Part shown: positions 1-64,000 of the stretch, one piece after another | Layout of the letters: each line of letters starts with the position of its first letter | How positions within the stretch are numbered: the stretch's first letter is position 1 | DNA from: Alphaproteobacteria bacterium | Lineage (GTDB): Bacteria > Pseudomonadota > Alphaproteobacteria > SP197 | DNA: 64,000 bases | Assembly (NCBI GenBank): GCA_965221115.1 | Contig: CBDCRU010000002.1 | Location: 452,045-516,044 of the forward strand | Reading direction: 5' to 3' | Notes under the pieces: generated by a model | What the model saw: only the letters and a program-made list of their open reading frames with translations | Databases searched by the model: none | Told to the model about the DNA's origin: nothing | Position numbers and translations under genes: made by a program

Positions 1-372
1 GGCGATCTGGTCGCATTCGATGTTCCGGAACACCGGTTTGCCGACACCCTGGCGGCGACGCTGCCCCTCGAACCGGATCTGGTGTGCGTGATGCACAGCG
101 ATGTCGACGTGACGGGCGATGCCATCGATGTCGTGAAGGAGCACTGGAACGGGCCGCTCGGCGTCTATCCCGAAGCGGGCTATTTCGAAAAGCCGCACTG
201 GCATTTCGTCGACGTGATCGCGCCTGATGCCCTTGTCGCCCGGGCCCAAAACTGGGCAAGCCAGGGCGTGACCCTCTTCGGAGGGTGCTGTGGCCTTGGA
301 CCTGAGCACATCAGCGCTCTGGATGCCGCCCGCGAGAGTCTCGAGGCAAGCCGCTCCCGTCACCTCGACTGA
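1..372 (+). CDS. homocysteine S-methyltransferase family protein, C-terminal part (5' end lies outside the window)
   Basis: The reading frame is open from base 1. The translation ...VMHSDVDVTGDAIDVVKEHWNGPLGVYPEAGYF...GGCCGLGPEHI is about 90% identical to the C-terminus of the complete gene at 867..1805. It has the Zn-binding GGCCG motif. Confidence 0.65.
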   Translation, partial: GDLVAFDVPEHRFADTLAATLPLEPDLVCVMHSDVDVTGDAIDVVKEHWNGPLGVYPEAGYFEKPHWHFVDVIAPDALVARAQNWASQGVTLFGGCCGLGPEHISALDAARESLEASRSRHLD

Positions 373-866
373 TCAGGAAGATCACGTGTCTGGAGGAACC
401 GGACCCCGATAGCGCCACGGCCCGTGACAAGTTCGTGGTCGACGATCAGGAGCAGTGCACGAAAGGCGGCACCTTCCGCTCCCTGGTTCGCGACGGTGTG
501 CTCGCCCGCAAGAGATGTCCACGCCGAGATCGGCGAGGTCTGTTGCGGCAGGAAGCCCGGGGCGCAGGAACGAGAGCGAGGGGATCACCTTCTGGCATCG
601 CGGCTTTGTCCTCAGCGACATCGTCCTCGGGCACCGCATTCACTCGCGGGCCCTGAAGGAGGGGCGGGGCCAGCGTCTCCCCCTGTAGGACGGCCCCGAC
701 GAGTGACGCTGGAGCGAGGGATGTGCAGGTGGTGAGCGTGATCCCTGGGACCGCGCCTCTCGAATGCGGTGATGCTCGCCGGCGGAACCTTTGAGCGGCG
801 GTCGCGAACCCTCGCGGAGGGCGCTTGGCGTGATAGTCTGCCGAACGGCAGGCACGAAAGCGCATC

Positions 867-1805
867 ATGACCGGGCTGAACGACAGGATTGCTGCGGGCG
901 ACATCATCGTCATCGACGGGGGGATGGGGACCGAGCTCGAGCGTCATGGTGTGCCCATGCACGCCCAGACGTGGGCGGGCGCGGCGTTGATCGAGTACCC
1001 CGACGCCGTGGTCGATGTGCATGCAGACTTCATCCGCGCAGGCGCGGAGGTCATCATCACCAACACGTTCGGCGCCTCACCCCACATGCTCCAGGCGATG
1101 GGCCATGGCGATGAGGCCGAGACGATCATCCGCGGTTCGGTCGATCTCGCCAGGCGTGCGCGCGACCGGGTCGGCCGCGATGTCGCCATCGCGGGATCGA
1201 TCTCGACCATGGCGGCCGGCGGAGATCTCGCGGATCCCGGCAACCGTCATTCCGATGACGAGATTGCCGACAGCCTGGGCCGCATGGCGCGAGCGCTTGC
1301 CGACGGCGGCTGCGACGTGATTGCTCTCGAGATGATGCAGGACACGGTTCGGGCACCCGTTGCCTTGCGCTGCGCTCAGGAAACGGGCCTGCCGGTCTGG
1401 CTTGGTCTGACGTGCGCACGGGAGAAGGACAGCGGCGATCTGGTCGCGTTCGACTTTCCCGACAACCGCTTTGCCGACATCCTGGCGGCGACGGTGCCGC
1501 TCGAACCGGACCTGGTATGCGTGATGCACAGCGATGTCGACGTGACGGGCGACGCCATCGATGCCGTAAAGGAGCACTGGAACGGGCCGCTCGGCGTCTA
1601 TCCCGAAGCGGGCTACTTCGAAATGCCGCACTGGCACTTCGTCGACGTGATTGCGCCCGATGCCCTTGTCGAGCGGGCCCGGACCTGGGCGAGCCAAGGC
1701 GCGACTGTTTTCGGAGGTTGCTGCGGTCTTGGCCCTGAGCACATTGCCGCCCTTGACGGCGCGCGGGAGAGTCTTGATGCAAGCCACGTCCGTCACCGGG
1801 GCTGA
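867..1805 (+). CDS. mmuM: homocysteine S-methyltransferase (MmuM/BHMT-like)
   Basis: 312-aa ORF. The N-terminus IIVIDGGMGTELERHG and the C-terminal GGCCGLGPEHI are the Hcy-binding family hallmarks. Confidence 0.7.
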   Translation: MTGLNDRIAAGDIIVIDGGMGTELERHGVPMHAQTWAGAALIEYPDAVVDVHADFIRAGAEVIITNTFGASPHMLQAMGHGDEAETIIRGSVDLARRARDRVGRDVAIAGSISTMAAGGDLADPGNRHSDDEIADSLGRMARALADGGCDVIALEMMQDTVRAPVALRCAQETGLPVWLGLTCAREKDSGDLVAFDFPDNRFADILAATVPLEPDLVCVMHSDVDVTGDAIDAVKEHWNGPLGVYPEAGYFEMPHWHFVDVIAPDALVERARTWASQGATVFGGCCGLGPEHIAALDGARESLDASHVRHRG

Positions 1806-1845
1806 CAGGAATATCACGTGTCTGGTGAACCGGATGTGGCCCGGG
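1434..1845 (+). repeat. second copy of a tandem duplication (about 90% nucleotide identity to 1..~415, including the 3' flank with ATCACGTGTCTGG)
   Basis: By-eye alignment of 1..415 against 1434..1845. Confidence 0.6.
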
Positions 1846-1900
1846 ACGCGGGTGACTTGGGTAGTGCCTCTGTTTCAAGTTAGCCTACCACCGACCTCCG

Positions 1901-2197
1901 ATGAGACCTGTGCTTCCCGCTAAGCATCGGAGGGTATCGGTGAACAGCGAAACGATGACGACGATCGAAGAGCTCGCCATAAGCGTTGGTGCGATTGTGG
2001 AGTGCCCAGTCTGCCATGAAAGCAACTTTCATGCTGGCGACGATTATGCAGAACGTATGACTTACGCTCGTGCCACCCAGGCTTTGAAGGATGAGGATCG
2101 AGGGCTCAGGGGCTTGCAGCGTGAGAAAGTGACTGGCTTCGTAAAGTCAGTGCTTGATCACGCGTCGTTCAAGTGCCCTAGGTGTGAGATCCACTGA
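1901..2197 (+). CDS. small zinc-ribbon protein (CPVC...CPRC); the likely start is the internal Met near 1955
   Basis: 98-aa ORF with two CxxC pairs. Local GC is lower than the flanks. Its stop overlaps the next ATG (TGATG). Confidence 0.4.
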   Translation: MRPVLPAKHRRVSVNSETMTTIEELAISVGAIVECPVCHESNFHAGDDYAERMTYARATQALKDEDRGLRGLQREKVTGFVKSVLDHASFKCPRCEIH

Positions 2198-2373
2198 TGC
2201 CCACTGGACCCAAGGGTCAGAAGCGCCCGCGCGACGTGATCGGCAACGCCGTCAAGGTCATGCGGATCGCGACCGGCGAGGAAGATGAAGAGTTCGAGGA
2301 TGATGGCAAGGACCCTGCCGCGAAGGCGCTGGGAGCGAGGGGTGGCAAGGCGTGCACGCCAAGAAACTGACCT
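2197..2373 (+). pseudogene. small Lys/Arg-rich protein, apparently frameshifted. The tail ...AKKLTLEQRSEIARKAVVRRWKRS continues in the +2 frame up to about 2436.
   Basis: Frame A ends ...GARGGKACTPRN*. The +2 frame immediately continues with a conserved-looking basic tail. Confidence 0.3.
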
Positions 2374-2477
2374 TAGAACAGCGCTCAGAGATCGCGCGAA
2401 AGGCCGTTGTCAGGCGCTGGAAAAGGAGCTGATTCCCAAGAATTGGTCGATGTGCTATGTCACGTTGACTTTGGGCG

Positions 2478-2566
2478 TGGCGGGGGCGGTGGGATTCGAA
2501 CCCACGAGACCTCGACAGTCCGGCGGTTTTAAAGACCGCTGCATTCGACCGCTCTGCCACGCCCCC
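2478..2566 (-). tRNA. Type II (long variable arm) Ser-like tRNA with anticodon 5'-UUA-3' (ochre-suppressor-like). CCA is encoded and the discriminator is G.
   Basis: Manual fold of the minus-strand sequence. 7-bp acceptor stem GGGGGCG/CGCCCCC. 3-bp D-stem with D-loop GAGCGGUCGAA. Anticodon stem GCGGU/ACCGC with loop CUUUAAA (U33, A37). 17-nt variable arm. T-arm GUGGG-UUCGAAU-CCCAC. Confidence 0.75.
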
Positions 2567-2658
2567 TTTTTCGCGCACGCTAGGCCGAGAAACAGAATCA
2601 GTCAAGCAAGTCGCGGTCTTGACTCCGTTACTCCTGTGGGTATGATCGTCTCACGACT

Positions 2659-3645
2659 GTGGAGACTATCATGACTGCATCTTCAAAGAAAACCCTTCGA
2701 AGCCCCTCGTATCCGAGCATGTCGTTGGAAGATGCAATAGGCGCTGTCAAGAAGATCGAGACGGTGTATCGGACGTCGCGCGTCGACAGGGGCGAGGCCG
2801 CCAAGCTGCTCAACTACAGCAGCTTGAGTGGCCCGGCGGCTAAAGCTCTGGCCGCCTTGGCCTCGTACGGCCTTGTTGAGCGAGCGGGAAAGGGGGAGGT
2901 TCGCGTAACCGAGAGGGCGAAAGCGATCCTTTATGCTGAATCTGACAAAGAACGCCGTGATGTCTTGAGGGATGCGGCACTAGAGCCTCCACTTTTTCGT
3001 GAGCTCAGGGACCGCTTTGAGGCAGCCATCGCGGCTGGCGTGCCCCTTCCGGAGAGTGGGGTCATCAGGCATTTGGAGCGGGAGAATTTCAACCCTAGTG
3101 CGGTGCGACCGGCGGCGCGGGCCTTTCTCAAGACCATAGAATTCCTAGCATCCGTGGGAGCAAGCGAGAGTAATGGCAATGAGCCATCGGACGATGTTGT
3201 ATCCCCGTCAACGGACACTGAGACGGCGACCGTGACCTACGGAGGCGCGCAAGTTGGCGACTATGTTCAGTGGGAATCCGGAGGCGACCTTCGCCTTCCT
3301 GAGCCCATGCGCGTCCGAGCCATACATGACGATGGCGAGTGGGTCTTCATTGACGGCCACAGAGCGGGGATTCCGATGAGCGAGGTGATTGTTCAAGAAC
3401 GCGAACCAGATACCTCTCCTCCAATACTGCCTCTAGAAGTGGGCACTGGCGACGCACCTATCAGCCAATCTGGTGAGCGCGAACAACTTGAGTACAAGCT
3501 GAGTGACACGACGCGCGTTCGGATCTCTGTGACAGGTGAGATTGGAACAAGAGAGCTGGGGCGATTGATTCGCTTGCTCCAAACCCAGAGGGACATTCTG
3601 AAGGACGAGGAGGAAGAGGAAGAAATACATGAACATTATACTTGA
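2659..3645 (+). CDS. hypothetical protein (328 aa, acidic Glu-rich C-terminus)
   Basis: Long ORF in a lower-GC islet. I recognise no motif. Confidence 0.5.
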   Translation: METIMTASSKKTLRSPSYPSMSLEDAIGAVKKIETVYRTSRVDRGEAAKLLNYSSLSGPAAKALAALASYGLVERAGKGEVRVTERAKAILYAESDKERRDVLRDAALEPPLFRELRDRFEAAIAAGVPLPESGVIRHLERENFNPSAVRPAARAFLKTIEFLASVGASESNGNEPSDDVVSPSTDTETATVTYGGAQVGDYVQWESGGDLRLPEPMRVRAIHDDGEWVFIDGHRAGIPMSEVIVQEREPDTSPPILPLEVGTGDAPISQSGEREQLEYKLSDTTRVRISVTGEIGTRELGRLIRLLQTQRDILKDEEEEEEIHEHYT

Positions 3646-3739
3646 CGTTAAGCATTAAGGTTCATTTATTTGGGGCATTAACAAACTGCCCCTAAAGACC
3701 CGCGCCCTGATCCTGAACATACTCTGCTAAGGCCAGTCC

Positions 3740-4549
3740 ATGCGGGCGACCGCACGGCTGGCCGATGTGAGTTTCAACACCGTTGCCAAACTGCTGATCG
3801 ATGCGGGGAAGGTCTGCGCCGATCTGCACGACGAACTGGTGCAGGGAGTCACGGCCAGCTGCATCCAGTGCGACGAAATCTGGTCGTTCACCTGCGCCAA
3901 ACAGAAGAACGTACCGAACGCCAAGACCGTTCCTGCGGAGGCGGGTGACACTTGGATCTGAACCGCTCTGGACAGCGACAGCAAGCCGAACGTGTCATGG
4001 CTGATAGGTGGTCGCGACGGCGAATATGCGATTGCCTTCATGAACGATCTGTGGTCCCGGCTGGTAAACCGCGTCCAACTCACCACGGACGGCCACAAGC
4101 CGTACCTGGAAGCCCTGGAAGGGGCATTCGGCGGGGGTGTGGACTGCGCTCAGCTCATCACGCTGTACGACGAGGCGCCAGACGCTGAGAAGCGAAACAG
4201 CCCACCGACCCGCATCGAAACTCGCAAGTGCCGTATCGAAGGGAAGCCGGATCGCCAGCACGTCTCAACTTGCCATGTTGAACGCCGCAATCTGAGTATG
4301 TGGATGCACATGCGGCGCTTCACCCGGCTGAACAATGCGTTCTCCAAGAAATTTGAGATTCACATGGTTGCGCTCTACACCCTCTGGTACAACTTCATCC
4401 GCATTCACGAGACGCTTCGCGTTACCCCGGCCATGGAAGCTGGGCTCACAGACACTTTGTGGGACATGGACGACTTGGTGCGGATCATGGATCAGCGTGC
4501 CCCCAAGCCCGGTCCGCGCGGCCCCTACAAAAGGCGCAATTCAAACTGA
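3740..4549 (+). pseudogene. DDE transposase of an IS element, N-terminally truncated and interrupted by an in-frame TGA
   Basis: ORFs 3740..3961 and 3992..4549 share one frame, separated by a TGA at 3959..3961 (DTWI*TALDSDSK, where related transposases have Trp). Motifs CDEIWSF, LTTDGHKPY and ERRNLSMWMHMRRFTRLNNAFSKK. There is no in-frame start upstream of the HTH segment. Confidence 0.6.
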
Positions 4550-4623
4550 CCCGCTACCGGGCCTTGACATCGGCGGCATCGCAAACCATACAGTACCATA
4601 CTGGTCCTGATTGGTAGGTCTTC

Positions 4624-5064
4624 ATGATCCGATTGTCCCGCATGACCGACTACGGTGTCGTCGTCATGACCTACATGGCGTGGCAGGGAAGCGAAACGCG
4701 CTCCGCGCACCAGGTGGCCACGGCCACCGGTCTGCCGGAAGCCACGGCCGGCAAGCTCCTCAAGCTCTTCGCCCGCGCCGGCCTCCTGAAGAGCCGGCGT
4801 GGCGCCCATGGCGGATACGCCCTGACCTCGAGCCCGGAAGAGATTTCGCTTGCCCGTGTCGTCGAGGCTGTCGAGGGTCCGATCGCCCTTACCCTGTGCG
4901 TCGATGACCACCCGGGTCACTGCGACGTCGAATCGCTCTGCCCCATGCGCGGGGGCTGGAACCAGATCAACACCGCCCTGCGCGACGCCTTCGAGGGCGT
5001 CTCCCTTGCCGCGATGACCGCACCCGTCATCCCCCTTGCGGGGCTTCAGCAGATGGAGGCCTGA
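4624..5064 (+). CDS. Rrf2-family transcriptional regulator (IscR/RirA-like) upstream of the suf operon
   Basis: N-terminal wHTH. Cys cluster CVDDHPGHCDVESLCP typical of Fe-S-sensing Rrf2 proteins. Sits immediately 5' of sufB. Confidence 0.8.
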   Translation: MIRLSRMTDYGVVVMTYMAWQGSETRSAHQVATATGLPEATAGKLLKLFARAGLLKSRRGAHGGYALTSSPEEISLARVVEAVEGPIALTLCVDDHPGHCDVESLCPMRGGWNQINTALRDAFEGVSLAAMTAPVIPLAGLQQMEA

Positions 5065-5067
5065 CCG

Positions 5068-6528
5068 ATGGCCATCGTCCAGGAAACCATCGATACCGTC
5101 CACGAGGCCACCGGCGCCTACAAGCACGGCTTTGTCACCGAGATCGAGACCGAACGGGCGCCCGAGGGGCTCTCGGAGGACACCATCCGCTTCATCTCGG
5201 CCAAGAAGGAGGAGCCCGACTGGCTTCTCGCGTGGCGCCTCGAGGCCTTCCGCCACTGGCTCACCATGAAGGAGCCGGTGTGGGCGAAGGTCGGCTATGC
5301 GCCGATCGACTACCAGGCGAGTTCCTACTACGCGGCGCCGAAGTCGGCCTCCGACGGGCCGCAGAGTCTCGACGAGGTCGATCCCGAACTCCTCGAGACC
5401 TATGCCAAGCTCGGTATCCCGCTCAAGGAACAGGAGGTCCTATCTGGGGTGCGCAACGTTGCCGTCGACGCCGTCTTCGACAGCGTCTCGGTGGCGACGA
5501 CCTTCCGCGAGCGCCTGGAGAAGGACGGCATCCTCTTCTGCTCGATCTCGGATGCCGTGAAGGAACACCCGGACCTCGTCCGCAAGTACCTGGGTTCCGT
5601 GGTGCCCGTCACCGACAACTTCTTTGCCACGCTCAATTCGGCGGTCTTCACCGACGGGTCGTTCTGCTACATCCCGCCCGGCACGCGCTGCCCGATGGAG
5701 CTTTCCACCTATTTCCGCATCAACGCCTCCCAGACGGGCCAGTTCGAGCGCACCCTGGTGATCGCCGACAAGGGGAGCTACGTCAGCTACCTGGAAGGCT
5801 GTACCGCGCCGCAGAGAGACGAGAACCAGCTGCACGCCGCCGTGGTCGAACTGGTGGCGCTTGACGATGCCGAGATCAAGTACTCGACCGTCCAGAACTG
5901 GTACCCCGGCGACGCGGAGGGCCAGGGCGGCATCTATAACTTCGTCACCAAGCGGGGGCTGTGCGAGAAGCGCGCCAGGATCTCGTGGACCCAGGTGGAA
6001 ACCGGATCCGCCATCACCTGGAAGTACCCCAGCTGCGTCCTCAAGGGTGACGACAGCGTCGGCGAGTTCTACTCCGTCGCCATCACCAACAATCGCCAGC
6101 AGGCCGATACCGGAACCAAGATGCTCCATGTCGGCAAGAACACCAGGAGCAGGGTCATCGCCAAGGGCGTCTCCGCCGGCCATTCGCAGAGCACCTACCG
6201 CGGCCGCATCCGCGTCAACCCCATGGCCCATGGCGCCCGGAACTACACCCAGTGCGATTCGCTGCTGATCGGCGACGAGTGCGCCGCCCACACCGTTCCC
6301 TATATCGAGGCGCGCAACCAGAGCGCCCAGGTCGAGCACGAGGCCACCACATCGAAGGTGTCGGAGGACCAGATCTTCTACTGCCGCCAGCGCGGCATCC
6401 CGGAAGAGGAAGCCCTCACCCTGATCATCAACGGCTTCTGCCGCGAGGTGCTCCAGGAACTGCCGATGGAGTTCGCCGTGGAAGCCCAGAAGCTCGTCGG
6501 CATCAGCCTCGAAGGCAGCGTGGGATGA
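5068..6528 (+). CDS. sufB: Fe-S cluster assembly protein SufB
   Basis: 486 aa. Strongly conserved SufB sequence. Its stop overlaps the sufC start (ATGA). Confidence 0.95.
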
Positions 6529-7301
6529 CGATGGAGAAGAACGCCGCCATGACCCTGCTTTCCATCAAGGACCTCCGCGTTGCCGTGGACGGAAAGGAGA
6601 TCCTCAAGGGAATCAACCTCTCCGTCGACTCAGGCGAGGTCCATGCCATCATGGGCCCCAACGGGTCGGGCAAGTCGACGCTTTCCCACGTCCTCGCCGG
6701 CCGTGACGGCTACGAGGTGACCGAAGGCCAGGTTCTCTACAAGGGAGAGGATCTCCTGGAGATGGAGCCCGAGGAGAGGGCCCAGTCGGGGCTCTTCCTC
6801 GCCTTCCAGTATCCCGTGGAGATTCCGGGCGTGCCCACCGTCAGCTTTCTCAAGCACGCCATGAACTCCGTGCGCAAGGCAAAGGGAGAGAGCCCGCTCG
6901 ATGCCTTCGAGTTCAAGAAGATCATGGACGCCCGGCTGGAGGATCTCAGGATCGACAACTCCATGGTGCGCCGGCCGCTCAACGCCGGGTTCTCCGGCGG
7001 CGAGAAGAAGCGCATGGAGATTCTCCAGATGGCGTTGCTGGAACCTGAGCTCACCATCCTCGATGAGACCGATTCCGGTCTCGACATCGATGCCCTCAAG
7101 GTGGTGGCCGACGGCGTCAACGCCATGCGCTCGCCGGATCGCGCCACGCTGGTCATCACCCACTACCAGCGCCTGTTGAACCACATCATCCCTGATCGCG
7201 TGCACGTCCTTGCCGGAGGCCGGATCGTCAGGAGCGGAGATCCGTCGCTCGCCCTCAAGCTCGAGGAGAGCGGATACGGCGACCTGGTGACGGCGGCCTG
7301 A
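6525..7301 (+). CDS. sufC: Fe-S cluster assembly ATPase SufC
   Basis: Walker [10 protein letters not shown], signature FSGGEKKR, Walker [11 protein letters not shown]. The real start MTMEKN overlaps the sufB stop. ORF-track 6252..7301 is an upstream extension in the same frame. Confidence 0.93.
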
Positions 7302-7303
7302 CC

Positions 7304-8566
7304 ATGACCGGCGAACCGACAGGCCTGCTCCATGCCGGGGATGCCGCGAGCCTTCCCGGCGCCGGCAACACGTGGATCGATTCCCTGCGCCAGGCCGGCG
7401 CCCGGAGATTCACCGGCCTGGGCCTGCCCACGCGCAAGGTCGAGGACTGGAAGTACACCGACCTCAGGGCGCTTTCCGGTTCGGCCTGGGACCATCCCGC
7501 GACGCCGGCTGATCCGGTGGAGACCGGGGAGGACGCGTCGGCGGTTCTCGTCAACGGCTGCTGGACGAGAGGCAACCGAGCGTTGCCTGACGGTGTCGAA
7601 CTGGTCTCCCTTGCCCGAGCCATCGAGAACGAGGATGACGTTGTCAGAACCCATCTCGGCAGTGTCGCCAGTCTCGCGCGCAAGCACTTCGTCGCTCTCA
7701 ACACCGCCTGGCTCGCCGACGGACTGGTCCTGAAGGTCGCCGATGGCGTCGCAATCGACGAACCGCTTCAGATCACCCTTGCCGGGGATCCCGGCGCCCA
7801 GCGCCTGGCATGGCATCCGCGCAACCTCATCGTGCTGGGTCGCGAGGCATCGCTTACCCTCGTCGTCCGTCACGTCGGCACCGGCGACTACCTTGCCAAC
7901 CTGGTCGAGGAAGTCGTGCTCGACCGCGGATCCCGGTTGCGTCACTACCGGGTGCAGGACGACTCGCCCGACGCTGTCAATGTCTCGACCACGGAAGTGA
8001 AGGTCGCCGGCGATGCCACATACGAGAGCTTCGTGCTGGCGACGGGAGCCGGAGTGGGGCGCAACCAGATCGCCGTCGAACTCGCTGAACCCGGCGCTTC
8101 GGTCCGCCTGGACGGAGCCTGCCTGGGCCGCCATCGCCAGCAGCTCGACACCACCACCGTCATCGACCATGCGGCGCCGCACTGCGCCAGCCGCGAGGCC
8201 TACCGCTACATCCTCGACGACAGTGCAAAGGGAATCTTCCAGGGGCGGGTCACCGTGCGCAAGCATGCAGGCGGCACCGACAGCCACCAGTCCAGCAAGA
8301 CCCTGCTCTTGTCCGGCAGGGCCGGGGTCGACGCCAAGCCGGAACTGGAAATCTATGCCGACGATGTCCGTTGCGGTCACGGAGCAACGGTCGGCGAAAT
8401 CGATCAGGACGCTCTCTTCTACCTGCGCAGCCGGGGCATCCCCGTCGACGAGGCGCGCGATCTCCTCATCGGCGCCTTCATCGAGGATGCCCTGGAGACC
8501 ATCGCATCACCGGTGGCGCAGGAGCTCTTGCGTGATCACGCCATGGCCTGGAGGACGCGGGCATGA
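7304..8566 (+). CDS. sufD: Fe-S cluster assembly protein SufD
   Basis: 420 aa. Position between sufC and sufS. SufB/D family C-terminal region. Confidence 0.88.
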   Translation: MTGEPTGLLHAGDAASLPGAGNTWIDSLRQAGARRFTGLGLPTRKVEDWKYTDLRALSGSAWDHPATPADPVETGEDASAVLVNGCWTRGNRALPDGVELVSLARAIENEDDVVRTHLGSVASLARKHFVALNTAWLADGLVLKVADGVAIDEPLQITLAGDPGAQRLAWHPRNLIVLGREASLTLVVRHVGTGDYLANLVEEVVLDRGSRLRHYRVQDDSPDAVNVSTTEVKVAGDATYESFVLATGAGVGRNQIAVELAEPGASVRLDGACLGRHRQQLDTTTVIDHAAPHCASREAYRYILDDSAKGIFQGRVTVRKHAGGTDSHQSSKTLLLSGRAGVDAKPELEIYADDVRCGHGATVGEIDQDALFYLRSRGIPVDEARDLLIGAFIEDALETIASPVAQELLRDHAMAWRTRA

Positions 8567-9816
8567 CGATGACCGCAGCCGTCGCCACAAACGACATCGC
8601 CTTCGACACTTCGCTGGTACGCGCGGACTTTCCCATACTCTCGCGCAAGGTGCGCGGCCGTCCGCTGGTCTATCTCGACAGCGCCGCCAGCGCCCAGAAG
8701 CCGCGCCAGGTGATCGATGCCGAACGCCGCCTCTACGAGGAGGAGTACGCAAATGTCCATCGCGGCGTGCACTGGCTCTCCCAGGCCGCGACCGAGAGGT
8801 TCGAGGAAGCACGGGATGCGGTCCGCCGCTTCATCAATGCCTCTGAAGACCGGGAAGTGGTCTTCGTGCGCGGCGGCACCGAGGGCATCAACCTGGTAGC
8901 GCAGTCCTGGGGCCGGACGAACCTCGAGGAAGGCGACAGGATCCTGATCTCGACCCTCGAGCACCACGCGAACATCGTGCCGTGGCACCTGCTAGCAGCC
9001 GAGAGAGGGCTCGTGGTCGAGGCGATTCCCATCTTCGACGACGGCCAGATCGACATGGAGGCCTATCGCCGCCTGCTCGACCGTCCGGTGAAGCTGGTGG
9101 CTCTCACACAGATGTCCAACGCGCTCGGCGTCATCACGCCCGCCGCCGAGATGATTCGCATGGCCCACGACGCCGGCGCCAGGGTCATGCTCGACAGCTG
9201 CCAGGCAATCAGCCACGGCGCGGTGGATGTCCAGGCCCTCGACTGCGATTTCATGGTCTTTTCCGGCCACAAGATCTACGGACCCACGGGCATCGGCGTC
9301 CTCTACGGCAAGGCCGAACTTCTCGAGTCGATGCCGCCCTGGCAGGGCGGCGGCGAGATGATCGCCCGGGTCACCCTGGAGCGCTCGACCTTCAAGGGGA
9401 TCCCCCACCGCTTCGAGGCCGGCACCCCGGCGATCGCCCAGGCCGTCGGGCTCAAGGCCGCCCTCGACTATGTCACCGCTCTCGGCATGGAGAGGATCGC
9501 CGACCACGAAGCCATGCTGCATGCCCTGGCCGTGGAGCGTCTTTCGGCCATCGAGGGTCTCACCATGCTGGGCACCCATCCCGCCAGGGCGGCCATCGTC
9601 TCCTTCAACCTGGACGGCATCCACCCCCACGATGTCGGCACCATCGTCGATCACGAGGGTGTCGCGGTGCGCGTCGGTCACCACTGCGCCCAGCCCCTGA
9701 TGGACCGTTTCGATGTCGCCGCCACGGTCCGCGCCTCATTCGCCCTCTACAACACGGCCGACGAGGTCGACGCCCTGGTGGCGGCGCTGGAAGAGGTCAG
9801 GAGATTGTTTTCGTGA
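8563..9816 (+). CDS. sufS: cysteine desulfurase SufS
   Basis: 417 aa class-V aminotransferase. PLP-Lys motif SGHKIYGPTGIGVLYG. Active-site Cys in RVGHHCAQP. Confidence 0.93.
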   Translation: MTMTAAVATNDIAFDTSLVRADFPILSRKVRGRPLVYLDSAASAQKPRQVIDAERRLYEEEYANVHRGVHWLSQAATERFEEARDAVRRFINASEDREVVFVRGGTEGINLVAQSWGRTNLEEGDRILISTLEHHANIVPWHLLAAERGLVVEAIPIFDDGQIDMEAYRRLLDRPVKLVALTQMSNALGVITPAAEMIRMAHDAGARVMLDSCQAISHGAVDVQALDCDFMVFSGHKIYGPTGIGVLYGKAELLESMPPWQGGGEMIARVTLERSTFKGIPHRFEAGTPAIAQAVGLKAALDYVTALGMERIADHEAMLHALAVERLSAIEGLTMLGTHPARAAIVSFNLDGIHPHDVGTIVDHEGVAVRVGHHCAQPLMDRFDVAATVRASFALYNTADEVDALVAALEEVRRLFS

Positions 9817-10265
9817 TGGACGACCTGCGCGAACTCTACCAGGAAGTGATCCTCGATCACGGCAGGCACCCGAGAAACTGCCGTCGGGTGGACGATCACA
9901 GCCACGCGGCGGAGGGCGACAACCCGATGTGCGGCGATCGCCTGTCGGTCTATCTCAAGATCGACGATGACGGAACCATCCGGGATGCAGCCTTCCAGGG
10001 ACGCGGCTGCGCCATTTCCATCGCCTCGGCCTCGATCATGACGGAGATGCTGCCGGGTCTGAGCGAGGCTGATGCGCGCCGCCTCTTCGACAACTTCCAC
10101 CTGCTCGTCACGGGCCAGGACATCAATGGAAGCGATGCGGGCCTCGACAAGCTGGTCGTCATGTCGGGCGTGCGCAACTTTCCCGTGCGCGTGAAGTGCG
10201 CGACCCTCGCCTGGCACGCGATGACCGCCGCCATGGACGGCGAGTCCACGGCAACGACGGAGTAG
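9816..10265 (+). CDS. SUF-system NifU-family Fe-S assembly/sulfur-acceptor protein (SufU/IscU-like)
   Basis: The start overlaps the sufS stop (TGATG). Motifs NPMCGD and GRGCAISIASAS. Confidence 0.8.
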   Translation: MDDLRELYQEVILDHGRHPRNCRRVDDHSHAAEGDNPMCGDRLSVYLKIDDDGTIRDAAFQGRGCAISIASASIMTEMLPGLSEADARRLFDNFHLLVTGQDINGSDAGLDKLVVMSGVRNFPVRVKCATLAWHAMTAAMDGESTATTE

Positions 10266-10268
10266 ACC

Positions 10269-10673
10269 ATGCAATCCGACAAGCCAGAGGGAATGACCCC
10301 CACCGGCCTCCACGAGAGCTGGACACCGGAAACGGAGGTCGATCCCCACAGCATTCCCCAGGCCGAGGGTGAGCCGCTGATCGGCGACATCGTCGATTCG
10401 ATTCGCACGGTCTATGATCCGGAGATTCCGGTGAACATCTACGATCTGGGTCTCGTCTATGCTATCGATTCAAAGCCTGACGGCTCGGTGCGCATCGAGA
10501 TGACGCTCACCACGCCGGGTTGTCCGGTGGCGGAAGACATCCCCGTGTGGATACGAGATGCCGTCTCGAAGGTGGAGGGCGCGAAGGACGTTGCGGTCGA
10601 CATCGTCTGGGATCCTCCCTGGGATCCGTCGATGATGTCGGACTACGCAAGGATCGAACTGGGCTTCTACTGA
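10269..10673 (+). CDS. SufT-like Fe-S assembly protein (DUF59/MIP18)
   Basis: 134 aa. Core GDIVDSIRTVYDPEIPVNIYDLGLVY...TLTTPGCP is typical of DUF59. Confidence 0.8.
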   Translation: MQSDKPEGMTPTGLHESWTPETEVDPHSIPQAEGEPLIGDIVDSIRTVYDPEIPVNIYDLGLVYAIDSKPDGSVRIEMTLTTPGCPVAEDIPVWIRDAVSKVEGAKDVAVDIVWDPPWDPSMMSDYARIELGFY

Positions 10674-10703
10674 GCCCCGATCAGGACTGGAGAGGAAGCA
10701 GCC

Positions 10704-11048
10704 ATGTTCGCAATACCCGGCAAGGATCTGATGACCCTGACCGATCGCGCCGCCGAGCGCGTCAAGGCGCTGATGCGCCTCAACGAGAAGGCAGTCGGGC
10801 TCAAGGTTGGAATCAAGATGGCCGGATGCAGCGGCTTTTCCTACACGATGGACTATGCCGAGGAAGAGACCGGCAAGGAGGACACGATCGAATCGAAGGG
10901 TGTCAGGCTCTTCATCGATCCTGCCGCCTCCATGTTCCTGCTCGGCACCGAGCTCGACTGGCACGAGGACCAGCTGGAGAGCCGCTTCGTCTTCAACAAT
11001 CCGAACGTGAAGGGCATGTGCGGTTGCGGTGAATCGTTCACCGTCTGA
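10704..11048 (+). CDS. sufA: A-type Fe-S carrier (SufA/IscA/ErpA, HesB family)
   Basis: 114 aa. Cys in GCSGFSY and C-terminal CGCGESF. Confidence 0.85.
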   Translation: MFAIPGKDLMTLTDRAAERVKALMRLNEKAVGLKVGIKMAGCSGFSYTMDYAEEETGKEDTIESKGVRLFIDPAASMFLLGTELDWHEDQLESRFVFNNPNVKGMCGCGESFTV

Positions 11049-11074
11049 ACACCCCGTCTGCAGAGTTTTCCGTC

Positions 11075-13009
11075 GTGCACCGTTGGCGTCTTGCCATCCT
11101 GGCGATCGTCTTCGCCCTGATCGTCCCGGCGCGGGCTGACACCGTACCTTTGGGCGAGGACGACATCGCCCATTACCGATCGGCCTTCTACCACGCCAAG
11201 AAGAACCAGTGGCGCGATGCGGAGATCTGGGCCTCCAGGGCGTCGGATCCGGTGCTGGTCGACGTCATCGCCTGGATGCGGATGAAGGACGACTGGCGGG
11301 CCTCCTTCGACGACATCCGGGCCTTCATGGAAACCCGTTCCGAGTGGCCGTTGCAGGACATGCTGCGCCGCAACGCCGAGGACGTCATGCCGGGCGATCT
11401 CAGAAACGCCGACGTGATCGCCCACTTCACGCGCTGGCCGCCCCTGACGGACGGGGGCGTCCTGCGCCATATCGAGGCCCTCCTCGATGCCGGCCGGGAG
11501 AGCGAGGCCCGAGCGGCGGTCCTCGATGCCTGGCAGCACCACACGTTCAGGGCAGCGGGAGAACGGTCCTTTCTCCGCAAACATGGGTCCTGGCTCACAC
11601 CCGAACAGCACCAGGAACGTGTCGACCGGCTGATCTGGCGGGGTGAGACCGCCGCAGCGCGTCGCATTCTCACCCGCCTGAAAGATGACGGCCTCGCCGC
11701 TCTCGGCGAAGCGCGCATACGCCTCAAGGGTCGGGAGTGGGGGGTGGATGCCGCGATCGCCAGGGTCCCGGCACACTTGCGTGACGACGAGGCACTGATC
11801 TTCGAGCGCGCCGACTGGCGCCTCGGACGTGGGCGCTACGACGCTGCACTGGAACTCGTTCTTGGCCTGCCGCACGACATCAGCCAGCCGGACCGCTGGG
11901 CCCTGCAGCGGCTCCGCATTGCCGGCGAGCTGATGGCCCGGGGCGACATGGAAGGGGCCTACGATGTCGTTGCCGATCATCGCCGCCACCATGGCGCCTT
12001 TCACCATCGCGCCGAGTGGCTGGCCGGATGGATTGCTCTGCGCCATCTCGATGACCCCGTCACCGCGCTGGGACACTTCTCCTGGTTCCAGGACCAGGTC
12101 AGCCAGCCCATCAGCCTGGCGCGTGGTGCCTACTGGTGCGCCAGGGCCGCGGAAGCCGGCGGTGATCCGGCGCTGGCGAGCGACTGGTTCGACCGGGCGG
12201 CAGAGCACCCGCAGACCTTCTACGGACAGCTTGCCGCCATGCGCCAGGGAACCGTGATCTCCCTGCCGGCACCGCCCGTCATCGAACGTGCGGACGCCGA
12301 TGAAGGGCTGTTCCTCATCGTCCGCCGGCTGACGGAGGTGAGGGAGTTGAGCCTGGCCGAGACCTTCCTCCAGCACATGGCGAGGACGGCCGAATCGTCT
12401 GAAGACCTGGAGGCCATAGCCGCCACTGCACTGGACCTCTATCTGCCTCACGCCGCCGTCAGGGTGGCCAAGATAGCGGCCACCAAGGGCGTGGTGATGC
12501 CGGCAGCCGGGTATCCCGTCATCGACCTGCCGGACACCGGGCGTGTCGATCCTGACCTGGTGCTGGCCGTCATCAACCGCGAGAGCGAGTTCAACAGGAT
12601 CGCCATCTCCGGCAGCGCGGCCTATGGCCTGATGCAGCTCCGCCTTGCCACCGCCCGCGCGACCGCCGCACGGCTCGGTGTCGAGACATCCCGGGAACTG
12701 CTTCTCGGGAACTCCCGGCACAACATCAGGCTGGGCACCGCCTACCTGCGGCGCCTGATCGGAAACTACCGCGGTTCCCTCGTTCTGGCTCTCGCCGCCT
12801 ACAACGGCGGATCGGGAAACGTCGGAGGGTGGATCGGGCGCTCGGGCCGCCCCGACGATCCCCATGTCGATGCCATCGACTGGATCGAGAGCATTCCCTT
12901 CCGCGAGACGCGAAACTACGTCCAGCGCGTGATCGAGGCCATGCAGGTCTATCGCGTGCTGCGGGGCGAGAAACCCCTCGACCTCTTCCCGGCGACGGGA
13001 AGCTCCTGA
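11075..13009 (+). CDS. soluble lytic murein transglycosylase (Slt family), GTG start, signal peptide
   Basis: 644 aa. N-terminal hydrophobic signal peptide. Catalytic-domain motifs ESEFN and AAYGLMQL...AYNGGSGNV. Confidence 0.85.
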   Translation: MHRWRLAILAIVFALIVPARADTVPLGEDDIAHYRSAFYHAKKNQWRDAEIWASRASDPVLVDVIAWMRMKDDWRASFDDIRAFMETRSEWPLQDMLRRNAEDVMPGDLRNADVIAHFTRWPPLTDGGVLRHIEALLDAGRESEARAAVLDAWQHHTFRAAGERSFLRKHGSWLTPEQHQERVDRLIWRGETAAARRILTRLKDDGLAALGEARIRLKGREWGVDAAIARVPAHLRDDEALIFERADWRLGRGRYDAALELVLGLPHDISQPDRWALQRLRIAGELMARGDMEGAYDVVADHRRHHGAFHHRAEWLAGWIALRHLDDPVTALGHFSWFQDQVSQPISLARGAYWCARAAEAGGDPALASDWFDRAAEHPQTFYGQLAAMRQGTVISLPAPPVIERADADEGLFLIVRRLTEVRELSLAETFLQHMARTAESSEDLEAIAATALDLYLPHAAVRVAKIAATKGVVMPAAGYPVIDLPDTGRVDPDLVLAVINRESEFNRIAISGSAAYGLMQLRLATARATAARLGVETSRELLLGNSRHNIRLGTAYLRRLIGNYRGSLVLALAAYNGGSGNVGGWIGRSGRPDDPHVDAIDWIESIPFRETRNYVQRVIEAMQVYRVLRGEKPLDLFPATGSS

Positions 13010-13043
13010 CCACGACACCTGGCGAGCCCCGGGGAGGCGACCC

Positions 13044-13649
13044 ATGACTGAAGCAGAGCTCAACATCATCGACGGAACGCCGCTCGACATGCTGGCAAGC
13101 CGCCGCTCGGTCCTTGCCGCGCGGCTGGATGACCCCGGGCCAGACGAGGAGGAGCTCCAACGCATGCTGGACGTGGCGGTGCGGGTTCCCGATCACGGGC
13201 GCGTCACGCCGTGGCGCCTGCAGGTCCTCTCGCGGCAGGCACAGAAGGAACTGGGAGACGCCTTCGCCGAGGAGTTCACGAGGCAGAACCCCGGTGTCCC
13301 GGAGGATCGCCTGCACCTCGAGTGGATTCGCCCGCAACGCTCTCCGGTTCTCGTCATCGTCTCCAGCCGCATCGTGCCGGACCGCGACGGCGTTCCTCCG
13401 GTCGAGCAGCTGCTGTCGTGCGGCAATGTCTGCTTCAACCTGCTGCATGCGGCTACGGCGTTGGGATACGGCGCCCAGTGGGTCACCAACTGGCCTGCCT
13501 ACAACGAGAACATCAAGGCGACGCTCGGCATTCCCGCAGACGACCACCTGGTCGGTTTCGTCCACATCGGCACCCCGAAAGGCCCTCCCCAGGAGCGCCA
13601 GCGTCCGGTGATCTCGGAGGTGGTCTCCCGCCTCGACAGCCTTCCCTGA
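13044..13649 (+). CDS. nitroreductase family protein
   Basis: 201 aa. RRS...LD and PDHGRVTPWRL core typical of NAD(P)H nitroreductases. Confidence 0.8.
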   Translation: MTEAELNIIDGTPLDMLASRRSVLAARLDDPGPDEEELQRMLDVAVRVPDHGRVTPWRLQVLSRQAQKELGDAFAEEFTRQNPGVPEDRLHLEWIRPQRSPVLVIVSSRIVPDRDGVPPVEQLLSCGNVCFNLLHAATALGYGAQWVTNWPAYNENIKATLGIPADDHLVGFVHIGTPKGPPQERQRPVISEVVSRLDSLP

Positions 13650-13659
13650 AGAGCCTCGC

Positions 13660-15216
13660 TCAAGCCGCCGCGACGGCCGAGGAGGGTGAGGTCACGAAGG
13701 CCGCGCCATATCTCATGCCGTCCAGGTCCTGCACCACATTGGGGCAGGCATAGGACGAGATCACCGAAGGCGGCAGTTCCACCGTCGGCCAGCGAGCGGC
13801 CAGCGCCGTCCGGACCTCCTGATCGAAGCGTGTGTCCACCGTCACGAGGTCGTCTCCGCTGACATCGATCCGCGGCGTGTGACACGCCTCCTCCAGCGTC
13901 ATGCCGAAATCCACAAGCAGCGACACCAACTGGAAGATCGCCGGGAAGATGCGGCGGCCGCCTGAGGCTCCGAGCGCCACGTTGCCGGCCGGCGATTCCG
14001 TCACGATGGTGGGGCACATGTTCGAGAGCGGTTTCCGGCCGGGCGCCAGGGAATTGGGCCGGCCGGGCCTCGGATCAAACCACATGACACCGTTGTTCAT
14101 GAGGAGACCCGTGCGGGGCAGCATGACGCGGCTTCCGAAGACGGAGAGCAGGGTCTGGGTGAGGGCGACCATGTTGCCCTTGCCATCAACCACGGAAAGG
14201 TGCGTCGTCGATCCTTTTCCTGAGTCCCAGCCCATGGTGGCGAGGCGGTGACGATAGGCGTCGAAGAGCGTGTCGGCCCACGCCTCGCACGCCGAGGCAC
14301 CGGGGGCCGTCTCCTCCCGGCTCCACGAGGCGGCGAGACGCGAGAGCGCATCGATGAGTGTCGGGCCGGCGTTGAGACCCGGCGGAACGTTGATCCCCGC
14401 GCCACGGTAGGTGGCCCCCAAGGCCGGCGCGATCGTCGCCTCACAGCGCCGCAGATCCTCGGAGCCGACCCGCGATCCCGCCTCCTCGAGATCGGCGACG
14501 AGGAGACGGGCGAGATCGCCCCGATAGAAATCCTCGAGCCCGGCATCGCGCAGCCGTTCGAGGGAGGCAACGAGAGCCTCGTTCTCGAGAATTGCGAGAT
14601 CGCCCTGATCGACGCTCGCCGCCGGCAGGCCCCCGGGAAGGAAGTGGTCGCGGCTCGTCTTGTAGGCCGCGAGGCCTGGCGCCTCGAGGGCGATCCTCAA
14701 GGTGGTGTGCCAGTCGACCTTGAGGCCCCTCCGTGCCAGATCGATGGCGGGAGACATGACATCGGCAAGCGGCATGGTACCGAAGCGCTCGAGCGCAGCG
14801 GCCATGCCGGCCGCCTGGGTCGGAACGGCGATCGAAAGCGGTCCCTGGACGTTGCGGTCGTCCAGCACCAGGGGCCAGCCGAAGAGATCGTCGTCCGCGC
14901 CACCCTCCTCCTTGAGGGGATAGTCTTGCGCATCGAGGGCAAGGGAAGCCCGGGTATGGAAGTCGACGGCGTGACAGTCGCCGCGTTCGGCGTCGAGGAC
15001 CATCATGTAGCCGCAGCCGCCCAGCCCGCTCATCCAGGGCTCGACCACGCCCAGCGCGAAGCTCGTCGCGACCGCGGCATCGACCGCATTGCCGCCGGCC
15101 TTGAGGATCTCCGCGCCGACAGCCGATGCCTCGTAGTGCTGGCTCGCGACCACGCCCTCCCGGCTGGAGACGGCCGGTTTGGTGATGCGCCAAGTTTCTT
15201 CAAGTGTCCACGTCAT
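13660..15216 (-). CDS. ggt: gamma-glutamyltransferase
   Basis: Catalytic Thr motif GSTTHLSVVDGKGNMVALTQTL and GASGGRRI. The start is taken at MTWTLEE. The longer ORF to 15372 is possible. Confidence 0.85.
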   Translation of the reverse strand: MTWTLEETWRITKPAVSSREGVVASQHYEASAVGAEILKAGGNAVDAAVATSFALGVVEPWMSGLGGCGYMMVLDAERGDCHAVDFHTRASLALDAQDYPLKEEGGADDDLFGWPLVLDDRNVQGPLSIAVPTQAAGMAAALERFGTMPLADVMSPAIDLARRGLKVDWHTTLRIALEAPGLAAYKTSRDHFLPGGLPAASVDQGDLAILENEALVASLERLRDAGLEDFYRGDLARLLVADLEEAGSRVGSEDLRRCEATIAPALGATYRGAGINVPPGLNAGPTLIDALSRLAASWSREETAPGASACEAWADTLFDAYRHRLATMGWDSGKGSTTHLSVVDGKGNMVALTQTLLSVFGSRVMLPRTGLLMNNGVMWFDPRPGRPNSLAPGRKPLSNMCPTIVTESPAGNVALGASGGRRIFPAIFQLVSLLVDFGMTLEEACHTPRIDVSGDDLVTVDTRFDQEVRTALAARWPTVELPPSVISSYACPNVVQDLDGMRYGAAFVTSPSSAVAAA

Positions 15217-15303
15217 GACTGCCAGGGCTCCGGATGGAAGAATGGAGGATGCACAATAGGTCGGGTATCGTTCGGCCGTCATCCCCCGTGACGGGAGTTC
15301 CCG

Positions 15304-16596
15304 ATGAGTCTCTTCGCCAGCGCCTTCAAGTCGGATCCCTACTGGTGGGAGGACGCAGCCCCCACCCGTCACGACACGAATGAACTCCCATCAGAAGTCG
15401 ACGTGGCGATCGTCGGCAGCGGCTACACCGGTCTCAATGCCGCCATCGTCCTGGCGCGGGCCGGGCGCAGCGTCATCATCCTCGAGGCCGAGGAGACCGC
15501 CTGGGGGTGCAGTTCACGCAACGGCGGCCAGATCAGCCCCGGCGTCAAGCCCGGCGTCGACACACTCGAACGGCGCTACGGGCGCGAGGCGGCCCACGCC
15601 ATCCTCCGCGAGGGACATGCCAGCCTCGAGTTCCTCGGCGATTTCGTCAAAGCAGAAGAGATCAACTGCGACTACCAGTACTGCGGCCGCTTCATCGGCG
15701 TCCACCGTCCCGGCCGCTACGATTCCCTGGCGGAGCATTTCAAGGAATCCTCATCCGTCGTCCCCTTCGAGTGGCACATGGTGCCCCCCGCCGAAACGAC
15801 AAGCGAACTCGGCACCGAGGCCTACCACGGAGGCGCCGTCATGCCGGCCCACGCCAGCCTCCATCCGGCGCGCTACGCCGCGGGCCTCGCCAGCCGCGCC
15901 ACCCAAGCCGGTGCCGTCATCGCCACCAGCACACACGTCGACGGCATCGCAACAGACGGCAATCGCGTCACGGTCCGCACCAGCCGCGGCACGATCCAGG
16001 CCCGGGACGTCATCGTCGCCACCAACGGCTACACGGGCGCCGCCACACCCGGACTGAGGCGGCGCGTCATTCCCATCGGCAGCTACGTCATCGCCACCGA
16101 GCCGCTGGACCCCGCCGTCATGCAGCGCATCATGCCGAAGAAGCGGGTGATCTCGGATACCCGCAAGGTGGTCTACTACTACCGGCCCTCGCCCGATCAC
16201 ACGAGGGTGGTGTTCGGCGGCCGCGTGGCCCTGGGCGAAACCGACCCGAAGGTGAGCGCGCCGCGCCTCCATAACGTCATGACCGGCCTCTTCCCGGAGC
16301 TCAAGGAGACCCGGATCTCGCACAGCTGGATGGGGTTCGTCGCCTACACCTTCGATGAAGTCCCGCACATCGGCACCCACGACGGCGTCTGGTTCGCGAC
16401 CGGCTACTGCGGGTCCGGCGTCGCCTGGGCGAGCTATCTCGGCCACAGCCTCGGCCACAAGGTCCTGGGCAACGCCGAGGGCAGGACGGCCTTCGACGAC
16501 ATGAGCTTCCCGACCCGCCCGCTCTACAACGGCCGACCCTGGTTCCTCGGCTTTGCCCTCGCCTGGCACAAGACGATGGACCGCTGGGGTCCCTGA
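15304..16596 (+). CDS. FAD-dependent oxidoreductase (DAO family; PuuB/D-amino-acid-oxidase-like)
   Basis: Rossmann motif VAIVGSGYTGLNAAIVLARAG. 430 aa. Confidence 0.75.
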   Translation: MSLFASAFKSDPYWWEDAAPTRHDTNELPSEVDVAIVGSGYTGLNAAIVLARAGRSVIILEAEETAWGCSSRNGGQISPGVKPGVDTLERRYGREAAHAILREGHASLEFLGDFVKAEEINCDYQYCGRFIGVHRPGRYDSLAEHFKESSSVVPFEWHMVPPAETTSELGTEAYHGGAVMPAHASLHPARYAAGLASRATQAGAVIATSTHVDGIATDGNRVTVRTSRGTIQARDVIVATNGYTGAATPGLRRRVIPIGSYVIATEPLDPAVMQRIMPKKRVISDTRKVVYYYRPSPDHTRVVFGGRVALGETDPKVSAPRLHNVMTGLFPELKETRISHSWMGFVAYTFDEVPHIGTHDGVWFATGYCGSGVAWASYLGHSLGHKVLGNAEGRTAFDDMSFPTRPLYNGRPWFLGFALAWHKTMDRWGP

Positions 16597-16638
16597 GGCA
16601 GTGGAAAGCCGACAGCCAAGCGGATAGGGTCCGGGCCC

Positions 16639-19600
16639 ATGTACTTCGACCGTCGCCTATGGGCGTTCACCGAAGGGGTGCGCGGCCGCATGGCGTTCTC
16701 CGTCATTGTCGGCCTCGCCGCGGCCTGCGTCGGCGTTGCCCGCCTTGCACTGCTGGGCTGGCTCATCGCCATGGTCTTCGAGGGCCGCCCCTTCGCGGAC
16801 CTCATCGTGCCGATCGCCATCGTCGGCGGCGTAATGGTGGCCCGCGGCCTCCTCGAATACGTGCGCGTCATGGTCGCCCACGAGACGGCGGCCCGTGTCC
16901 AGATCGCCATCCGCAAGAGGATCTATGACAAGGCCGTGATCCTGGGCCCCGCCTGGTTCGGCCAGCAGCGTACCGGGGACGTGGTGCTCTCGGTGGTCGA
17001 CGGCGTGGAACAGCTCGAGACCTATTTCGGCGAGTTCCTTCCCACCCTTCTCATCGCCATCGTCACCCCGGTCGCCATCTTCGCCTTCGTCGCCTTTCTC
17101 GACCTGCCGGTCGCCGCCGTCCTCGTCACTGGCGCCGTCCTCGCCCTCGTCCTGCCGATGGCCTTCCACCGCCTCGACTACCAGGCAAGCATCAACCGCT
17201 CCCGGGCCTACGGCGAGTTCGGCGCCGAGTTCCTCGATGCCGTGCAGGGTCTCGCCACACTCAAGGCCTTCGGCCAGAGCACGGCACGGGCCATCGCCCT
17301 GGCAGCGAAGGCCAAGGCTCTCGCCTTCGGCACCCTGTGGGTGACGGCCGTGAATTCGCTGGGCCGCGGCATCACCGATGCCTCGATCGCCATCGCCGCG
17401 GCGGCAGCGCTCGGCTACGGCGCCTTTCGCGTCGAGGCCGGTCTCATGGAGCTCTCCACCCTTCTCATTGTGCTGATGATGGGGATCGAGCTCTTCCGCC
17501 CCTTGCGCGACATGAGAACCCAGCTCCACACCGGCATGCTCGGACAATCGGCGACCGAGGCCATCTTCCGGGTCCTGGATGCCAGCCCCCTCGTCCACGA
17601 GCCCGCCACCCCCACTCCAACATCTAACGACGACACCATCTCTGAGGGCCTCGCCTTCGAGGACGTCACCTTCACCTATCCGGGCGAGGCCGACACCACC
17701 CACGAGAATCTCTCGTTCTCCCTCCAGAAGGGCGAGAGCGTCGGCGTCGTCGGACCGTCGGGCGCCGGCAAGTCGTCGATCGTGCGCCTGCTGCTGCGGT
17801 TCTGGGATCCGGAGAAGGGCGCCATCACCATCGGCGGCCGCGACATCCGGACCATGACGACAGACGATCACCGCCGACAGATCGCGGTCGTCAACCAGGA
17901 CACCTACCTCTTTCACGGCACCGTCGAGGACAACCTGAAGTTCGGCAAGCCCGACGCGACCGAAGACGAGATGGAGGAAGCCTGCCGCCTCGCCAACGCC
18001 CACGACTTCATCTCCACCCTGCCGTCGGGCTACCAGACCGTGGTCGGGGAGCGCGGCATCAGGCTCTCCGGCGGCCAGCGCCAGAGGATCGCCATCGCCC
18101 GCGCCGTCTTGCGCGATGCGCCCATCCTCGTCCTCGACGAGGCGCTCTCGGCCGTCGATGCCGAAAACGAGGCCGTCATCCAGCAGGCGCTCTTCCGCCT
18201 CATGCAGGACCGCACGACCCTGATCCTCGCCCATCGCCTTTCGAGCGTCATCCGGGCGGACAGGATTCTCGTCCTCGACGATGGCAAGGTCGTCGAGGAG
18301 GGCCCCCACGACGACCTGATGGAGCGTCGCGGCGTCTACTGGACGCTCATGCACGAACAGGCCTCCGCGCCTGCGGCGAGAAGCGACGACTTCATCGCGC
18401 CCGACGAGGTGGTGTCCGCCGACAGGGACCGGGACATGGCGGCCCGGGCCGCCGCCGAGGCCGAACCGACACACGGGATCCTGCGCGCCGAGGGCCTGGG
18501 CTGGGCGGGAGCGGCGGAGGTCCTTCTCTCCTTCGTCTCCAGCGAGCGCCTGCGACTTTTCCTCACCTTCATCTTCGGCGTGAGCCGCGTCGTCAGCTTC
18601 ATCGGCGTGGGCGTATTTTCGGCCCTCGTGGTGGCGCGCATCGCCAACGGGGAGGACTGGTCGGGGCTCCTGGTCTGGCTTGCCATTGCCGCGCCGCTCG
18701 CCGGTATCCTGCACTGGCTCGAATCGTGGTTCGCCCACGACATGGCGTTTCGCCTGCTGGCCCGCATGCGGATCAGGCTCTTCGACAAGATCGACAGCCT
18801 GGCCCCGGCCTACCTCCTGCGCCGGCGCACCGGCGATCTCTCGGCCATGGCGACGCAGGACATCGAGACCATCGAATCCTTCTATGCCCACACCGTGGCC
18901 CCGGCCTTCGTGGCGGTGCTCACTCCGGCCATCGTGATCGGCGTCCTGGTGTCGTTCGGCTGGCCCATGGCGGTGGCTCTCGTCCCCTTCCTCGCCATCG
19001 TCGCGCTCTCCCCGGTCATGCTGCGCGGCCGCCTCGACCGGCTGGGCTCACAGGCCCGCGAGGCCCTGGGCGAGCTCAACGCCTTCACCGCCGATTCGAT
19101 CCAGGGCCTGGGCGAGATTCTGGCCTTCCGCCAGATCCGCGAGCGCCGCAACAACTTCATCACCATCGCCAGCGCGGTCTACCAAGCGCGCCTTCCCTTC
19201 TTCCGCGATCTCACGGTCCAGATGGCCATCCTCGAGGTGGCGACGGGTCTGGGCGGCCTTGCGATCATCGTCACCGGTGCCGCGATGGTGACCTCGGGCA
19301 ACCTCGACGGGAGCCTCCTTCCCTTCTTCACGCTCTTGGCCATGGCGTCCTTCCTGCCGGTGAGCGAGATCGCCCACGTCGGCCGCCAGCTCGCCGATAC
19401 CCTGGGCGCCGCACGGCGCCTCCACGCGGTCGACCGCGAGCCCGTGACCATCGCCGATGGGCCGGGCATCAACACCACACGCACCAGCGGCGGCGCGGCG
19501 ATCACCCTGGAACACGCGTCCTACACCTATCCCGGCCGCATCGAGCCCGCCGTCTCGGACGTCGACATCGCAATTCCGGCGGGCTCCACCGTCGCCCTCG

Positions 19601-20235
19601 TCGGCCCCAGCGGCGCCGGCAAGACAACCATGGCCCACCTCCTGATGCGCTTCTGGGACTGCGACGAGGGCCGCATCACCCTCGACGGCGACGACATCAA
19701 GGACTACCGGCTCGATGACCTGAGATCACACACGGCCCTGGTCGCCCAGGACACCTTCCTCTTCAACGACACGCTCAAGGCCAACATCCTCATCGCCCGC
19801 CCCGACGCCAGCGACGATGACCTCAAAGACGCAATCGCCAACGCCTCCCTCGAGGACGTCGTGGCAAGTCTCAGGGACGGTCTCGACACCCGTCTCGGAG
19901 AGCGCGGCGCCCGCCTATCCGGCGGCCAGCGCCAGCGCGTCGCCATCGCCCGCGCCTTCCTCAAGGACGCCCCGATCCTCATTCTCGACGAGGCGACAAG
20001 CCATCTCGATGCCGTCAACGAGATGGCGGTCCGCCGCGCCCTCACCAGGCTCATGACCGACCGCACCACCCTCGTCATCGCCCACCGCCTCTCCACCATC
20101 CGCAATGCTGACATCATCGTCGCCATGGAGAACGGTCGCATCGTCGAGCAGGGAAGCCACGACGACCTCGCCTCTGGCGACGGCCTCTACTCTCGCCTCG
20201 TGAGACACCAGATGGCCACCGCCCGCGCTGCCTGA
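16639..20235 (+). CDS. fused ABC exporter, TMD-NBD-TMD-NBD (CydDC-like thiol/glutathione exporter type)
   Basis: 1198 aa. Two NBDs with Walker A GPSGAGKS/T, signatures LSGGQRQRIAIARA and LSGGQRQRVAIARA, and Walker B ILVLDEA/ILILDEA. Each NBD is preceded by a six-helix TMD. Confidence 0.85.
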   Translation: MYFDRRLWAFTEGVRGRMAFSVIVGLAAACVGVARLALLGWLIAMVFEGRPFADLIVPIAIVGGVMVARGLLEYVRVMVAHETAARVQIAIRKRIYDKAVILGPAWFGQQRTGDVVLSVVDGVEQLETYFGEFLPTLLIAIVTPVAIFAFVAFLDLPVAAVLVTGAVLALVLPMAFHRLDYQASINRSRAYGEFGAEFLDAVQGLATLKAFGQSTARAIALAAKAKALAFGTLWVTAVNSLGRGITDASIAIAAAAALGYGAFRVEAGLMELSTLLIVLMMGIELFRPLRDMRTQLHTGMLGQSATEAIFRVLDASPLVHEPATPTPTSNDDTISEGLAFEDVTFTYPGEADTTHENLSFSLQKGESVGVVGPSGAGKSSIVRLLLRFWDPEKGAITIGGRDIRTMTTDDHRRQIAVVNQDTYLFHGTVEDNLKFGKPDATEDEMEEACRLANAHDFISTLPSGYQTVVGERGIRLSGGQRQRIAIARAVLRDAPILVLDEALSAVDAENEAVIQQALFRLMQDRTTLILAHRLSSVIRADRILVLDDGKVVEEGPHDDLMERRGVYWTLMHEQASAPAARSDDFIAPDEVVSADRDRDMAARAAAEAEPTHGILRAEGLGWAGAAEVLLSFVSSERLRLFLTFIFGVSRVVSFIGVGVFSALVVARIANGEDWSGLLVWLAIAAPLAGILHWLESWFAHDMAFRLLARMRIRLFDKIDSLAPAYLLRRRTGDLSAMATQDIETIESFYAHTVAPAFVAVLTPAIVIGVLVSFGWPMAVALVPFLAIVALSPVMLRGRLDRLGSQAREALGELNAFTADSIQGLGEILAFRQIRERRNNFITIASAVYQARLPFFRDLTVQMAILEVATGLGGLAIIVTGAAMVTSGNLDGSLLPFFTLLAMASFLPVSEIAHVGRQLADTLGAARRLHAVDREPVTIADGPGINTTRTSGGAAITLEHASYTYPGRIEPAVSDVDIAIPAGSTVALVGPSGAGKTTMAHLLMRFWDCDEGRITLDGDDIKDYRLDDLRSHTALVAQDTFLFNDTLKANILIARPDASDDDLKDAIANASLEDVVASLRDGLDTRLGERGARLSGGQRQRVAIARAFLKDAPILILDEATSHLDAVNEMAVRRALTRLMTDRTTLVIAHRLSTIRNADIIVAMENGRIVEQGSHDDLASGDGLYSRLVRHQMATARAA

Positions 20236-20793
20236 TAACCCCGTCAACCTCGGCGGATGGCGTCTGACAAAAAGGGTCCGGTTCAAAACAACGTGCTTCA
20301 ACAGTATCCAGGATGGTTTCATTCAGACCGGTAGTTTGATGCGACCAACTTCTTTCGAGAGCGACCTTCCCGGAAGCGCAACCGCTTACCCACTTCTTCA
20401 GCGAAAATCGGATTCAGATGTTAGTTGCAGTCCTCAAGTTTGTGTGTCGTTTCTCCGACTGAGCGCCAGTCTGCGGCTGGGGTCCATCTCTGCACATAGT
20501 GAAGCATGTGAAGCACAGGTCTTCACTGCTCATGGTTTCCTCTATTGCCTCCTTCTGGGCCATGTGTTCCCGGCTGGCACGAACGATGTCTTATCTCGCA
20601 GGGACAACCACTCCATCTCTATCCATCGGCCGACTGTTACGGGCAGACATCGGACGATGAAGGACGGAGAAGCAAAGCAGTATGACGGAACTCAGACAGT
20701 CTAGACGTAATGCGAACGACTTGACAAAGAGATAGCAACGATATATGTTGTGCGCAACACTCTATATTTGGATCCACGAGGAGAAGAAGAACA

Positions 20794-21486
20794 ATGACAA
20801 ACCGATTCAACGAAATGTCGGACTCCAAGACATGGAACATCCTTGTCCGCGCCGCGAGGCATGCGCTGGAGGAAAATGGCCTGTCACCCTCACGCATGCC
20901 TGGTCGCGGAAGATCGAACATATGGGAAATCGAGGAAGAGGGCCGCCGCAAGAAGGTGTCCATCCGGACCACAAAGAACAGGTGGTTCGCCTTTCCGCCT
21001 GTGCATGGAGGCGCCGAATGGAAGACGCTGGACAAGGTGGAGATTGTGGTGGTCGCGGCTGTCGATGATCGTGAATTCCCACAGAGTGTCGAAGTGTACC
21101 GGTTCGACGCCGATGAGGTCCGGAAGCGGTTCGACGCGTCATACGAGGCGCGCATCGAAGCGGGTCACATCGTCAGAGAGAATTTCGGCATGTGGGTGAA
21201 CCTCGACGTCGATGATCGTGAGCTTCCGGTGTGCGTCGGGGCGGGACTTGCAAACGAACATGCCCCTATCGCCGTTTACCAGCTTGAGGATGTGATCAAG
21301 GAGAGTAGCACGGAGAGAGTCGAGGTCGCGGCCGGCGGGGAGGAAGGAGGCGATAACGAGAGCGGTCCCTTCAGTGCGGCACCCGACACAATCGCGGACG
21401 TTATGGAGTGGGCGCGGAAACGTATCGCGACGATTTCCGGAATGCGCTTGGAAGCAGTGAAGTTGGATTGCCGCCTAGAGACGTGA
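20794..21486 (+). CDS. hypothetical protein (230 aa), first gene inside the accessory island
   Basis: ORF with a plausible start. No motif recognised. Confidence 0.4.
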   Translation: MTNRFNEMSDSKTWNILVRAARHALEENGLSPSRMPGRGRSNIWEIEEEGRRKKVSIRTTKNRWFAFPPVHGGAEWKTLDKVEIVVVAAVDDREFPQSVEVYRFDADEVRKRFDASYEARIEAGHIVRENFGMWVNLDVDDRELPVCVGAGLANEHAPIAVYQLEDVIKESSTERVEVAAGGEEGGDNESGPFSAAPDTIADVMEWARKRIATISGMRLEAVKLDCRLET

Positions 21487-22251
21487 GATGAGGCGGTAGA
21501 GAGGGGTAAGACTGTTCGCAGACCACACCGTCGACGACCCCCGGCGCGCATGTAGGAACGGGTCAGATGGCCAAACGGCACTGGTGCGACGTCGCGGCGG
21601 AGTCGCCCGTTCAAGCAAAGACCAAGTCAGTAGAGTCGTGGCCTGTGGACTGCTCGCTCCGGCGCAGGGACCTCGCGGTGGTCCACAGAAAGAGACAGCG
21701 TTTGCGTTTGGAGAAGACGACTCGGGCAGCAAATCAGCCGCGGTTCATAGGCGGAAGCCAGAAGCCGGCGTTGAGAGCATGTTTTCTGCCACCACTCAAC
21801 GGTTCATCGTGGCCGCAACTGGAGTCAGGTTGAGCAGGTCCGACGCGAAGGGCTTTGGAGGGCGAAAGGCCATGTCTGCTCATGCTTCGTGCGCCACAAG
21901 TTTGACTAGCGTGATACCGGGCTCGACAAATACGAACAGCAGTGTGACGTTCTATTCGTTTTGTTTGTCCCTGTCGAATGGCGGCTCGACCGTCACAGTT
22001 GAAGTGGCCTCGACCCGATGGCTGATCCTCAGCCTTAGTCGACCGGGTCCGGACTCGGGAGGGGTACAGTTGGCGTTGGTGCAACGAAGGGCTCAAGGGG
22101 TGCCGACCGAGACGTCAGTCCGCAAGCGGTAGGACCGCTGGAAGGACAGATCCGGGGGAATCCGGTCGATCTTGCAGTTTCAAGTGAATTCTCCTTCAGG
22201 AATGGAAATTCGGAGAACAAGTCTGACGGGCAGTAGTTAGGGAGCAGTGAA

Positions 22252-22794
22252 TTGACAAACATCGCGTGCCTTGGTTGGGGCTCACTGATCTGGGATCCTC
22301 GGGGCCTGCCTGTCCGGCGAGGCTGGTTCGATGATGGCCCACTGGTTCCTGTAGAATTCGCGCGGCTATCCCAAGATGGGCGGATCACCGTAGTCGTGGT
22401 GGATTCGGCTCGACCGCTGCGCTCTTTGTGGGCGTTGATGGACGGGGAAGACCTGCAGGAGGCGAGAGTACGCCTCCAGGAACGCGAGGGTGTGAGTAAT
22501 CGGGAATACATAGGGAGCTGGACGCGTGGCGATGGCGACTCCCCTTCTCTGCAGGGTCTCGCCGAATGGGCGTTCACCCGGAATATTGATGCGGTCGTTT
22601 GGACGGCGTTGCCGCCCAAGTTCGACAAGAGAAATGGGAGGCTGCCCACGGAAGATGAAGTGATCGCGTATCTCCAAGCGCTCAGGGGCGCAAAACGCGA
22701 CGAGGCCGAACGCTACATTCGGCTCGCGCCGCGCCAGATCGATACTGCGTATCGACGTCGAATCGAAGCGGAGCTCAATTGGGCGCCGGAATGA
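22252..22794 (+). CDS. gamma-glutamyl cyclotransferase-like (GGCT/ChaC/AIG2-fold) protein
   Basis: The N-terminal CLGWGSLIWDPRG resembles the ChaC/GGCT start [YF]GYGSL[IM]W. 180 aa. Confidence 0.4.
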   Translation: MTNIACLGWGSLIWDPRGLPVRRGWFDDGPLVPVEFARLSQDGRITVVVVDSARPLRSLWALMDGEDLQEARVRLQEREGVSNREYIGSWTRGDGDSPSLQGLAEWAFTRNIDAVVWTALPPKFDKRNGRLPTEDEVIAYLQALRGAKRDEAERYIRLAPRQIDTAYRRRIEAELNWAPE

Positions 22795-23159
22795 GTCTTG
22801 AGATCATTTGCAACACGCAACGTGGAGATTCTCGAAACGTGTCTCGATGCGAGTGCCCAAATGAGGGAGTGGAACTGAAGATAGTGGGACTCGGAGAACA
22901 TCGATGAACTTCCGATCCAGGGGATGGTTCGGATGCACCGCGCTCGTGACCACCGCCTTTTGGCGAGTAACCGGAGCGGTGACAGTCGAAGATTCGAGAA
23001 GTGTTGGCCGTTGTCGGCCAATAGGTCAGAGCGTGGATGCTGTCAAACTGAAACATGGACCATACTCAAGGCTTCGGACGGTGGCAGTGACTAACAGTTG
23101 GAGTCATGAAATGGCCAAGCGAAGAAGGGTTGACCTGACCAAGGGCATGCGGGGAAAAG

Positions 23160-23834
23160 TTGATGCCAAGAAGAGCAGATCTCAGACGATTCTATAGTTT
23201 GGTGCGAAGGCTCGCGCCCAACATGGACGACAGGCACCTGCTTGGCCAACTTGAAAGTAGGGACTGCCCAAACCGAGGCGTTTACTTCTTCTTCGAGGAT
23301 GGCGAGCGGAGATCAGGCAGCGGAAATGGCGATCGCGTGGTTCGAGTGGGATCCCATGCACTGAACGCCGGAGAGACCACAACCTTGTGGGACAGGCTGT
23401 ACGATCACCGAGGTGCCGATTCACCACGTCAACGACAAAGCGGGTCGGTATTTCGAAATTGCGTTGGGAATGCCATCTGCCGTCGCAATCGTACTTTGGG
23501 GCCCGTGGATTGGCCGCACGACTCGAATCACGGAGATGTCGTTCGAATAGAAAGACTGATAAACCGCCATATGTGGCAGATGCCCGTCATTTTCATTCCA
23601 GTAAACCACCGCGTCCACCGCAGGTACATTGAGCGTAACGCAGTCGCGCTGCTGAGCGAGTATGGAGAAGAGAATCCTATAGATTGTCAATCCGGACGCT
23701 GGCTCGGTCGGCGGTGTAGCACGGAAAAGGTGAGGGAGTCCGGTCTCTGGCAAAGCGAATATGTCAACCACTATCACCGACCAGAATTTCTCGACCTGCT
23801 AGAAATGTATGTGGACCGGACCCTATGTCGCTAG
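23160..23834 (+). CDS. GIY-YIG-like nuclease-domain protein
   Basis: The N-terminal region RGVYFFFEDGERRSGSGNGDRVVRVGSHAL...LWDRLYDH matches GIY...YIG...R..H spacing. 224 aa. Confidence 0.4.
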   Translation: MMPRRADLRRFYSLVRRLAPNMDDRHLLGQLESRDCPNRGVYFFFEDGERRSGSGNGDRVVRVGSHALNAGETTTLWDRLYDHRGADSPRQRQSGSVFRNCVGNAICRRNRTLGPVDWPHDSNHGDVVRIERLINRHMWQMPVIFIPVNHRVHRRYIERNAVALLSEYGEENPIDCQSGRWLGRRCSTEKVRESGLWQSEYVNHYHRPEFLDLLEMYVDRTLCR

Positions 23835-23864
23835 CAAGTAGAACTGTCCGGTTATCGTAGCACA

Positions 23865-24893
23865 TCAATTGGCTGCTTCTGTTGGGGTTGCTGGCCCTGT
23901 GGGGAAGTGGTCAGGCGCGGAGCGGCTGTCCACTTGTCCACAGGGCGCCTTCGGGTCGCGTCGTAGCGGGTCACGCGGCCTTCCGGGTGTGAGTGTCGAT
24001 GGGGACTGCGTTGCTCCGGTACCGGGCGAGGCATCGTGGTCCATGGAAGACGGCCAGGGTGCCGTCGGGGTACTCGTGGATCCGGACGTGCGCCTTGACG
24101 TAATGGGGGCGATCCGGGCCAGCGGGGAGCTGCAGGATCCGTCTGCCGTAGCGCACGGTGTTGTCGCGGCCGACGATGCGCTGTGCGTGGAGGCACAGGA
24201 TGTCGTCGATCTGGTCGGGCCGGAGCAGCGGCACGAAGGCTGAGTCTTCAAGCTCGGGCGGGATCGCGAAGTGGCGGTTGTGGTCGGGCAAGTAGGTGTC
24301 CTCGATGAAGCGGTTGGCGGCCTCGATGGTGGTGATACCGGCGAGATCGAGTTCCGTGACCAAGCGGTCCTGGAGGGTGCCGAAGACGCGCTCCGAGCAA
24401 CCCCTCGCCTCGGGAGAGTAGGCGGCGATGTGCTCGATGCCGAGCTGATGGAGCGCCCTTCCGACCTGGGTGCGCCGGTCCCTGTCCACCTTGTCGCCGG
24501 CTTCGGGGGTGTGGAAGTAGTGGCTGCCGCGGTCGGTGTAGAGCGCGCCTGGCAGGCCCTGGGCCGTGAACACCTGCTTGAGCGCCCGGAAGGTGGACGC
24601 GGTGCCTCCCTCGCCGAAACCTTGCCGAGCCGGCGATCGAACAGTCCCTCCAAGCCTTCCTCCTCGTAACGCTGCCGGTAGTGCCGGAAGTTGCGCTCCG
24701 ACATCCCCAGCAACTCCGCCGCATCCATCGCCGAGAGACGCTTCTCCTCAAAGCGTTCCAGCTCATCCCGAAACTTCTCCATCCTGCGTTCCTGAAGCCA
24801 TGCCGTCCGGTTCATCAGGGCGCCTCCCACCGGGACACCTAACCGGACAACTCGTGTGCTACCTAAACTGGACAGATCATGTGCTACCGACAC
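23865..24893 (-). pseudogene. IS481/ISNCY-like DDE (rve) transposase, frameshifted and internally deleted
   Basis: The HTH N-terminus frame (...GLFDRRLGKVSAREAP) switches to the catalytic frame (ALYTDRGSHYF...YSPEARGCSERVFGTLQDRL) near 24600. About 100 residues including the first catalytic Asp region appear to be missing. Confidence 0.65.
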
Positions 24894-24944
24894 CTTTCCT
24901 CAGCAGGTGTTGCGAGCAGCGTAATGCTGCGTTAAACTGCTCCA

Positions 24945-25145
24945 ATGGCAAGACCTCGAGGAAAACAGAAGACTGAGCGGGTGACCATCAACCTAGATCC
25001 TCGCTCCTATGAGATTTTGCTCAACGTGGCCAAACGCAATCAGGCACCCGTCGCACAAGTCGCACGGAGAGCGGTGGTGGAATTTCTTCGGCGAGAAGAA
25101 CCATCCATGGATCAATGGACGCTACCGCTGGAACCACAGGCATGA
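24945..25145 (+). CDS. ribbon-helix-helix (CopG/Arc-like) DNA-binding protein, candidate controller of the methyltransferase operon
   Basis: 66 aa. TINLDPRSYEILLNVAKRN...VARRAVVEFL is a typical RHH. Its stop overlaps the M1 start (ATGA). Confidence 0.6.
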   Translation: MARPRGKQKTERVTINLDPRSYEILLNVAKRNQAPVAQVARRAVVEFLRREEPSMDQWTLPLEPQA

Positions 25146-26365
25146 GTCCATGGGAGCGGGTTGGTGCGTCCGCGGCCTTGGAGCAACTCAACATGGACTT
25201 CGGACCGGTGACGGAAGACTTCGAGTCCGAAACTGCCCGCGACTTCGATATGTCCCCGGAGGAAGTACTCCAAACCGTAGATTGGGACTTTCCCGAACGT
25301 AGCGTCCAGGAGCCATTGGAAGCCATCCATCCCTATCCCGCTAGGTTCATCTCTGAAATTCCGCGCTCTCTGCTGGACGCACTGCCGTTACCATCGGGAG
25401 CCATTGTCCTCGACCCATTCTGCGGCAGCGGAACCACGCTAGTCGAATGTCAGCGCCGTGGAATTCCTGCGATCGGCATCGATCTCAATCCGATCGCCTG
25501 CCTCATGAGCCGTGTCAAAACTACACCAATTGCTGCAGGTCTTCGGGCTCACGCACTTGCCGTAGCCGAACGTGCGAGGACGGGGCCTGCAGTCGCCATT
25601 CCCGACATTCCCAACCTGGATCACTGGTTCCAGCCAGACATTCAAGACCAGTTGGCAAGACTCCTGGATGCCATCGATTCCTTGCCTGTTCCCGAACAAG
25701 ACAGCTTGAAGCTTGCCCTGTCGAGCATCATTGTGCGCGTGTCGAATCAGGAGAGTGATACGCGGTACGCGGCGGTCTCGAAGGACGTAGGCCCGGATGC
25801 TGTGCGGTCCTTGTTTCTGAGGGCGACAGAACGCTTAGAAACGGCGTTGCGCGCACGGCGCTATCGACTGAGTTCCGTGAGTGTGATCCAAGGGGATACT
25901 CTCAGTGTAGAACCTTCAAAAATTCGGGCTCCCGTGGGACTCGTCATCACATCGCCACCGTACCCAAACGCGTACGAGTACTGGCTGTATCACAAGTACC
26001 GCATGTGGTGGTTGGGATTCGACGCGCTGAATGTCAAAGAGCGAGAAATCGGTGCTCGGGCTCATTTTTTCAAGAAGAACCACCATACGCCGGAAGATTT
26101 TTCCCGCCAGATGCGCCAAACATTCGCACTGTTGGAATGCATTGTGATGCCGGGTGGGTATGTCTGTTTCGTTGTAGGGCGTTCGCAGATCCACGGGCGA
26201 ATTGTCGACAACGCGAAAATCATCTCCGAGGCTGGCGCGACGTGTGGGTTCAGCGCCTATTTCGCCACCGACCGCCTCCTTGCGGCCCATCGTAAGTCGT
26301 TCAATCTCTCTCACGCAAACATCAAGAAGGAGACGATCCTAATCCTGAGGAAGGAACCCTTCTGA
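25142..26365 (+). CDS. DNA amino-methyltransferase M1 (N6-adenine or N4-cytosine)
   Basis: Motif I VLDPFCGSGTT precedes motif IV SPPYPNAY. Translationally coupled on both sides. Confidence 0.8.
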   Translation: MSPWERVGASAALEQLNMDFGPVTEDFESETARDFDMSPEEVLQTVDWDFPERSVQEPLEAIHPYPARFISEIPRSLLDALPLPSGAIVLDPFCGSGTTLVECQRRGIPAIGIDLNPIACLMSRVKTTPIAAGLRAHALAVAERARTGPAVAIPDIPNLDHWFQPDIQDQLARLLDAIDSLPVPEQDSLKLALSSIIVRVSNQESDTRYAAVSKDVGPDAVRSLFLRATERLETALRARRYRLSSVSVIQGDTLSVEPSKIRAPVGLVITSPPYPNAYEYWLYHKYRMWWLGFDALNVKEREIGARAHFFKKNHHTPEDFSRQMRQTFALLECIVMPGGYVCFVVGRSQIHGRIVDNAKIISEAGATCGFSAYFATDRLLAAHRKSFNLSHANIKKETILILRKEPF

Positions 26366-27852
26366 TGCGTCTAACCTGGCATGGATACGCCTACTACCCG
26401 TACGAGCGGGAACTTGCGACCAGAGAGATAGCGGCCTTGCTCGGAAACGGCAACATGCAGACGGTCAGCGACGGCATTGAACTACGCGGAACAGTTTCCG
26501 CTGGCCCGGCCGAACGTCTCACTTACTTCTCCGGACGGATCAACGGTAGCGGTTTCGAGCCGACCATCCAAGCAAAGCTGGAACAAGCGGCACGCATTGG
26601 CGAGAAGAAACAGGCAACCCGCTATTCGGTCCATGGCTTGCACGAATACAAAGGCAAGTTCAATCCACAAGTCGTACGGGCGCTGCTGAACATCTTCCAG
26701 GTCGAACCAGGGCAACGCGTCATGGACCCGTTTTGCGGAAGCGGGACGACACTTGTGGAGTGTGCACACTTGGGGGCGTTCGCAGTCGGCATGGACATCA
26801 ACCCGCTGGCTACCCTCATCGCACGCGCCAAGCTGAACGCGCTTTGCACTCCGGTCGGGAAGCTCGAGAGAGAATTCGCGCGTCTCTCGCGATGGGCGCT
26901 GCAGCCCACGCTCACGAACGACGATGTACGTCGCGACGGCCGGATCGAATATCTAGAACGGTGGTTCAATGTCGGGATACTCGAGCAAATCGAGCTAGTG
27001 CGTTCCGCCATCGAGCGCGTCGATTCCGTGAGCGCCCGGCTCGTTTTTCTGACAATAGCCAGCAATTTGCTGCGCGACTACTCCCAACAGGATCCTAACG
27101 ACCTGCGTACGCGACGGCGCAAGTCCCCGCTTCCAGAGCTTCCGTTCACAGTCGCATTCCTCAAGGCCGTCCCCCCATTCCTGAAACGAGTCCAAGCGGC
27201 CCAGGATGTGCTCGGCTCCAATCTCCCTCGAGGACACGTGATACAGCGTGATACCACGGCAATTGCGATGGAGGAGGCAGGAGCGCCCTTCGACGCAGCA
27301 GTCAGCAGCCCCCCGTATGCGATGGCCCTCCCGTACATCGACACCCAGCGATTGTCTCTGGTTTGGCTGGGCCTGTGTCTACCCGATCAACTGGCAGACC
27401 TGGAAGCGCGGATGATCGGCAGCCGTGAAATGCGTGGCCAAGCACACCGCGTGTTGCTGCGGCGGCTAAAGGACAATGCCGACAACCTGCCTAGCTCCGA
27501 ATTCGACATTTGCCTCAAGCTACACCGGACTCTTGGCGAGAACGACGGCTTTCGCCGCAAAGCCGTGCCGCTCTTGCTGTACCGCTACTTCGCATCCATG
27601 CAGGCGAGTTTCCGAAGACTTCGAACCATGATGAAACCAGGGGCTCCTTACGGCCTGATTGTGGGGCACAATCACACGACAATCGGCGGTGTCCGGCACG
27701 AACTCAATACCCCTATGCACTTGGCCAGACTGGCAGGTGCAGAAGGGTGGAACATAGACGAACTGATCCCCCTGCAGACGTATCGGCGATACGGATACCA
27801 CGCGAGTAACGCGGTCTCCGCGGAAAGCCTGGTCATTCTGCGTAACGCGTAA
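26365..27852 (+). CDS. DNA amino-methyltransferase M2 (paralogue of M1)
   Basis: Motif I MDPFCGSGTT, motif IV SSPPYAMALPY. Same architecture as M1. Its start overlaps the M1 stop (TGATG). Confidence 0.8.
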   Translation: MRLTWHGYAYYPYERELATREIAALLGNGNMQTVSDGIELRGTVSAGPAERLTYFSGRINGSGFEPTIQAKLEQAARIGEKKQATRYSVHGLHEYKGKFNPQVVRALLNIFQVEPGQRVMDPFCGSGTTLVECAHLGAFAVGMDINPLATLIARAKLNALCTPVGKLEREFARLSRWALQPTLTNDDVRRDGRIEYLERWFNVGILEQIELVRSAIERVDSVSARLVFLTIASNLLRDYSQQDPNDLRTRRRKSPLPELPFTVAFLKAVPPFLKRVQAAQDVLGSNLPRGHVIQRDTTAIAMEEAGAPFDAAVSSPPYAMALPYIDTQRLSLVWLGLCLPDQLADLEARMIGSREMRGQAHRVLLRRLKDNADNLPSSEFDICLKLHRTLGENDGFRRKAVPLLLYRYFASMQASFRRLRTMMKPGAPYGLIVGHNHTTIGGVRHELNTPMHLARLAGAEGWNIDELIPLQTYRRYGYHASNAVSAESLVILRNA

Positions 27853-28024
27853 CAATTTACAGACTGCATTCCAGCGTCGTGTAGCGGCCGACTAGCTTGG
27901 TACCGGCGGCAAGTGACCCGGGAAAAGCCAGCATGCGCCTCGACCGACCAATTCCTTGCGTTGTTGGGCGGCATTGAACACATGTTGCAACGCTTCAAAC
28001 AAGTGCGACGCTTCGTCAACAAAC

Positions 28025-30048
28025 GTTAACCCGACTTCCGCAACTCGTCGCGCGATTCGACTGATTTGACGGTTTTCCGGCCCGAGAAGCGGCGGTTTTC
28101 CGTGCGTTGTCTCTCCGGAACGGCGTGTAGTGCCGACCTACCCCCTTGATTGGGCTGGCGAAGATCCGGACTCTGCGCCCATGTTCGTGCGCTGCAAGAG
28201 ACGCTTCAAGGACGGCAAGGAGCACCGCTACTGGAGCGTGGTGGAGAACGTCCGGGTCCACGGCGGCCGGGTTGTTCAGCGTCAGGTGCTCTATCTCGGC
28301 GAGATCAACGACAGCCAGCGCGCGGCGTGGTGCCGCTCGATCGAGGTGGTGGAGGGCAAGTCACGATCGCGGCAGATGGCGCTGTTTCCCGAAGACCGGG
28401 AGGCGCCGGCACTGGCCTGCGAAGTGGTGAAGATCAACCTTGCGCAGGTGGCGCTTCACGACCCGCGCCAGTGGGGAGCGTGCTGGCTGGCGCTATCCTT
28501 GTGGGATCGCCTGGACCTGGACCGCTTCTGGGATGAGCGTCTGCCGCCGAGCCGGCAAGGCACGCGGTGGCTGGACATCCTGAAGATCCAGGTCTGCTAC
28601 CGGCTGATCGACCCGGGCAGCGAGTGGCGGCTTCACCGTCACTGGTACGAGCACAGCGCGCTTCGCGATCTTCTGGGCAGCGAGCGGGCGATCGCCGACG
28701 ACACGCTCTATCGCTGTCTCGACAAGCTTCTGGCGCACAAGCAGGACTTCTTCTCGTTCTTGCGCGACCGCTGGGCGACCCTGTTCGAGGCGCGCTTCGA
28801 CGTGTTGCTCTATGACCTGACCTCGACCTACTTCGAGAGCGATCCTGCGTTCGATGACAAGCGCCGCTTCGGCTACAGCCGGGACAAGCGGCCCGACTGC
28901 GTGCAGGTGGTGATTGCGCTGATCGTCACGCCGGAGGGCTTTCCGCTGGCCTATGAGGTGATGCCGGGGAACACCTCCGACGACGCCACGCTGGCGGCGT
29001 TCCTCGAGAAGATCGAGGATCAGTATGGCCGCTCCGACCGGGTGTGGATCATGGACCGCGGCATCCCCACCGAGGAGACGCTGGCCGCGATGCGCGAGGG
29101 CGATGCGCCGGTGCGCTACCTGGTGGGCACGCCCAAGGGCCGGCTGACGCGGCTCGAGAAGGTGTTCCTGGGCCTGCCCTGGCAGGAGGTGCGCCAGTCG
29201 GTGAACGTCAAGCTTCTGGTCGAGGATGGCGAACTCTACGTCCTGGTGCACAGCGAGGGGCGACAGGTGAAGGAACGCGGCATGCGCCGGCGCCGGCTGA
29301 AGAGACTGTGGCGTCGACTGGTCGAGTTGCAGGGACAGTCGAACAGCCGGGATCAGTTGTTGCTCAAGCTCGGCGGCGCCAGGAAGGAGGCGGGCCGGGC
29401 CTGGAGCCTGGTCGACATCGCCGTGCCCGGGACCGACAGGGAACTCGCCGCCAACGGCTTCTCATTCCGCCTGCGGCGCGACCGGCTGCGCCGGGTCCGC
29501 CGCCGCGAGGGCCGTTACCTGCTGCGATCCAACATGGTCGCCGAAGACCCCGCCACGCTGTGGCATCTGTACATGAAGCTCGTCGAGATCGAGCAGGCAT
29601 TCAAGGAACTCAAGCACGACCTCGCAATCCGCCCCATCTTCCATCAACGCGAGGAGCGCATCGAGGCGCACATCTTCGTCTCGTTCATCGCCTACTGTCT
29701 GCTGGTGACCCTGAAGAACCTCGCCCGGCCGCGCGCCTCGGGCCTCACCCCGCGCGCCATCCTCGAGGCCTTCGCCACCATCCAGATGGTGGACGTCCAT
29801 CTGCCCACCACCGACGGCCGGCACCTCGTGCTGCCGCGCCACACTCGACCGAACAAGGAGCACCAGCTACTGCTGCACCAGCTCGGCATGACCCTGCCGC
29901 AACAGCCTGCGCCGCGGATCTCCGCCTGACGACGAGCGGGGCCGCCTCTCCGTTCGGTCCCGTGTAGTGCCGACCTTCGGAGGGCCGATCAAGACTATTC
30001 AATGAGTTAGCATCCTCACGACCCCCGAGTTGCGGAAGTCGGGTTAAC
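28025..30048 (+). mobile_element. IS1634-family insertion sequence (IS4 superfamily) with perfect 23-bp terminal inverted repeats
   Basis: IR-L GTTAACCCGACTTCCGCAACTCG at 28025..28047 is the exact reverse complement of IR-R at 30026..30048. Subterminal direct motif CGTGTAGTGCCGACCT at both ends. Confidence 0.85.
28130..29929 (+). CDS. IS1634-family transposase
   Basis: 599 aa. Motifs LYDLTSTYFES, DKRPDCVQVVIALIVTPEGFPLAYEVMPGNTSD and DRGIPTEETL. Confidence 0.85.
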   Translation: MPTYPLDWAGEDPDSAPMFVRCKRRFKDGKEHRYWSVVENVRVHGGRVVQRQVLYLGEINDSQRAAWCRSIEVVEGKSRSRQMALFPEDREAPALACEVVKINLAQVALHDPRQWGACWLALSLWDRLDLDRFWDERLPPSRQGTRWLDILKIQVCYRLIDPGSEWRLHRHWYEHSALRDLLGSERAIADDTLYRCLDKLLAHKQDFFSFLRDRWATLFEARFDVLLYDLTSTYFESDPAFDDKRRFGYSRDKRPDCVQVVIALIVTPEGFPLAYEVMPGNTSDDATLAAFLEKIEDQYGRSDRVWIMDRGIPTEETLAAMREGDAPVRYLVGTPKGRLTRLEKVFLGLPWQEVRQSVNVKLLVEDGELYVLVHSEGRQVKERGMRRRRLKRLWRRLVELQGQSNSRDQLLLKLGGARKEAGRAWSLVDIAVPGTDRELAANGFSFRLRRDRLRRVRRREGRYLLRSNMVAEDPATLWHLYMKLVEIEQAFKELKHDLAIRPIFHQREERIEAHIFVSFIAYCLLVTLKNLARPRASGLTPRAILEAFATIQMVDVHLPTTDGRHLVLPRHTRPNKEHQLLLHQLGMTLPQQPAPRISA

Positions 30049-31244
30049 TTGAAGGACGGGTCAGCTGGAGTCGGCCATTCCAAGATCATCGGGTCACCCG
30101 TCGTTGGAATGTGAGACCGATGTTGTTCCGCGAAATCACGGATGGCCGTCACCGGGCGCTTGGGGAGCACCATCCGGACATCCCCATGCCCGGTCTCTCC
30201 GGGGGCGTGGCCGTACACCATCACATTAGTTTCGACGAGCTGTTCACAATGGAGCCCGCGGTCGTCGGCATAGCGCAAGAGCATCGGAAACTCGCAGCGC
30301 GGACGTTCGAACCTACCTTGAAAGATCCCGAAACGCATGGTTGAGAGTGTCGCCACCGGGATGCTCACATTGGCGGTCCCGCCCCGTCCTTCGAAGTGCC
30401 GCGCGCTATCGCGGTTGAGCAGGGCAATCAACCCGATCGCACCACCCGGAAGCGGCGAGCCTGTAAGGGCGTTTGGGCCACGCGTCGGATCGGTCGCATT
30501 GGGATCGAGGAGGACATACGATGGAGCTATCTGTGGGTTTGGAACTGACACCATTCCACCCGTCCCGACCGGAGGGAATCGGACTAGGGGAACAAGTCCA
30601 ACCAACAGTCCAGCGGTAGCGCCTTGCGCGACAACGGGTGGACGGATTCGTGACGATCGAGTGCGCCTCAAGATGCCGACCGCTGCCAATGCGGCAATAT
30701 CGCTGGGTTTGCTGACGATATGGGCGCCGCCTGTAGATTCATCAAACCAAACATCGACAGCGGACGCGATCTCAGCAAGGATGCGGCCCGAATCTCCTTT
30801 GGCCGTGTCAAGGATGATTCCAGCTTCAACGTTCAGGCCGGATACACCCGAAGATGTTAAGTTCGCAGAGCCCACATATGCGGTTTGTGTGCCATCGGTC
30901 CGAACCGCGTGATAGACCTTCGGGTGATACAAGCCGGTCGAATAACTGACGACGGCTATGTTTGCGTCCCTGCGCGGCCAGCCGATTAGGTCCGCCAGAT
31001 TTTCCAAATCCGGCTGTGCCGTGTCGCCTCCATTGGATCCCAAGACGCAACGGATTGCCATGTCGTGTTCGGTGAGGCTTTGCAGGAGCGGCATCAACGG
31101 AGCAAGCCCTTCGGAAGAGAAGTACCCTGATTGGAAGCGAAAGTAGGAAATGTCCTGGTCACACAAACTCTTTAGCCACGTACCCACGGCATGGGCGGGA
31201 TTCCTGCTGCCAGTATCAATGTACCACATCTCGGCTTCTCCCAA
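30049..31244 (-). pseudogene. PLD-family (HKD) nuclease, candidate restriction endonuclease, 3' end cut by the IS1634 insertion
   Basis: Single HKD motif LYHPKVYHAVRTDGTQTAYVGSANLTSSG about 100 residues from the N-terminus. The ORF reads straight into IR-R (...PADPSFK|LTRLPQL). Joining across the IS restores about 50 more codons ending near 27897. Confidence 0.55.
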
Positions 31245-31530
31245 TCACTGCTCCGGCGATATCTTAGAGCACGGCGTCAGTCCGAGATCATGACTTCTCC
31301 CGTGCGTTCGTACCATCCCTCGGCCCCAACCGGCGGAGATTGGGTTGCAGACACAGTACATTGCCACAACGCTTAAGATTGATGCCATTGAGCCAATCTG
31401 GCCGAATTCGCACCCTCTCGATCATCTCGGCTTCCAAGCCAAGGCGATTGACCTTAAGCAAGTCGCAAAAGTGATTACCATTGATTGGGGCGATCGCAAT
31501 CGCGCCAGTTCGGGCAGCTTCGTCAGAAGC

Positions 31531-31760
31531 CTAGCTGTTGAAGTGATCCGTCATGATGAACAGGCCCTTATCTGCGCCTCCCTGTAAGGCACCGCCAAAC
31601 TCTCGGATTTCTTTGGCACCAACGCTCCCACTCCACCGCTTGCACCAGAAACAGATCCGAAACGAAACAAGGTTCACACGAAGCACGCCAACACTATCGA
31701 TTCCTCCATCGCCTGACTTTCCGTGCACACATCGACTCCGGCGAATCCCCCTTCGCGCCA
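31531..31760 (-). pseudogene. Mrr-family restriction endonuclease catalytic-domain remnant
   Basis: The C-terminal GDGGIDSVGVLRVNLVSFRICFWCKRWSGSVGAKEIREFGGALQGGADKGLFIMTDHF matches the Mrr_cat core. The N-terminal part is absent. Confidence 0.5.
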
Positions 31761-32277
31761 GGGCCTCTGCGACAGCCGTGCGAATGCGCCCGGCAACATC
31801 GCTCCCAGTACAGCTCTGAGAGATGGTTTCCGGTTCTCCTCCCACTCTGGGGTACCCTCCTCTGGTTCCACGACGTCCAATTCTGCCACCTGCACGGCAT
31901 CGACCCCTACCCGAGGGCGCTCGATGTCCTTCAGCGGGCCTCGATCCATCTCGACCCAGCTTTGGCCCAGCTAACGCCGCGCCTGTGGCAAGACCACTTC
32001 GCCGATGACCCGATGACATCCGATGTCACCAGGGCCGTATCCGCGAAGGTGCTGCAGGCAGCCTGAATTACAGACTGGCCAGTCGGTCGGGACTCCCGGT
32101 ATCAAGGCATCGCTAAATGTGCATATACGTCGGAACTCCAGCCACGCTCCTTCACGATCAGTACCAAATACGTCCAAGTCCACAACACGAGCCGCCCTAT
32201 TCCTCAACGTCGTTCGGTGGCATCATACCTATCCCCATACTCAAACACCGAACTATACCTTACAAGGAACTTAACCA

Positions 32278-34446
32278 ATGCAGCGAGTGACGATCAATCT
32301 CGAGAACTGCTACGGCATAAGAAGTCTTCATAGAAGGCTCGATTATTCTGCCACTCAGGCATTTGCCCTGTACGCGCCAAACGGAGTGATGAAATCTTCT
32401 TTGGCAAAAACATTTCAAGATGCCGCCGAGGAACGGGATTCGCAAGACCGCATTTTTCCAAATAGAACGACCTTCCGCCAGATTTCTGATGAGAACAACC
32501 AAGAAATACAAGGAAGACGTATTTTAGTGGTATTTCCTTATGACGAGGACTTGGGTGTCAATGAGCAGACCTCCACGTTGCTTTTGGATCCAACATTAAA
32601 GAAAGAGTACGATGATCTGCTTCGAGCCACCGCTGAAGCCAAATCCATTTTGCTCAAGCAAATTAAAGAACAATCAAACTCCAAATTAGACATGGAAACA
32701 GAGATATCCTCTGCAATCATGCCCACTCCGAATGAATTCGACGCGGCGCTGATCCGCGTCAAAAGAGAAGTTGAGGAGCAGAAAGATGCTGTATTTTCAG
32801 ACTTACAGTATGACAAAGTATTCAATGAAAAGGTTCTGAAAGCTCTAAATGCGAGAGACCTAAAGAACGCCATACACGAGTATGCTCAACGCTACAATGA
32901 ACTGTTAGCCGCATCTATCTATTTCAAGAAGGGTACATTCGACTATTACAACGCCGCACAAATCGCGAAGAGTCTCTCAGACAACGGATTTTTCGATGCA
33001 AGGCATTCAGTTAGTCTCAATGCGGATACTGGTAATCAGGAAATCACAGACAGAGATCAATTAGAAGAAATAATTTCGCAAGAAAAGAATGCAATCCTCG
33101 CAGACGTCGCACTTCGCAGAAAATTTGACGACGTTGCGCGTCAATTAATGCGAAATGCTGAATTGCGGGAGTTCTACAGTTACGTCCGCGACAACGAGGC
33201 AATTTTATCGCGACTAAACAACCCCGAAGGGCTCAGGCAGGACGTACTCAAGGATTACCTTAAAGTTCATGAAGCACTCTATAGCGATTGGATGACCAAG
33301 TATGATGCCGCCCAGAAACGTCGCAAAGAGCTAGAAGATGAAGCGCACGCACAGAGAACCCAGTGGGAAGCGGTAATTGACATATTCAACGAACGCTTCT
33401 TTGTCCCGTTTAAGCTGGAAGCCAAGAACAAGACGGATGTTATGCTTGGTCGTACATCAATCATTAATCTTGGCTTTACCTACATTGATGGAGACGACAG
33501 CGCTGAACTTAATCACAACGAACTGCTCCAGTCTTTGAGTACTGGAGAAAGAAAAGCCTTGTACGTGTTAAATGTAATTTTTGAGATCGAAACTCGGAAA
33601 ACCGCAGGGCAAGAAACACTCATAGTAGTGGATGATCTGGCGGACTCATTCGACTACCGAAACAAGTATGCGATTATTCAATACTTACGAGATATATCTG
33701 GTGAGGGTCTATTCAAATTACTCATTATGACGCATAACTTTGATTTTCTTCGGACTATAGAGAGTAGATTTGTTGGGTATTCGAACTGTCTTATGGCGTC
33801 GAAGGATGAGACTGGTATAACGATCTCCAGAGCGTCTGGTATACGAAACATATTTGCAAGAGATTGGAAGCGTCACTTTTTTGACGACCCAAAGAAGAAA
33901 ATAGCCTCCATACCTTTCTTGCGTAACTTAGTAGAAATGACTACCGGCGAGGATGATGCGCGTTATGGGGAACTCACATCCATGCTCCATTGGAAAGATG
34001 GATCGGATACTATCACCGTAGGTCAATTGGACACAATATATAACAGCATTTGTCAGGAAGACGGACAATCGACAGCGCCGGCGCAGTTGGTGTTTGATCT
34101 GATAGTGGAGGAAGGAGATAAATGCTTAGGCACGCACTCCGGGGTCCAGATGGAAAACAAAATCGTTTTGGCAATCGCAATACGTCTATTATCTGAGCGC
34201 TTTATGATTGATAAAATTGCAGATCCAGCGTTTGTAGCAACGTTGACTGCAAATCAGGCCCATGGTTTGACAGAGGAGTTTAAGCGGCGTTTTTCTGGTG
34301 AAGACAGCACAATAAGTGTTCTTGATCGTGTCAGTCTTATGACACCTGAAAATATACATGTAAATTCTTTCATGTATGAACCCATAATCGATATGTCTGA
34401 TGACCATCTGCGAAAGTTGTATTCGGATGTCAAGAGATTGAAGTAG
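32278..34446 (+). CDS. AAA_13 / RloC-PrrC-like ABC ATPase with a long coiled-coil insertion and a C-terminal effector-like domain (722 aa)
   Basis: Markedly AT-rich. N-terminal ITINLENCYGIRSL then a degenerate P-loop YAPNGVMKSS. About 370-aa helical insertion. Signature LSTGERKALYVL, Walker B LIVVDDLADSFD, H-loop LLIMTHNF. The C-terminal about 230 aa has an R-x3-E ... H arrangement (IRLLSE...ANQAHG). Confidence 0.6.
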   Translation: MQRVTINLENCYGIRSLHRRLDYSATQAFALYAPNGVMKSSLAKTFQDAAEERDSQDRIFPNRTTFRQISDENNQEIQGRRILVVFPYDEDLGVNEQTSTLLLDPTLKKEYDDLLRATAEAKSILLKQIKEQSNSKLDMETEISSAIMPTPNEFDAALIRVKREVEEQKDAVFSDLQYDKVFNEKVLKALNARDLKNAIHEYAQRYNELLAASIYFKKGTFDYYNAAQIAKSLSDNGFFDARHSVSLNADTGNQEITDRDQLEEIISQEKNAILADVALRRKFDDVARQLMRNAELREFYSYVRDNEAILSRLNNPEGLRQDVLKDYLKVHEALYSDWMTKYDAAQKRRKELEDEAHAQRTQWEAVIDIFNERFFVPFKLEAKNKTDVMLGRTSIINLGFTYIDGDDSAELNHNELLQSLSTGERKALYVLNVIFEIETRKTAGQETLIVVDDLADSFDYRNKYAIIQYLRDISGEGLFKLLIMTHNFDFLRTIESRFVGYSNCLMASKDETGITISRASGIRNIFARDWKRHFFDDPKKKIASIPFLRNLVEMTTGEDDARYGELTSMLHWKDGSDTITVGQLDTIYNSICQEDGQSTAPAQLVFDLIVEEGDKCLGTHSGVQMENKIVLAIAIRLLSERFMIDKIADPAFVATLTANQAHGLTEEFKRRFSGEDSTISVLDRVSLMTPENIHVNSFMYEPIIDMSDDHLRKLYSDVKRLK

Positions 34447-34567
34447 GTTTGGTTCTGCAGAGAGTGTTCAGGTTCGGAGAACGGCCGTGTCAGCTGATAG
34501 CAGACCTGATTAGACGTTAAGCGAGATCACGAGACGCTAATGTCTCCCGATTTGCGTTTCGTGGTTC

Positions 34568-34592
34568 GAGGCTGCGGGGGCGTGGCAGCCTC
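34568..34592. terminator. GC-rich hairpin between convergent genes (GAGGCTGC-loop-GCAGCCTC), overlapping the stop of the minus-strand ATPase gene
   Basis: Perfect 8-bp stem seen in the sequence. No U-tract. Confidence 0.25.
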
Positions 34593-37500
34593 AACTTCCT
34601 ACGGTGGACGGTTGCCAACTGTGTTGGGCCTGTGTTTCTACTGGATCCGGTAGTTCGTGAATTCTGACTGCCGAACAAACGTCTTTGGCAATGGCGCAAA
34701 GATGTTGATGGTGCCCGAGATAGACGACCTGGCCGACCCTTGCCATGTCAGCAAAAACACGGAATGCTTCTCTTGCGCGGAAGTCGTCCGAGGTCTCGAG
34801 AATGTCGTCGGCGATGAAAGGGACCGGGCCGTGCTGGTCGACGAACTCCAGATAGCCCGCTACGCGCAAGGCGAGATAGAGCTGGAAACGAGCACCCTTT
34901 GACATCTGCGAGGCAATCTTAGCGTCTCCGCCGGCACTGATGCCGAGCAGCACTTCTCCCTTATCCGTCAACTGGGACTCCAACCGGGAATAGGCGCCTC
35001 GGCTGATTGTGCGGAAAGCCTCGGAGGCACGTTCCATCATGGTGCTGCGATGTTCGTCTCGATAGGTCTGCAACGCACGATCGGCGGCCTCGATGCCGAT
35101 TCGGGTGAGAACGTAGTCCAGTGCGCGCTCCTGGATGTCGAGAATACACGTGCGACGCTCCCCTTCGAGCCGAGCTACGGCTCCGTCACCACCTATCGCG
35201 TTGATAGCCTCTTTGGCGGTTTCCATTTCGTGATAGAGCTTCTGCGTTCGCTCCGAGATGTCGGCGAGGCGGGCCCCGGTCTCGGCAATCCTGTTCTCAA
35301 GGTCATCGTCGCTTGCGTCCGTGAGAGCGGCTTCCGCCGCGTCCAGCGATTCCACCTTCATCGCTTCGACCAAGCCGGCCTCGCGTTGGGACAGATCTTC
35401 GCGGAGGGTCTTGCGCCGTGATACCTGTTGCAGTTTCTCGTCCACTGCCCGAAGAGAATCCACGCCGAATGCCTCGAACATCGGAGAAGCAAGCGCGTGC
35501 AGCTCGGCCAGACCGCCTTCTACCGATGTGATTTCTTCAGAGAGAGCGGAGATTCTTTTGTTCAGCCCTTCGCGGGAGGTTTGATTGGCGACCGCCGCTA
35601 CCAAGCGAGCCTTGAGAGCATCACCCTGCACCACGGGGCGCTCGGGTTCGAATTCGCCGCCAAGTTCCTCCACCAGACCTCTTACCTCATCTGCGTAGGC
35701 GGCCTGATCGCTTTCCATTCGGACCACGCGGTTCTGAAGCTCGTCGCGTTTGGTCAGGGTGGAGTCGAGGAGCGTGACCTCTTCGAGTATTCGGCGGACC
35801 GCAGAGGTGGTGGGTTGGGGATCGAGATCTGCCAGCCAGGAACCGGACAGCCCTATCGTCCATTCCTCGCGCCAGGCTGCATCGTCATCGCCAGCTCGAC
35901 GCGCATCGCGTTGCCGACGGACCAGTTCGGCCTTTGCCCTGTCAAGATGTTCCTTCGCAGCGGTCGTCGCGGCTCGTCGTTCGGTGAAGAGCGCAAGGGC
36001 TCGGCGCGCGATCTCAATGAGCTCCTTTGGTTCACCGTCTGGATTGTGCGCAAGACTGGCTGCGGTCAAAGCTTCGCTGAGCCTTTGCCGATGGTCGAGG
36101 GCATCCCGCCGAGCGCGATCAATCTCCGCGCTCTCGCGACCCAGGCGGGCGAGCGTCTCCAGAATTCCGGCACGGCGCTCCATCCAACCCGACAATTTGG
36201 CAAGTGAGATGTCGGAGGGCATATCACCGGCGCCTGTACGGGACATGACAGCGACAGCGGAAGCAATCCGGCCTAGCACCGCCTGCTGGTTTCCGCGCGC
36301 CTGCACGAGTTCTTCTTCATTGCGTGCGATCTCCGTCTCCAAGTTCCGCAGCGCTTCGGCGGCTTGCCTTAACTCGGCCAACCCCGTCGCATGGGCGATA
36401 CGCCCGGATGTGGCTGCATCGTCGTCCTTCAACCGTTCTTCGAATGTGTCGGCGGACTCTTCGTCCAACACAGCGCGGTGAAGAGTCCATGCCTCGTCCC
36501 TCAGGACGCGCAGGCGCTCGGCCTCTTCATCTCCGACGACGCCGGTCTCCGCCGTTCGACGTTCGGCCTGTTCCGATAGGCGGCGGCTCTCCGCGGCAAG
36601 CCTGGTCTTTTCGCGGGCGATGCGCTCGATTTCCCGATGCGCTTCGTCGAGAGCAGAACTCCAATTCTGCATCTCCTCTTGTTCGGGAACATGAACGCCC
36701 GCCAGAGCTTCGGCTTCGCCACTCCAGGGATGAAGTTGCGCGAGTTGCTCGTCAATCTGGGCCTTTAGGTCGCGGCACTGCTTGTCGTGGAGCGCGAATC
36801 GCGCGGCGAAGTCGTCGGACTGTATCTCCTTCATGACCTCGTTCAGACGTCCGATCACATCGTCATTCGTGTCAGCGCCGTTCGAGGTCTTGGCGAATTC
36901 ACCAGTAGCAGTCGCGGCCGTGTCCTTTGCAGCTTCCAGTTCTTCGGCAGATGCCCTTACTCGTTCTTCGATCCCGGACCGCTGTTCAATAAGTTCATAC
37001 AGCACTCCCACCGTACCGGCGGGAATGACAAGGGTTCGGGAATCGGTGTCGGCGGCCTTGTTCAACCGCCGGACGACGGCTTCGATGGTGCCCACGTGTT
37101 CGGCGAGGTTCGTGCGGCGCTTCGGAAGGTCGTCTTCGGCTGTCACGTATCGGGCGCGCCCCTTGTCGAGCGAAGCGAGGCGGTCCTTCAGTTGGAGGAT
37201 CGCTTCGTCAGGAACCAGAGCTTCCCGCTCTTCGTGGCGGTTTCGTTGCTGGTCCCGTAGCCCTTTGACTCTCTCGGTGAGCTTGGGTTCATCGGCTATG
37301 AGGTTGGAGATCTGCGTGAACCAGAGCTCCGGCACCTCTGGCAATCCTTGCAAATCGGCAAGCTCTTCCCGTATGGGACGGATTTGCGCGAGTTGGCGCA
37401 AACCATCCATGCGACGCACGGCCTCTTCCCGACCCGCTTCAAGCTTGGCGCGTAGGGTCATCGCTTCGTCATAGGCGCTGCTGGCGGCGTCGCGTTCGGC

Positions 37501-38136
37501 AGCCAGACGGGCATGGGCGCTCGCGGCGGTGTCTAGCGTTTTCTTCTCACGTTCAAGCTGTTCAAGTCGGACCTTGAGCTCGTGGAGCTCAGTACTGCGG
37601 CTTCTCACCTTATGAAAGCTCTCGGCGGAGTCGCGAAGCCGGTTCAGGGTTTCGCTGAGTTCGACAAGTCCGGCACCCGTCGCGAAGAGGAGCTGACCCA
37701 GATTGCCCTTGCTTCGGAGGATTTGTTCTCCGCCCGCTTCCAGGCTGTCGTCGTCGAGCGAGAACATGGCCCTGTAGATTTCGCGGTTCATGCCTCCCAG
37801 GGCGTTGACAAGCAGGTCGTCCGACACCGATCTGCCGCTTTCGTCAAGGAGGCTGCCCTGGCGCCTTCTGATACGGACGAGACGCCGGACCGTGCCGCCG
37901 ATATTCAGGTCGGCCTCGACCTGCATAGCTTCGTAGCCATGCGCAAAGCCGTAGGGACTGCGGTGCTCAAATGCGAAGAGTAAGTCGAGGAAGCCTGCAA
38001 GGGCCGTGGACTTCCCGGATTCGTTGGGACCGTAGACCACGTGCAAGTCAGGTTTGCCTTGGATGGGTTCGCCGAAGTCGATGACGCGGTCAGAGAATAT
38101 TCCGTAACGGGTCAGAGCAAGACGGTCCAAGCGCAT
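34591..38136 (-). CDS. SbcC/YhaN-like coiled-coil ABC ATPase (about 1181 aa from the coupled ATG)
   Basis: N-terminal Walker A GPNESGKST. Very long Ala/Glu/Arg-rich coiled coil without a CxxC hook. C-terminal signature LSKGARFQLYLAL, Walker B FIADDILETSDD, H-loop VYLGHHQH. Its start overlaps the stop of the upstream phosphoesterase gene (ATGA). Confidence 0.8.
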   Translation of the reverse strand: MRLDRLALTRYGIFSDRVIDFGEPIQGKPDLHVVYGPNESGKSTALAGFLDLLFAFEHRSPYGFAHGYEAMQVEADLNIGGTVRRLVRIRRRQGSLLDESGRSVSDDLLVNALGGMNREIYRAMFSLDDDSLEAGGEQILRSKGNLGQLLFATGAGLVELSETLNRLRDSAESFHKVRSRSTELHELKVRLEQLEREKKTLDTAASAHARLAAERDAASSAYDEAMTLRAKLEAGREEAVRRMDGLRQLAQIRPIREELADLQGLPEVPELWFTQISNLIADEPKLTERVKGLRDQQRNRHEEREALVPDEAILQLKDRLASLDKGRARYVTAEDDLPKRRTNLAEHVGTIEAVVRRLNKAADTDSRTLVIPAGTVGVLYELIEQRSGIEERVRASAEELEAAKDTAATATGEFAKTSNGADTNDDVIGRLNEVMKEIQSDDFAARFALHDKQCRDLKAQIDEQLAQLHPWSGEAEALAGVHVPEQEEMQNWSSALDEAHREIERIAREKTRLAAESRRLSEQAERRTAETGVVGDEEAERLRVLRDEAWTLHRAVLDEESADTFEERLKDDDAATSGRIAHATGLAELRQAAEALRNLETEIARNEEELVQARGNQQAVLGRIASAVAVMSRTGAGDMPSDISLAKLSGWMERRAGILETLARLGRESAEIDRARRDALDHRQRLSEALTAASLAHNPDGEPKELIEIARRALALFTERRAATTAAKEHLDRAKAELVRRQRDARRAGDDDAAWREEWTIGLSGSWLADLDPQPTTSAVRRILEEVTLLDSTLTKRDELQNRVVRMESDQAAYADEVRGLVEELGGEFEPERPVVQGDALKARLVAAVANQTSREGLNKRISALSEEITSVEGGLAELHALASPMFEAFGVDSLRAVDEKLQQVSRRKTLREDLSQREAGLVEAMKVESLDAAEAALTDASDDDLENRIAETGARLADISERTQKLYHEMETAKEAINAIGGDGAVARLEGERRTCILDIQERALDYVLTRIGIEAADRALQTYRDEHRSTMMERASEAFRTISRGAYSRLESQLTDKGEVLLGISAGGDAKIASQMSKGARFQLYLALRVAGYLEFVDQHGPVPFIADDILETSDDFRAREAFRVFADMARVGQVVYLGHHQHLCAIAKDVCSAVRIHELPDPVETQAQHSWQPSTVGS

Positions 38137-39401
38137 CAGTCGGCTCCGTCCGCGCGGGTTTCTTGCAAGTGTGCCAGAACGATCTGACACCCCTCCTCGA
38201 TCAGTTGGTCAAGGATTTCGTTGCGCCTCTGCTCGCTGTCGCCAAAGACATCGCGCGCCGCGGGCGGCAGGGCCTTTTCGATCTCGTCGAGCACTTCGAG
38301 GGCCGAACGCCGGAAAGAGTCCGACGGCGCGATCTTGCTGCGAATCGTGTCCGCGACTTCCCCGATGGGTCCTACGGTGGGATCCCCTGGTGCGGTCACC
38401 TCCAGTGCGATTTTCTCGATCCAGGTTTGGCCTATCAGCTCAGCGCGGTGCAACGCTTCTGCTCGCACGAGCTCCGGATCGCGACGCAACCGCCACGCCA
38501 GCTCGGTTTCGCCTCGCATTTCGAGGCGTACCACCAGGTGATCCGACTGAGCCGCAGTCCGTGCGTCTGCCAGCTCCGCGGCGATACGCTCCACCATGGC
38601 GCGCTGGTCGGAAACGCCGCCCAAGTCGATTTGTATGCGTTCGAACTGGGCAACGCTTGTGGTGTGGGAACGGCAATCAATCGCACCGTCGTCTGCAACG
38701 CGAACAAGCGTCACTGATTTTGGTCCGGCCTCGCCGATATCGCGACCTTGCGGCATGCCGGGCATCACAATGTACGGCCTTCGGCTGTACACTTCGCGTG
38801 TATGGAGATGCCCCAGACACCAATAGTCGAAGCCAGTGCCGGCGACATCGGAAACGCTGCAAGGCGCATAGTCGTCGTGGTCGGCGGAACCCGCCAAGCT
38901 TGTATGAAGAAGGCCGATATTGAAGGCGTCTGGAACAGGGCTCCGGAAGCGAGGTATCAGGCTCTCCGGGGCATGGGGCCTTGCGAAGCTGATGCCGTGA
39001 ATGGCTACAGGGATCGTGCCACGGTCGTAGTCAAGCTCGACGGTCTCGGCTCGACCGCCGAAAACCTTCACGCCTTCCGGAAGAGTGAGCTCGCGCGTGA
39101 TCCGTGATTGGGCGTCGTGATTGCCGCGGATGATGAAGGTACGAATGCCGGCCTCGGTCAATCGCTGAAGCTGCGCGGCCAGAAACAGGGCGGTCTTCAT
39201 CGATGTCTGATCGCCATCGTAGAGGTCGCCCGCGATCATCAACGCATCCACTCGTTCGTCGAGGCAAAGATCGATGGTCCGCTCGAAGGCGAGACGGGTC
39301 GCATCGCCGATCAGTTCTGCAAGATCGGGATTTAGCAACGCGAGCGAGCGCAGCGGCGAGTCGAGATGGACATCCGCAGTGTGAACGAAGCTGAAAGACA
39401 T
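38136..39401 (-). CDS. SbcD/Mre11/YhaO-like metallophosphoesterase (DNA repair exonuclease family)
   Basis: Motif I FVHTADVHLD, IAGDLYD, GNHD and the later His motifs. About 421 aa from MSFSFVH. Confidence 0.8.
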   Translation of the reverse strand: MSFSFVHTADVHLDSPLRSLALLNPDLAELIGDATRLAFERTIDLCLDERVDALMIAGDLYDGDQTSMKTALFLAAQLQRLTEAGIRTFIIRGNHDAQSRITRELTLPEGVKVFGGRAETVELDYDRGTIPVAIHGISFARPHAPESLIPRFRSPVPDAFNIGLLHTSLAGSADHDDYAPCSVSDVAGTGFDYWCLGHLHTREVYSRRPYIVMPGMPQGRDIGEAGPKSVTLVRVADDGAIDCRSHTTSVAQFERIQIDLGGVSDQRAMVERIAAELADARTAAQSDHLVVRLEMRGETELAWRLRRDPELVRAEALHRAELIGQTWIEKIALEVTAPGDPTVGPIGEVADTIRSKIAPSDSFRRSALEVLDEIEKALPPAARDVFGDSEQRRNEILDQLIEEGCQIVLAHLQETRADGAD

Positions 39402-39513
39402 GGCGGGCCTAGTGTCAGTTCGTGACCTGCTCTTCACCACACTGGCGTCGTGGCGGGTACCCTTACGAGTTCGCCCGCATCATGGGTCAGCTCAGGCTGT
39501 ATCGGCAATTCAA

Positions 39514-39627
39514 TCAGTTACGGAATGCGGCTTCGACTAATAGTCTGAGTACTTCATTGGTGATCCTGTTCCACGGAACGACCGAAGTCGTCGTTTCCGA
39601 TTCTATGAGTTTGTCAACTGTGATCAA
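39514..39627 (-). pseudogene. truncated VapC (PIN) toxin remnant, 37 codons
   Basis: TTG start overlaps the VapB stop. The translation LITVDKLIESE matches the VapC N-terminus (MIVLDTNVLSE-type) and then stops. Confidence 0.4.
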
Positions 39628-39865
39628 TCGCGCCCGTCCATCATCTCGTACAGCAGGCCGCGATTGTCGAGATCTACGCCAGCGACCGCCGATCCCCGCT
39701 TAGTCAGAAGCTCAGCGCTGAAATCGCGCTTGGAACCGCGTGCGGTCCGGAGATCGTCCCGCAAGACGCGCTCGATCACACGGCTCAGCGTTTTGCCGTT
39801 CCGATCGGCATGTGCCTCGGCTTCGCGGATCAGGCGATCATCGACGTTCAGGGCCGTCTTCATGC
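39624..39865 (-). CDS. VapB-family (RHH/AbrB-like) type II antitoxin
   Basis: MKTALNVDDRLIREAEAHADRNGKTLSRVIERVLRD is a typical VapB N-terminus. Confidence 0.55.
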
Positions 39866-40106
39866 AGAGAGTTGTATTCGCGCTGCCGCTCGAGTCAACT
39901 TGCTCGACGACACGGCCAACATCCGCAAGCCGCAAGCTACTAAAGTAGCGGAGATGTCAACGCGCCGTGTAAGGTCGCTGCTCGGGAACTACCGTTGATC
40001 CGCGCTCCGCGGCCCAGAGCGTGCCACCGAACTCCATGCAACAACACTCCTGTACCGCCTGTCGCGGAAGGAATCCATGGCTATTCGCTCTCGATCGCCC
40101 CACGCC

Positions 40107-41230
40107 CTATCCGTCCATGGCCTTCTTGAGGGAGAAGGCGATGTGATCCGATAGGTTCTGCAGGGGATCGTCGGAGAGATGCGCGTAACGGGCGGTAGTC
40201 TGGGCTTGGGTATGACCGAGAATCCGTCCCACCATCGGCAGGCTCTCGCCCGCCGTCACTGCCTCTGAAGCTAAAGAGTCACGTAGATCGTGAATCCGCA
40301 CGTCCTCGAGTCCGGCGGCCTTGCGCACCCGACGCAAGGGTTTCTGCAGATCCTGCAGACAGACGCCTACTCTGGTGCCCTCGATGACATAGGGATTGCC
40401 CTCCACCCGCTCTGCGTTGGCCAGGACCTCGAGGCCCGGACCGCTGAGCGGGATCGTCTTGGCACCCGCCTTAGTGACGGGCAAGTGAATCCGATTGCCC
40501 CGGATGAGTTCCCATTTCAGGGGCTAGATTTCCGACAGCCGCGCACTCGTGTAGAGCAAGAGCCGGTATGCCGTCCTCGCCGCGAGCGCCAAGACCTCCT
40601 CCTCGTCCAGGGTCTTTCCGAGACGCTTTAGCTCTTCCGCCGTCAGGAACCGCTCACGCTTGCCCTCCTTGTACTTGCCGACGTGGTAGCAGGGATTGGA
40701 ACGATCCGGCCGCAGATTTCAAGCCTCCGCCAGGTTCCTCATCTTGGGCGGCACCCCCAGGGTGCGGCTTGCCTGGTAGGGTTTGTCCTTCTATTCCTGA
40801 TGCAACGCCGCCTCCTCCTCGCGCCTCAGCGCCACCACCCTGATCGACCCCAGTGCCCGCAGGATGTAGCGGTTCACTGCATGCCTGTACTCCACCTAGG
40901 TACGCGCCTTGCGGTGGACGGGCACATATTCTTCCAGGAATCGCCCAGCCAGTTACGCCACCGCGGGCGAGAGCTGCTCGGCCTCCTTCCCCTTGTTTTG
41001 GTTCCTGTGTCGTCATCGATGCCGGCGATGATCTTGCGGGCGCGCGTCTTGGCCTCCTCGAAGGACAGGGCACCGTGGCGTCCGATCTGGACACGGATGG
41101 TCTTTCCCCTGCGGGAGGCCTGAGCGACGCATCGCTTGCCGTCATTGGGATAGACACGAGCGCCGAAGCCCTTCAGCGTGTCGTCCCAGACGAAGTACTC
41201 CTTTTCGTGGAAGCGAAGGCTGTCGATTTA
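40107..41230 (-). pseudogene. phage-type tyrosine integrase, degraded (internal stops) and 5'-truncated by an IS insertion
   Basis: The intact C-terminal catalytic segment 40107..40484 (RIHDLRDS...LGHTQAQTTARYAHL) has R/H/R/Y positions. Upstream arm-binding/SAM segments (...SLRFHEKEYFVWDD, GRHGALSFEEAKTRARK) are spread over frames with in-frame TAG/TAA. The N-terminus abuts the IS end at 41231. Confidence 0.7.
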
Positions 41231-43253
41231 GCCGGAACTTCATCGGCGCTCAACTGACCCAACTCGCTGAATTGGTTGTGCAATCTGCGTGAATGGGGCG
41301 TGTTATTTGGCAATGTGTTCCCATAATGATGAGAGGATATGTTGGGGGTGGGGGGTGTTGACACGCGATATGTGGGAATGTAGTGTCTGTTTGATGTTCC
41401 CATAACGGGTGCCCCATGGCCTTCAACATCGAACGCGTCCCCAACCAGGCCGGCAAACCCGCCGTGCTCCTCAGGCAGGCCTGGCGCGAGGGTTCCAGGA
41501 TCCGCAAGAAGACCATCGCCAACCTCTCCATGCTCCCCGAGCATGTCGTCGAGGGCTTCCGCACCGTTCTCAAGGGCGGCGTCGCCGTCGGTGACCTCGG
41601 CGATCTCATGACCGTCGAGCGCTCGCTGGCCCACGGCCATGTCATGGCCGTGCTCGGCACCTGCCGCAGGCTCGGCTTCGAACGCCTGCTGCATCGCCAT
41701 GAAAGCCGCCAGCGGCAGCTGGCGCTGGCCGCCGTCGTCGCCCGGGTGCTGAACCCGGACTCCAAGCTTGCCACCGCCCGGCGGCTGTCGCCGGAGACCG
41801 CCACCAGCAGTCTCGGGGCCCTGCTCTCCCTGGGGCCCGTGACAGGCAACGAGATGCTGGCCATGCTCGACTGGCTGCTCGCACGCCAGCGCTGGATCGA
41901 GCGGGTCCTGGCGCGGCGCCACCTGGAGGATGCGACGCTCATCCTCTACGACGTGTCGAGTTCCTACATGGAGGGCCGGATGTGCCCCCTGGCCGGCTTC
42001 GGTCACAACCGTGACGGCAAGCGGGGCAAGCAGCAGGTGGTGTTCGGCCTGTTGTGCAGTTCGAAGGGGTGTCCCATTGCGGTGGAGGTGTTTGCCGGCA
42101 ACACGGGGGACCCGGCGACCCTGGGCTCCCGGGTGGCGCGGATCCGCCGTCGCTTCTCCATGGCCCGCGTGGCCCTGGTGGGGGACCGCGGCATGATCAC
42201 CACGGCGCGCATCCGCGAGGACCTCGAGCCGGCGGGTCTGGCCTGGGTCTCGGCCCTGAAGGCGTCCGACCTGCGGCGGCTCGCCCGTGGGCCCGAGCCG
42301 GCGCTCTCGCCGGAGGCCCTGGTGGCGGACCAGGTGGCCGAGATCACCAGTCCCGACTTCCCCGGGGAGAGGCTCATGGTGTGCCTCAACCCGCGCCTGC
42401 GCGAGGACCGCCGGCGCAAGCGCGAGGCCCTGCTGGAGGCCACCGAGGAGGTGCTGGAGGGGATCGCCGCATCGGTCCGTGCCGGAACCCTGAAAGGGGC
42501 GGCGAGGATCGGCCACCGGGTGGGCCGCGAGGCCAACCGCCGCAAGGTCGAGAAGCACTTCGACATCACCATCACCGACACCTCCTTCACCTGGCGCCGC
42601 CTTGAGGAGAGGATCGACCGGGAGGCCCGCTTCGACGGGGTCTACGTCGTCCGCACCAGCCTCGAGGACATCGCGCCTGACGCCGCTGTCGAGGCCTACA
42701 AGAGCCTGGCCACCGTGGAGCGCGCCTTCCGCGTCGCCAAGAGCGATCTGAAGATCCGGCCGGTTTGCGTCTACACCGAGGACCACGTCCGCGGGCACGT
42801 GTTCCTGTGCATGCTGGCGTACTACGTGGAATGGCACATGCGCCGGCGCCTGGCGCCGCTGCTCTTCGAGGACGATGACCGCGAGGCGGCGCGGCGCCAG
42901 CGCGCGACGCCGGTGGAGAAGGCTCAGGTCTCGCCGTCGGCCAGACGCAAGGCGCAGGCCAAGGCCACCCCCGACGGTCTGCCGGTGCACAGCTTCCGCA
43001 CCCTCATCGACGATCTGGCCAGCGTCGTCGTCAACGTCATCCGCCTGCCCGGCACCGGCACGGAACGCACGACCATCGTCACGCAGCGGACCAGGCTGCA
43101 GAACCACGCCTTCGAACTCCTGGAAGTCAACCCCGACCGCACTGTTCCCATAAACATGACAGGTTGAAACCGGGTTCATCAGCCCAACAATGACGTCAAA
43201 TCAGGATGTTGGAAGACGCTCGGCCACTTGTGAGCCGATGAAGTTCCGTCTAA
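41231..43253 (+). mobile_element. second IS1634-family-like element (ends approximate)
   Basis: 17-bp terminal inverted repeat GCCGGAACTTCATCGGC (41231..41247) and GCCGATGAAGTTCCGTC (43237..43253). Repeated GTTCCCATAA motifs near both ends. Confidence 0.6.
41416..43167 (+). CDS. IS1634-family transposase (583 aa)
   Basis: Motifs parallel the 28130 transposase: LYDVSSSYMEG, GHNRDGKRGKQQVV...AVEVFAGNTGD, DRGMITTARI. Confidence 0.8.
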   Translation: MAFNIERVPNQAGKPAVLLRQAWREGSRIRKKTIANLSMLPEHVVEGFRTVLKGGVAVGDLGDLMTVERSLAHGHVMAVLGTCRRLGFERLLHRHESRQRQLALAAVVARVLNPDSKLATARRLSPETATSSLGALLSLGPVTGNEMLAMLDWLLARQRWIERVLARRHLEDATLILYDVSSSYMEGRMCPLAGFGHNRDGKRGKQQVVFGLLCSSKGCPIAVEVFAGNTGDPATLGSRVARIRRRFSMARVALVGDRGMITTARIREDLEPAGLAWVSALKASDLRRLARGPEPALSPEALVADQVAEITSPDFPGERLMVCLNPRLREDRRRKREALLEATEEVLEGIAASVRAGTLKGAARIGHRVGREANRRKVEKHFDITITDTSFTWRRLEERIDREARFDGVYVVRTSLEDIAPDAAVEAYKSLATVERAFRVAKSDLKIRPVCVYTEDHVRGHVFLCMLAYYVEWHMRRRLAPLLFEDDDREAARRQRATPVEKAQVSPSARRKAQAKATPDGLPVHSFRTLIDDLASVVVNVIRLPGTGTERTTIVTQRTRLQNHAFELLEVNPDRTVPINMTG

Positions 43254-43480
43254 CGAGCGCAACAGCAACCGATCAAAGTGGAAGCATGAAGGTCCTCCCG
43301 GGAAGCGTGGTTCAGGGCATGGTGCTGCCACTGACAAGGGGGTAAAAAGGGTTAGGAAACGAGGCCGATAGGACAGGCGGGCATTCGCAGGAAGAAAAAA
43401 TCGATGCCGCCCGCTCGGAAGGACATGAAGACCTGCAAGACGGCAGGCGCTGTTCACACTCCAGTAGGGGGCTACCCACA

Positions 43481-43561
43481 ATGCAGATTGACCGCGTCGT
43501 TATTCGTAACTTTCGCTCATTCGCTCATCTTGACGTAGACATTGCTCCAGGTAGCACCTGC
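43481..43561 (+). pseudogene. gajA: gajA 5' fragment (first 27 codons MQIDRVVIRNFRSFAHLDVDIAPGSTC), separated from the rest of the gene by an IS21-family insertion
   Basis: Classic OLD/ABC N-terminus (IxNFRSF). Has an SD (AGGGGG) upstream. The frame ends inside the IS inverted repeat. Splicing to 47613 gives ...GSTC-VIGENNSGKTN. Confidence 0.7.
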
Positions 43562-43978
43562 TGTTGGTGGTGGTGAGGAAGCGCGTGATATCGGCTTCGA
43601 GCCGCGCTTTGGTGTGATGCACTGTCGGTCCGCATCGTTTTCTTCCCCATTGTGAACATTCTATTGGGCCGGTCTGGCGGCCTTGCAGGCCTGGTGTGCC
43701 GGGCGACCTGCGAGGCGTGCTGTCCCGGGGCGGTTGCGGTGTGCTCTCGCCGCCGGCACGCCCGGGATGTGACGGGCGCTCGTGGATGGCGTCCGGGGTC
43801 TGGCCGGTGTGCCGGAGATGGGGGAGGATCGGCGCCCTGGGAAGAGTGATGCGGCACCGGCATCCTGTGGAATGGACATGACCGGCGCCGCACCCGACGA
43901 GCTGGTCATGGGGACCGCGCTCTGCCTTGAGTATCAGGCGGTTGGGGAGTCGGGTCCACCCCATTCTTCAGGCGCCGG

Positions 43979-44419
43979 ATGTGTCGTGAGGGTCGGGTCT
44001 TCAGGTGCGGCCTGTGCCGCCGCCAGGTGGTTCTGTGCGAGGCCTGCGATCGCGGCCATCTGTATTGCTCGAAGACCTGCAGCATGGAGGCGCGCCGGGC
44101 GCGCCGCCGTGCCTCCAACCGGCGCCATGCGAAGAGCCCGAAGGGACGCCGGGGCAACCGGGAGCGTCAGCGCCGGTTCCGCCTGCGCCGTTGGGAGAGG
44201 GCGCGTGCGAAGGCTCGTGTCTCCACCGCCCGTCACCGTGTCGCGCAAAAAACCGTAACGGACCATGGCTTGGCCGGGGCGAAGGCGCCGGTTCATGGTG
44301 GCCGGCACGTGCTCGAGGACCCCGAACGGGGGTCCCGTTGCGCGGCATGTGGCCGGTTGTGCCCGTTCCTTGTGACGACGAGCCAGTGGCCACGGCCGAC
44401 ACGCCGGACGAGAGAGTGA
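43979..44419 (+). CDS. Cys-rich zinc-ribbon-like ORF upstream of istA inside the IS (may be spurious)
   Basis: 146 aa with CGLC, CEAC and CSKTC, then an Arg-rich tail. High-GC context makes chance ORFs likely. Confidence 0.25.
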   Translation: MCREGRVFRCGLCRRQVVLCEACDRGHLYCSKTCSMEARRARRRASNRRHAKSPKGRRGNRERQRRFRLRRWERARAKARVSTARHRVAQKTVTDHGLAGAKAPVHGGRHVLEDPERGSRCAACGRLCPFLVTTSQWPRPTRRTRE

Positions 44420-44422
44420 GAG

Positions 44423-45895
44423 ATGGCCATTGACGATCACACGCGGGCCGAGGTCGTGCGTCTTCACAGGGCCGAGGGGTGGTCCGTGGGGGCCATCGCC
44501 CGCCATCTCGGCATCCATCACAGCACGGTCAGGCGGGCCCTCGAGGCCGCCAGGGTGACGCCGCGGCGGCGGCCGCGGCAGATCGATCCGTGGATCCCGT
44601 TCATCGAGGAGGAACTGCGCAAGAACCCCGACATCCTGGCCTCCAACCTCTACCGCATGGTGCACAACCGGGGCTACACCGGAGGCAGCGACCACTTCCG
44701 CCACATCGTCGGCGCCATGAGGCCGCGGCGGGCGTCCCGGGCGGCGATGCAGCTCACCTTCTATCCGGGGGAACAGGGCCAGGTCGACTGGGGGGACTTC
44801 GGTCCTGTCACGATCGGCCGCGCCGAGCGCCGGCTGATGGGCTTCGTGCTGACGCTCAGCTACTCCCGGCGCATCGTCCTGCGCTTCTCTTACGGCACCA
44901 CGATGAGCCACTTCCTGGCCGGTCACATCGCCGCCTTCGAGACCCTGAACGGCGTTCCCAGGAGCCTGCTCTACGACAACCTCCGAAGCGTCGTGACGGC
45001 CCGCCGCGGCCGCGCCATCACCTACAATCCCACGTTCATCGACTTCTTCCGACACTATGCCTTCGAGGCCCCGGCCGCATGGCCCCGCAATCCCCGTCAC
45101 AAGGGACGCGTGGAGCGGAGTATCGGATACGTCCGCACGGCCTTCATGCCCCACGTGCGTGCCGATGAGCCGCTCGACGCGCTCAACGAGGCGGCGCGGG
45201 CATGGTGCGACGGACCGGCCCTCGAGCGGCCCTGGCCCGGGGATCGCACGCGCACGGTCCGGGAGGCCTTCGAGAAGGAGCGGCGCTTCCTCACGCCCCT
45301 GCCCGACACGCCCTTCCCGGCCGAGGAGATGCGCCCCGCCCGGGTCGGCGCCACACCGTTCGTTCTCTTCGACAAGAACAGCTACAGCGTGCCGCCCGGG
45401 ACTGTCCACTCGACCGTCACCGTCGCCGCCAGCCCCGACACCGTGCGCATCCTCGACGGCGCCACGGTGATCGGCGTCCATCAACGCTGCTACGGCAGGC
45501 AGGAGGTCATCGAGGATCCCGACCACATCGCCGCCCTCACCAGGAGGTCGCAGGCGGCGCGGCGGCGCCACGCGAGAGACCGCCTGCTGCGCGCCGTGCC
45601 CGCTCTCGAGGACCTGTTCGCCGCCAGCTCCGGCCATGTCGGGCTCAGCGCCCGGGCCTTCATCCGGCTGCTCGACATCCATGGCGCCGCGGCGCTCGCC
45701 GGCGCCGTCGACGAGGCCCTCAAGCGCTCATCCCCCCACGTCCACACCGTCCGCCACATCCTCGAGGAACGCCATCACGACCACGGCCGGCCGCCCTGGC
45801 CCGTCGACATCACCGATCCCCGGGCACGGAGCGCCACGGTGCGTCCATCCGGCCTCGACGCCTACGACACGACACGCAAGGGAGACGACACGTGA
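44423..45895 (+). CDS. istA: IS21-family transposase IstA
   Basis: N-terminal HTH, DDE core (QVDWGDF, YDN, KGRVER). 490 aa. Confidence 0.9.
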   Translation: MAIDDHTRAEVVRLHRAEGWSVGAIARHLGIHHSTVRRALEAARVTPRRRPRQIDPWIPFIEEELRKNPDILASNLYRMVHNRGYTGGSDHFRHIVGAMRPRRASRAAMQLTFYPGEQGQVDWGDFGPVTIGRAERRLMGFVLTLSYSRRIVLRFSYGTTMSHFLAGHIAAFETLNGVPRSLLYDNLRSVVTARRGRAITYNPTFIDFFRHYAFEAPAAWPRNPRHKGRVERSIGYVRTAFMPHVRADEPLDALNEAARAWCDGPALERPWPGDRTRTVREAFEKERRFLTPLPDTPFPAEEMRPARVGATPFVLFDKNSYSVPPGTVHSTVTVAASPDTVRILDGATVIGVHQRCYGRQEVIEDPDHIAALTRRSQAARRRHARDRLLRAVPALEDLFAASSGHVGLSARAFIRLLDIHGAAALAGAVDEALKRSSPHVHTVRHILEERHHDHGRPPWPVDITDPRARSATVRPSGLDAYDTTRKGDDT

Positions 45896-46596
45896 CCACA
45901 CTCAAGGAACGCGCCCGGGCGCTCAGGCTCCATGGCCTCGTCTCCCGCTGGGACGAGATCGCCGAGGCCGACTGGCTCTGTGACCTCATCGACCGGGAAG
46001 AAAAGGAGCGCTCCGCGCGCAGCCTCGAACGGCGCCGCGCCGCCGCCCACATCCCCGCCTTCACGCCCCTGGCCGACTTCAACTGGTCATGGCCGCGGGC
46101 CATCGACGCCGAGGCCGTCAACAGGCTGATGGCCCTCGACTTCATCGATGAGCGCACCAACGCAGTGCTGATCGGCGGACAGGGAACCGGCAAGACCATG
46201 ATCGCCGCCAACATCGCCCACCAGGCCCTCGTCCACGGCCATACCGTGCGCTTCGCCAACGCTCCCGGCCTGCTCGCCCGGCTCGCCAGCCTCGACAGCC
46301 GGCAACTCCTGCTGCATCACCTCACCCTCATCGCCAGGCCCCGCCTGCTCGTCCTCGACGAAATCGGATATCTCACGCTCGACCGCCACCAGGGAGACCT
46401 CCTCTACGCCATCATCACCCGGCGCTACCAGCGACGCTCCACCCTGCTCACCACCTCCCTGGGCTTCGCCCAGTGGGACCACATCTTCCCCTCCACCAGC
46501 TCGATCGCCGGAACCGTCGACCGCCTCGTCCACAACGCCACCATCGTCACCATCGACGGCGACTCCTTCCGCCTGGGACGCAAGGGTGGCCGATGA
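45892..46596 (+). CDS. istB: IS21-family helper ATPase IstB
   Basis: GTG start overlaps the istA stop. Walker A GGQGTGKT, Walker B LLVLDEIGY. Confidence 0.88.
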   Translation: MTTLKERARALRLHGLVSRWDEIAEADWLCDLIDREEKERSARSLERRRAAAHIPAFTPLADFNWSWPRAIDAEAVNRLMALDFIDERTNAVLIGGQGTGKTMIAANIAHQALVHGHTVRFANAPGLLARLASLDSRQLLLHHLTLIARPRLLVLDEIGYLTLDRHQGDLLYAIITRRYQRRSTLLTTSLGFAQWDHIFPSTSSIAGTVDRLVHNATIVTIDGDSFRLGRKGGR

Positions 46597-47446
46597 CGCC
46601 TTCAGGAGGGACCTCGAGGCCGTCAAGCGCATGCCGCTGGAGACCATCGCCGCGCGATGGGGATACGTCCGCGACACACACGCCTCGACGCCCATGAACC
46701 CCGTGCTGCGGGGACCCGGCCTCCCCAAGCTCGTCCTCAAGCGCCAGGACAACGGACACTGGACCTACTTCAATACCCAGGACGCCGACGACAACGGCAC
46801 CGCTGTCGACTTCATGAAGAACCGAGGCCTCTCCTTCGCCGCCATCCGCGCCACCAGACGCGCAACCTTCCTCGACACATGGCGCCGCGCCCGGGAACAC
46901 CCCGCTCCCCCATGGCTCATCCGGCGCGGCATCCGGCGCTCCACACTCGACACCTGGAAACCCCTCATCCGATGCGATGACAGGGGCCACGTCCTGTTCG
47001 CACACCGCAACGCAAGGCGCATCATCACCGGCTTCGAAATCGCCCCGCCCGACGGACCCCGGCGCTTCGCCACAGGGGGACGCCGCGCCCTCTTCGCCCT
47101 CGCCAGTCGCACCCCTGACGCCATCGCCGCCCTCGTCATCACCGAAGGCGCCGTCAACGCGCTCAGCCTCGCCCAGATCGACGGATGCCCCACCGAGCAC
47201 GCCTTCCTCTCCACCGCAGGCGCTCCCGCCGCGGCGCAGTGCGCCCAGATCAGCCACGCCGCCCGCATCCTGCCCGCACTCACCACCATCATCCTCGCCC
47301 AGGACGGCGATACAGCCGGCGACCGGCAGGCCGACACGCTCCGCTCCAGGATCGACATCCCGGCCCACGTCCGCATGACACGGCGCAGGCCGCCCGACAA
47401 CACCGACTGGAACGACATCCTGCGCAACCGGGATCAGGACGACTGA
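46586..47446 (+). CDS. DUF3991/Toprim-like protein (primase-like passenger gene)
   Basis: Start overlaps the istB stop. C-terminal Toprim-like ITEGAVNALS ... ILAQDGDTAGD. 286 aa. Confidence 0.45.
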   Translation: MADDAFRRDLEAVKRMPLETIAARWGYVRDTHASTPMNPVLRGPGLPKLVLKRQDNGHWTYFNTQDADDNGTAVDFMKNRGLSFAAIRATRRATFLDTWRRAREHPAPPWLIRRGIRRSTLDTWKPLIRCDDRGHVLFAHRNARRIITGFEIAPPDGPRRFATGGRRALFALASRTPDAIAALVITEGAVNALSLAQIDGCPTEHAFLSTAGAPAAAQCAQISHAARILPALTTIILAQDGDTAGDRQADTLRSRIDIPAHVRMTRRRPPDNTDWNDILRNRDQDD

Positions 47447-47612
47447 GCGAAAACGCTCGATCGCCAGCGTCGCCATCGCTCCGTCACGGGCAGCGACCAC
47501 GCCAGCCAACCCGATAGGGCAATCACAATGGGGAAAAAGCCAATCAAGGCCTCATCAAAAGCGCGGCTCGAAGCCGATATCACGCGCTTCTACAAAACCG
47601 CCAACAACCTGC

Positions 47613-49349
47613 GTCATAGGAGAGAACAATTCCGGGAAAACTAACGTCCTGCATGCTATCCGCCTGTGCATTGATACAGGACTTTCGTCTACGTACCGAT
47701 CCCTTTCCCCAAATGATATTCATTCCGCCGTCGATATCGCGCATCCTGAGCAAGTACTCATCGGCCTGGAGATAGCGGACTTTGCCGGAAGAACGAACGA
47801 AGAGGCACTAGTCGGCGCGTGGCAGCACAAGCCTGGTCTTGCGCGGCTAATTTATCGCTACAGGCCGAAACTCAGTGTGCGTGAGGATCTTGAGGTCGGG
47901 GAAATCGAGGCGGGCAAACTTACGCACGAAGACTATCACTGGGAGATTACCGGGGGCGGCGATCCTGCACACGATCTTGCCGACATACCGTGGAATCAGG
48001 ATGTCGGCTCGTCCATCCGGTTTTCAGATCTTCAGTCATTTCTGGTGGTCTTTCTGCCGGCCCTTCGTGATGTTGAGGGGGACCTGCGGCAGTTCCGCAG
48101 TTCTCCGCTGGCGCGTCTGATCGACGCGATGGAGATTGGACCCAACGCGCAGGAAGAGCTGCTTGACGCGCTGCGTAAGGCGAATGAGGAAATCGCAACA
48201 GCTGAAACCATTGACGAAATCGCCAAAGCGATCGACGCATCATTTGAGAGGGTGACAGGACCGGCGTTCAACATGAATGTTGCACTCGGCCTTGCGGAGC
48301 CGTCCTTTCAGTCGATCATCCGCGCCTTGCGCATCTTGCTCACCAACGCCGCGATGCAGGATTTCGATCCGTCCTCAAACGGAATGGGGCTCAATAACAT
48401 TCTCTATGTCTCTATTCTCATTGAGTACTTCCACAAGCGCGTTGCGCGGCAGAAGTCAGCCGGACAGATCATCCTTTTCGAAGAGCCTGAAGCGCACTTG
48501 CATCCGCAACTACAACTCACATTGTTCAAGGCCCTTAGTGCCTTGCCGTTCCAGTCAATACTAACCACTCACAGCACACATATCACGGCCAATGCGCCGC
48601 TCGGCTCATATGTAGTTCTGTCGCAGACGGGCCGCCCGGCAATAGCTTCATGCATGCCCGCTGAAGATGCGAGACTGGAACAGGCAGAAATCGACGATCT
48701 TGAGCGCTACCTAGACGCCACACGATCCAATTTGCTGTTCGCCCGCAAAGTGATGCTTGTCGAAGGGCCTGCAGAACTGTTCCTAATTCCCGCCCTGCTC
48801 AAGCATGTGATGGATTTCGACTTTGACCGAGACGGTATATCGCTCATACCGATCTACGGTGTACATTTCCACGTCTACGCCAAGCTCTTTTCTGGACAGG
48901 CACTACCGAAGAAGTGCGCCATCATCACGGACGGCGACTTAAGGCCCAGCGATGCTGACCCCGAACTGGAAGGGGAAGACGACTTCCCGCCACCGCCTGA
49001 TCTTGAGGCCTTGCAAAATGAGTTCGTACGCGTGTTTGCCTGCAAGACAACCTTCGAACGGGCTCTCGTGTTCGAAGGGACGCTCGAAATGTTTGCATTG
49101 ACCGCCGAGGATATTGGCGCCCCCATCGTCGCCAGACGGCTGAGGGATGGCACCGAACAACTGGACAACGACGATCTTGGCGATGACGAGAAGAGCAAGA
49201 TACTGAGACCGCTCCGCAAAATGGTCCTAAACACCGCCAAGCGGTACGGAAAGGCCCGCTTCGCTCAGGTCACCGCTCGCCATGCCGATAAGGCCGAGGT
49301 CGTCCCCAGATATCTAGTCGATGCTGCAGAATGGTTGCGCTCACCATGA
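47613..49349 (+). pseudogene. gajA: gajA remainder (OLD-family ABC ATPase + Toprim nuclease), lacking its own start because of the IS21 insertion
   Basis: The P-loop VIGENNSGKTN at 47613.. is in frame with ORF 47877..49349 but has no in-frame start back to the stop at 47445. Downstream: Walker B ILFEEPEAHLHP, H-loop TTHSTH, Toprim KVMLVEGPAE and AIITDGD. Confidence 0.8.
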
Positions 49350-51118
49350 GGTTGACCGACGAACAAAGGGAAGCGGTGCGCTGTGCAGACGATCTCATGC
49401 TGACTGCTTGTCCCGGTAGCGGAAAAACTCGGGTTATCATCTCCAAACTGTCGCGCACAATCGAAGAGGTAAGAGGCACGCCCCGTGCTGTGGCCTGCAT
49501 CACCTATACAAACGCCGCGATGCACGAAATAGAAGCTCGGCTGCGCCATCATATCCAGCCGGGCGACGACGCCTACTACGATGTCTGCACCATCCATTCG
49601 TTTTGCCTGAACAATGTATTCCGGCCGTATTGTCACCTAATCAAGGGCTACAAAGGCGGCTTTAGAGTACTGACACCGGACAGCGCCGATTTTGAGCGGC
49701 TGGTTACGGCAACTTGTGAGCGGCATAACCGATTTAATCTCACGTTCAGGGACTTTGAGGACTTTACTCAACTGCGTATGAGTGTGAAGGGGGAGCCAGT
49801 TGGTCACGCCCTTGATCGCGGCGCCCTGACGGCGGAGATGGCGCAGGAGTTCTGGAATCGTATCCGGGAGGAGGGGTTCGTTGATTTTGCCAATATAATC
49901 TTTTACGCATATCTTCTTCTGAAGACGCGCCCGGAAATCCTCAGCTACATCTCGGCAAAGTTCGCTTGGATTCTCGTTGACGAGTTCCAAGATACAACCA
50001 GCCTACAGGTGGAAATCCTCTCGCTGATTGCCGATGCAGGTCGGACGCACTTTCTCCTCGTCGGCGATCCATGTCAGTCGATCTTCCGGTTTGCCGGAGC
50101 GCGGCCCGATCTTGCCGACGAGTTTGCCGAACGCATAGGAGCGCGCACGGATTTGCAGCTCTCCGGAAATTTCCGGTCAAGTCCGCCGGTGATTGCCCAC
50201 GCCAACAACCTGTATCCTCGCACACCCCCGATGAAAGCCGTCGGACGCGCGAAGAAGTACACCAACAAACCGGTTTGGCTAAGCGGTGAAACAGCTTTTG
50301 AGGTCATCGCGGACTATTTTCTGCCAGCCCTTGAGGGGCTGGACATTCCGGTCGGTGACGCCGCCATTCTCGCGCCGACCTGGTATTCACTGTTTCCCCT
50401 TGGGCGTCGGCTTCGGGAGTACGGTGTGAGCATCGTCGGTCCCGGTGCGCGACCTTACCGCCGTAATCGTCTTTTTGCGCCTCTTGCTGAGCAGGTGTGT
50501 GCCTACATGATGGAACCCGATCCGGAGGCCATCATCGGGATCGAGCGCACCCTGTTTAACACTGTGTTGAATGCGACGGGGCGAACTTGTTTCGATCTCT
50601 TCTCGTACCGCGGGCGCATCATCGTCTTTCGTCTCCTCGACAGCGCCCGGCATCTTCATGATGCTCACATGGGTGGCATCGCTTGGCTCGAGGCCGGCGC
50701 CCGCGCGTTCACTGAAGTTCTGATCGATGAGGAGTATCTAAGTCCAGCGGAAAGCGATCTCTTCGCGATGTCTGCCGAAGAAATGAAGGCGGACATGCGC
50801 AACAACAAAGTGGATTTAGCTAACATGACAATGTCCGATCTCGGTATCTACGCGAGTCCCGAGGCGGCACTCAAGCTTTCAACGCTCCACAACGCGAAGG
50901 GCCGGGAGTACCGCGCTGTCGCCATGATCGACCTCCATGAAGGGCGAATTCCCTTTTACCAGGCCATGACCGACGAGGAAGTTGCGGAAGCTAAACGGCT
51001 CTTTTACGTCGGCGTAACCAGATCCGAGCAATTCCTGCTCTACGTCACCGATAGAAGCCACTACCGTAATACGCCGACCCGCTTTCTTCGGGTCGCGAGT
51101 GGCGTAGGCATGTGTTAG
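49346..51118 (+). CDS. gajB: Gabija GajB, UvrD-like SF1 helicase
   Basis: ATG overlaps the gajA stop (ATGA). Motif I ACPGSGKT, motif II VDEFQD, Q-motif LTDEQREAV. 590 aa. Confidence 0.8.
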   Translation: MRLTDEQREAVRCADDLMLTACPGSGKTRVIISKLSRTIEEVRGTPRAVACITYTNAAMHEIEARLRHHIQPGDDAYYDVCTIHSFCLNNVFRPYCHLIKGYKGGFRVLTPDSADFERLVTATCERHNRFNLTFRDFEDFTQLRMSVKGEPVGHALDRGALTAEMAQEFWNRIREEGFVDFANIIFYAYLLLKTRPEILSYISAKFAWILVDEFQDTTSLQVEILSLIADAGRTHFLLVGDPCQSIFRFAGARPDLADEFAERIGARTDLQLSGNFRSSPPVIAHANNLYPRTPPMKAVGRAKKYTNKPVWLSGETAFEVIADYFLPALEGLDIPVGDAAILAPTWYSLFPLGRRLREYGVSIVGPGARPYRRNRLFAPLAEQVCAYMMEPDPEAIIGIERTLFNTVLNATGRTCFDLFSYRGRIIVFRLLDSARHLHDAHMGGIAWLEAGARAFTEVLIDEEYLSPAESDLFAMSAEEMKADMRNNKVDLANMTMSDLGIYASPEAALKLSTLHNAKGREYRAVAMIDLHEGRIPFYQAMTDEEVAEAKRLFYVGVTRSEQFLLYVTDRSHYRNTPTRFLRVASGVGMC

Positions 51119-51185
51119 GCGTGAAGGCTGTTCCCGTGGAAATCATCAGAGCCGAGATCACGGCAAAACTCACAGTGGAGCCTGC

Positions 51186-51791
51186 ATGGTGCTCGTAGCA
51201 GAACTCCCAATATCGGAGGTGATTTTCCGGATCGAAACGCTGAACAGTCAGCTCGCTAAATTCTGGTCGCAAAGCGACGGTTGGGCACCGGTCGCGGCAG
51301 CCGCATTGCTGAGCAAGTCGCGCCTTGACTGGCAGGTGTCATTGTCCGGCTCACTAGGCATCTGGATACGCGACCCGGCTGAAGCGCTAACGCCCGCCGA
51401 ACTTATTCTCGCATGGGTCAATCTCGGAAGTTTGATCGAGGGCACGATCAAGCTGTTCCTGTCCGTGTACTACGACACATTCAAGGCGGACATCGAGAAT
51501 CTCAAGAAAGTTGATTCCTACAAAAAGAAGAAGCAGGAGGCGCTGTCGCCCGACGGTCTTACCCTGGAACCGCTGCGGCAGTATTGCAAGCTCCGCAGGG
51601 TCCTGGATAACGAGGACTTGGCACTTGTCGAACTCGTACAGCAACGCCGCAATGCTATCCATGCTTTCAAAGATCGGCCTATAGGCGAAAAGGCCGAGTT
51701 TGAGGAAGCGGTGCGGAGCTATCTACAAATGTTGCGGAACGTCATTACCCGGCTGCCTTATCCAAGTGACGAATACGTGCCAAGTGAATAA
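51186..51791 (+). CDS. hypothetical helical protein with an Rx4H (HEPN-like) motif
   Basis: 201 aa. QQRRNAIHAF matches the HEPN R-x4-6-H signature. Immediately downstream of gajB. Confidence 0.35.
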   Translation: MVLVAELPISEVIFRIETLNSQLAKFWSQSDGWAPVAAAALLSKSRLDWQVSLSGSLGIWIRDPAEALTPAELILAWVNLGSLIEGTIKLFLSVYYDTFKADIENLKKVDSYKKKKQEALSPDGLTLEPLRQYCKLRRVLDNEDLALVELVQQRRNAIHAFKDRPIGEKAEFEEAVRSYLQMLRNVITRLPYPSDEYVPSE

Positions 51792-52236
51792 CCTGACCGA
51801 CAGCAGATCACTTGCTTATGGTGCAGTCGCGCATGCGTCTGAATTCCTCCTGCGGGATGGGTTGGTTCAAGCCCAAGTCTCGAGTAATGATCTTCACGGT
51901 CTCAAATCTGTCTGATTTTGGGGCAGTTCGCAGGTAAGCATCCGCCGAGGTCGGCTTCGGGACCGCACGGTCTACGCACACGGGGTGAACATGGACGTGT
52001 TGAATGACAGCGTTTTCTTATCTGTTCGAACAAAAACGAGGAAACAGGGTCAATTCGGCTCGATCACGGGGCAGCCACTTCACACCAGCCTCATGGCATA
52101 CATTCTTGCTCTTGAAGTCGGTCCCCTGGTTCAAGAGGATGCGGCAGCTCATTGACCCTGACTCCTGGACAAACGTCGGTGGCAATGTTGCAGAGATGCT
52201 GAAGGTGGCGGGGATGGATTGCCTGTCCTACCTTAG

Positions 52237-52408
52237 TCATGTCAGCCAAGCCACGGAATGTCTTTCGCGTCGTGCGCGAAAGTCGTCCGAGGTTTCGAGA
52301 TTGCCATCAGAGATGAAAGGCACCGGACTGCGCAGGTGGACGAACTCCAGATTGCCAGCTACACGCAAGGTGAGATAGAGCTGGAAACGCGCATCCCTTG
52401 ACAACCGA
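52237..52408 (-). pseudogene. fragment homologous to the signature/Walker-B region of the SbcC/YhaN-like ATPase gene (about 80% nucleotide identity to 34744..34912)
   Basis: By-eye alignment. It translates as ...SRDARFQLYLTLRVAGNLEFV...PFISDGNLETSDDFRAR, against KGARFQLYLALRVAGYLEFV...PFIADDILETSDDFRAR in the full gene. Flanks are unrelated. Confidence 0.6.
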
Positions 52409-52419
52409 CGGCGTGTCTT

Positions 52420-52776
52420 CTGGGAACGAAGGAGCCGAACGAGCGGAGAATCAGCGACAAGGTGAAGGAAATCTACGACGTACGGTCGGACATCGTTCAC
52501 AACCGACTGCACAGGTGGGCGCCTGAAAAGGCTCGCTCAGCATACGTCGAAGGCCTCGACCTCACACGGGAGGCCCTGTCCAAGCTGCCGCGGGAGGGAC
52601 CGCCGTGGGTCTGGACGGTGGCACTTGAGGCCGCGCAGGTTTGCAGCAGATCACTTCTCAGTCGGGCGATCAGGACGTGGCAGTCGGATTACACGGTGCT
52701 CCTGCCCCAACACGAAATTCGCACGCGGTTTGAACACCTGGCGAAACCCGGGCCACGGCGTGGGACGCGAGGGTGA
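52420..52776 (+). pseudogene. HEPN-like C-terminal fragment (IYDVRSDIVHNRLH)
   Basis: The open frame begins without a start right after the ATPase fragment. RSDIVH is an Rx4H motif of the RiboL-PSP/Abi HEPN type. Confidence 0.3.
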
Positions 52777-53127
52777 GCGGGCACATGCTCGGACACTTGA
52801 TTGAGGCCGGTTTTCTGCTAATGAGCAATGTCGGCGTTGTTGCGCCTGACCCTTCATGGTATCGAGCGTGAGGGGCTTTGTAGAACGGAGAAACGGAGAA
52901 ACACCCTTTGACTCCTCTTTTTGACAAGGATTGCAATCACGTCGCATGGATGAGCAATGATGGTCGGAACCTGTTCGACACTGCGATGAACTGGGTTGCC
53001 TATATCTCGAGCGGACACGCTTGGTCCGCCTCTTCGGGCAATTGGATGGGAGGCGTGGTGGGCTACAACTGCCTCGACCAATCGGGACGTCCGGTTCTAT
53101 GGAACCCGCGAAATCCCGTGCGCGGGA

Positions 53128-53218
53128 CGGTCCGTCCGGCAAGGCCGGCTCGCGCCGCGAGGCAACCGCGTCCTGCCCGGCCGCCTCGCCCTCCACGGCC
53201 GGCACGGCCGGCGAGACC
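53128..53218 (+). repeat. imperfect 9-bp tandem repeat (about 10 units, CGNCCNGCN) encoding an (RPA)n / Pro-Arg-rich tract inside ORF 52908..53276
   Basis: The periodicity is visible as cgtccggca aggccggct cgcgccgcg aggcaaccg cgtcctgcc cggccgcct cgccctcca cggccggca cggccggcg. Confidence 0.5.
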
Positions 53219-53331
53219 TGCGACACCAGTGGGAGGATGGTCAAGCCTCCACATGGATGCTTGGATTGCTCAGTGATCGGATAGTGCTGCGAATCCGCAC
53301 TAGTGCTGTTGGGCCAGAAATGAGGTGAGCG

Positions 53332-53922
53332 ATGGTGTTTGATCGGCTCTTGACAGACACTGTAACTTTGATCAAGCGGGACGGAACAACCGTCGATGCT
53401 ATAAGCGCGAGCGTTCAATCAGAAAATATCTATATTCAGCGCCACGATCTACTGATCGAAACAGGAGACCTCGTGCAACGGAAGATGTCCAATGGCGGCG
53501 AAGAGACCTATGAAGTGATCGATCCAGGGTTTCATGAGAAATTCCACAGGATTCCGGCTGGATACCAGATGGTTGTGCGTAAACTAGGTATTCCGGAGGC
53601 AAAGAGCGCCATTCGAAGCGTTACTTTCAACGTCACCGGAAATAATGCTCGAATCAACCAGAACTCTGTTGATCAATCCATCAATGTTGTTCAAATGAGT
53701 TCTGATGTCCCCGATCATATCGAGGCGCTTAGGAACGAGATTATCCGGACAATTGAAAAAGAACCGCAGCGCACCGAAGCTCTTGAGATCCTGGACGGTA
53801 TCGAGCAAGAGTTCAAGTCTGGTTCGCCCAAGCGTTCTGTTGTTGGAGCTCTCGTGCAAGGGCTGCCGGCGACCAGTGCGATCGCTTCTATAGGTTCATT
53901 TCTGTTATCGTGCCTTAAGTAG
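53332..53922 (+). CDS. hypothetical protein (196 aa, AT-rich)
   Basis: Clean ORF with low GC relative to its surroundings. No motif recognised. Confidence 0.4.
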   Translation: MVFDRLLTDTVTLIKRDGTTVDAISASVQSENIYIQRHDLLIETGDLVQRKMSNGGEETYEVIDPGFHEKFHRIPAGYQMVVRKLGIPEAKSAIRSVTFNVTGNNARINQNSVDQSINVVQMSSDVPDHIEALRNEIIRTIEKEPQRTEALEILDGIEQEFKSGSPKRSVVGALVQGLPATSAIASIGSFLLSCLK

Positions 53923-54099
53923 CGGAGCAGGCATCTTCAGGATTGGGCAAGAAAGCTGCTTGGTGCGGTGTTCGTCAACCCTCTCGCCTGTCGCCCCGGC
54001 GGTGGGGACGATCAAAGCCTCGGGTGAGTGACTGTTGATGATCGGTAAGTGCATGGGCCACTGAAGGGTGTAGAAGAAGGCATGTTCACAATCCCTATC

Positions 54100-54760
54100 T
54101 GGCTATGTCATTGGAAATCTAGGCATGTTTGATTCGAATCCGGTGTCAACGGGCGCCGCTGCAACAGTGCGTCGAGCACCTCGTTGTAGGCAGGCGCGGA
54201 ACCCTTCCAAGGCGTGCAACCTCCTTTACCGAAAGGAACCGCTCCCGCTTGTGCGCTTTGTAGCGCTTCACGTGCAGGCACGGGTTTGAGCCGGCCTGGT
54301 GCCTGCCCCACACCTCCGCCAGGTTGAAGGGCTTCGAAAGCACCCCTAGGGTCCCGTTGGCTTGCTAGGGCCTGTCCCGCTGGCCGTGATGCAGGGCGGC
54401 GATGTCCTTGCGCTAAACACCTCCGAGACCCGCATCTCCTCGATCACCGGGTCGATGAAAAACTTCACCGAACCGCGGTACTCCTGCTGGGTGCTCGGCT
54501 TGCAATGATCGAGCACACGCTCCTTGAAGAACCGTGCGGTCAACCCGGCCTCACGCTTGGCCTCTATGTCCCGGGGGTCGATGCCCTTCTTCGCAAGCTA
54601 CAGGATCTCCAACGTCCAAGCCCGGCCCACGCTCACCACCCTGGGGGCGCCGATGGTGTGCCAGCGAAACTTCCCATCGACGTGGGTTTGGACGAATCAC
54701 GCCTATCGCCCCAATTGCCTCACTCGCAGCCCAAAGCCGGTAAGTTCACTGTGCCAGTAG
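54100..54760 (-). pseudogene. N-terminal remnants of a second tyrosine integrase at the island edge
   Basis: Fragments FFKERVLDHCKPSTQQEYRGSVKFFIDPVI and KRERFLSVKEVARLG lie in different frames. There is no catalytic domain. Confidence 0.45.
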
Positions 54761-54800
54761 ACAGTATCTCTGTCCGCCTGCCGGATTGGGAGTAGCCGGA

Positions 54801-56912
54801 TCAGGTGGAGAGGCCGAGGTCGCGTTTCTTGCTGGCGGCCCAGGCCTGGATGATGCGGTCGGCGATCATGGCCATGAGGGCCATGGAACCGCCGGCGATG
54901 ACGCCCTGGCCGAAGCGGGCGTTGGTGAGGCTGTCGTAGACCCACTGGCCGAGGCCCTTGGTGCCGACGAGGGCGGCGATGACGAGCATGGCGAGGGCGA
55001 ACATCACCACCTGGTTGAGGCCCACCATGATCTCGGGGATGGCGAGGGGGAGCTTCACCTTCCAGAGGATCTGCCTCTCGGTGCAGCCCATCATGCGGGC
55101 GGCCTCGATGGCCACCGGATCGACGTGGCGGATGCCGTGTTCGGTGTAGCGGATCGCCGGCACGATGGCGTACATGATGATGGCGAGAAGCGCCGAGAAA
55201 TCGCCTACCAGGAAGACCATCACCACGGGGATGAGGAAGACGAAGAGCGGCATGGTCTGGAGCGTGTCGTTGATCGGCCTCAGGACGGCTGAGACGCGGT
55301 CGTTCTGCGCCGCCCATATCCCGAGGGCCCCGCCGGCCACGAAGCAGATGATGACCGAGGTGGCGGTGAGGTAGAAGGAGAGCATGGCCCGTGGCCAGGC
55401 GCCGCTCACCAGCATGAAGAGCATGCCGAGGAAGGAGAAAAGCGCCACCTTCCAGCCCCCGACCTGGAAGGCGATGAGGGTGACGGCGGCGATGAAGACG
55501 GGCCACGGGGTTCCCGATGAGCCGTAGTAGAAGAGGATGCCGAGAAGGGCGACGGCGACGACGGCGCGCCAGCCGCCCAGCCTTGCGGCGAGAGAGCCGA
55601 TGGCGATGAGGATCATCCAGTAGATGACGGAGGCAAGAGCCGTCATCTCGAAGCCCCACGAGGTGGGCCGCGCGATGCGCTCGAGGCCCGCCTTCATGGG
55701 CAGCATGAAGAAATAGAGCGTGTAGGTCTTGATGGCGTCCGTGGTGTCGAAGAAGTTGCGGGTGAACCAGGAGACCGCCGTGTTGAGGCCCTCGGCCGGG
55801 TAGATGATCCACGCATCGGGATAGGCGTTGAAGACGGGCACCGCCCAGGCAAGGAGCGAGCCGGCGACGACCGCCGTCGCCATGGAGACGAGCATGGGAT
55901 GGCGCGCGAAGTAGTTCCCCGAACGATGCACGTGGATCTCTCCGGAGCGTTCGGCGAAGCCGCGGCTGATGCGGTCCATCATCATGGCGATCAGCACGAT
56001 GACGAGGCCGGCAAGCAGGCTCTGGCCGGTCTGGGCCTTGCGCATCGTCGAGAGCACTTCCCAGCCGATGTCGGCGAATCCACCGATGATGGCGGCGATG
56101 ATCACCATGGCGAGGGCCGCCATGATGGTCTGGTTGACGCCGATCATGATCGTGTGCATGGCCGCCGGGACGCGCACCATGAAGAGGAGCTGGAAACCGT
56201 TGCAGCCGGACATCTGGCCGCTCTCGATCACGTTGTCCGGAACCCTCTGGAGTCCCAGCATGAGATTGCGGACCATGGGCGGGCTGGCGTAGATGGCTGA
56301 CGCCACCATGCCGACCACCGGCCCGATGCCGAAGAGGATCAGGATGGGAATGAGGTAGGCGAAGGTCGGCACCGTCTGCATGACATCGAGCGTCGGTTCG
56401 ATGACGCGCCGGGCCCAGCGGAACTGGAAACCGAGCAGTCCCATGACGAGCCCGATGAGGATCGAGAGCGGCACGGACATGCAGACCAGCGCCAGGGTCG
56501 ACATGCTCTCGTCCCAGTATCCGACGACCACCATGTAGAGGAGCGAGGCGATGCAGAAGAGGGCGAGACGCCAGCCCTTGGCGGCGTAGGCGATGATCGC
56601 CACGATGGCGATCGTCACCGGCCACGGCGATGTCTGCAGCACGAACTGGATGCCCCTCATCGGCCATTCGAGAGCATCGGAAATCAGGCGGAATATCGGC
56701 TTGAAGTGAGCCGTGAACCAGTCCATCAGGAACTCGAGGCCGGCCTCGATGGGGAGGATCCAGTCCTTCGGGTACTTGACGAGCCATTTGAAGTCGTCAC
56801 GCAGCACCAGGCAGAGAATCGCCAGGACCCCGAAGACCATCCAGACCAGGAGCCTGGGCGAGATCCGGCGCACGCTCATCAACGCACCCGATTCCCGTGC
56901 AGCCACGCTCAC
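54801..56912 (-). CDS. ABC transporter permease with two fused permease domains (ProW/OpuAB-like; betaine/choline/carnitine type)
   Basis: 703 aa, about 12+ TM segments, two EAA-like loops (PAIRYTEHGIRHVDP). Start overlaps the stop of the upstream ATPase gene. The antisense ORF 54703..56787 is spurious. Confidence 0.85.
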   Translation of the reverse strand: MSVAARESGALMSVRRISPRLLVWMVFGVLAILCLVLRDDFKWLVKYPKDWILPIEAGLEFLMDWFTAHFKPIFRLISDALEWPMRGIQFVLQTSPWPVTIAIVAIIAYAAKGWRLALFCIASLLYMVVVGYWDESMSTLALVCMSVPLSILIGLVMGLLGFQFRWARRVIEPTLDVMQTVPTFAYLIPILILFGIGPVVGMVASAIYASPPMVRNLMLGLQRVPDNVIESGQMSGCNGFQLLFMVRVPAAMHTIMIGVNQTIMAALAMVIIAAIIGGFADIGWEVLSTMRKAQTGQSLLAGLVIVLIAMMMDRISRGFAERSGEIHVHRSGNYFARHPMLVSMATAVVAGSLLAWAVPVFNAYPDAWIIYPAEGLNTAVSWFTRNFFDTTDAIKTYTLYFFMLPMKAGLERIARPTSWGFEMTALASVIYWMILIAIGSLAARLGGWRAVVAVALLGILFYYGSSGTPWPVFIAAVTLIAFQVGGWKVALFSFLGMLFMLVSGAWPRAMLSFYLTATSVIICFVAGGALGIWAAQNDRVSAVLRPINDTLQTMPLFVFLIPVVMVFLVGDFSALLAIIMYAIVPAIRYTEHGIRHVDPVAIEAARMMGCTERQILWKVKLPLAIPEIMVGLNQVVMFALAMLVIAALVGTKGLGQWVYDSLTNARFGQGVIAGGSMALMAMIADRIIQAWAASKKRDLGLST

Positions 56913-57970
56913 GCCGCATCCCCCGCGGCATGGCTGTCGGCAAGGGCGCTCAGAACCTTCTGGGCGGTGATGCTTCCGACGATGGCGCCCTCCCCGCTCT
57001 TGACGGCAATGACATCAGCGCCGCCGGCAAACCGCGGCATGATCTCTTCGAGCGTGGCGTGTTCGTCGACCACGTCATCGGTCTGGGGAACGTCACCGGT
57101 GGCGATGTCGCCGGCGGTGATCACCTTCACCCGCGGCACGTCCTGGGTGAACTCGCTGACGTAGTCGTCGGCCGGCTGCATCACCACTTCTGCGGGCGTG
57201 CCGATCTGCACGATCCGGCCATCCTTCATGATGGCGATCCGGTCCGCCAGACGAAGGGCCTCGAGGAAGTCGTGGGTGATGAAGACGATGGTCTTGTGAA
57301 GCAGCTGCTGGAGACGCAGGAACTCGTCCTGCATCTGCCGGCGGATCAGGGGATCGAGAGCGGAAAAGGGCTCATCCAGGAACCACAGCTCCGGTTCGAC
57401 GGCGAGGCTCCTGGCGATCCCGACACGCTGCTGCTGACCGCCCGAGAGCTGGCGCGGATAGCTCGTCTCGCGCCCCGACAGTCCGACGAGATCGATCATC
57501 TCCATCGCCCGGGCGCGTCTTTCTTCCTTGGAGATGCCCTGGATCTGCAGGGGAAACGCGACGTTCTCGAGCACCGAGAGGTGCGGCAGGAGACCGAAGT
57601 TCTGGAACACCATGCCCATCTTGTGGCGGCGGATGTCGATCAGCTTGTCCCTGGAGACCTGCAGGAGGTCCTCGCCATCGAGAATCACCTCGCCGGCGGT
57701 CGGCTCGACGAGCCGGGAAAGGCAGCGGACGATGGTCGACTTGCCCGAACCAGAGAGCCCCATGATGACGAAGATCTCGCCGATGTGGACATCGAAGCTG
57801 ACATCGCAGGCGGCACCGATGTGGCCGGACTGGTTGATGGTCTCGACCAGGTCCGCGGTATCGGCCACATCGCCGTTGCCGGCGGTGAAGAACCTGTCGG
57901 CTTCGGGACCGTACACCTTCCAGACATGCCTGCAGGTCAGCTTGACTTCCTGGTCATCGGTTCCCGTCAT
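56909..57970 (-). CDS. ABC transporter ATP-binding protein (ProV/OpuAA-like) with C-terminal CBS-like region
   Basis: Walker A GLSGSGKST, Q-loop, signature LSGGQQQRVGIARS, Walker B LWFLDEPFSALD. Start MTGTDDQEVKL. Confidence 0.85.
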   Translation of the reverse strand: MTGTDDQEVKLTCRHVWKVYGPEADRFFTAGNGDVADTADLVETINQSGHIGAACDVSFDVHIGEIFVIMGLSGSGKSTIVRCLSRLVEPTAGEVILDGEDLLQVSRDKLIDIRRHKMGMVFQNFGLLPHLSVLENVAFPLQIQGISKEERRARAMEMIDLVGLSGRETSYPRQLSGGQQQRVGIARSLAVEPELWFLDEPFSALDPLIRRQMQDEFLRLQQLLHKTIVFITHDFLEALRLADRIAIMKDGRIVQIGTPAEVVMQPADDYVSEFTQDVPRVKVITAGDIATGDVPQTDDVVDEHATLEEIMPRFAGGADVIAVKSGEGAIVGSITAQKVLSALADSHAAGDAA

Positions 57971-58060
57971 GATCTCCTCGCATGGGCCATGCCTCGATAC
58001 CGGACTGTCCCACCTTCTCCCCAATATGGGACAATCTATCCCCTCGGACCGCAAAACGCC

Positions 58061-59278
58061 ATGATCCGGGCCAGCGGTCTCGACCGCTCCCGCGAAGAGG
58101 TGCAATATGGCGGCGCAACCTCTTGGGAGTCTGCACGTAAGGCCATGCTCAGGACCGAGGACATCGAGGGTCTTCGTCGCCCGACGGGCGAGGCCCGTGG
58201 CTTGCCGGGACGCGTCTACACCTGCGAGGACTTCGCCCGCGAGGAGCATGCGCGTCTCTTCGCGCGGACCTGGACATTTGCCGGATACGCCCACGAGGTG
58301 CCGGAGACCGGATCCGTCATGCCAAGGACGCTGGCCGGCGTCCCGCTCCTCTTCACGCGCACCCGCACTGGCGAGGTCCGGTGCTTCCACAACATCTGCA
58401 CCCACCGCGGTTCGCTCCTCGTCGACGAGGCGGCGGGCGGCCTTGCCACCCTGCGCTGCCGCTATCACGGCTGGACCTTCGATCTCGACGGAGAACTGCG
58501 CCTGACACCCCACTGGGGCGGTCACAACCAGGGACAGGCTGAGGGGTTCGACAAGTCCTGCCATGGTTTGAAGCCCGTCCGCATGGCGCGCTGGCTCGAC
58601 TGGATCTTCGTCAACGTCGATGGCGAGGCCGAACCCTTTGACGACTACGCCCGTCCCTTCATGGCCCATCTTTCCGAGTACGGCCTCGATGATGCCACCT
58701 GGGCGCTCACCCTCCACTACGACATCGCCGGCAACTGGAAGCTGGTGGCCGAGAACTACCTCGAGACGCTCCATCTCAATTTCGTGCACACCCTGCTCGC
58801 CGAGGCAGCCCCCTTCGAGCAGCACGAGGTCATCACTGAAGGCGCCTGTCTCGGCACCATCATCGACGTCGGTTTGCCCGCCACCTGGACCGGGGATGAG
58901 TCATTGCCACGCTGGCCGGGCATCGATGGCGCCAACAGGACGGCCAAGAACCTGGCGCTCTTTCCCAACTTCAAGTTCGTGGTCGGCCCCGATCATGCCT
59001 GCACCATGGTGGAGTTTCCGGATGGCGCCGGTCATTCCCACCAGCGCTGGGATTTCTACTTCCACGGCGAAGGCGCCACGGCGCCGGCCTATGCCGATGC
59101 GAGGAAGGCGATCATCGACTTCTTCGACACCACCAACGTCGAGGACTTCAACGCCGTGGAGGCGGTGCACAGGGGGCATGCGTCTCCGGCCATGCAGGGT
59201 GCCCGCTTCAACGGCATCTGGGAGGGGGGCGTGCACCACTTCCAGAAACTCGTTGCCCACTACATGAGCGAGCCATGA
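58061..59278 (+). CDS. Rieske [2Fe-2S] non-haem iron oxygenase alpha subunit (GbcA/CntA/stachydrine-demethylase-like)
   Basis: Rieske motif CFHNICTHRG ... CRYHGWTF. The start is uncertain (58061 or the ATG near 58145). ORF-track 56897..59278 is an antisense extension over the transporter genes. Confidence 0.78.
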   Translation: MIRASGLDRSREEVQYGGATSWESARKAMLRTEDIEGLRRPTGEARGLPGRVYTCEDFAREEHARLFARTWTFAGYAHEVPETGSVMPRTLAGVPLLFTRTRTGEVRCFHNICTHRGSLLVDEAAGGLATLRCRYHGWTFDLDGELRLTPHWGGHNQGQAEGFDKSCHGLKPVRMARWLDWIFVNVDGEAEPFDDYARPFMAHLSEYGLDDATWALTLHYDIAGNWKLVAENYLETLHLNFVHTLLAEAAPFEQHEVITEGACLGTIIDVGLPATWTGDESLPRWPGIDGANRTAKNLALFPNFKFVVGPDHACTMVEFPDGAGHSHQRWDFYFHGEGATAPAYADARKAIIDFFDTTNVEDFNAVEAVHRGHASPAMQGARFNGIWEGGVHHFQKLVAHYMSEP

Positions 59279-60156
59279 ACACTGACGTCTTCATCACCTG
59301 CGCCGTGACCGGCGCCGGCGACACCACGGACAAAAGCCACCTCGTGCCGGTGACGCCCGAGGCCATCGCCGATGCGGCCATCGAGGCCGCCCGTGCCGGC
59401 GCCGCCATCGCCCACATTCACGTGCGTGACGTGAAGACCGGCAAGGGCAACCGGGACAGGGACGCCTTCCGCGAGGTCGTGGCAAGGGTGCGCGACAGCG
59501 AGTGCGACGTCGTTCTCAACCTGACCACGGGCATGGGTGGCGACTACGTCCCCGACGCAGACGATCCGGGGCACGCGTCTCCTGGAAGCGACATGGCATC
59601 GCCCGAGGAGCGGGTGCTCCACGTCGAGGAACTGCTCCCGGAGATCTGCAGCCTCGATGTCGCCACCATGAACTTCACCGACGGCGCCTTCATCAACGTC
59701 CCCGATCACCTGAGGGTCATGGGCGAGCGCATCGCCAAGGCCGGCGTCAAGCCGGAACTCGAGTGCTTCGATCTGGGTCATGTCAGGCTGGCCAACCAGC
59801 TCATCTCCGAGGGGGTCATCGAGGAACCGCCGCTCTTCCAGATCTGCCTGGGCGTTCCCTGGGGGGCTCCGGCGGATCCCGAATCGCTGATCGCCATGCG
59901 CAACCTGCTTCCCGACAATGCCCACTGGTCGGCCTTCGGGATCAGCCGCATGCAGATCCCCATGGCGGCGCAGGCCGTGATCTCGGGCGGCAACGTGCGC
60001 GTCGGCCTCGAGGACAATCTCTACCTTTCGCGAGGCGTGCTTGCGACCAACGGCCAGCTCGTGGAGCGTGCCGTCGAGGTCGTCGAACGCCTCGGCGCGC
60101 GGATCATGAGCCCCGCCGAGACGCGCCAGAAACTGGGTTTGACGAAGCAGTTCTAA
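59275..60156 (+). CDS. beta-keto acid cleavage enzyme (BKACE/DUF849, 3-keto-5-aminohexanoate cleavage enzyme family)
   Basis: 293 aa. The N-terminal [11 protein letters not shown] and the HIHVRD motif are typical of BKACE. Confidence 0.78.
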
Positions 60157-60163
60157 CGGCAGG

Positions 60164-60586
60164 TTGCGGACCATGGTCGAGAAGATCGTCAGGACCGATG
60201 AAGAGTGGCAGGCCCAACTGACCGAAGAGCAGTTCAGGGTGACGAGGCGTGCCGGAACGGAAAGGCCGTTCACCGGGTCCTATCACGGAACCGGCGAACC
60301 GGGTCTCTATCGTTGTGTCTGCTGCGATGCGGTGCTCTTCGACTCGGCGACCAAGTTCGAGTCAGGCACGGGGTGGCCGAGCTTCTGGGCTCCGATCGAC
60401 GACGAGGCGGTCGAGCTCAAGTCCGACAGGAGCATCTTCTTCATGCCCCGAACGGAAGTGGTCTGCGCCCGCTGCGACGCCCATCTCGGCCATGTCTTCC
60501 CCGACGGACCGCCCCCGACCCACCAGCGCTACTGCTTGAACTCGGCCGCCCTCACTCACGAGAAGGCGAGCGACGGCGGAACGTGA
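60164..60586 (+). CDS. msrB: peptide-methionine (R)-S-oxide reductase MsrB
   Basis: CVCC...C Zn site. GWPSF. Catalytic [14 protein letters not shown]. Confidence 0.9.
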
Positions 60587-61590
60587 AGCCCGGACCGCTC
60601 AACCTCATCACAGATGTCGATGGCATCCTCGTCGGTCAGGCGGAGGATCACCATGTCAGGACCGGTGTCACCGCCATCGTCCCTTCAGAACGCGTCACCG
60701 CCGCCGCCGACGTGAGGGGCGGCGCCCCGGGCACTCGCGAGACCGGCACGCTCCATGTCGCCAGCCTCGTTGACGCCGTGGATGCGGTCGTGCTCTCCGG
60801 CGGCTCGGTCTTCGGTCTCGATGCGGCAGGCGGCGCCGTGGCACGGCTGGCCGAAGAGGGACGGGGTTTTCCGACCTCCGCCGGCAGGGTTCCGGTGGTG
60901 CCGGCGGCCATCCTCTTCGATCTCGCGAACGGCGGCCACAAGGCGTGGGGCCAGCATTCTCCCTACCCTGACCTGGGGTACCGGGCGGTCCAGGCGGCGG
61001 GATGCCGTTTCGATCTCGGCAATACCGGTGCCGGTCTCGGCGCCACCGCCGGCGCCCTGAAGGGCGGAACCGGCAGCGCCTCGGCGGTAACCGACGACGG
61101 TCTCCAGGTGGGAGCCATCGTCGCGGTCAATGCCGTCGGATCGACGGTGATCCCCGGCACCTCGACGCTCTGGGCGGCTCTCCTTGAACAGGCCGGCGAG
61201 ATGGGAATGCCGCCACGCTCGCTGCCCGAAGGACCTCTGAACCTCGATGACCGGCTCAAGGGCTTCGCCGGCGAGAACACCACCATCGGCGTCGTTGCAA
61301 CCAACGCGACCCTCGACAAGGGGGCCCTCAACCGCATGGCCATCATGGCCCATGATGGCCTCGCCCGGGCCATCCGGCCCGTTCACACGCCCTTCGATGG
61401 CGACACCATCTTCGCGCTCGCCACGGCCAGGCAACCGGACACCATCGATGCCGTCACGCTCGCACGCCTGGGCTCGATGGCGTCAGATTGCGTGACGAGG
61501 GCAACGGGACGGGCCATGGTGGCGGCGGAAAGCCTTGACGGCATGACGAGCTACAGCGACTGGAGGGATGGCAGGTGCCAACAGCAGTGA
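60583..61590 (+). CDS. P1/S58-family peptidase (DmpA/L-aminopeptidase-like)
   Basis: GTG start overlaps the msrB stop. N-terminal [13 protein letters not shown] and the Gly/Thr-rich autoprocessing region. Confidence 0.7.
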
Positions 61591-62261
61591 TCACGGGGGC
61601 AAGCCGGGGGATCGGCCTCGAACTCACCAGGCAGTACCTTGCCGACGGCTGGCTGGTCCATGCCGGAGCCCGCCAGCCCGACGAGGCGACGGGGTTGTCG
61701 GAACTGGCGTGTCCAAAGCTTGTCGTCCACCGGCTCGACGTGACGAGGAGCGCGGATGCGGCCTCCCTTGCCGCATCGCTCGGCGGGGCGCCGGTCGATC
61801 TCCTCATCAACAACGCCGGCATCTGGTTCGGTGATGACGAGCTCTATGGCCGGTTCAGCGACGAGGCATGGATCGAGCAGTTCCGTGTCCACGTGTTCGG
61901 CGTCATGACCATGGTGGCGGCACTCAAGGACAATGTTGCGGCGAGCGAGGGGCGCACCATCATCAACATCTCCAGCGGCAGCGGCAGCTTCGGCTGGAAA
62001 GCAAAGTCGCCCGACTACCCCTACAACTCCTCGAAGGCGGCGCTCAACATGCTGGCGAAGGGGCTGGCCGTGGATTTCCGGGCACGAGGGATCATCGTCG
62101 TCAACCTGACACCGGGGTTCGTCGCAACCGACATGACGGGCCATGACGCGGACCTCGACCCCGCCACCAGCGTTGCCGGCATGCGCCAGGTCATCGCCGG
62201 GCTCGACAGCGCCGCCAGCGGCTCGTTCCTGCGCTACAACGGCGAGGTCGCGCCATGGTAA
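61575..62261 (+). CDS. SDR-family oxidoreductase
   Basis: [10 protein letters not shown] Rossmann motif. NNAG. YxxxK (YNSSKAALN). Confidence 0.8.
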   Translation: MPTAVITGASRGIGLELTRQYLADGWLVHAGARQPDEATGLSELACPKLVVHRLDVTRSADAASLAASLGGAPVDLLINNAGIWFGDDELYGRFSDEAWIEQFRVHVFGVMTMVAALKDNVAASEGRTIINISSGSGSFGWKAKSPDYPYNSSKAALNMLAKGLAVDFRARGIIVVNLTPGFVATDMTGHDADLDPATSVAGMRQVIAGLDSAASGSFLRYNGEVAPW

Positions 62262-62929
62262 AATCCGTTCTCATCACCGGCACAAGCCGCGGCATCGGCT
62301 TCGAATTCGCGGCTCAGTATGCCGCCGCCGGCTGGAAGGTCCACGCCTGCTGCCGCCGACCCGACGATGTCTCCTTCGACCGTGGCATCGACGTGCATGC
62401 ACTCGATGTGACCGACCAGGCGTCGATCGAGGCTCTCGCCTCATCCCTCGATGACACGGCCATCGATCTTCTCATCAACAACGCCGGAATCTTCGGCGGT
62501 CCCCGCCAGGATGTCGGCGAGACGCGTGACGATGACTGGGAACTGGTGATGCGCACCAACGTCATCGCTCCCTTCAGGGTGACCGATGCGCTGAGGGGAC
62601 ATCTTGCCCGTGCGCCCCACGCTACTGTCGTCCACATCTCGAGCCTCGCCGGTTCCATCGCCGACAACCATTCCGGAGGCATCCACCTCTACCGGACCAG
62701 CAAGACGGCGCTCAACATGGTGGCGGCGAACCAGGCCCGTGACCTCGCCGGAGACGACATCACGGTCCTCGCTCTTCATCCGGGGTGGGTCAGGACGGAC
62801 ATGGGGGGCCAATCCGCGCCGCTCTCCACCAAGGAGAGCGTGGCAGGCATGCGCCAGGTGATCGCGTCGGCCTCCACGGAGATGAGCGGCGGGTTTTTCA
62901 ACTACAACGGCGATTCCCTGCCCTGGTAG
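62255..62929 (+). CDS. SDR-family oxidoreductase (tandem paralogue)
   Basis: LITGTSRGIG, NNAG, YRTSKTALN. Confidence 0.8.
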   Translation: MVKSVLITGTSRGIGFEFAAQYAAAGWKVHACCRRPDDVSFDRGIDVHALDVTDQASIEALASSLDDTAIDLLINNAGIFGGPRQDVGETRDDDWELVMRTNVIAPFRVTDALRGHLARAPHATVVHISSLAGSIADNHSGGIHLYRTSKTALNMVAANQARDLAGDDITVLALHPGWVRTDMGGQSAPLSTKESVAGMRQVIASASTEMSGGFFNYNGDSLPW

Positions 62930-62958
62930 GCCGCCCGGACCTCCAGGCGCCGCCGTCT

Positions 62959-64000
62959 TCAGGAAACAGTGGCGCCGGTCTTTTGTCCGGAGGTGGCGGC
63001 GATCCTGCCGTGGCACTGCTTGTACTTGCGCCCGGAACCGCAGGGACAGCGTTCATTGCGCCCTACCCTGCCCCATGTCGACGGATCGGCGGGGTTGCGG
63101 TCACTCTGCCTGACGCGGCGCATCGCGGCCGGCATCGGCCGCCACCCGCCGCGCCCGGACGACGGCATCTCGGGGGTGCCGCGTGATTCCAGCATGCGCC
63201 GCCGCGCCTCCTCCTGGCGCTGCGCCTCCATCTCCGCCGACGAACGGATCTCGACGCGCATCAGAAGCTGGGTGACCGATTCGCGCACGGAGATGAGCAG
63301 GTCGTCGAACAGGTTGAAGGCTTCCCGCTGGTACTCCCGCAGCGGATCCCTCTGTGCATAGCTTCTCAACCCGACAGACTGCCGCAGGTGGTCGAGAGCA
63401 AGCAAGTGGTCACGCCATTTCTGGTCGATGACCTGAAGGAGCAGGCTCTTCTCGGCGATTCTCATCACCTCCGGCGTGAATTCCGTCTCCTTGCGGTCCA
63501 TGGCCCCGTCGGCTGCGCCGAGAAGGCGGTCGAGCACTTCCTCCTCGGCCATGCCCTCTTCTGCCGCCCATGCGGCGACCGGAAGATCGATCCCGAGAAT
63601 GCGCCGGACGTCGTTCTCGAGACCCTCGATGTCCCACTGCTCGGGGTAGGTGTCGGCGGGAATGGCGCCGTTCACGCAGTCCTCGATGACTTCCCGGCGC
63701 ATGTCCTTGATGGTGTCGGCAACCTCGGTCGCGGCCATCAGGTCGCGGCGCTGCTCATAGACCACCTTGCGCTGGTCGTTCATGACGTTGTCGAAGCGCA
63801 GCAGCGTCTTGCGGATCTCGAAGTTGCGCGCCTCGACCTTGCCTTGCGCCCTCTCGATCGCCTTGTTGACCCAGGAATGGGCGATCGCCTCGCCTTCCTC
63901 GAGGCCAAGCTTCTGGAGCATGGAATCGAGCTTGTCGGATCCGAAGATGCGCATCAGGTCATCTTCGAGGGAGAGCAGGAAGGTTGACGCTCCCGGGTCG
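62959..64000 (-). CDS. secA: preprotein translocase ATPase SecA, C-terminal part (gene continues beyond the window)
   Basis: C-terminal Zn-binding tail CPCGSGRKYKQCHG. Conserved SecA helical scaffold/wing region. Confidence 0.88.
   Translation of the reverse strand, partial: DPGASTFLLSLEDDLMRIFGSDKLDSMLQKLGLEEGEAIAHSWVNKAIERAQGKVEARNFEIRKTLLRFDNVMNDQRKVVYEQRRDLMAATEVADTIKDMRREVIEDCVNGAIPADTYPEQWDIEGLENDVRRILGIDLPVAAWAAEEGMAEEEVLDRLLGAADGAMDRKETEFTPEVMRIAEKSLLLQVIDQKWRDHLLALDHLRQSVGLRSYAQRDPLREYQREAFNLFDDLLISVRESVTQLLMRVEIRSSAEMEAQRQEEARRRMLESRGTPEMPSSGRGGWRPMPAAMRRVRQSDRNPADPSTWGRVGRNERCPCGSGRKYKQCHGRIAATSGQKTGATVS

Follow-up and report, generated by a model that had tools for sequence, protein, structure and literature searches.

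A serine-type tRNA gene with a stop-codon anticodon and a winged-helix protein gene form a cassette carried by IS1-family insertion sequences

Introduction

Where bacteria keep to the standard genetic code, natural suppressor tRNAs are rare and are usually viewed as accidents that rescue nonsense mutations. The locus examined here, near one end of a 64-kb stretch of an alphaproteobacterial genome (the window, 64,000 nucleotides analyzed at its full length), raises the question of what a serine-type tRNA gene with an anticodon complementary to a stop codon is doing in such a chromosome, and whether it is an accident of this kind. The analysis covered the identity of the gene, the element that bears it, its relatives in other loci and the tRNA content of the wider element family.

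Results and discussion

Structure and identity of the tRNA gene

ARAGORN detected a single tRNA gene in the 64-kb window and labeled it tRNA-Stop, with the anticodon tta at position 35.

2478..2566, minus strand: tRNA gene, serine-type, type II, discriminator G73, CCA-encoded, anticodon UUA (ARAGORN, RF00005, tRNA-Ser relatives, covariation)

The Rfam tRNA covariance model RF00005 matched 2481-2566(-) with 60.7 bits (gathering score 29, E=1.2e-10), and the alignment, which put the loop CUUUAAA into its canonical register, covered the full length of the model (positions 1-71). ARAGORN and Infernal agree on the loop C-U-UUA-A-A, which places UUA at positions 34-36, and the stems are unbroken. 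As read from the sequence, the acceptor stem has 7 bp (GGGGGCG/CGCCCCC) and is followed by U8, the D stem has 3 bp including C11:G24, and the anticodon stem has 5 bp. The anticodon loop of 7 nt is composed of C32, U33, U34, U35, A36, A37 and A38, with U33 as expected and a purine in position 37. The molecule is type II, as its variable arm is about 16 nt long and has a stem of 4-5 bp; the T loop is TTCGAAT, the discriminator is G73, CCA is encoded in the gene, and the acceptor/T-stem arrangement is the canonical 7/5. The architecture given in the original prediction (a canonical type II tRNA with a 7-bp acceptor stem, a 3-bp D stem, a long variable arm, G73 and CCA, and the anticodon UUA) is borne out in full by the two programs and by the sequence. 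The minimum free energy fold of the single sequence was not distinctive (z=-0.99), which is usual for tRNAs and no mark against the call.

The scaffold is that of a serine tRNA. All of the annotated full-length matches listed from an annotated phage collection were tRNA-Ser, with approximately 79-81% identity to the window tRNA. When the D-arm and anticodon-stem scaffold was searched in viral contigs with the anticodon left free, UGA occupied the anticodon in 114 of the 124 matches listed, the remaining matches listed carrying CGA (3), CUA (4), UUA (2) or ACU (1). These matches confirm the predicted resemblance to tRNA-Ser(UGA): the window tRNA has a tRNA-Ser(UGA)-type scaffold in which U replaces G at position 35, resulting in UUA. 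A BLAST search directed at E. coli genomes, and at these alone, returned no match.

In E. coli, SerRS recognizes the long variable arm, G73 and pairs in the acceptor and D stems, and not the anticodon. The SerRS identity elements G73, G2:C71 and C11:G24, taken from the E. coli rules, which may not be those of the host, are present in the window tRNA and invariant across an alignment of eight family members. The triplet UUA is none of the serine anticodons UGA, CGA, GGA and GCU, so that the window gene is not an ordinary tRNA-Ser isoacceptor. Since the anticodon is established not to be a SerRS identity element, UUA is no bar to serine charging. The triplet at 34-36 is complementary to a stop codon and is flanked by U33 and a purine at 37, as in an ochre suppressor.

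Two other long-armed identities were considered. Allo-tRNAs have an 8/4 or 9/3 arrangement of a 12-bp acceptor branch, and tRNA-Sec has the anticodon UCA, a 13-bp 8/5 branch and an extended D stem; the window tRNA has UUA, a D stem of only 3 bp and the arrangement 7/5. Because of this arrangement it is neither an allo-tRNA nor a tRNA-Sec.

The element that bears the tRNA

The gene is located in an islet at 2-4 kb with a GC content of approximately 57%, in surroundings of approximately 65%. A homocysteine S-methyltransferase gene (867-1805) is found on one flank, and an Rrf2 regulator with the suf operon (4624 onward) on the other. Between them lies an IS1-family element of 2,699 bp (1860-4558), present as a single copy in the window, with the tRNA gene inside it. 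Its features, in which L numbers designate related loci, are as follows.

1852..1859, no strand: left target-site duplication remnant GTGACTTG, 6 of 8 positions the same as in the right flank
1860..1877, plus strand: left inverted repeat (IRL) GGTAGTGCCTCTGTTTCA, differs from the family consensus at three positions and can be aligned with the L001 IRL
1901..2197, plus strand: ORF1, 98 aa with CxxC...CxxC motifs, in the same position as ORFs of 64-70 aa in L001, L529 and L533
2197..2432, plus strand: pseudogene of an ORF2-like small basic protein, frameshifted in comparison with the intact 77-aa L001 protein
2577..2605, minus strand: tRNA promoter-like site, -35 TTGACT (2605-2600), 17-nt spacer, -10 TAGCGT (2582-2577), located by eye
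2600..2624, no strand: candidate operator, the back-to-back -35 boxes as an inverted repeat (AGTCAA, 13 nt, TTGACT), from conservation
2619..2646, plus strand: p328 promoter-like site, TTGACT, 16 nt, TATGAT, 10 of 12 matches, from a promoter scan
2659..3645, plus strand: p328, intact gene of the 328-aa cassette partner; start uncertain (GTG 2659, ATG 2671 or later)
3640..3676, plus strand: transposase promoter/operator-like motif ACTTGACGTTAAGCAT..., compare the ATGCTTGAC..AGCAT motif that precedes the transposase in nine other elements
3677..4549, plus strand: IS1-family DDE transposase pseudogene, 74% identical to the 293-aa transposase that is intact in L001
4541..4558, minus strand: right inverted repeat (IRR) TCAAACTGACCCGCTACC, holding the transposase stop TGA
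4559..4566, no strand: right target-site duplication remnant GGGCCTTG, from comparison with the left flank

The original prediction placed the gene in an accessory islet with an IS remnant, and the reduced GC content and decayed transposase agree with that placement. The IS remnant consists of two ORFs that share one reading frame and represent the disabled transposase gene. In comparison with L001, the ATG start has become ATT (3677-3679), Glu18 has become an in-frame TAA (3728-3730), and a Trp codon has become an in-frame TGA (3959-3961). The ORF2-like gene is disabled as well; its frame-0 ORF ends at 2370, and the conserved C-terminal part AKKLTLEQRSEIARKAVVRRW runs in the +2 frame to 2432. 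With both genes disabled and a target-site duplication conserved at 6 of 8 positions, the IS copy in the window is dead, and the window contains no intact copy competent for transposition. Profile searches found no family for ORF1.

The remaining small ORFs had been described as phage-like; they are instead core and accessory genes of the IS1-family element. The same evidence bears on the origin of the tRNA, which had been thought to be borne by either a mobile element or a phage. The mobile element stands, as the gene lies within IS1-family inverted repeats; the phage does not, as neither ORF calls nor profile searches found any phage gene in or near the islet. A suppressor that serves a stop-codon-recoded phage or prophage could be suspected from the closest relative of the tRNA (L223, about 92% identical) and many IS copies being on IMG/VR contigs, and from Ser-type CUA tRNAs being common on viral contigs. 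However, those Ser-type CUA tRNAs (L127, L210, L231 and L234) are not beside this transposase, the intact element genes have no in-frame TAA or TAG, and IS1-type inverted repeats bound the element between the homocysteine methyltransferase gene and the suf operon. A phage origin is consequently very improbable.

A conserved two-gene cassette

The gene transcribed divergently from the tRNA, p328, encodes a member of a large unannotated protein family. The protein has a MarR-like winged helix at the N terminus, followed by a helical region, an SH3-like barrel and a long helix at the C terminus. All eight examined loci with p328 homologues of 56-78% identity have a divergent tRNA 92-111 nt upstream with a nonsense anticodon, which is CUA in six and UUA in two (the window and L535). 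The eight loci are given below with anticodon and state of the element.

Window, UUA: has inverted repeats, with a decayed transposase and ORF2
L001, CUA: transposase intact; genomic context other than that of the window
L529/L530, CUA: a single element that occupies two sites of one sample; its transposase has decayed at L529 and is intact at L530
L531/L532, CUA: intact; L532 is a short contig that ends inside the transposase
L533, CUA: has inverted repeats, with a decayed transposase
L534, CUA: without IS parts; adjoins rpsM in the chromosome
L535, UUA: without IS parts
L536, CUA: 294-aa transposase gene called; inserted in cobD

The elements of L001 and the window share 76% identity over 2.3 kb. 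The tRNA also occurs without p328 in two loci, L223 (UUA, about 92% identical) and L498 (UUA, truncated and adjoining a transposase fragment). A search for the same tRNA elsewhere, which the original prediction had called for, thus yielded the cassette relatives together with L223 and L498, all of them with UUA or CUA; a sense anticodon was found in none of these ten related loci. The location inside an IS, the conserved cassette with p328 and the CUA relatives besides UUA are points that extend beyond that prediction.

These relatives decide against a recent local origin, namely a host tRNA-Ser(UGA) gene or duplicate that acquired G35->U, or a tRNA gene that served as the integration site of an island. 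The tRNA-Ser(UGA)-type scaffold, one anticodon base apart, is compatible with such an origin, and tRNA genes are common integration sites. The window tRNA, however, lies within IS inverted repeats and not at an island border, and the ten related loci have different contexts, nonsense anticodons throughout and diverged stems. Because ten loci share the nonsense anticodon with diverged stems, it is old and inherited, and a mutated host gene is hardly credible.

The tRNA and p328 are intact where the transposase has decayed (window, L529 and L533) or is absent (L534 and L535). The cargo therefore outlasts its carrier, the cassette surviving decay or loss of the transposase. The tRNA and p328 form a conserved two-gene cassette that is the cargo of IS1-family elements and sometimes stands alone. 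The association is not required by the protein. More distant p328 homologues (approximately 50-55% identity, in Rhizobium, Roseovarius and L248 loci) have no tRNA, which indicates that the p328 protein does not depend on it.

The space between the two genes is conserved in layout. The -35 boxes of the window, AGTCAA at 2600-2605 and TTGACT at 2619-2624, face away from each other, and an equivalent palindrome (GTCAAG..CTTGAC or CAAGCAT..ATGCTTG) is present in all eight cassette loci. The -35 box of the tRNA is kept in L001 and other cassette loci. Its -10 box (TAGCGT) is weak, and the tRNA promoter fell under the threshold of the promoter scanner and was not called.

Selection on the tRNA lineage

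The alignment of eight family members was used to evaluate whether the tRNA fold is maintained. Stem cells are paired in 99.0% of cases, and compensatory double changes occur in five pairs distributed over four helices. The covariation score was reached in 0 of 500 shuffles, and slid controls gave 0-1. The stem of the variable arm is 100% paired across the eight homologues and includes one compensatory pair. In the tree of p328 proteins, the two cassette members with UUA (window and L535) are not sisters, which implies that C34 and U34 have been interchanged at least twice. Within the lineage, the anticodon is seen to change solely between the nonsense triplets UUA and CUA. This pattern looks like selection on the nonsense anticodon. 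Because all relatives of the cassette found carry a stop-reading anticodon, stop-codon read-through looks like a selected mobile trait and not an accident.

The state of the carrier suggests another explanation, in which the tRNA is a functionless relic, the cargo of a dead IS that is unexpressed or negligibly active and is becoming a pseudogene. Four lesions disable the carrier, its target-site duplication has decayed, the -10 box of the tRNA is weak, no target gene of read-through was found, and degenerate or truncated copies of the tRNA exist at L359 and L498. Against this, the window tRNA keeps all of its stems and universally conserved positions and scores 60.7 bits, while the transposase and ORF2 around it gained lesions, and the combination of intact cargo with a decayed or absent carrier is seen again in L529, L533, L534 and L535. 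The lineage as a whole has compensatory changes and nonsense anticodons exclusively. We consequently consider the relic explanation unlikely. With its carrier IS dead, the window copy could nonetheless be drifting towards loss.

The IS1-family carrier

To characterize the carrier independently of its cargo, 160 loci (80 metagenome and 80 viral-collection contigs) were anchored on the transposase alone and not on tRNA content. They represent a sample of the family and no census, and the counts that follow hold for this sample. Both inverted repeats were found in 112 of these 160 loci, with the consensus GGTAGTGTCTCAGTTTGA; in the same sample the elements are 1.3-5.6 kb long (median 3.2 kb), and a perfect 8-bp target-site duplication flanks 74 of 108 distinct family members. 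The GGTAGTG termini fit the pattern GGnnnTG, and the transposase stop is usually TGA, within the IRR. The Pfam model DDE_Tnp_IS1 (PF03400, cutoff 24.1) matched the transposases of four intact relatives with 28.7-39.3 bits, and RefSeq names the plasmid-borne homologues 'IS1 family transposase'. The NCBIfam IS1 equivalog score of 64.5 is under the cutoff of 100; the carrier is therefore a divergent member of the IS1 family.

The core genes of the elements are the transposase and the ORF2-like small basic protein, the latter in 64 of 109 elements. The remaining cargo is varied and includes XRE-type regulators, HigB/HicB-like parts, an ATPase and a DNA methyltransferase. The named relatives are Alphaproteobacteria. 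The copies on plasmids of cultured Acidiphilium, Methylocapsa, Hoeflea and Mesorhizobium have no tRNA, and these copies therefore yielded no cultivable organism with the cassette.

Two direct roles of the tRNA in the life of the carrier were rejected. A transposase that needs its own suppressor does not fit the window copy, which has a TGA and a lost start in addition to its TAA, nor the transposases of L001, L061 and L179, which have no internal stops. A tRNA that acts as the co-transcribed leader of the transposase does not fit the conserved promoter/operator motif between tRNA and transposase in nine elements, nor the window lineage, in which the tRNA is on the strand opposite the transposase.

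Other tRNAs carried by the family

In the transposase-anchored sample, 11 distinct elements contain a tRNA in the interval from the left inverted repeat to the transposase, nine of them with both repeats. Two of the 11, L361 and the L402 group, carry UUA on Leu-type scaffolds with A73, and the nearest annotated relatives of these tRNAs are all tRNA-Leu. L361 is a minimal IS of 1,323 bp with a perfect target-site duplication, composed of inverted repeat, tRNA, transposase and inverted repeat. Other IS-borne tRNAs have the anticodons ACU or AGU, GCU on a class-I scaffold, or UGC on a Glu-like scaffold. In addition, an anticodon-directed scan detected in a Pirellulales genome (L061) a tRNA-UUA of 98 nt that folds like the (9/3) allo-tRNA class, approximately 450 nt upstream of a transposase 41% identical to that of L001; no inverted repeats could be made out for the L061 element.

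According to a 2026 survey (PMC13092985), about 0.3% of the bacterial genomes with the standard code contain suppressor tRNAs. By a rough comparison with that frequency, two UUA tRNAs among 11 IS-borne tRNAs look like a large excess. As judged from their sequences, the recurrent carriage of UUA tRNAs of different identities by one IS family is convergence. SerRS and LeuRS both ignore the anticodon. For that reason, UUA and CUA tRNAs on Ser, Leu and allo-Ser-like scaffolds are the pattern expected if charging and decoding matter.

That expectation bears on a further explanation, in which the gene encodes a tRNA-shaped RNA with a non-translational role, such as a cofactor or regulator of the IS or p328, a decoy for anticodon nucleases or a toxin-like component, and the anticodon serves recognition and not decoding. 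Roles of this kind were proposed by Mukai et al. for some allo-tRNAs near transposon-related genes and toxin-antitoxin systems (PMC5389517). The unusual or scaffold-mismatched anticodons of some tRNAs of the IS family (ACU, AGU, GCU and UGC), the toxin-antitoxin-like and defence-like genes among the IS cargo, and the tight linkage of the tRNA to p328, a protein of the nucleic-acid-binding type, are all consistent with it. However, the CCA end, G73, C11:G24, the long arm, U33, A36-A37-A38 and the T loop are all conserved, the anticodon of the lineage changes only between two nonsense triplets, and the UUA and CUA tRNAs tied to the family are on Ser, Leu and allo-Ser-like scaffolds, SerRS and LeuRS being blind to the anticodon. 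A role outside translation is accordingly rather improbable.

Proposed function

We consider it probable, on the basis of sequence, that the window tRNA is an active, SerRS-charged ochre/amber suppressor in a mobile cassette, possibly regulated by p328. Transcription of the tRNA would start at a promoter of its own, placed back-to-back with the p328 promoter. The palindrome of the two -35 boxes is the probable binding site of the p328 protein, which would thereby regulate the tRNA/p328 pair. The mature tRNA would be serylated by the host SerRS through its long variable arm, G73 and acceptor/D-stem pairs, and A36-A37-A38 in its loop is a motif that would make it a substrate for i6A37 modification. 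At UAA it would compete with the release factors, insert serine and cause low-level read-through; UAG would presumably be read more weakly through U34 wobble.

The stop codons of the 32 confident ORFs of the window are TGA (23), TAG (7) and TAA (2). The cost of suppression would be limited because TAA ends only 2 of the 32, and UAG wobble reading would be costly because TAG ends approximately 22% of genes. No host gene interrupted by an in-frame TAA was found in the window, and no in-frame TAA or TAG in intact element genes. In the window and L001, the codon read by the element's own tRNA is found neither within nor at the end of any intact element gene. As to a general avoidance of that codon by element genes, the picture is mixed: the cargo genes of L402 end in TAA and TAG, unlike the pattern of the window and L001, and p328 homologues without a tRNA also end in TGA.

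A broader reading, which we put forward tentatively and as doubtful, is that the tRNA and the winged-helix protein constitute a regulated, mobile and host-retained read-through switch that conditionally makes UAA and UAG serine codons, and that IS1-family elements are general vehicles for code-altering tRNAs. The occasions for such a switch could include, for instance, stress, phage attack or the expression of stop-interrupted genes elsewhere. The code-altering cargo would then comprise Ser- and Leu-type nonsense suppressors, perhaps also suppressors of the allo type, and other tRNAs with a mismatch between anticodon and scaffold.

Comparison with known systems

Serine-inserting suppressors, allo-tRNA-UUA, suppressor tRNAs of phages and insertion sequences with passenger genes are already known. 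The serine-inserting suppressors of E. coli (supD/serU-type) are laboratory-selected point mutants of chromosomal genes, supD being an amber suppressor with CUA. The window tRNA shares with them a type II tRNA-Ser scaffold with one changed anticodon base, and would share anticodon-independent charging by SerRS and the insertion of serine at a stop codon. It differs in belonging to a naturally maintained lineage with UUA or CUA, in its diverged and co-varying stems, and in its p328 partner and IS1-family carrier.

Allo-tRNAs are natural bacterial tRNAs with a long arm, G73, identity-mismatched anticodons including UUA, and an 8/4 or 9/3 arrangement (PMC5389517). An allo-tRNA in which UUA was swapped for CUA suppressed amber codons with serine in E. 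coli (PMC5389517), and the group is loosely associated with transposon-related genes and toxin-antitoxin systems (Mukai 2017, PMC5389517). The window tRNA, unlike these, is 7/5 and is matched by the standard tRNA model with 60.7 bits; it is also tied to one particular IS family and to a conserved partner protein, and neither association has been described for allo-tRNAs. The L061 tRNA, beside a distant relative of the window transposase, is the lookalike of a 9/3 allo-tRNA-UUA.

The suppressors of recoded phages serve phage genes in which in-frame TAG or TGA codons abound, and recoding of TAA is not known to be typical. Such suppressor tRNAs of stop-codon-recoded bacteriophages are known (bioRxiv 10.1101/2021.08.26.457843 and related papers on crAss-like phages). 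They resemble the window tRNA in being tRNAs on mobile genetic elements in standard-code bacteria, and differ from it in that the window has no phage, the intact element genes have no in-frame stop, and the carrier is an insertion sequence.

The carrier itself presumably belongs near the 'transporter IS' (in ISfinder, the ISMhu11-type group), IS1-family elements that combine passenger genes with a transposase encoded by a single ORF, and we liken it to these. It shares with them the DDE_Tnp_IS1 transposase, the GGnnnTG ends, the 8-bp duplications and a variable cargo; unlike the descriptions found of these elements, its cargo includes tRNAs, specifically nonsense-suppressor tRNAs. In the literature searched, no paper was found that describes IS1 or IS1595 elements with suppressor tRNAs. 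Nor did that literature, outside of which lie subscription journals and ISfinder/TnPedia, yield the suppressor-tRNA/winged-helix cassette, its carriage by the IS1 family or the recurrent capture of nonsense tRNAs.

Implications

The lineage keeps its stop-reading anticodon through substantial divergence, is paired with p328 in all eight cassette loci and is moved by an IS. If the tRNA is active, stop-codon read-through would be horizontally acquirable as a cassette of approximately 1.3 kb. It would then bear on the start of stop-codon reassignments, on the cost of suppression in GC-rich, TAA-poor genomes and on the cargo of insertion sequences. The suppressor tRNA and its putative regulator may also serve as compact natural parts for genetic-code engineering in Alphaproteobacteria. 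Should the cassette prove to be a regulated read-through switch, it would represent a natural, horizontally spreading first step to stop-codon reassignment.

Stop codon of the ORF2-like core gene

The small basic ORF2-like protein of 77 amino acids is the product of a core gene of the IS family, present in 64 of the 109 IS elements. Among elements without a suppressor, the stop codon of this gene was TAG or TAA in 61 of 69; the stop codon is TGA in the window, in the cassette locus L001 and in L361, an element fetched by its transposase alone that carries a Leu-type UUA tRNA. Two examples of the gene are as follows.

Window, 2197-2432: ORF2-like gene, frameshifted copy
L001, 7524-7757: ORF2-like gene

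Other tRNAs carried by or adjoining the IS1 family

Further members of the IS1 family, on metagenome or viral-collection contigs, were observed to carry tRNAs with unusual combinations of anticodon and scaffold; these tRNAs have the left repeat on one side and the transposase gene on the other.

IS-borne tRNAs with unusual combinations
L291, 3740-3816
L351, 3814-3889
L395, 3820-3894
L376, 3798-3871
L393, 1147-1218
L354, 3726-3818 and 3822-3889
L320, 4324-4418

The anticodons represented are ACU (twice), AGU, GCU (class-I scaffold) and UGC (Glu-like scaffold), and the set additionally includes a tRNA with a GUA anticodon, G73 and a long arm, after which comes a second, weak tRNA, as well as an odd tRNA of 95 nt. 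Most of these tRNAs scored 50-63 bits with the Rfam tRNA model.

Two elements have a tRNA gene immediately beyond the right inverted repeat (L344, 5839-5926; L396, 4835-4931), an arrangement that may reflect either chance or target preference. L359 contains a tRNA of the window type in degenerate form (1228-1323), with the same T arm and a score under the Rfam threshold. It lies outside another member of the family, 5.6 kb in length (1381-6936), at a distance of 58 nt from the left repeat.

The viral contigs also hold a numerous class of tRNAs with a CUA anticodon, whose long variable regions contain ..CTCTGAAG.. (viral-collection loci L148, L154, L167, L169, L170, L173, L185, L186 and others). 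This class has no relation to the IS family.

Plasmid-borne members of the IS family

Members of the IS family also occur on plasmids of cultured Alphaproteobacteria, namely L006 (Acidiphilium multivorum, NZ_CP041717.1), L526, L527 and L528. These four copies carry XRE/HTH-type cargo, and no tRNA was found in them. The L526 element lies close to a Shedu nuclease gene and a gene pair encoding an AAA-ATPase and a UvrD helicase.

Surroundings of the IS in the window

The 3' ends of two tandem homocysteine S-methyltransferase paralogues share 86% nucleotide identity, and the second stops 26 bp short of the IS left inverted repeat.

1-403: first homocysteine S-methyltransferase 3' end
1434-1834: second homocysteine S-methyltransferase 3' end

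Against a background GC of about 0.65-0.68, other patches of lower GC (0.55-0.59) were observed at 20000-24000, 25000-28000, 30000-35000 and 48000-54000, with a minimum of 0.44 at 33-34 kb. These patches may be other acquired islands.

Promoter/operator-like motifs and a possible cassette border

A palindromic promoter/operator-like motif, ATGCTTGAC...AGCAT, followed by a TATAAT-like box, is conserved immediately 5' of each transposase gene (window 3640-3676; also L361, L402, L354, L393, L351, L291, L376, L395 and L375). This palindrome is similar to the one separating the tRNA from the 328-amino-acid winged-helix protein gene. Every cassette locus, even the two that lack IS parts, keeps a CATAGCATG-like motif about 25 nt beyond the 3' end of the tRNA (window 2430-2477; corresponding 3' flanks in L001 and L529-L536); this motif may represent a cassette border or a regulatory site.

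Follow-up and report, generated by a model that had tools for sequence, protein, structure and literature searches.

A probable insertion hotspot with mosaic defence cargo between two transporter genes of an uncultured alphaproteobacterial clade

How did about 34.5 kb of compositionally mixed DNA come to lie between two conserved transporter genes of an alphaproteobacterium? The initial annotation of this stretch (64,000 nucleotides, hereafter the window) described 20250..54780 as a defence and mobile island where systems are repeatedly gained and silenced. Our comparison with related genomes and our profile searches make it highly probable that this part of the chromosome is an insertion hotspot that received integrative islands in tandem and was then hit by insertion sequences (ISs) and deletions.

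Boundaries of the site and its cargo in relatives

The island fills the gap between two convergently transcribed genes:

16639..20235, plus strand: fused ABC exporter, 1198 aa, with two membrane and two ATPase domains (Pfam ABC_tran 2e-65, ABC_membrane 1.5e-40)
20236..20360, no strand: noncoding tail, weakly and partly conserved in relatives (alignments; blastn similarity to 20245-20285)
54801..56912, minus strand: fused ABC-transporter permease, 703 aa (BPD_transp_1 3.8e-39)

The window is colinear from 6.6 to 20.2 kb with 11 related alphaproteobacterial genomes at 76-94% nucleotide identity, a comparison between species and not between strains, for which look-ups of exact proteins gave no match. 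The exporter is 81-97% identical in these 11 relatives and always lies downstream of a DAO oxidoreductase gene; the permease, 91-94% identical in relatives, is the first gene of a conserved catabolic/transport cluster. Left-hand similarity was lost at 20235-20285 in all relatives (about 10 to 11 genomes by blastn). Variable cargo begins after the tail, which ends at about 20360 and in which we found no terminator-like site, only a weak 5-bp consensus hairpin. Right-hand similarity begins at the permease stop codon (at exactly 54800 in four relatives and at 54772 in L009). Judged by synteny with relatives, the originally proposed limits are therefore off by no more than about 100 nt at the left end and about 20 nt at the right. 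The exporter can be called a core gene within the close clade but not beyond it: in more distant relatives (72-78% permease identity), the DAO gene and the permease lie only about 0.6 kb apart and the exporter is missing from this site.

The GC patchwork reported between high-GC core genes was evident in 500-nt windows. GC averaged 0.595 ± 0.067 (range, 0.42-0.73) over 20236-54800, against about 0.66 ± 0.02 in the homogeneous flanks (left, 0.664 ± 0.023; right, 0.654 ± 0.020). Within the island, the high-GC blocks are the IS elements (0.65-0.69), and the defence genes range from 0.445 to 0.61.

Both flanks were visible in four relatives. For five others (L002, L003, L004, L008, and L034), the first 10 kb of cargo were examined, and the size of >10 kb is a lower bound.

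L014: 2.7 kb
L006: 3.4 kb, RES-Xre pair
L007: 9.4 kb, Fic gene
L009: 9.8 kb, PDC-S54 (9e-123) and an IS1634 relic
L002: >10 kb, SIR2-STAND-TPR protein (SIR2_2, nSTAND, and TPR), NERD helicase (3e-55), and DpdF-like helicase (1e-94)
L003: >10 kb, BREX brxA (BrxA 2e-73) and brxC (BrxC 7e-278)

Further cargo among the relatives included Beta_protein with Peptidase_M78 and PIN_12. Every relative with both flanks carried different cargo, the opposite of a gene order conserved as core. Nothing was shared with the island of the window except one IS1634 relic and the L007 counterpart of a Fic relic. In L008 and L034, the cargo includes at least one gene of metabolic appearance, for an amidohydrolase, so the site is not exclusively for defence.

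Defence genes of the island and their decay

The left 12 kb of the island hold the following features:

20373..20519, minus: 3' end of a Fic-domain gene, relic (tblastn with L007 Fic protein aa 476-524 of 531: 57% identity, E 2.5e-14)
20794..21486, plus: 230-aa ORF
22252..22794, plus: 180-aa ORF, initially read as "GGCT-like" from a motif alone
23160..23834, plus: GIY-YIG family protein, PDC-M57B homologue (PADLOC candidate, 9.4e-49), ORF intact
23841..24878, minus: ISNCY-family IS, decayed by a frameshift and an internal deletion (NCBIfam transpos_ISNCY_2 4.2e-55)
25115..26365, plus: type II DNA methyltransferase 1, intact (PADLOC MTase_II 1.5e-130, full model; Pfam N6_N4_Mtase 3e-15)
26365..27852, plus: type II DNA methyltransferase 2, intact (PADLOC MTase_II 1.5e-131, full model)
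27892..31244, minus: PLD-family (NgoFVII-like) restriction endonuclease gene, split (Pfam RE_NgoFVII 2.6e-9, PLDc_2)
28031..30042, plus: IS1634-family element A, 599-aa transposase intact (NCBIfam transpos_IS1634 2.7e-91, 307 bits against a cutoff of 100)
31300..32019, minus: Mrr-like (type IV) restriction endonuclease pseudogene (Mrr_cat 1.2e-13; PADLOC mREase_IV 1e-6)

L007 has an intact Fic gene in the position and orientation of the relic (Pfam Fic 1.4e-12). The 230-aa ORF had no match in Pfam, PADLOC, or NCBIfam. The 180-aa ORF likewise had no family match in profile searches, gave a single-sequence AlphaFold model with a pLDDT of 40, and is not kept as a partner of the GIY-YIG gene in the neighbourhoods of homologues. 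The GIY-YIG gene itself was recovered as annotated; PF26468 GIY_YIG_3 is present in its 100%-identical database protein and in its homologues. The ISNCY element covers transpos_ISNCY_2 only at model positions 182-359 of 368, has its HTH in a different frame, and ends in imperfect 38-nt inverted repeats (23841-23878 and 24841-24878).

The restriction-modification (R-M) system that had been proposed consists of the two type II methylases and the split endonuclease, whose pieces (30049-31244 and 27892-28030) lie around IS1634-A. In silico excision of this element yields a 444-aa endonuclease ORF, of which the last 46 codons are putatively native. The element has perfect terminal inverted repeats, and the GTTAAC on both sides of it (28025-28030 and 30043-30048) is a 6-bp target duplication or else belongs to a 23-nt repeat. 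The Mrr_cat match of the adjacent pseudogene rises to 7.5e-16 (model 12-114 of 115) only on reading through an in-frame stop.

The middle of the island comprises a low-GC block and an integrase:

32278..34446, plus: PDC-S46, 722-aa ABC/SMC-type ATPase, intact, candidate single-gene defence (PADLOC PDC-S46 2e-261, full model)
34591..38190, minus: YhaN/SbcE-like SMC-like ATPase, 1199 aa, intact (Pfam AAA_27 1.1e-59)
38136..39440, minus: YhaO/SbcD/Mre11-like metallophosphoesterase, 434 aa, intact (Metallophos 5.5e-12; subthreshold sbcD and Mre11)
39624..39935, minus: antitoxin-like ORF, 103 aa (DUF6364 1.7e-5, below the Pfam cutoff)
40107..43285, minus: tyrosine integrase 2, frameshifted and IS interrupted (Phage_integrase 3.4e-17, model 2-170 of 172, and weak Arm-DNA-bind_3, in a three-frame translation)
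41228..43253, plus: IS1634-family element B, 583-aa transposase intact (NCBIfam transpos_IS1634 4.7e-88; 32-nt inverted repeats, 84% complementary)

PDC-S46 sits in the lowest-GC block of the island (0.445). It had been labelled RloC/PrrC-like, which we could not support: the gene matches PADLOC PDC-S46, its other matches (SMC_N and RecF) are weak, and no AAA_13 match (profile searches) or PDB relative was found. The SbcCD/YhaON-like pair was recovered as an AAA_27 ATPase and a metallophosphoesterase whose gene overlaps the 5' end of the ATPase gene. The metallophosphoesterase has 7,914 homologues, and in the five genomes examined, the pair occupies five different loci. In Bacillus subtilis, SbcE/SbcF (YhaN/YhaO) is a double-strand-break repair pair. 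The pair in the window resembles it in that an AAA_27 SMC-like ATPase is accompanied by a calcineurin-type Mre11/SbcD-like phosphoesterase, in overlapping genes with the nuclease first, but lies in a mobile island, has a predicted function, and was probably acquired twice at the hotspot. Its defence role is putative. The contig L107, which is unrelated, has the order integrase-YhaO-YhaN-PDC-S46 again, at 77-79% nucleotide identity and next to integrase fragments and a RES-Xre pair; judged from this recurrence, the block is one that travels as a putative unit. As for the toxin-antitoxin stub previously listed here, the antitoxin-like half stands on the subcutoff DUF6364 match, and no model confirmed a toxin half (the 43-aa downstream stretch had no PIN match).

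The right part of the island contains Gabija genes, small ORFs, and a second integrase relic:

43481..49349, plus: gajA, split by an IS21-like element (PADLOC GajA 1.6e-224)
43562..47606, plus: IS21-like element, 4,045 bp (IstB 4.7e-51, Mu-transpos_C_2 8e-23, Toprim_2 1.7e-9), with a Zn-ribbon-like ORF (43979-44419), istA (44423-45895), istB (to 46596), and a DUF3991/Toprim ORF (46586-47446)
49331..51118, plus: gajB, UvrD-type helicase, intact (PADLOC GajB 4.6e-284, full model; UvrD-helicase 1.4e-45)
51186..51791, plus: 201-aa ORF with an RRNAIH (Rx4H) motif
52130..52419, minus: 3' end of a second YhaN-like gene, relic (tblastn to YhaN aa 1091-1185, one frameshift, E 2e-26)
52462..52776, plus: 104-aa ORF, possible HEPN fragment (RSDIVH motif read from the sequence)
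52908..53276, plus: 4-fold beta-flower (Bflower) domain protein (Pfam Bflower 5.7e-27)
53332..53922, plus: 196-aa ORF with a weak resemblance to PDC-M14B (PADLOC 6e-7, partial)
about 54200-54790, minus: tyrosine integrase 1 relic, N-terminal half only, with several frame breaks (tblastn with integrase 2)

The predicted Gabija system was recognized by PADLOC, with gajA in two pieces (43481-43561 and 47607-49349). The interruption falls after codon 27, and the interrupted gene covers only GajA model positions 116-602 of 604. Removing 43562-47612 re-creates a 605-aa GajA ORF that starts MQIDRVVIRNFRS...VIGENNSGKT. With the IS removed, both proteins are full-model matches and the genes are adjacent and overlapping, as in known Gabija (GajA ATPase-Toprim nuclease plus GajB UvrD-like helicase), from which the locus differs in the 4-kb interruption of gajA. 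As it stands, this Gabija system is presumably inactive. The inserted element shares with the IS21 family an istA/istB core, long imperfect terminal inverted repeats of the TG...CA type (49 nt, 90% complementary), and a 6-bp target duplication (ACCTGC), but adds the Zn-ribbon-like and DUF3991/Toprim ORFs inside its repeats. Plasmid IS21 copies match the istAB core alone, with no match to these two ORFs.

Neither motif-bearing ORF had a family match in Pfam or PADLOC, and the HEPN label given to them is backed by motifs alone and by no model. The 201-aa ORF has 796 homologues, mostly alphaproteobacterial, one of which adjoins AbiEi/AbiEii and a TIR gene. The Bflower protein had no PADLOC match. 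The second YhaN-like relic is 84% identical to 34771-34904 (134 nt); with the Fic 3' end, it accounts for the gene fragments noted earlier.

Both integrase remnants that had been listed are present and decayed. IS1634-B parts the first ~10 codons of integrase 2 (43254-43285) from the remainder (40107-41227), and the frame DRLLLRS|IDSLRF runs unbroken across it. No target duplication was seen at IS1634-B, and rearrangement at that point may have occurred. The integrase 1 relic abuts the right flank and had no Pfam match; it aligned to integrase 2 at 52% over 71 aa (tblastn, E 9e-12) and, as a composite translation, at 35% identity over 201 aa (E 3e-23). The expected four IS elements or remnants (ISNCY, IS1634-A, IS1634-B, and the IS21-like element) make up 27% of the 34.5-kb island. 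The statement that a large fraction of the defence genes are IS interrupted holds for two systems (the endonuclease and gajA) plus one integrase; the other losses are deletions and point mutations. Repeated gain and silencing is nonetheless well borne out, as cargo differs in each relative, the endonuclease and gajA are split by ISs, Mrr has an in-frame stop, and three more genes persist only as 3' stubs.

Origin of the island

These observations are best explained by foreign DNA, mostly below host GC, having entered at least twice on tyrosine-recombinase integrative islands, each of which would have left its integrase, now decayed, at the end nearer the permease. Two integrases in the same orientation at such ends are the pattern expected of tandem accretion. 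As both integrases are dead, we infer integrase-driven entry from their position and orientation alone. The right island (~43.3-54.8 kb) would have brought Gabija, unknown genes, and integrase 1; the left island (~20.4-43.3 kb) would have brought the GIY-YIG gene, R-M, Mrr, PDC-S46, the YhaO/YhaN-like pair, and integrase 2. The first 12 kb (20.4-32.2 kb), which lack their own integrase, may have come in separately. Resident ISs of host-like GC would then have split the endonuclease, gajA, and integrase 2, with deletions and point mutations removing or inactivating Mrr, a Fic gene, and a second YhaN-like gene. The genes listed as intact are putatively those still active. Cargo turnover between lineages most likely came about by fresh integration and by homologous recombination in the conserved flanks.

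A single 34.5-kb island, inserted once and then decayed with no repeated gain, is unlikely. It would fit the absence of att-type direct repeats between the proposed subislands (the junctions at ~20.3, 43.3, and 54.8 kb share nothing of at least 9 nt except one chance 9-mer) and the membership of both integrases in one family. However, at 35-52% identity the integrases are diverged, and they lie in the same orientation 11 kb apart. Moreover, L107 carries the block at 32.2-40.4 kb by itself, with the rest of the island missing, the GC blocks range from 0.445 to 0.61, the second YhaN-like relic (84% identity over 134 nt) implies a separate acquisition, and each relative has different cargo. That relatives with short cargo instead deleted parts of a large ancestral region, with no insertion, is very unlikely, although deletion has plainly been active (the Fic, YhaN-like, and integrase relics) and the Fic relic has its intact counterpart at the same position in L007. 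Besides that relic and the IS copy, the cargoes have no homologous genes in common, and with such nonoverlapping gene sets, loss alone is insufficient. Cargo GC is also unlike host GC, integrases and IS elements are present, and the site is only 0.6 kb long in outgroup genomes.

An assembly or binning chimera, in which IS repeats joined foreign contigs between genuine core segments, deserves mention because the source is evidently metagenome assembled, every one of its closest relatives in the genome collection being a MAG, and because 27% of the interval is IS. We consider it extremely improbable: both junctions match synteny breaks in cargo-bearing relatives (about ten on the left and five on the right), and two island proteins are 100% identical on a 1.96-Mb contig in a public protein collection. 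The exact 6-bp duplication around the IS21-like element and the restoration of the gajA and endonuclease frames without their ISs are also not what a misjoin would produce.

A hotspot that accreted islands in tandem has close parallels. The core defence hotspots of Pseudomonas aeruginosa are fixed positions bounded by core genes with different sets of antiphage systems in each genome (Johnson et al. 2023, PMC10250203). The site in the window shares the fixed position, conserved bounds, and varying antiphage systems, but its bounds are two convergent transporter genes in an uncultured alphaproteobacterial clade, the comparison is at the species level (76-94% nucleotide identity) and not among strains, and the IS load is heavy (27%), with two systems visibly knocked out. 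In the Escherichia coli pan-genome, many defence-island hotspots are on integrase-bearing mobile elements, according to Hochhauser et al. (2023, PMC10121019). Clustering of defence at recurrent integration positions and an integrase at the island edge are common to both; here, both integrases are pseudogenes and the islands are grounded. No tRNA or other recognizable att target was found at the site, and no prophage or satellite backbone was seen in the island. Defence-island hotspots are a well-known type of region, and the site in the window is probably another, in an uncultured alphaproteobacterial clade.

Conserved flanks and variable cargo

We located related loci by searching a genome collection with the 1,198-aa ABC exporter (fused gene at 16639-20235, +) that borders the island on the left, and each locus was then compared with the window, a stretch of high-GC DNA whose closest matches in the collection are uncultured Alphaproteobacteria MAGs. 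Eleven genomes were colinear with the window from 6.6 to 20.2 kb, and identity to the best MAG relatives in this left flank reached 97% (amino acid) and 94% (nucleotide). In all 11, similarity ended at 20235-20285, with a weakly conserved noncoding tail that could be traced in a subset as far as ~20360. When this tail was scanned for terminators and folded as a consensus, no terminator-like site appeared, and the only hairpin was a weak one of 5 bp. The right flank was colinear in the four genome loci where it came within reach (10 kb fetched) and in a metagenome locus (L065). Similarity restarted at exactly 54800 in three related loci (L014, L006, and L007), this being the base before the stop codon of the fused ABC-transporter permease gene (54801-56912, -), and at 54772 in a fourth (L009). 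Because synteny is lost at 20235-20285 and regained at 54772-54800, the left boundary of the initial annotation (20250) is accurate to ~100 nt and the right one (54780) to ~20 nt, judged by the break points in relatives. Its description of the interval as a compositional patchwork also agrees with GC content in 500-nt windows: the flanks are even (left, 0.664 ± 0.023; right, 0.654 ± 0.020), and the island (20236-54800; mean, 0.595) ranges from 0.42 to 0.73 with a spread three times that of the flanks.

Rather than a gene order shared among relatives, we found the opposite, namely, different cargo at the same site. Core genes flank the site in the related genomes, and the cargo measures from 2.7 kb to >10 kb, the latter values (L002, L003, and L004) being lower bounds since 10 kb was fetched per locus.

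Cargo found at the site in related genomes (locus, size, content)
L014, 2.7 kb: HTH protein and small ORFs
L006, 3.4 kb: uncharacterized gene (442 aa) and an Xre/RES pair
L007, 9.4 kb: Fic gene
L009, 9.8 kb: PDC-S54 and an IS1634 relic
L002, >10 kb: SIR2-nSTAND-TPR protein, NERD helicase, DpdF-like helicase
L003, >10 kb: BREX brxA and brxC
L004, >10 kb: PIN_12 protein

In the metagenome contig L065, whose permease is 91% identical, a Beta_protein and Peptidase_M78 pair adjoins the permease. Searches by tblastn in both directions found no genes common to the island and the relatives' cargoes save the IS1634 relic and a Fic 3' stub. The defense content of the window comprises R-M, Mrr, Gabija, PDC-S46, and PDC-M57B; that of the relatives comprises BREX, SIR2-STAND, NERD helicase, DpdF-like helicase, PDC-S54, Fic, RES-Xre, and Beta_protein. 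The cargo is thus enriched in known or candidate defense systems, as judged by this listing of content. The reading of the interval as a defense-island hotspot is confirmed as an observation and supported as an interpretation, with some labels corrected below. In L003 (15482-18160), high-GC transposase-like ORFs come after a brxC ORF that stops at model position 889 of 1,146, possibly a second instance at the hotspot of a defense gene cut by a mobile element.

The initial annotation had also counted the ABC exporter as core. This holds in the close clade, where the left flank is colinear in the 11 genomes, but not in more distant relatives with 72 to 78% permease identity (L066-L069 and L082). 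In these, the permease lies ~0.6 kb from the oxidoreductase (DAO) gene that in the window is found upstream of the exporter, with neither island nor exporter between them; the one spacer inspected (L068) holds a TetR-like ORF. Linkage of exporter and DAO gene is confined to the clade with at least 78% identity, and the exporter itself has the look of an earlier insertion at this site that has since become fixed.

Gene content and disrupted genes

The features of the island are as follows, from the exporter to the permease.

20373-20519: 3' relic of a Fic gene, the first feature after the conserved tail
20794-21486 and 22252-22794: two ORFs without any family match
23160-23834: intact GIY-YIG gene (PADLOC PDC-M57B, 9e-49)
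23841-24878: decayed ISNCY copy
25115-26365 and 26365-27852: two full-length type II methyltransferase genes (PADLOC MTase_II, ~1e-130 each)
28031-30042: IS1634-A, within a PLD/NgoFVII-type endonuclease gene
31300-32019: Mrr-type endonuclease, matching the full Pfam model only when read through a stop codon
PDC-S46 ATPase gene: 722 aa, in the lowest-GC block (0.445), matching PADLOC PDC-S46 end to end (2e-261)
34591-38190: AAA_27 ATPase (YhaN-like), convergent with PDC-S46 (AAA_27, 1.1e-59)
38136-39440: metallophosphoesterase (YhaO-like), convergent with PDC-S46 (Metallophos, 5.5e-12; sbcD and Mre11 below curated cutoffs)
40107-41227 and 43254-43285, -: integrase 2
41228-43253: IS1634-B, within integrase 2
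43481: start of gajA
43562-47606: IS21-like element, within gajA
49331-51118: gajB, intact
Past gajB: 201-aa ORF (51186-51791), second YhaN-like gene relic of 290 nt (52130-52419), short Rx4H-motif ORF, Bflower protein, 196-aa ORF
~54200-54790, -: integrase 1, a relic

The restriction-modification system named in the initial annotation stands as a locus: convergent with the two methyltransferase genes is the PLD/NgoFVII-type endonuclease gene, their putative cognate partner. The endonuclease gene is not intact, being interrupted by IS1634-A; in silico removal of the element and one flanking GTTAAC yields a 444-aa ORF, the last 46 codons of which are provisional. For the GIY-YIG gene, the local copy of Pfam gave no match, and the assignment is upheld by PF26468 (GIY_YIG_3), precomputed for an identical protein (P0241) and its homologues, together with the PDC-M57B match. 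A 180-aa ORF (22252-22794) previously described as GGCT-like had no match in HMM and PDB searches, and its single-sequence AlphaFold model had a pLDDT of 40.5. We rejected a two-gene GGCT and GIY-YIG system, as the gene upstream of the GIY-YIG homologue at another locus (L109) is unrelated. PDB sequence searches with the GIY-YIG protein, the 180-aa ORF, PDC-S46, and the YhaN-like protein returned nothing useful.

The PDC-S46 gene had been labeled an RloC/PrrC-like ATPase. The protein has no AAA_13 match at E ≤ 0.01 (only SMC_N at 7.6e-4 and RecF at 4e-5), so that label is unsupported, and the gene is instead a full-length PDC-S46. The neighboring AAA_27 ATPase and Mre11/SbcD-type metallophosphoesterase do form the SbcCD/YhaON-like pair proposed earlier, and their domain content and gene order are like those of Bacillus subtilis SbcF/SbcE (PMC2811018). 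YhaO homologues are abundant, numbering 7,914 at E ≤ 1e-20. We found the YhaO/YhaN-like pair at five loci in five genomes, four of them with mobile-element or defense neighbors. At L107, on an unrelated contig, integrase, YhaO, YhaN, and PDC-S46 follow in the same order as in the window with 77 to 79% nucleotide identity; this block adjoins integrase fragments and a RES-Xre pair, in an island that is itself defense-like. Elsewhere, the pair lies between grpE and groEL with an IS1634 copy alongside (L104), adjoins Mu-like prophage genes with YhaN truncated (L105), or sits within a Bmp-type ABC transporter operon (L106). The second YhaN-like relic shows that such a module arrived at the hotspot on two occasions. 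Because it was acquired twice here, travels with an integrase and PDC-S46 in L107, and occupies five different loci, the pair could conceivably be a mobile antiphage module missed by current defense catalogues rather than a housekeeping repair system, a reading that we regard as improbable. Our literature search found no paper tying YhaN/YhaO or PDC-S46 to phage defense. The small antitoxin-like ORF after the metallophosphoesterase gene matched DUF6364 below cutoff (1.7e-5). No toxin domain was found downstream of it, and a PIN toxin stub at that place gained no support.

The Gabija system is present as adjacent gajA and gajB genes overlapping at 49331-49349 (PADLOC GajA, 1.6e-224; GajB, 4.6e-284; Pfam OLD-like_TOPRIM, AAA_15, and UvrD-helicase), of which gajA is not intact. 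It starts ~200 nt past the first codons of integrase 2 and is cut after 27 codons (43561/43562) by the IS21-like element; deleting the element and one duplicate in silico gives a 605-aa GajA, compared with a PADLOC model length of 604. The 201-aa ORF downstream was considered as a third Gabija gene and rejected: it is not Gabija specific, and one of its homologues neighbors AbiE and TIR genes rather than Gabija. Its family holds ~800 well-conserved proteins without a Pfam domain. The homologue in question (L108, 8001-8657) follows guaA and adjoins AbiEi/AbiEii and a TIR-domain gene, and the 201-aa ORF may be a defense-associated gene in its own right. HEPN-type motifs (RRNAIH and RSDIVH) can be read in two ORFs, with no model match.

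Four insertion sequences or remnants had been noted, and ISNCY, two IS1634 copies, and the IS21-like element account for them. Together, they cover 27% of the island, and the high-GC blocks (0.65 to 0.69, near the host value) are these elements; the defense genes are lower in GC. The IS1634-A and IS1634-B transposases score 307 and 296 bits, respectively, against an NCBIfam cutoff of 100. The inverted repeats of IS1634-A are perfect over 23 nt; those of IS1634-B span 32 nt at 84%, and a target duplication is absent there. The GTTAAC of IS1634-A is a plausible target duplication, an ambiguous one since a palindrome of this kind may instead belong to the inverted repeat. The IS21-like element (4,045 bp) encodes istB (IstB_IS21, 4.7e-51) and istA, the latter with HTH, rve, and Mu-transpos_C_2 domains; its terminal inverted repeats are 49 nt long, and the target duplication flanking it (ACCTGC, 6 bp) is exact. 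Intact transposase ORFs, inverted repeats, the exactness of the duplication flanking the IS21-like element, and target genes reopened by removal argue that the IS21-like and IS1634-A insertions are recent. IS-driven silencing of defense genes, as proposed initially, holds for the restriction endonuclease and gajA, both split by insertion sequences, and the wider extent claimed for it is to be corrected.

Two extra ORFs lie within the inverted repeats of the IS21-like element, one Zn-ribbon-like (43979-44419) and one DUF3991/Toprim (46586-47446). Plasmid IS21 copies resemble it in the istA/istB core only (~64%). A 568-aa ORF in the relative L003, beside a transposase-like gene, ends in a distant relative of this Toprim region (30% identity).

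Origin of the island

Both integrase remnants described in the initial annotation were recovered. Integrase 2 matches a complete catalytic Phage_integrase domain (3.4e-17; model positions 2 to 170 of 172), only across frame breaks. Its first codons are parted from the rest by IS1634-B, across which the frame DRLLLRS|IDSLRF is continuous. Integrase 1 is an N-terminal half only that abuts the permease stop codon; aligned with integrase 2, it shows 35% identity across 201 aa (E = 3e-23). The two are diverged members of one family with a shared orientation, and each sits at the permease-facing end of a foreign block, which suggests that two integrative islands accreted in tandem at one site. A single one-off island is unlikely: there are two integrases, one block occurs separately in L107, the YhaN-like gene has a duplicate relic, and GC content is mosaic. 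Gene blocks would have arrived as modules, for which the L107 block is independent support, and the resident insertion sequences would have transposed in after the island arrived. The heavy decay of the integrases argues for a long period of immobility of the islands. The three expected junctions (20.3, 43.3, and 54.8 kb) share just one chance 9-mer and no att-type direct repeats, and for this reason integrase-driven entry is something that we infer. Inside the island, Rfam searches (gathering threshold and E ≤ 0.1), a tRNA search, and a tandem-repeat search found no noncoding RNA, tRNA target, or CRISPR array.

The differences in cargo between lineages are best explained by new integrations, to which we propose to add replacement by recombination in the conserved flanks. 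Differential loss from an ancestral region cannot produce the nonoverlapping gene sets of the relatives, and the site is nearly empty in the outgroups. An assembly chimera is likewise unlikely: the junctions match break points seen independently in other genomes, and the IS21-like insertion has a genuine target duplication, with its target gene a full-length ORF after removal.

Near the start of the window (2481-2566, -) lies a type II tRNA gene with a long variable arm and the anticodon loop CUUUAAA; with its UUA anticodon, the tRNA would recognize UAA stop codons and is a candidate ochre suppressor. It scores 60.7 bits as a tRNA in Rfam and is called tRNA-Stop by ARAGORN, and its D-arm and G73 discriminator look Ser-like. 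A 92%-identical copy on an IMG/VR contig (L111) differs by compensatory changes in both the acceptor stem and the T stem, so the tRNA is maintained rather than decayed. A lower-GC block (0.57; 2000-4600) adjacent to it holds a 328-aa ORF without assigned function (2659-3645) and a transposase-like fragment (3992-4549), and it may be what remains of a further element that integrated next to the tRNA.

Relation to known defense hotspots

The Pseudomonas aeruginosa core defense hotspots and the Escherichia coli pan-genome defense-island hotspots are of the same kind as the island, which has conserved anchors, variable defense-rich cargo, and edge integrases. What sets the island apart is its host lineage, its IS load, and its boundaries, formed by two convergent transporter genes and not by a tRNA. 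The locus leaves current thinking on defense islands unchanged and would not surprise a specialist. It adds a defense hotspot in an uncultured alphaproteobacterial lineage without an earlier description of one. The insertion knockouts, which look recent and reversible, struck DNA-cutting subunits (the restriction endonuclease and GajA) and left the methylases and GajB intact, a pattern in line with the notion that, among system parts, costly or self-toxic nucleases go first. With conserved anchor genes in hand, variable cargo can be harvested from related MAGs as a source of candidate new defense genes; in the window, these candidates are the 230-aa, 201-aa, and 196-aa ORFs, the Bflower protein, PDC-S46, and the YhaO/YhaN-like pair.

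Follow-up and report, generated by a model that had tools for sequence, protein, structure and literature searches.

The region described here, part of a window of 64,000 nucleotides that was analysed as a whole, is a conserved four-gene restriction–modification (R-M) module comprising a small regulator, two DNA methyltransferases (M1 and M2) and a BfiI-type nuclease (R). We consider it likely that this is a horizontally mobile Type II R-M module of the BfiI type, in which an insertion sequence (IS) has split the nuclease gene and left M1 and M2 as an orphaned pair. A first-pass annotation had read the region in essentially this way, and its interpretation proved right: the features it described were all found at or close to the positions it gave, and the refutation tests run in silico revealed a PLD fold in the nuclease and a continuous open reading frame (ORF) once the IS was removed. 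The features, in window coordinates, are as follows.

24910 to 24944, plus strand: putative promoter of the RHH-M1-M2 operon (alignment of nine loci)
24945 to 25145, plus strand: RHH-like gene, 66 aa, putative transcriptional controller (sub-threshold Pfam RHH_9 match, orthologues)
25142 to 26365, plus strand: M1, amino-methyltransferase, 407 aa (Pfam, PADLOC)
26365 to 27852, plus strand: M2, paralogous amino-methyltransferase, 495 aa (Pfam, PADLOC)
27892 to 28030, minus strand: 3' part of the nuclease gene, 45 codons and a TAG stop codon, 27892–27894 (in silico excision)
28031 to 30042, plus strand: IS1634-family element, 2012 bp (inverted repeats, NCBIfam model)
28130 to 29929, plus strand: transposase gene, intact, 599 aa (NCBIfam, Pfam)
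30043 to 31229, minus strand: 5' part of the nuclease gene, codons 1–396 (Pfam, AF2, Foldseek)
31289 to 32019, minus strand: pseudogene of an Mrr-type (Type IV) restriction endonuclease, outside the module (Pfam, PADLOC, three-frame translation)

The start-to-stop overlaps reported earlier for the RHH-like gene, M1 and M2 are present (ATGA at the RHH/M1 junction and TGATG at M1/M2), and the nuclease gene is convergent with these three genes.

A PLD-family nuclease with the fold of BfiI

Pfam assigned the nuclease to RE_NgoFVII (PF09565) over residues 38–149, with a score of 37.0 bits (cut-off 23.8; E = 2.6e-9), and PLDc_2 was matched as well; with the gathering threshold passed and BfiI the best match in the PDB (see below), the earlier assignment to the PLD family was substantiated. 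Since the homologues begin M-x-Y-I-D, we placed the start at ATG 31229, which gives 439 aa for the restored protein. The 5' fragment encodes the PLD catalytic domain (residues 1–185), followed by a linker and most of a B3-like DNA-binding domain. Residues H102, K104, N123 and E135 are invariant across 86 aligned homologues, which have a single HxK motif, and both HPK and GSANLT are kept among the family loci, confirming that this convergent minus-strand gene carries one N-terminal HKD motif (H102-P-K104, GSANLT). The spacing of the four residues parallels that of the BfiI catalytic residues H105, K107, N125 and E136 (PMC4081073). [quoted passage not shown]

Structure prediction with AF2 gave two models, with pLDDT values of 93 and 95. 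When the whole protein was compared by Foldseek, BfiI (2c1l) was the best match (E = 1e-12) and NgoAVII-R (4rct) was found at E = 1.6e-8; the PDB folds ranked against the AlphaFold model in the order BfiI, SauUSI and NgoAVII-R, and the Foldseek probability was 1.00 for BfiI, SauUSI, NgoAVII-R, NucT, PLD3/4 and Zucchini. The C-domain alone again returned BfiI at the top (E = 8e-4, TM 0.47), followed by the N-domain of LlaJI.R1 and the ARF B3 domain, and on these moderate Foldseek scores we assign it as probably B3-like. Searches of PDB sequences with the nuclease, either as a single sequence or as a 14-sequence profile, gave no meaningful match, and the link to BfiI is therefore drawn from fold comparison only.

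The nuclease gene is split by an IS1634-family element

The transposase matched NCBIfam NF033559 (transpos_IS1634; 307 bits, cut-off 100), as well as Pfam DDE_Tnp_1. The nuclease ORF (31244 to 29745, minus strand) extends into the element, its frame staying open for about 100 nonsense codons, so that both the IS1634 identity and the direct run of the nuclease 3' end into the IS were borne out. Perfect terminal inverted repeats of 23 nt, flanking duplications included, lie at 28025–28047 and 30026–30048. Their outer 6 nt form the palindrome GTTAAC, which we interpret as a target-site duplication of 6 bp, because keeping one GTTAAC gives a gap-free alignment to the homologues. The direct repeats of GTTAAC thus occupy 28025–28030 and 30043–30048, and the IS proper is bounded by perfect 17-bp inverted repeats at 28031–28047 and 30026–30042. 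Excision of the IS together with one duplicate, 2018 bp in all, restores an ORF of 439 aa (444 aa from an upstream start), in which the junction reads ...FK-LT-FVDE... and aligns with the homologues without a gap. We also considered an IS of 2024 bp that had made no target duplication and rejected it, as deleting 28025–30048 leaves a 2-aa gap relative to all homologues. The prediction that excision would yield a continuous ORF was therefore correct, but the segment to be removed is 2018 bp rather than 2024 bp; likewise, in-frame codons are regained as proposed, but 45 of them (LT plus 43) rather than about 50.

The restored protein aligned with more than 100 intact homologues of 440–470 aa at 98–99% coverage, its tail being homologous to their C-termini. 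These last 43 aa share 56% identity with residues 424–465 of one intact homologue (P0002, E = 2e-13), and the tail carries the family-invariant or near-invariant residues A415, G423, A426, C427, W428 and L429. The insertion looks recent, judging by the perfect inverted repeats and duplication and by the lack of any further lesion in the 439 codons. The element is present as a sole copy within the window, and a plasmid collection contained no match to the IS by megablast or to the restored nuclease by tblastn. The public protein record for the nuclease gene, 494 aa long, fuses nuclease with IS sequence and should be treated as a pseudogene.

We conclude that an IS1634-family element entered GTTAAC in codon 395–396, duplicating 6 bp and separating the DNA-binding domain from its last strand-helix-strand. 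Residues 393–429 are predicted by AF2 as a confident strand-helix-strand (pLDDT 95–98), and as this lost element carries the invariant and near-invariant residues, the domain will probably not fold; site-specific restriction was very probably abolished by the insertion. It is improbable that the insertion was not inactivating and that the 396-residue product with its IS-encoded tail still restricts, or acts as a non-specific PLD nuclease. The truncated product does retain the PLD domain and the linker, with the frame open into the IS, and the isolated N-domain of BfiI is said to be a non-specific nuclease; however, continued restriction is hard to reconcile with the loss of a well-predicted strand-helix-strand and its conserved residues, and an unregulated non-specific nuclease would face counter-selection. 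With the nuclease inactivated, the host would most likely still methylate the site in the absence of restriction, the methyltransferases persisting as an orphaned pair. M1, M2 and the promoter appear undamaged, and since the RHH-M1-M2 operon has kept its genes and promoter, methylation most likely continues. A second, independent case occurs in the same nuclease family, where the homologue of Yoonia vestfoldensis (L024) is truncated at residue 297 beside IS66 genes.

The nuclease lacks a conserved ATPase partner

R.NgoAVII is built from two domains in the same way as BfiI, and NgoAVII-type enzymes require an ATPase subunit (N-protein) and ATP (PMC4267654). If the nuclease were NgoAVII/CglI-like and needed such a separate subunit, the module would be incomplete even without the IS. 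The shared build, the assignment of the N-domain to RE_NgoFVII and the strong structural match to NgoAVII-R all fit this alternative, yet the window has no ATPase gene next to the module, and no ATPase neighbour is conserved in loci L001–L003, which include the intact modules of Paracoccus suum (L001, CP030918) and Gaopeijia maritima (L003, CP144380), while genomic evidence from 21 loci shows a compact module. The PDC-S46 ATPase in the neighbourhood is divergent, lies in a separate patch of low GC and is missing from the homologous loci. BfiI also outscored NgoAVII, with the C-domain as well as with the whole protein as query. Furthermore, NgoFVII and CglI have a single m5C methyltransferase partner, and the site of the NgoAVII/NgoFVII/CglI enzymes is the quasi-palindrome GCSGC. 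The NgoAVII/NgoFVII/CglI enzymes thus have Pfam PF09565 and the PLD plus B3-like build in common with the nuclease here, but they work with an ATPase and one m5C methyltransferase, whereas this module has no conserved ATPase and two amino-methyltransferases. Dependence on an N-protein is accordingly quite unlikely, slightly more so than continued activity of the split nuclease. BfiI, and not NgoFVII, is the right analogue: the first-pass annotation had named both enzymes as pairing with two methyltransferases, and the BfiI half of that analogy holds, while the NgoFVII half fails on its single m5C partner. A literature search via 'NgoFVII' returned nothing relevant to the BfiI-like sub-family found here.

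Two paralogous methyltransferases are co-conserved with the nuclease C-domain

M1 matched Pfam N6_N4_Mtase (3e-15) and, over its full length, the PADLOC MTase_II model PDLC03364 (1.5e-130); M2 matched Pfam UPF0020 (7e-10) and N6_N4_Mtase (1e-8) and, again over its full length, MTase_II PDLC03377 (1.5e-131). The N6_N4_Mtase scores of both lie above the Pfam cut-off. The two proteins are paralogues with 29% identity across 273 aa (E = 2e-27). Motif I (FCGSGT) is found at residue 102 of M1 and residue 123 of M2, ahead of SPPY at 280 and 315, respectively; SPPY and FxGSG are invariant in the orthologues of both, confirming the earlier description of two paralogous amino-methyltransferases with motif I before SPPY. 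M1 probably starts at ATG 25142 (407 aa), a choice favoured by its overlap with the RHH stop as ATGA; an alternative start at ATG 25115 would give 416 aa. As both enzymes carry SPPY, they are probably N4-cytosine methyltransferases, by a rule from SPPY to m4C that is itself inferred. The presence of two paralogues implies that each would modify one strand of an asymmetric site, and the architecture as a whole suggests a Type IIS system acting at such a site.

We then compared the loci that encode a full-length nuclease homologue and have sufficient flanking sequence. M2 and M1 occur in the same convergent layout with R in all of them (21/21), across Alpha-, Beta- and Gammaproteobacteria, Leptospirillia, Myxococcota and Gemmatimonadota. 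Relatives that have only the PLD domain in common possess other C-domains and other methyltransferases. The methyltransferases therefore change exactly when the nuclease C-domain does, suggesting that the C-domain and M1/M2 share one specificity. The C-domain family is small and separate, comprising 120 clusters (50% identity) in a set of 1.84 billion proteins. The strict co-conservation of M1 and M2 with the C-terminal domain upheld the proposal that the nuclease pairs with two methyltransferases. That the PLD protein and M1/M2 are not cognate, the nuclease being methylation-dependent or serving another defence and M1/M2 being orphan or regulatory, is the least probable of the alternatives, for although PADLOC offered no REase_II model that fits the nuclease and its PbeA/DrmC PLD matches were weak, the convergent geometry is fixed, the co-occurrence is strict in 21/21 loci over several phyla, and M1/M2 are lost or swapped exactly upon replacement of the C-domain.

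An RHH-like protein heads the methyltransferase operon

The 66-aa gene that had been annotated as RHH is present, but the family call is weak: RHH_9 scored 16.8 bits (E = 0.006), under the cut-off of 23.4, with the same weak match in 8 of 9 orthologues, and ParG was matched weakly at E = 0.23. Orthologues with 61–75% identity occupy the same position in 10 loci. A Pfam search of the protein found no HTH family match. Upstream of the gene, TTGCGA (24910–24915), a 17-nt spacer and TAAACT (24933–24938) are followed after 6 nt by the ATG, a distance that would make the mRNA leaderless or nearly so. In the nine-locus alignment, three blocks of columns (TTG, GCTGC-like and TAAAC) show no variation, and their spacing to the ATG is constant. 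A scan of the region with the sigma-70 consensus found no promoter match, and our promoter proposal is therefore based on cross-species conservation. The spacer contains an inverted repeat, GCAGC (24916–24920) and GCTGC (24926–24930), which is a candidate operator. In this arrangement a leaderless-type promoter would drive an operon of the RHH-like regulator, M1 and M2. Upstream of the nuclease gene, the RHH promoter/operator motif did not recur and the sequence was not conserved, and we therefore do not claim control of R by the RHH-like protein.

Genomic neighbourhood and significance

The minus-strand ORF upstream of the nuclease gene matched Pfam Mrr_cat (1.2e-13, on a partial profile) and PADLOC mREase_IV. 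Three-frame translation revealed one or more frameshifts in it, as well as an in-frame stop (TAG, 31531–31533), and so the same-strand upstream neighbour is an Mrr remnant, as it had been described. Besides this Mrr pseudogene, the island also contains IS remnants. For the source genome, the split nuclease is of little consequence, being one more decayed defence gene; nuclease loss by a mobile element is an ordinary fate for R-M systems, and the likely practical outcome is a methylation motif that persists without restriction.

The intact module is of wider interest. To our knowledge, restriction enzymes that combine PLD and B3 domains are rare, and studies are confined to BfiI/BmrI and NgoAVII/CglI. 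The appeal of BfiI-type catalytic domains is that they cut without metal ions. We tentatively propose, as a possibility rather than an expectation, that the intact module of some 20 species represents an uncharacterised sub-family of BfiI-like, stand-alone, metal-independent Type IIS enzymes, in which an enlarged B3-like domain reads a new specificity and an RHH-type controller on a leaderless mRNA, instead of an HTH C-protein, heads the methyltransferase operon. If true, this would add a new specificity and a new regulatory layout to an enzyme class that is rare and has uses as a cleavage module. Roughly 100 variants of the nuclease occur in nature, with a distinct DNA-binding domain and methyltransferase pairs to match, and the clean co-variation of C-domain and methyltransferases makes the family a ready set for linking B3-like sequence to DNA specificity.

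Comparison with known systems

The loss of the nuclease follows a familiar pattern: as in other IS-inactivated restriction genes with orphan methyltransferases, a mobile element sits in R and the M genes are intact, and nothing is unusual here. The operon head resembles the PvuII, AhdI and Esp1396I systems, in which the gene of a small DNA-binding protein likewise comes first, with a promoter very near the ATG and an inverted repeat inside it; classical C genes are leaderless. However, classical C-proteins are HTH proteins co-transcribed with the nuclease, whereas the protein here is RHH-like and co-transcribed with the methyltransferases. It may act like a controller, yet it stands outside the Xre-type HTH C-protein family.

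Among characterised nucleases, the closest parallel is BfiI/BmrI (Type IIS, PLD-family, metal-independent; PDB 2C1L), which is stand-alone and has no ATPase partner, as here. Two amino-methyltransferases accompany the nuclease in this module, and BfiI reportedly has two as well, both N4-cytosine enzymes. The nuclease shares only ~12% sequence identity with BfiI, and its C-domain is about 50 aa larger (~210 aa versus ~160 aa for BfiI-C). Further distinctions from BfiI are the order of motif I before SPPY in M1 and M2, which is permuted relative to the beta-class Pfam model, and the presence of an RHH-like gene in first position in the methyltransferase operon. The nuclease described here is thus a new, uncharacterised relative within the known BfiI-type enzymes.

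A probable BfiI-like restriction-modification module split by an insertion sequence

A candidate restriction-modification module lies within an island of ~14 kb (~20.5-34.5 kb) that is flanked by housekeeping genes on one side and by an SbcCD-like pair on the other. A small RHH-like gene and two methyltransferase genes, M1 and M2, converge on a PLD-family nuclease gene, R, that is interrupted by an IS element. This is likely an IS-disrupted BfiI-type restriction-modification module; its Type IIS and asymmetric-site details are, somewhat less surely, probably right as well.

Flanking housekeeping genes: gamma-glutamyltranspeptidase, FAD oxidoreductase, ABC transporter
23160-23834, + strand: PDC-M57B homologue, 224 aa (PADLOC, E=9e-49)
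24910-24915, + strand: -35-like box, conserved across nine loci
24916-24930: inverted repeat GCAGC-N5-GCTGC in the promoter spacer
24933-24938, + strand: -10-like box, conserved across nine loci
24945-25145, + strand: RHH-like gene, 66-aa ORF
25115-26365, + strand: M1 (ORF call; likely start ATG 25142)
26365-27852, + strand: M2 (ORF call; its ATG overlaps the M1 stop)
28031-30042: IS1634-family element, 2012 bp, 17-bp inverted repeats
28130-29929, + strand: transposase gene, 599 aa (DDE_Tnp_1 in Pfam; IS1634-family in NCBIfam)
Start at 31244 or 31229, running into the element, - strand: nuclease ORF (RE_NgoFVII and PLDc_2 in Pfam)
31289-32019, - strand: Mrr-type Type IV restriction pseudogene (Mrr_cat in Pfam)
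32278-34446, + strand: PDC-S46 homologue, 722 aa (PADLOC full-length match, E=2e-261)
34591-39440, - strand: SbcC/SbcD-like pair at the island border (1199-aa AAA_27 ATPase gene, then an overlapping 434-aa metallophosphoesterase gene)

Besides the module, the island holds the PDC-M57B homologue, an ISNCY remnant, the Mrr pseudogene and an intact PDC-S46 gene. PADLOC lists PDC-S46 as a candidate defence family and PDC-M57B likewise as a candidate. A 180-aa ORF upstream of the PDC-M57B homologue (22252-22794; a possible M57A partner) gave no PADLOC or Pfam match. The Mrr gene, described in the first-pass annotation as a remnant upstream of R on the same strand, is indeed one: besides its Mrr_cat match, its N-terminal part is separated from the catalytic core by one or more frameshifts, and the C-terminal sequence resumes in frame past an in-frame TAG (31531-31533). 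The GC content of the PDC-S46 patch is 42-45% against 55-70% in its surroundings, which suggests that this gene was a separate, recent acquisition.

Excision of the element restores the nuclease gene

The transposase scored 307 bits against the NCBIfam IS1634-family cut-off of 100, in line with the initial identification of the element. Perfect 23-nt inverted repeats lie at 28025-28047 and 30026-30048, and both carry the 6-nt palindrome GTTAAC at their outer edge. Deletion of 28025-30048, as originally proposed, left an open frame of 442 codons that was gapped against homologues. When one GTTAAC was kept, the frame comprised 444 codons, or 439 counted from ATG 31229, and only this version aligned with homologues without gaps (...PSFK-LT-FVDE... 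versus the consensus ...FKATF.D...), so we read GTTAAC as a putative 6-bp target-site duplication. The claim that excision restores the reading frame therefore stands, with the deletion corrected to 2018 bp and the regained codons to 45 instead of about 50. The stop codon of the restored gene, TAG 27892-27894, and that of M2 are 39 bp apart.

By itself, an open frame of 45 codons is weak evidence for restoration; homology supplies the strong evidence. The 43 residues encoded to the left of the element share 56% identity with residues 424-465 of an intact 469-aa homologue (P0002; E=2e-13), and they contain A415, G423, A426, C427, W428 and L429, which are invariant or nearly so in 86 homologues. 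The element aside, the 439 codons are free of frameshifts and stops; with no other lesion, and with perfect inverted repeats and duplication, the insertion looks recent. The database entry for the window nuclease (P0001, 494 aa; 29745-31244, - strand) is a nuclease-IS chimera whose last ~100 residues are translated from the IS1634 element; public collections list it as an intact PLD-domain protein, while the gene is actually a pseudogene.

Restriction genes are commonly disrupted by IS elements, and this family yielded two further decayed cases. In Yoonia vestfoldensis DSM 16212 (NZ_KB907980.1, 5995-8005), the nuclease homologue stops at residue 297 and is adjoined by IS66 tnpA/tnpB, and the contig ends before the M1/M2 position; this is an independent IS disruption within the same restriction-enzyme family. 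In an alphaproteobacterial MAG (JAZIHR010000014.1, 1997-4091), the homologue breaks off near residue 409 and runs up against the central part of M1 (residues 16-216), with M2 missing and the RHH gene kept, which looks like a deletion that fused the R 3' region to mid-M1 and killed the whole module.

The nuclease combines a PLD domain with a predicted B3-like domain

In Pfam, the nuclease matched PLDc_2 and also RE_NgoFVII, the latter at 37 bits (cut-off 23.8). Database searching recovered 143 relatives of the restored protein, most of them 440-470 aa long and with 98-99% query coverage, named in their sources 'NgoFVII family restriction endonuclease' or 'phospholipase D family protein'. PDB sequence searches with the nuclease gave no match, and PADLOC had no restriction endonuclease model matching it. 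The AlphaFold model of the restored nuclease, built with 86 homologues, reached pLDDT 93 and has two domains connected by a linker of low confidence (residues 190-230). Foldseek against PDB ranked BfiI first (2c1l, E=1e-12, both domains spanned), followed by the SauUSI PLD domain, the NgoAVII R-protein (4rct, E=1.6e-8) and many PLD nucleases, confirming the PLD fold originally assigned. H102, K104, N123 and E135 are invariant in homologues, and their spacing matches that of the BfiI catalytic residues H105, K107, N125 and E136 (PMC4081073). The window linker is basic and hydrophobic, while those of BfiI and NgoAVII are acidic; a Ser/Ala/Pro-rich linker insert of ~35-40 aa, present in most homologues in the alignment, is absent from the window nuclease and one homologue (P0013).

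Modelled alone, the C-terminal 212 residues reached pLDDT 95 and had BfiI as their closest match (E=8e-4, TMq 0.47); next came the LlaJI.R1 N-domain, which is B3-like, and the B3 domains of plant ARF proteins. From these matches, the C-domain is predicted to be a B3-like DNA-binding pseudobarrel, larger than that of BfiI. The IS cuts off a confidently modelled strand-helix-strand (residues 393-429) of its core, and with this loss the truncated product should lose specific DNA binding.

The methyltransferase operon and its putative promoter

The start-to-stop overlaps seen at first reading hold for all three plus-strand genes: ATGA joins the RHH-like gene to M1, and TGATG joins M1 to M2. The overlap of ATG 25142 (GC-ATGA-GT) with the stop of the 66-aa gene makes it the likely M1 start, and GAGGAAGGAA precedes the M2 ATG. 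Pfam matched N6_N4_Mtase in M1 (3e-15) and UPF0020 plus N6_N4_Mtase in M2, and PADLOC matched each at full length to a different 'Type II methyltransferase' model (E ~1e-130). M1 and M2 are 29% identical over 273 aa (E=2e-27), in keeping with their designation as paralogous amino-methyltransferases. As also noted before, motif I (FCGSGT) precedes SPPY in both, by ~180-190 residues; this order is permuted relative to beta-class Pfam/PDB relatives, which align to the motif I region only.

The small protein is 61-75% identical among ten loci and follows the RHH strand-helix-helix pattern, with a sub-threshold Pfam match (RHH_9). Nine loci share TTGCnn - 17 nt - TAAAC(T) - 6 nt - ATG upstream of its gene; with the -10-like box 6 nt before the ATG, the transcript is predicted to be leaderless or nearly so. 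The simplest reading of the inverted repeat in the promoter spacer is that the RHH-like protein autorepresses the RHH-M1-M2 operon. No similar motif was found upstream of the nuclease gene, so we do not claim control of R by this protein. A frameshifted ISNCY transposase gene (23865-24893, - strand) ends ~15 bp upstream of the -35 box. Its N-terminal HTH region is encoded in a different frame from the C-terminal catalytic region (NF033594, E=4e-55).

The C-domain and the methyltransferases co-occur

Paracoccus suum, one metagenomic contig and Gaopeijia maritima share the layout of R, convergent M2-M1 and a 59-70-aa gene, with a 1-nt M2/M1 overlap in all three neighbourhoods; the Gaopeijia nuclease homologue is only 39% identical to that of the window. 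A scan of species-representative genomes gave 80 loci, which were searched by tblastn together with the three earlier loci. Convergent M2 and M1 were present in all loci with a full-length (two-domain) nuclease homologue and enough flank (21/21), spanning Alpha-, Beta- and Gammaproteobacteria, Leptospirillia, Myxococcota and Gemmatimonadota. About 30 more loci (within L025-L055) encode a PLD N-domain 40-49% identical to that of the window nuclease, without the window-type C-domain, and all of these lack M1/M2 except a Roseovarius MAG (L028) with a distantly related pair. Sphingomonas arvum and Gordonia jinhuaensis instead carry one convergent 530-560-aa GxYYTP-type methyltransferase. Such co-variation is to be expected where C-domain and methyltransferases recognise a common DNA sequence.

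In the N-domain-only loci, the PLD N-domain is fused to unrelated C-terminal domains; L025-L055 represent natural shuffling of the cleavage module among specificities. The C-domain family is small, with 120 clusters (50% identity) in a set of 1.84 billion proteins; the domain is C-terminal in full-length members (~400-560 aa), and shorter matches look like fragments.

Proposed mechanism and comparison with known systems

When the module is intact, one strand of an asymmetric site would be methylated by M1 and the other by M2, the modified base probably being N4-cytosine by the rule of thumb for the SPPY catalytic motif. The nuclease would dimerise via its PLD domains to form one HxK active site, its B3-like domains would bind the unmethylated site, and cleavage would occur nearby without metal ions, as in BfiI. 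In this genome, the IS1634 insertion would have destroyed the DNA-binding domain; with M1, M2, their motifs and the promoter intact, an orphaned methyltransferase pair would remain.

The putative regulator is RHH-like and not a classical C-protein, which has an HTH. The first-pass annotation named both BfiI and NgoFVII as two-methyltransferase analogues; BfiI fits, but NgoFVII has a single m5C methyltransferase, and despite the Pfam family name the module is functionally not of the NgoFVII/NgoAVII type. The NgoAVII/CglI mode requires an N-protein and ATP (PMC4267654), and in the three neighbourhoods compared (L001-L003) the module has no conserved ATPase gene next to it, which argues for BfiI-like stand-alone action. 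BfiI-type metal-independent enzymes are a rare class, and the value of this uncharacterised nuclease sub-family lies mainly in its intact relatives as a source of new specificity. The PLD motif and fold, B3-like domain, lack of an ATPase and two methyltransferases of BfiI are all found in silico in the module, which by analogy would work like BfiI, its cleavage chemistry and geometry being predictions only.

Follow-up and report, generated by a model that had tools for sequence, protein, structure and literature searches.

The ABC-ATPase-HEPN nucleases PrrC and RloC are classic abortive-infection enzymes, and the question raised by this locus is whether an AT-rich gene within it encodes a further effector of this kind, as an earlier note on the same DNA had proposed. 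The gene (32278..34446, +; ATG start) lies in a 64,000-nucleotide stretch of DNA (herein the window) and encodes a 722-aa protein that the PADLOC PDC-S46 profile matches over its full length. With a GC content of 0.435 and a GC3 of 0.458, compared with 0.64-0.68 and 0.7-0.9 for the core genes, it is indeed the lowest-GC gene of the window. A conserved leader or promoter region (32128..32277, +) travels with it, as seen in alignments with two homologous loci (L001 and L011); the first nucleotide of this region is also the start of the block shared with L001, and no sigma-70 consensus was found upstream of the gene. We dismissed an 83-aa ORF (32023..32274) as a candidate partner or antitoxin, given its low-complexity translation and the lack of a called gene in the homologous locus.

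Judged by its profile match (E = 2e-261, 867.7 bits; residues 1 through 721 against profile positions 1 through 718 of 719), the gene is a member of the PADLOC family PDC-S46 (herein S46). All 33 C-terminal fragments searched against Pfam and PADLOC matched the same HMM, which was the sole family that they matched, and PHROG 38705 also covers the protein at full length (E = 7e-171). PDC-S46 was defined computationally as a single-gene phage defence candidate (Payne et al. 2024, preprint 10.1101/2024.01.29.577857); such candidates come from a “guilt by embedding” analysis of BREX, DISARM and type I restriction-modification (R-M) loci, and function and domains are undescribed for PDC-S46. DefensePredictor gave the Escherichia coli homologue WP_096983205.1 a score of 14.8 (“predicted novel defense gene”), and its supplement lists RloC as the nearest remote match of that homologue (Prob 99.4, 12.8% covered). 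The family has thus already been flagged as a defence candidate by two independent screens, and its function is at present a predicted one: a literature search for “PDC-S46” returned no matches, and we found no published experiments on any member.

S46 is a large family, with more than 3,900 homologues that form at least 1,013 clusters at 50% identity. Its distribution is wide and patchy: members occur across many phyla, some of them on plasmids, a small number of E. coli strains have one (6 of 5,426 genomes), 373 stretches encode a relative among 185,579 species-representative genomes, and only two relatives turned up on viral contigs. In every host the GC content of the S46 gene is below that of its neighbours, which together with the patchy spread points to horizontal transfer. 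Proteins of about 720 aa that are annotated as “phage infection protein”, “AAA family ATPase” or “hypothetical protein” and carry YAPNGxMK and MTHNFDF could be relabelled as RloC-like ABC-HEPN defence candidates.

The protein consists of an ABC ATPase head with an insert, followed by a C-terminal HEPN-like domain. A fold search with the head returned Rad50, SbcC, SMC and PtuA as the best structural matches, in agreement with the proposed ABC assignment, and the motifs described earlier as canonical were all recovered. The conservation figures given herein refer to 141 diverged S46 members that are 32-49% identical to the query. The signature L420-S-T-G423-E424 (LSTGE; 33535..33549, +) has its L, S, G and E conserved in at least 95% of members; Walker B (hhhhD452-D453, VVDD in the query) and the D-loop A-D456-S-F-D459 (ADSFD; together 33619..33654, +) are kept in 140-141 of 141; and the H-loop T485-H486-N487 (THN; 33730..33738, +) has its H and N in all 141. 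The Walker A motif (A33-P-N-G-V-M38-K39-S-S41; 32374..32400, +) does read APNGVMKSS, but it had been called degenerate, a description at odds with the retention of Met38 in 139 of the 141 members. N35, G36, M38, K39 and S41 are each at least 95% conserved, giving the family pattern A-P-N-G-x-M-K-[ST]-S; on this evidence the S46 P-loop is a conserved variant rather than a degenerate one. With Met in the P-loop and Asp where the catalytic Glu would be expected, the head may bind nucleotide without hydrolysing it.

The two halves of the head are separated by an insert of about 280 aa (residues ~96 through 375; 32563..33402, +), delimited using an AlphaFold2 model and the family alignment. The view that a helical insert splits the head stands, but not its description as a coiled coil of about 370 residues: the insert measures 271-290 aa across the 141 members, and in AlphaFold2 it contains two helices of ~28 residues (27-29), many short helices and a small β-hairpin. 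The predicted secondary structure is laid out as a short helical stalk, a helical cap and the β-hairpin; the long antiparallel coiled coil with hook or hinge that is typical of Rad50, SbcC and SMC was not found. The apex carries a conserved motif (FKKGTFDYYNAxQIAKSLxxNGFF; residues 216 through 239). A CxxC zinc hook is absent from the insert in all 141 members, the query included, as the earlier note had read from the query.

The C-terminal domain (residues ~520 through 722; 33835..34443, +) is all-α and probably belongs to the HEPN nuclease superfamily, whose four-helix up-and-down fold it appears to share; the fold evidence is moderate. A Foldseek search of this domain against the PDB gave nothing significant, and PDB sequence searches with the protein, the family profile and the C-terminal-domain profile gave nothing useful. 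An internal duplication into two tandem HEPN-like halves was also considered and rejected, as hhalign detected no similarity between them. R549, H571, K628, R636, E640, H694, N696, E701 and D705 show little or no variation across the 141 members; H571 and H694 are the invariant histidines. The residues fall into two constellations. The first, R549-N550-x2-E553 ... H571 (33922..33990, +), has the spacing R549-x3-E553-x17-H571, and its residues are present in 141, 136, 120 and 140 of the 141 members, respectively. The second, R636-x3-E640 ... T689-P-E-N-I-H694-x-N696 ... E701-P ... D705 (34183..34392, +), retains R636 in 140 and E640 in 138 members and H694, N696, E701 and D705 in all; 46-62 residues separate E640 from H694, with a mode of 53.

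These constellations bear on the R-x3-E ... H arrangement that had been likened to the PrrC/RloC catalytic triad. Conservation holds for its R636 and E640 but not for the His assigned to it, H662 of QAHG, the corresponding column being occupied by R, G, A or Y. The published RloC triad is R-X3-E-X36-52-H, with X31 in PrrC. Placed by sequence position, R549-N550-x2-E553 is the more likely counterpart of this triad than R636-x3-E640: R549 lies 63 aa past the H-loop His, comparable to 69 aa in PrrC (R320 after H251) and ~73 aa in RloC, and the R549 motif pairs with the RloC RRILE in hhalign at low confidence. The second constellation, for its part, agrees with the RloC triad in its Glu-to-His spacing. 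The canonical HEPN Rx4-6H motif is absent, with no conserved Arg 4-7 residues ahead of H571 or H694 in the 141 members. The HEPN source paper describes families with displaced catalytic residues, and HEPN domains without Rx4-6H have been proposed as binding modules.

With somewhat better than even confidence, we consider S46 to be a stand-alone ABC-ATPase-HEPN abortive-infection effector, a distant hook-less relative of RloC that follows a PrrC-like logic. The core of the earlier proposal is thereby borne out: an ABC head, a C-terminal HEPN-superfamily domain, no obligate partner and a defence-island setting. For S46 we infer an RNase activity with its target and trigger, gating by the ATPase and an anti-phage effect. 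If S46 works as PrrC and RloC do, two protomers would associate head to tail through their ABC heads. Nucleotide that is bound or slowly hydrolysed at the Walker A and DD Walker B motifs, with the insert as sensor, would keep the C-terminal domain inactive until a phage-derived or DNA-damage cue switched the head and freed that domain. The freed domain would then cut RNA without metal, tRNA being the most likely target, and translation would halt in the infected cell.

The genomic setting is that of a defence island. The neighbours in the window include two type II methyltransferases, an IS element, a PLD endonuclease, an Mrr fragment and Gabija; no hsd genes lie beside the S46 gene. The flanks are as previously described. 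On one side is a truncated Mrr-type restriction endonuclease fragment (31531..32019, -; Mrr_cat positions 12 through 90 of 115), which matches just positions ~200-270 of PADLOC models ~320 long and which we treat as context outside the system. On the other, convergent with S46 (34591..39440, -), is a gene for a Rad50/SbcC-like AAA_27 ATPase (34591..38190, -, likely start 38136; Pfam AAA_27, E = 1e-59), whose product has no CxxC hook, in an operon with one for an Mre11/SbcD-like Metallophos phosphoesterase (38136..39440, -; Pfam Metallophos). Elsewhere, S46 loci are found in defence islands and mobile elements, with IS elements, MmeI, GmrSD and methyltransferases; one homologue lies in the leading region of a conjugative plasmid. 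Further contexts are BREX in E. coli and a helicase with DEAD, Helicase_C and MZB (DUF1998) domains, which may be a DISARM DrmA-like protein.

Clustering of the neighbours across ~84 loci revealed no universal partner gene, and to this extent the claim of a single-gene module holds; an SbcCD-like pair nevertheless adjoins about 20% of loci, the window included. S46 might be non-autonomous and act together with an Mre11/Rad50-type nuclease, here AAA_27 and Metallophos and elsewhere SbcCD, either as a guard set off by phage inhibition of that nuclease, in the way that PrrC watches over EcoprrI, or as an effector that is fed a DNA-end signal by the nuclease in substitution for the zinc hook of RloC. 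The pair is found within 4.5 kb in 17 of the ~84 loci (a biased sample, made up of the 80 loci nearest to the query), mostly adjacent and convergent, at a rate that compares with a roughly estimated chance adjacency of <1% per locus. It comes in two subtypes, one with a hook-less AAA_27 protein, the equivalent of that in the window (11 loci), and one with a true SbcC bearing a CPxC hook. The pair-positive loci are scattered across at least 11 clades of the S46 tree, neighbour identity follows S46 identity (92/89/91, 81/73/83 and 63/55/64 percent), and the three-gene syntenic block of S46 and the pair (32128-40013, 7.9 kb) is 89% identical to L001 despite a different left flank. The reported activation of RloC by DNA breaks would also fit a nuclease-linked reading.

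Against this, ~80% of S46 loci have no SbcCD-like pair nearby, and S46 was absent from all 46 metagenomic AAA_27 loci whose 3′ flank extends for at least 2.5 kb, which speaks against S46 as a regular component of such loci. The GC content of S46 is always far below that of the pair, suggesting separate origins. Moreover, the window holds a decayed AAA_27 3′ fragment convergent to the Gabija pair, as would fit a 3′ flank that serves as a general landing site for defence genes and not a specific functional link. A non-autonomous S46 of this kind is rather unlikely in our estimate. A broader form, which we rate as distinctly improbable, is that the hook-less S46 delegates DNA-end sensing to an SbcCD-like complex, next door in about one-fifth of loci or elsewhere in the genome, and that blocking or overloading of this complex by a phage leads to translation shutdown via a noncanonical HEPN site made of the two Arg/Glu/His constellations. 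If true, this would be a new sensor-effector coupling, from double-strand-break processing to RNA-level abortive infection; the recurrent SbcCD-type adjacency makes it a concrete and testable trigger hypothesis.

The C-terminal domain might instead lack catalytic activity and serve, whether as an HEPN-like module or as an unrelated helical one, to bind nucleic acid or protein. S46 would then be no toxin RNase but an SMC/Rad50-like factor with which mobile elements handle DNA, for example during repair, partition or exclusion. The missing Rx4-6H motif, considered together with the binding role proposed for motif-less HEPN domains, the moderate fold evidence, the adjacency to DNA-end nucleases and the homologue in a plasmid leading region are all compatible with such a role. 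It has to be weighed against Arg, Glu, His and Asn residues that stay invariant at 32-49% identity, as is typical of catalysis, against the precedent of displaced catalytic residues in HEPN families, and against the defence-island context and the two defence predictions. We regard this noncatalytic role as quite unlikely, and the abortive-infection effector remains our preferred reading of S46.

How far, then, does S46 resemble RloC? Both have an ABC head interrupted by a helical insert and followed by a C-terminal nuclease-type domain, an LSxGE signature, a DD Walker B, a THN H-loop and an R-x3-E motif ~63-73 aa past the H-loop; both are single genes, RloC being only rarely linked to R-M. In hhalign the S46 family aligns colinearly with RloC over S46 residues 2 through 580 (E = 7.6e-6, Prob 84%), with high confidence over Walker A and the stretch from Walker B to the H-loop; the S46 apex motif aligns, at low to moderate confidence, with the flanks of the RloC CPFC hook and leaves a 13-residue gap at the hook itself. 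The earlier assignment to AAA_13 (PF13166; gathering threshold 36 bits) fails for the query, which has no match at E up to 1, although 4 of 33 homologues match at E up to 0.01. Six homologues were scored (one at 36.9 bits, the rest at 28-32), and the matches cover just profile positions 277 through 582 of 713, that is, the ATPase without the C-terminal nuclease part. The PADLOC PrrC and RloC models are matched by neither the S46 protein nor its fragments. Further differences lie in the hook, which is defining and regulatory in RloC (CxxC near residue 260 in all sequences fetched) and missing throughout S46; in Walker A (GxNGSGKTT in RloC, with Met replacing Gly in S46); and in the C-terminal region, which at ~200 aa is ~60 to 70 aa longer than the ~135 aa of RloC and has extra invariant residues and an invariant His without the preceding Ser of RloC. 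This region shows no significant profile similarity: the domain alone gave Prob <1% and E = 0.2-0.5 against profiles of the RloC nuclease domain built first from 11 sequences and then from 121 (one reference and 120 database fragments). The colinear alignment, the gapped apex, the placement of R549-x3-E553 and the borderline AAA_13 scores notwithstanding, these differences make it very unlikely that S46 is simply an RloC-family (AAA_13) member minus its zinc hook with the same wobble-nucleotide-excising tRNase activity.

As the stand-alone effector that we favour, S46 shares with PrrC an ABC NTPase fused in cis to an HEPN-class RNase domain, a probable one in S46. The correspondence extends to the Ala at Walker A position 1 (AxxGxGKT in PrrC), the DD of Walker B (Asp215/Asp216 and D452-D453), the TH of the H-loop (T250-H251 and T485-H486) and the R-N-x2-E motif (R320-N321-x2-E324 and R549-N550-x2-E553). 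PrrC differs in its length of ~400 aa without an insert, in its R349-x6-H356, an HEPN Rx6H for which S46 has no equivalent Arg 4-7 residues before an invariant His, and in always lying within a type Ic hsd locus that silences it, whereas S46 here has no adjoining hsd genes.

Anantharaman et al. (2013) described the ABC-HEPN families APECO1_4465 and ERFG_01251 from mobile islands and prophages; they have the two-module architecture of S46, a likeness drawn by description alone, and APEC O1 is not among the E. coli S46 matches listed. PDC-S06, a separate computational candidate family with a model of similar length, gives a weaker HMM match (E = 1.3e-12) to S46 residues 414 through 580 only, spanning the ATPase C-lobe and R549...H571 at the same profile positions; the remainder of S46 is unmatched. 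The closest structures to the head, Rad50/SbcC/SMC and PtuA (Septu, retron Ec78), either extend into long coiled coils that end in a hook or hinge or work with a partner nuclease in trans, whereas S46 combines a short stalk and cap with a fused, effector-like C-terminal domain. Compared with these systems, S46 would represent a natural RloC design minus the hook, in which an odd P-loop is strictly conserved and the nuclease-like domain is enlarged and built without Rx4-6H.

The open reading frame at 32278..34446 (+) is real and encodes a protein of 722 aa, herein S46, which carries every motif quoted in the earlier note and is, as claimed there, the lowest-GC gene of the window (GC 0.435, GC3 0.458; core genes have a GC of 0.64-0.68 and a GC3 of roughly 0.7-0.9, other island genes a GC of 0.56-0.61). 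S46 matches the PADLOC model PDC-S46 end to end (E = 2e-261) and is also matched end to end by PHROG 38705, annotated in PHROG as of unknown function; it thereby falls into a candidate family that is on record in PADLOC and whose function is only predicted. The PDC models were obtained by "guilt by embedding", a search for genes lying inside BREX, DISARM and type I R-M loci, and the set comprises 145 candidates, untested according to their authors; one published validation study of PDC systems tested candidates other than PDC-S46, and no paper found in our literature search names it. In the DefensePredictor supplement, the E. coli homologue WP_096983205.1 is a "predicted novel defense gene" (score 14.8), and the remote hit closest to it is RloC (Prob 99.4; 12.8% of the homologue covered); the supplementary file that we took to list the tested systems does not include this protein.

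The family is large and uniform. A word-indexed search returned >3,900 relatives, and an exhaustive search (E up to 1e-30) gave 1,013 clusters at 50% identity, with a length of 710-760 aa and a match to residues 1-721 in nearly every case; source names include "hypothetical protein", "AAA family ATPase" and "phage infection protein". Among 185,579 species-representative genomes, 373 stretches encode relatives, in hosts from the Alpha-, Beta-, Gamma- and Deltaproteobacteria, Acidobacteriota, Nitrospirota, Planctomycetota, Actinomycetota, Elusimicrobiota and others. S46 is also found on 29 plasmids, in one phage record and two viral contigs, and in 6 of 5,426 complete E. coli genomes. In 40 further E. 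coli chromosomes the match is limited to the first 369 nt of the enterobacterial S46 gene (~86% identity), which could be a truncated remnant or a 5' module common to a different gene. The F-like conjugative Providencia plasmid NZ_CP097292.1 (L091) carries a homologue (5998-8184) in its leading region, with a fragment of a type I R-M subunit M on one side and an antirestriction gene on the other.

In the window, S46 sits within a defence island. Two adjacent type II methyltransferases (25115..27852, +; PADLOC MTase_II, E about 1e-131 each) are separated from a PLD/NgoFVII-like endonuclease ORF (29745..31244, -) by an apparently intact IS (28025..30048) with perfect 23-bp terminal inverted repeats and a DDE_Tnp_1 transposase (28130-29929). 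The endonuclease ORF runs ~300 nt into the IS, so the enzyme may be truncated; the methyltransferases and the PLD-family endonuclease probably belong to a single R-M system that the IS interrupts. There follow an Mrr fragment, S46 and a convergent SbcCD-like pair, AAA_27 (34591..38190, -) and Metallophos (38136..39440, -), the flanks that the earlier note had described. A Gabija-like pair (47877..51118, +) lies in a second low-GC patch (GC 0.56); its first gene encodes AAA_15 and OLD-like TOPRIM domains (GajA-like), its second a UvrD-family helicase (GajB-like). The long ORF at 54703-56787 (-), without a Pfam match, has a GC of 0.64 but a GC3 of only 0.44, which suggests a wrong frame; the real gene may be the overlapping same-strand ORF 54801-56912 (-).

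All ORFs within 4.5 kb of S46 were clustered over about 84 distinct loci, and no universal partner gene was found among them, in line with the stand-alone gene first proposed. The commonest neighbour is a Mre11/Rad50-type pair, present whole or as its large subunit in 17 loci: 11 have a large subunit that falls into one cluster with the AAA_27 protein, five hold true SbcCD with its CPxC hook, and one is an extra locus from an HMM search. The pair mostly lies directly next to S46 and convergent to it, the loci that have it belong to no fewer than 11 distinct clades in the tree of S46 proteins, and the identity of the pair neighbour between loci tracks that of S46. S46, AAA_27 and Metallophos lie together in one 7.9-kb block (32128-40013), which a metagenomic contig (L001) with a different left flank matches at 89% identity. 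Against a reading of S46 and the pair as a dedicated three-gene system, 80% of S46 loci lack the pair, S46 occurs in none of 46 independent AAA_27 loci, and its GC is always far below that of the pair. The window itself also speaks against such a system: a decayed AAA_27 3' fragment (52130..52419, -) is convergent to the Gabija pair, mirroring the S46/AAA_27 layout. This frameshifted pseudogene matches the C-terminal ~95 residues of an AAA_27 protein, 57-68% identical to the intact copy, and its placement suggests that defence genes may land quite generally at the 3' flank of genes like these. Neighbours of S46 in other loci include MmeI, GmrSD, methyltransferases, transposases, a relaxase, BREX remnants and a helicase with DEAD, Helicase_C and MZB (DUF1998) domains. 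A DUF2130 protein of ~430 aa (zinc ribbon, coiled coil, DUF2130 domain) adjoins S46 in six loci (L029, L034, L053, L058, L059 and L067; median distance 50 bp, mixed orientation).

The earlier note had assigned the ATPase head to AAA_13, which S46 does not match in a Pfam scan; the only hit is SMC_N, below threshold. The best PDB matches of the AlphaFold2 model (mean pLDDT 81) in Foldseek are Rad50, SbcC, SMC and PtuA heads. We aligned S46 with 140 cluster representatives, each 32-49% identical to it. The Walker A motif reads A-[PS]-N-G-x-M-K-[TS]-S, and together with the signature (L-S-x-G-E), Walker B (D-D), D-loop (A-D-S-F-D) and H-loop (T-H-N) it is at least 95% conserved. The Met, for which the P-loop had been called degenerate, is kept in 139 of 141 members; conservation among such divergent sequences marks the motif as a selected family trait rather than degeneration. 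Compared by hhalign with an alignment of RloC sequences, which were gathered starting from an E. coli fragment of RloC that the DefensePredictor supplement prints, the family is colinear (S46 2-580, RloC 3-694; E = 7.6e-6, Prob 84%), with high confidence at the nucleotide-binding motifs and low confidence elsewhere.

The insert, previously put at ~370 residues, measures 271-290 aa across the alignment and is modeled as two helices of 27-29 residues, potentially a short stalk, followed by numerous short helices plus a beta-hairpin. The missing zinc hook was correctly noticed (CxxC in the insert of 0/141 members). The most conserved insert stretch, FKKGTFDYYNAxQIAKSLxxNGFF, aligns in hhalign with the flanks of the RloC hook and has a 13-residue gap that coincides exactly with RloC CPFCQQ; this is only suggestive because alignment confidence is low to moderate.

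Residues ~520-722 are confidently predicted as an all-alpha domain (pLDDT 89.9, pTM 0.88), for which the best Foldseek match, the HEPN protein 2q00, is not significant. Sequence methods tie this domain to PDC-S46 alone, the canonical HEPN Rx4-6H motif is missing from it, and hhalign of the domain alone against RloC is not significant. It contains two invariant constellations. The first, R549-N550-x2-E553...H571, lies 63 aa past the H-loop His and is placed by hhalign, at low confidence, onto RloC RRILE. The second is R636-x3-E640...H694-x-N696...E701...D705, with a Glu-to-His spacing of 46-62 residues (mode 53; 141 sequences); the published RloC triad motif is Arg-X3-Glu-X36-52-His. The R-x3-E...H triad of the earlier note has the right Arg and Glu of this second set, but its paired H662 is not conserved. 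Profile comparison of the two halves of the domain shows no mutual similarity.

The proposal of an RloC/PrrC-like stand-alone defence gene is supported in part. The best-supported reading, which our analysis favors by a little, is that S46 would be an abortive-infection HEPN RNase gated by an ATPase within the same polypeptide; that its target would be tRNA is a narrower and rather doubtful claim. S46 would work like PrrC and RloC, in which NTPase and nuclease are needed in cis and the head dimerises. PrrC resembles S46 in its Walker A (AxxGxGKT), Walker B (Asp215-Asp216) and H-loop (Thr250-His251) but lacks the Met typical of S46, and every RloC sequence retrieved, unlike S46, has a CxxC near residue 260. 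Candidate counterparts of the first constellation stand at similar distances past the H-loop His, 69 aa for PrrC R320-N321-x2-E324 and about 73 aa for RloC RRILE. S46 is a new version of the ABC-HEPN (RloC/PrrC) design.
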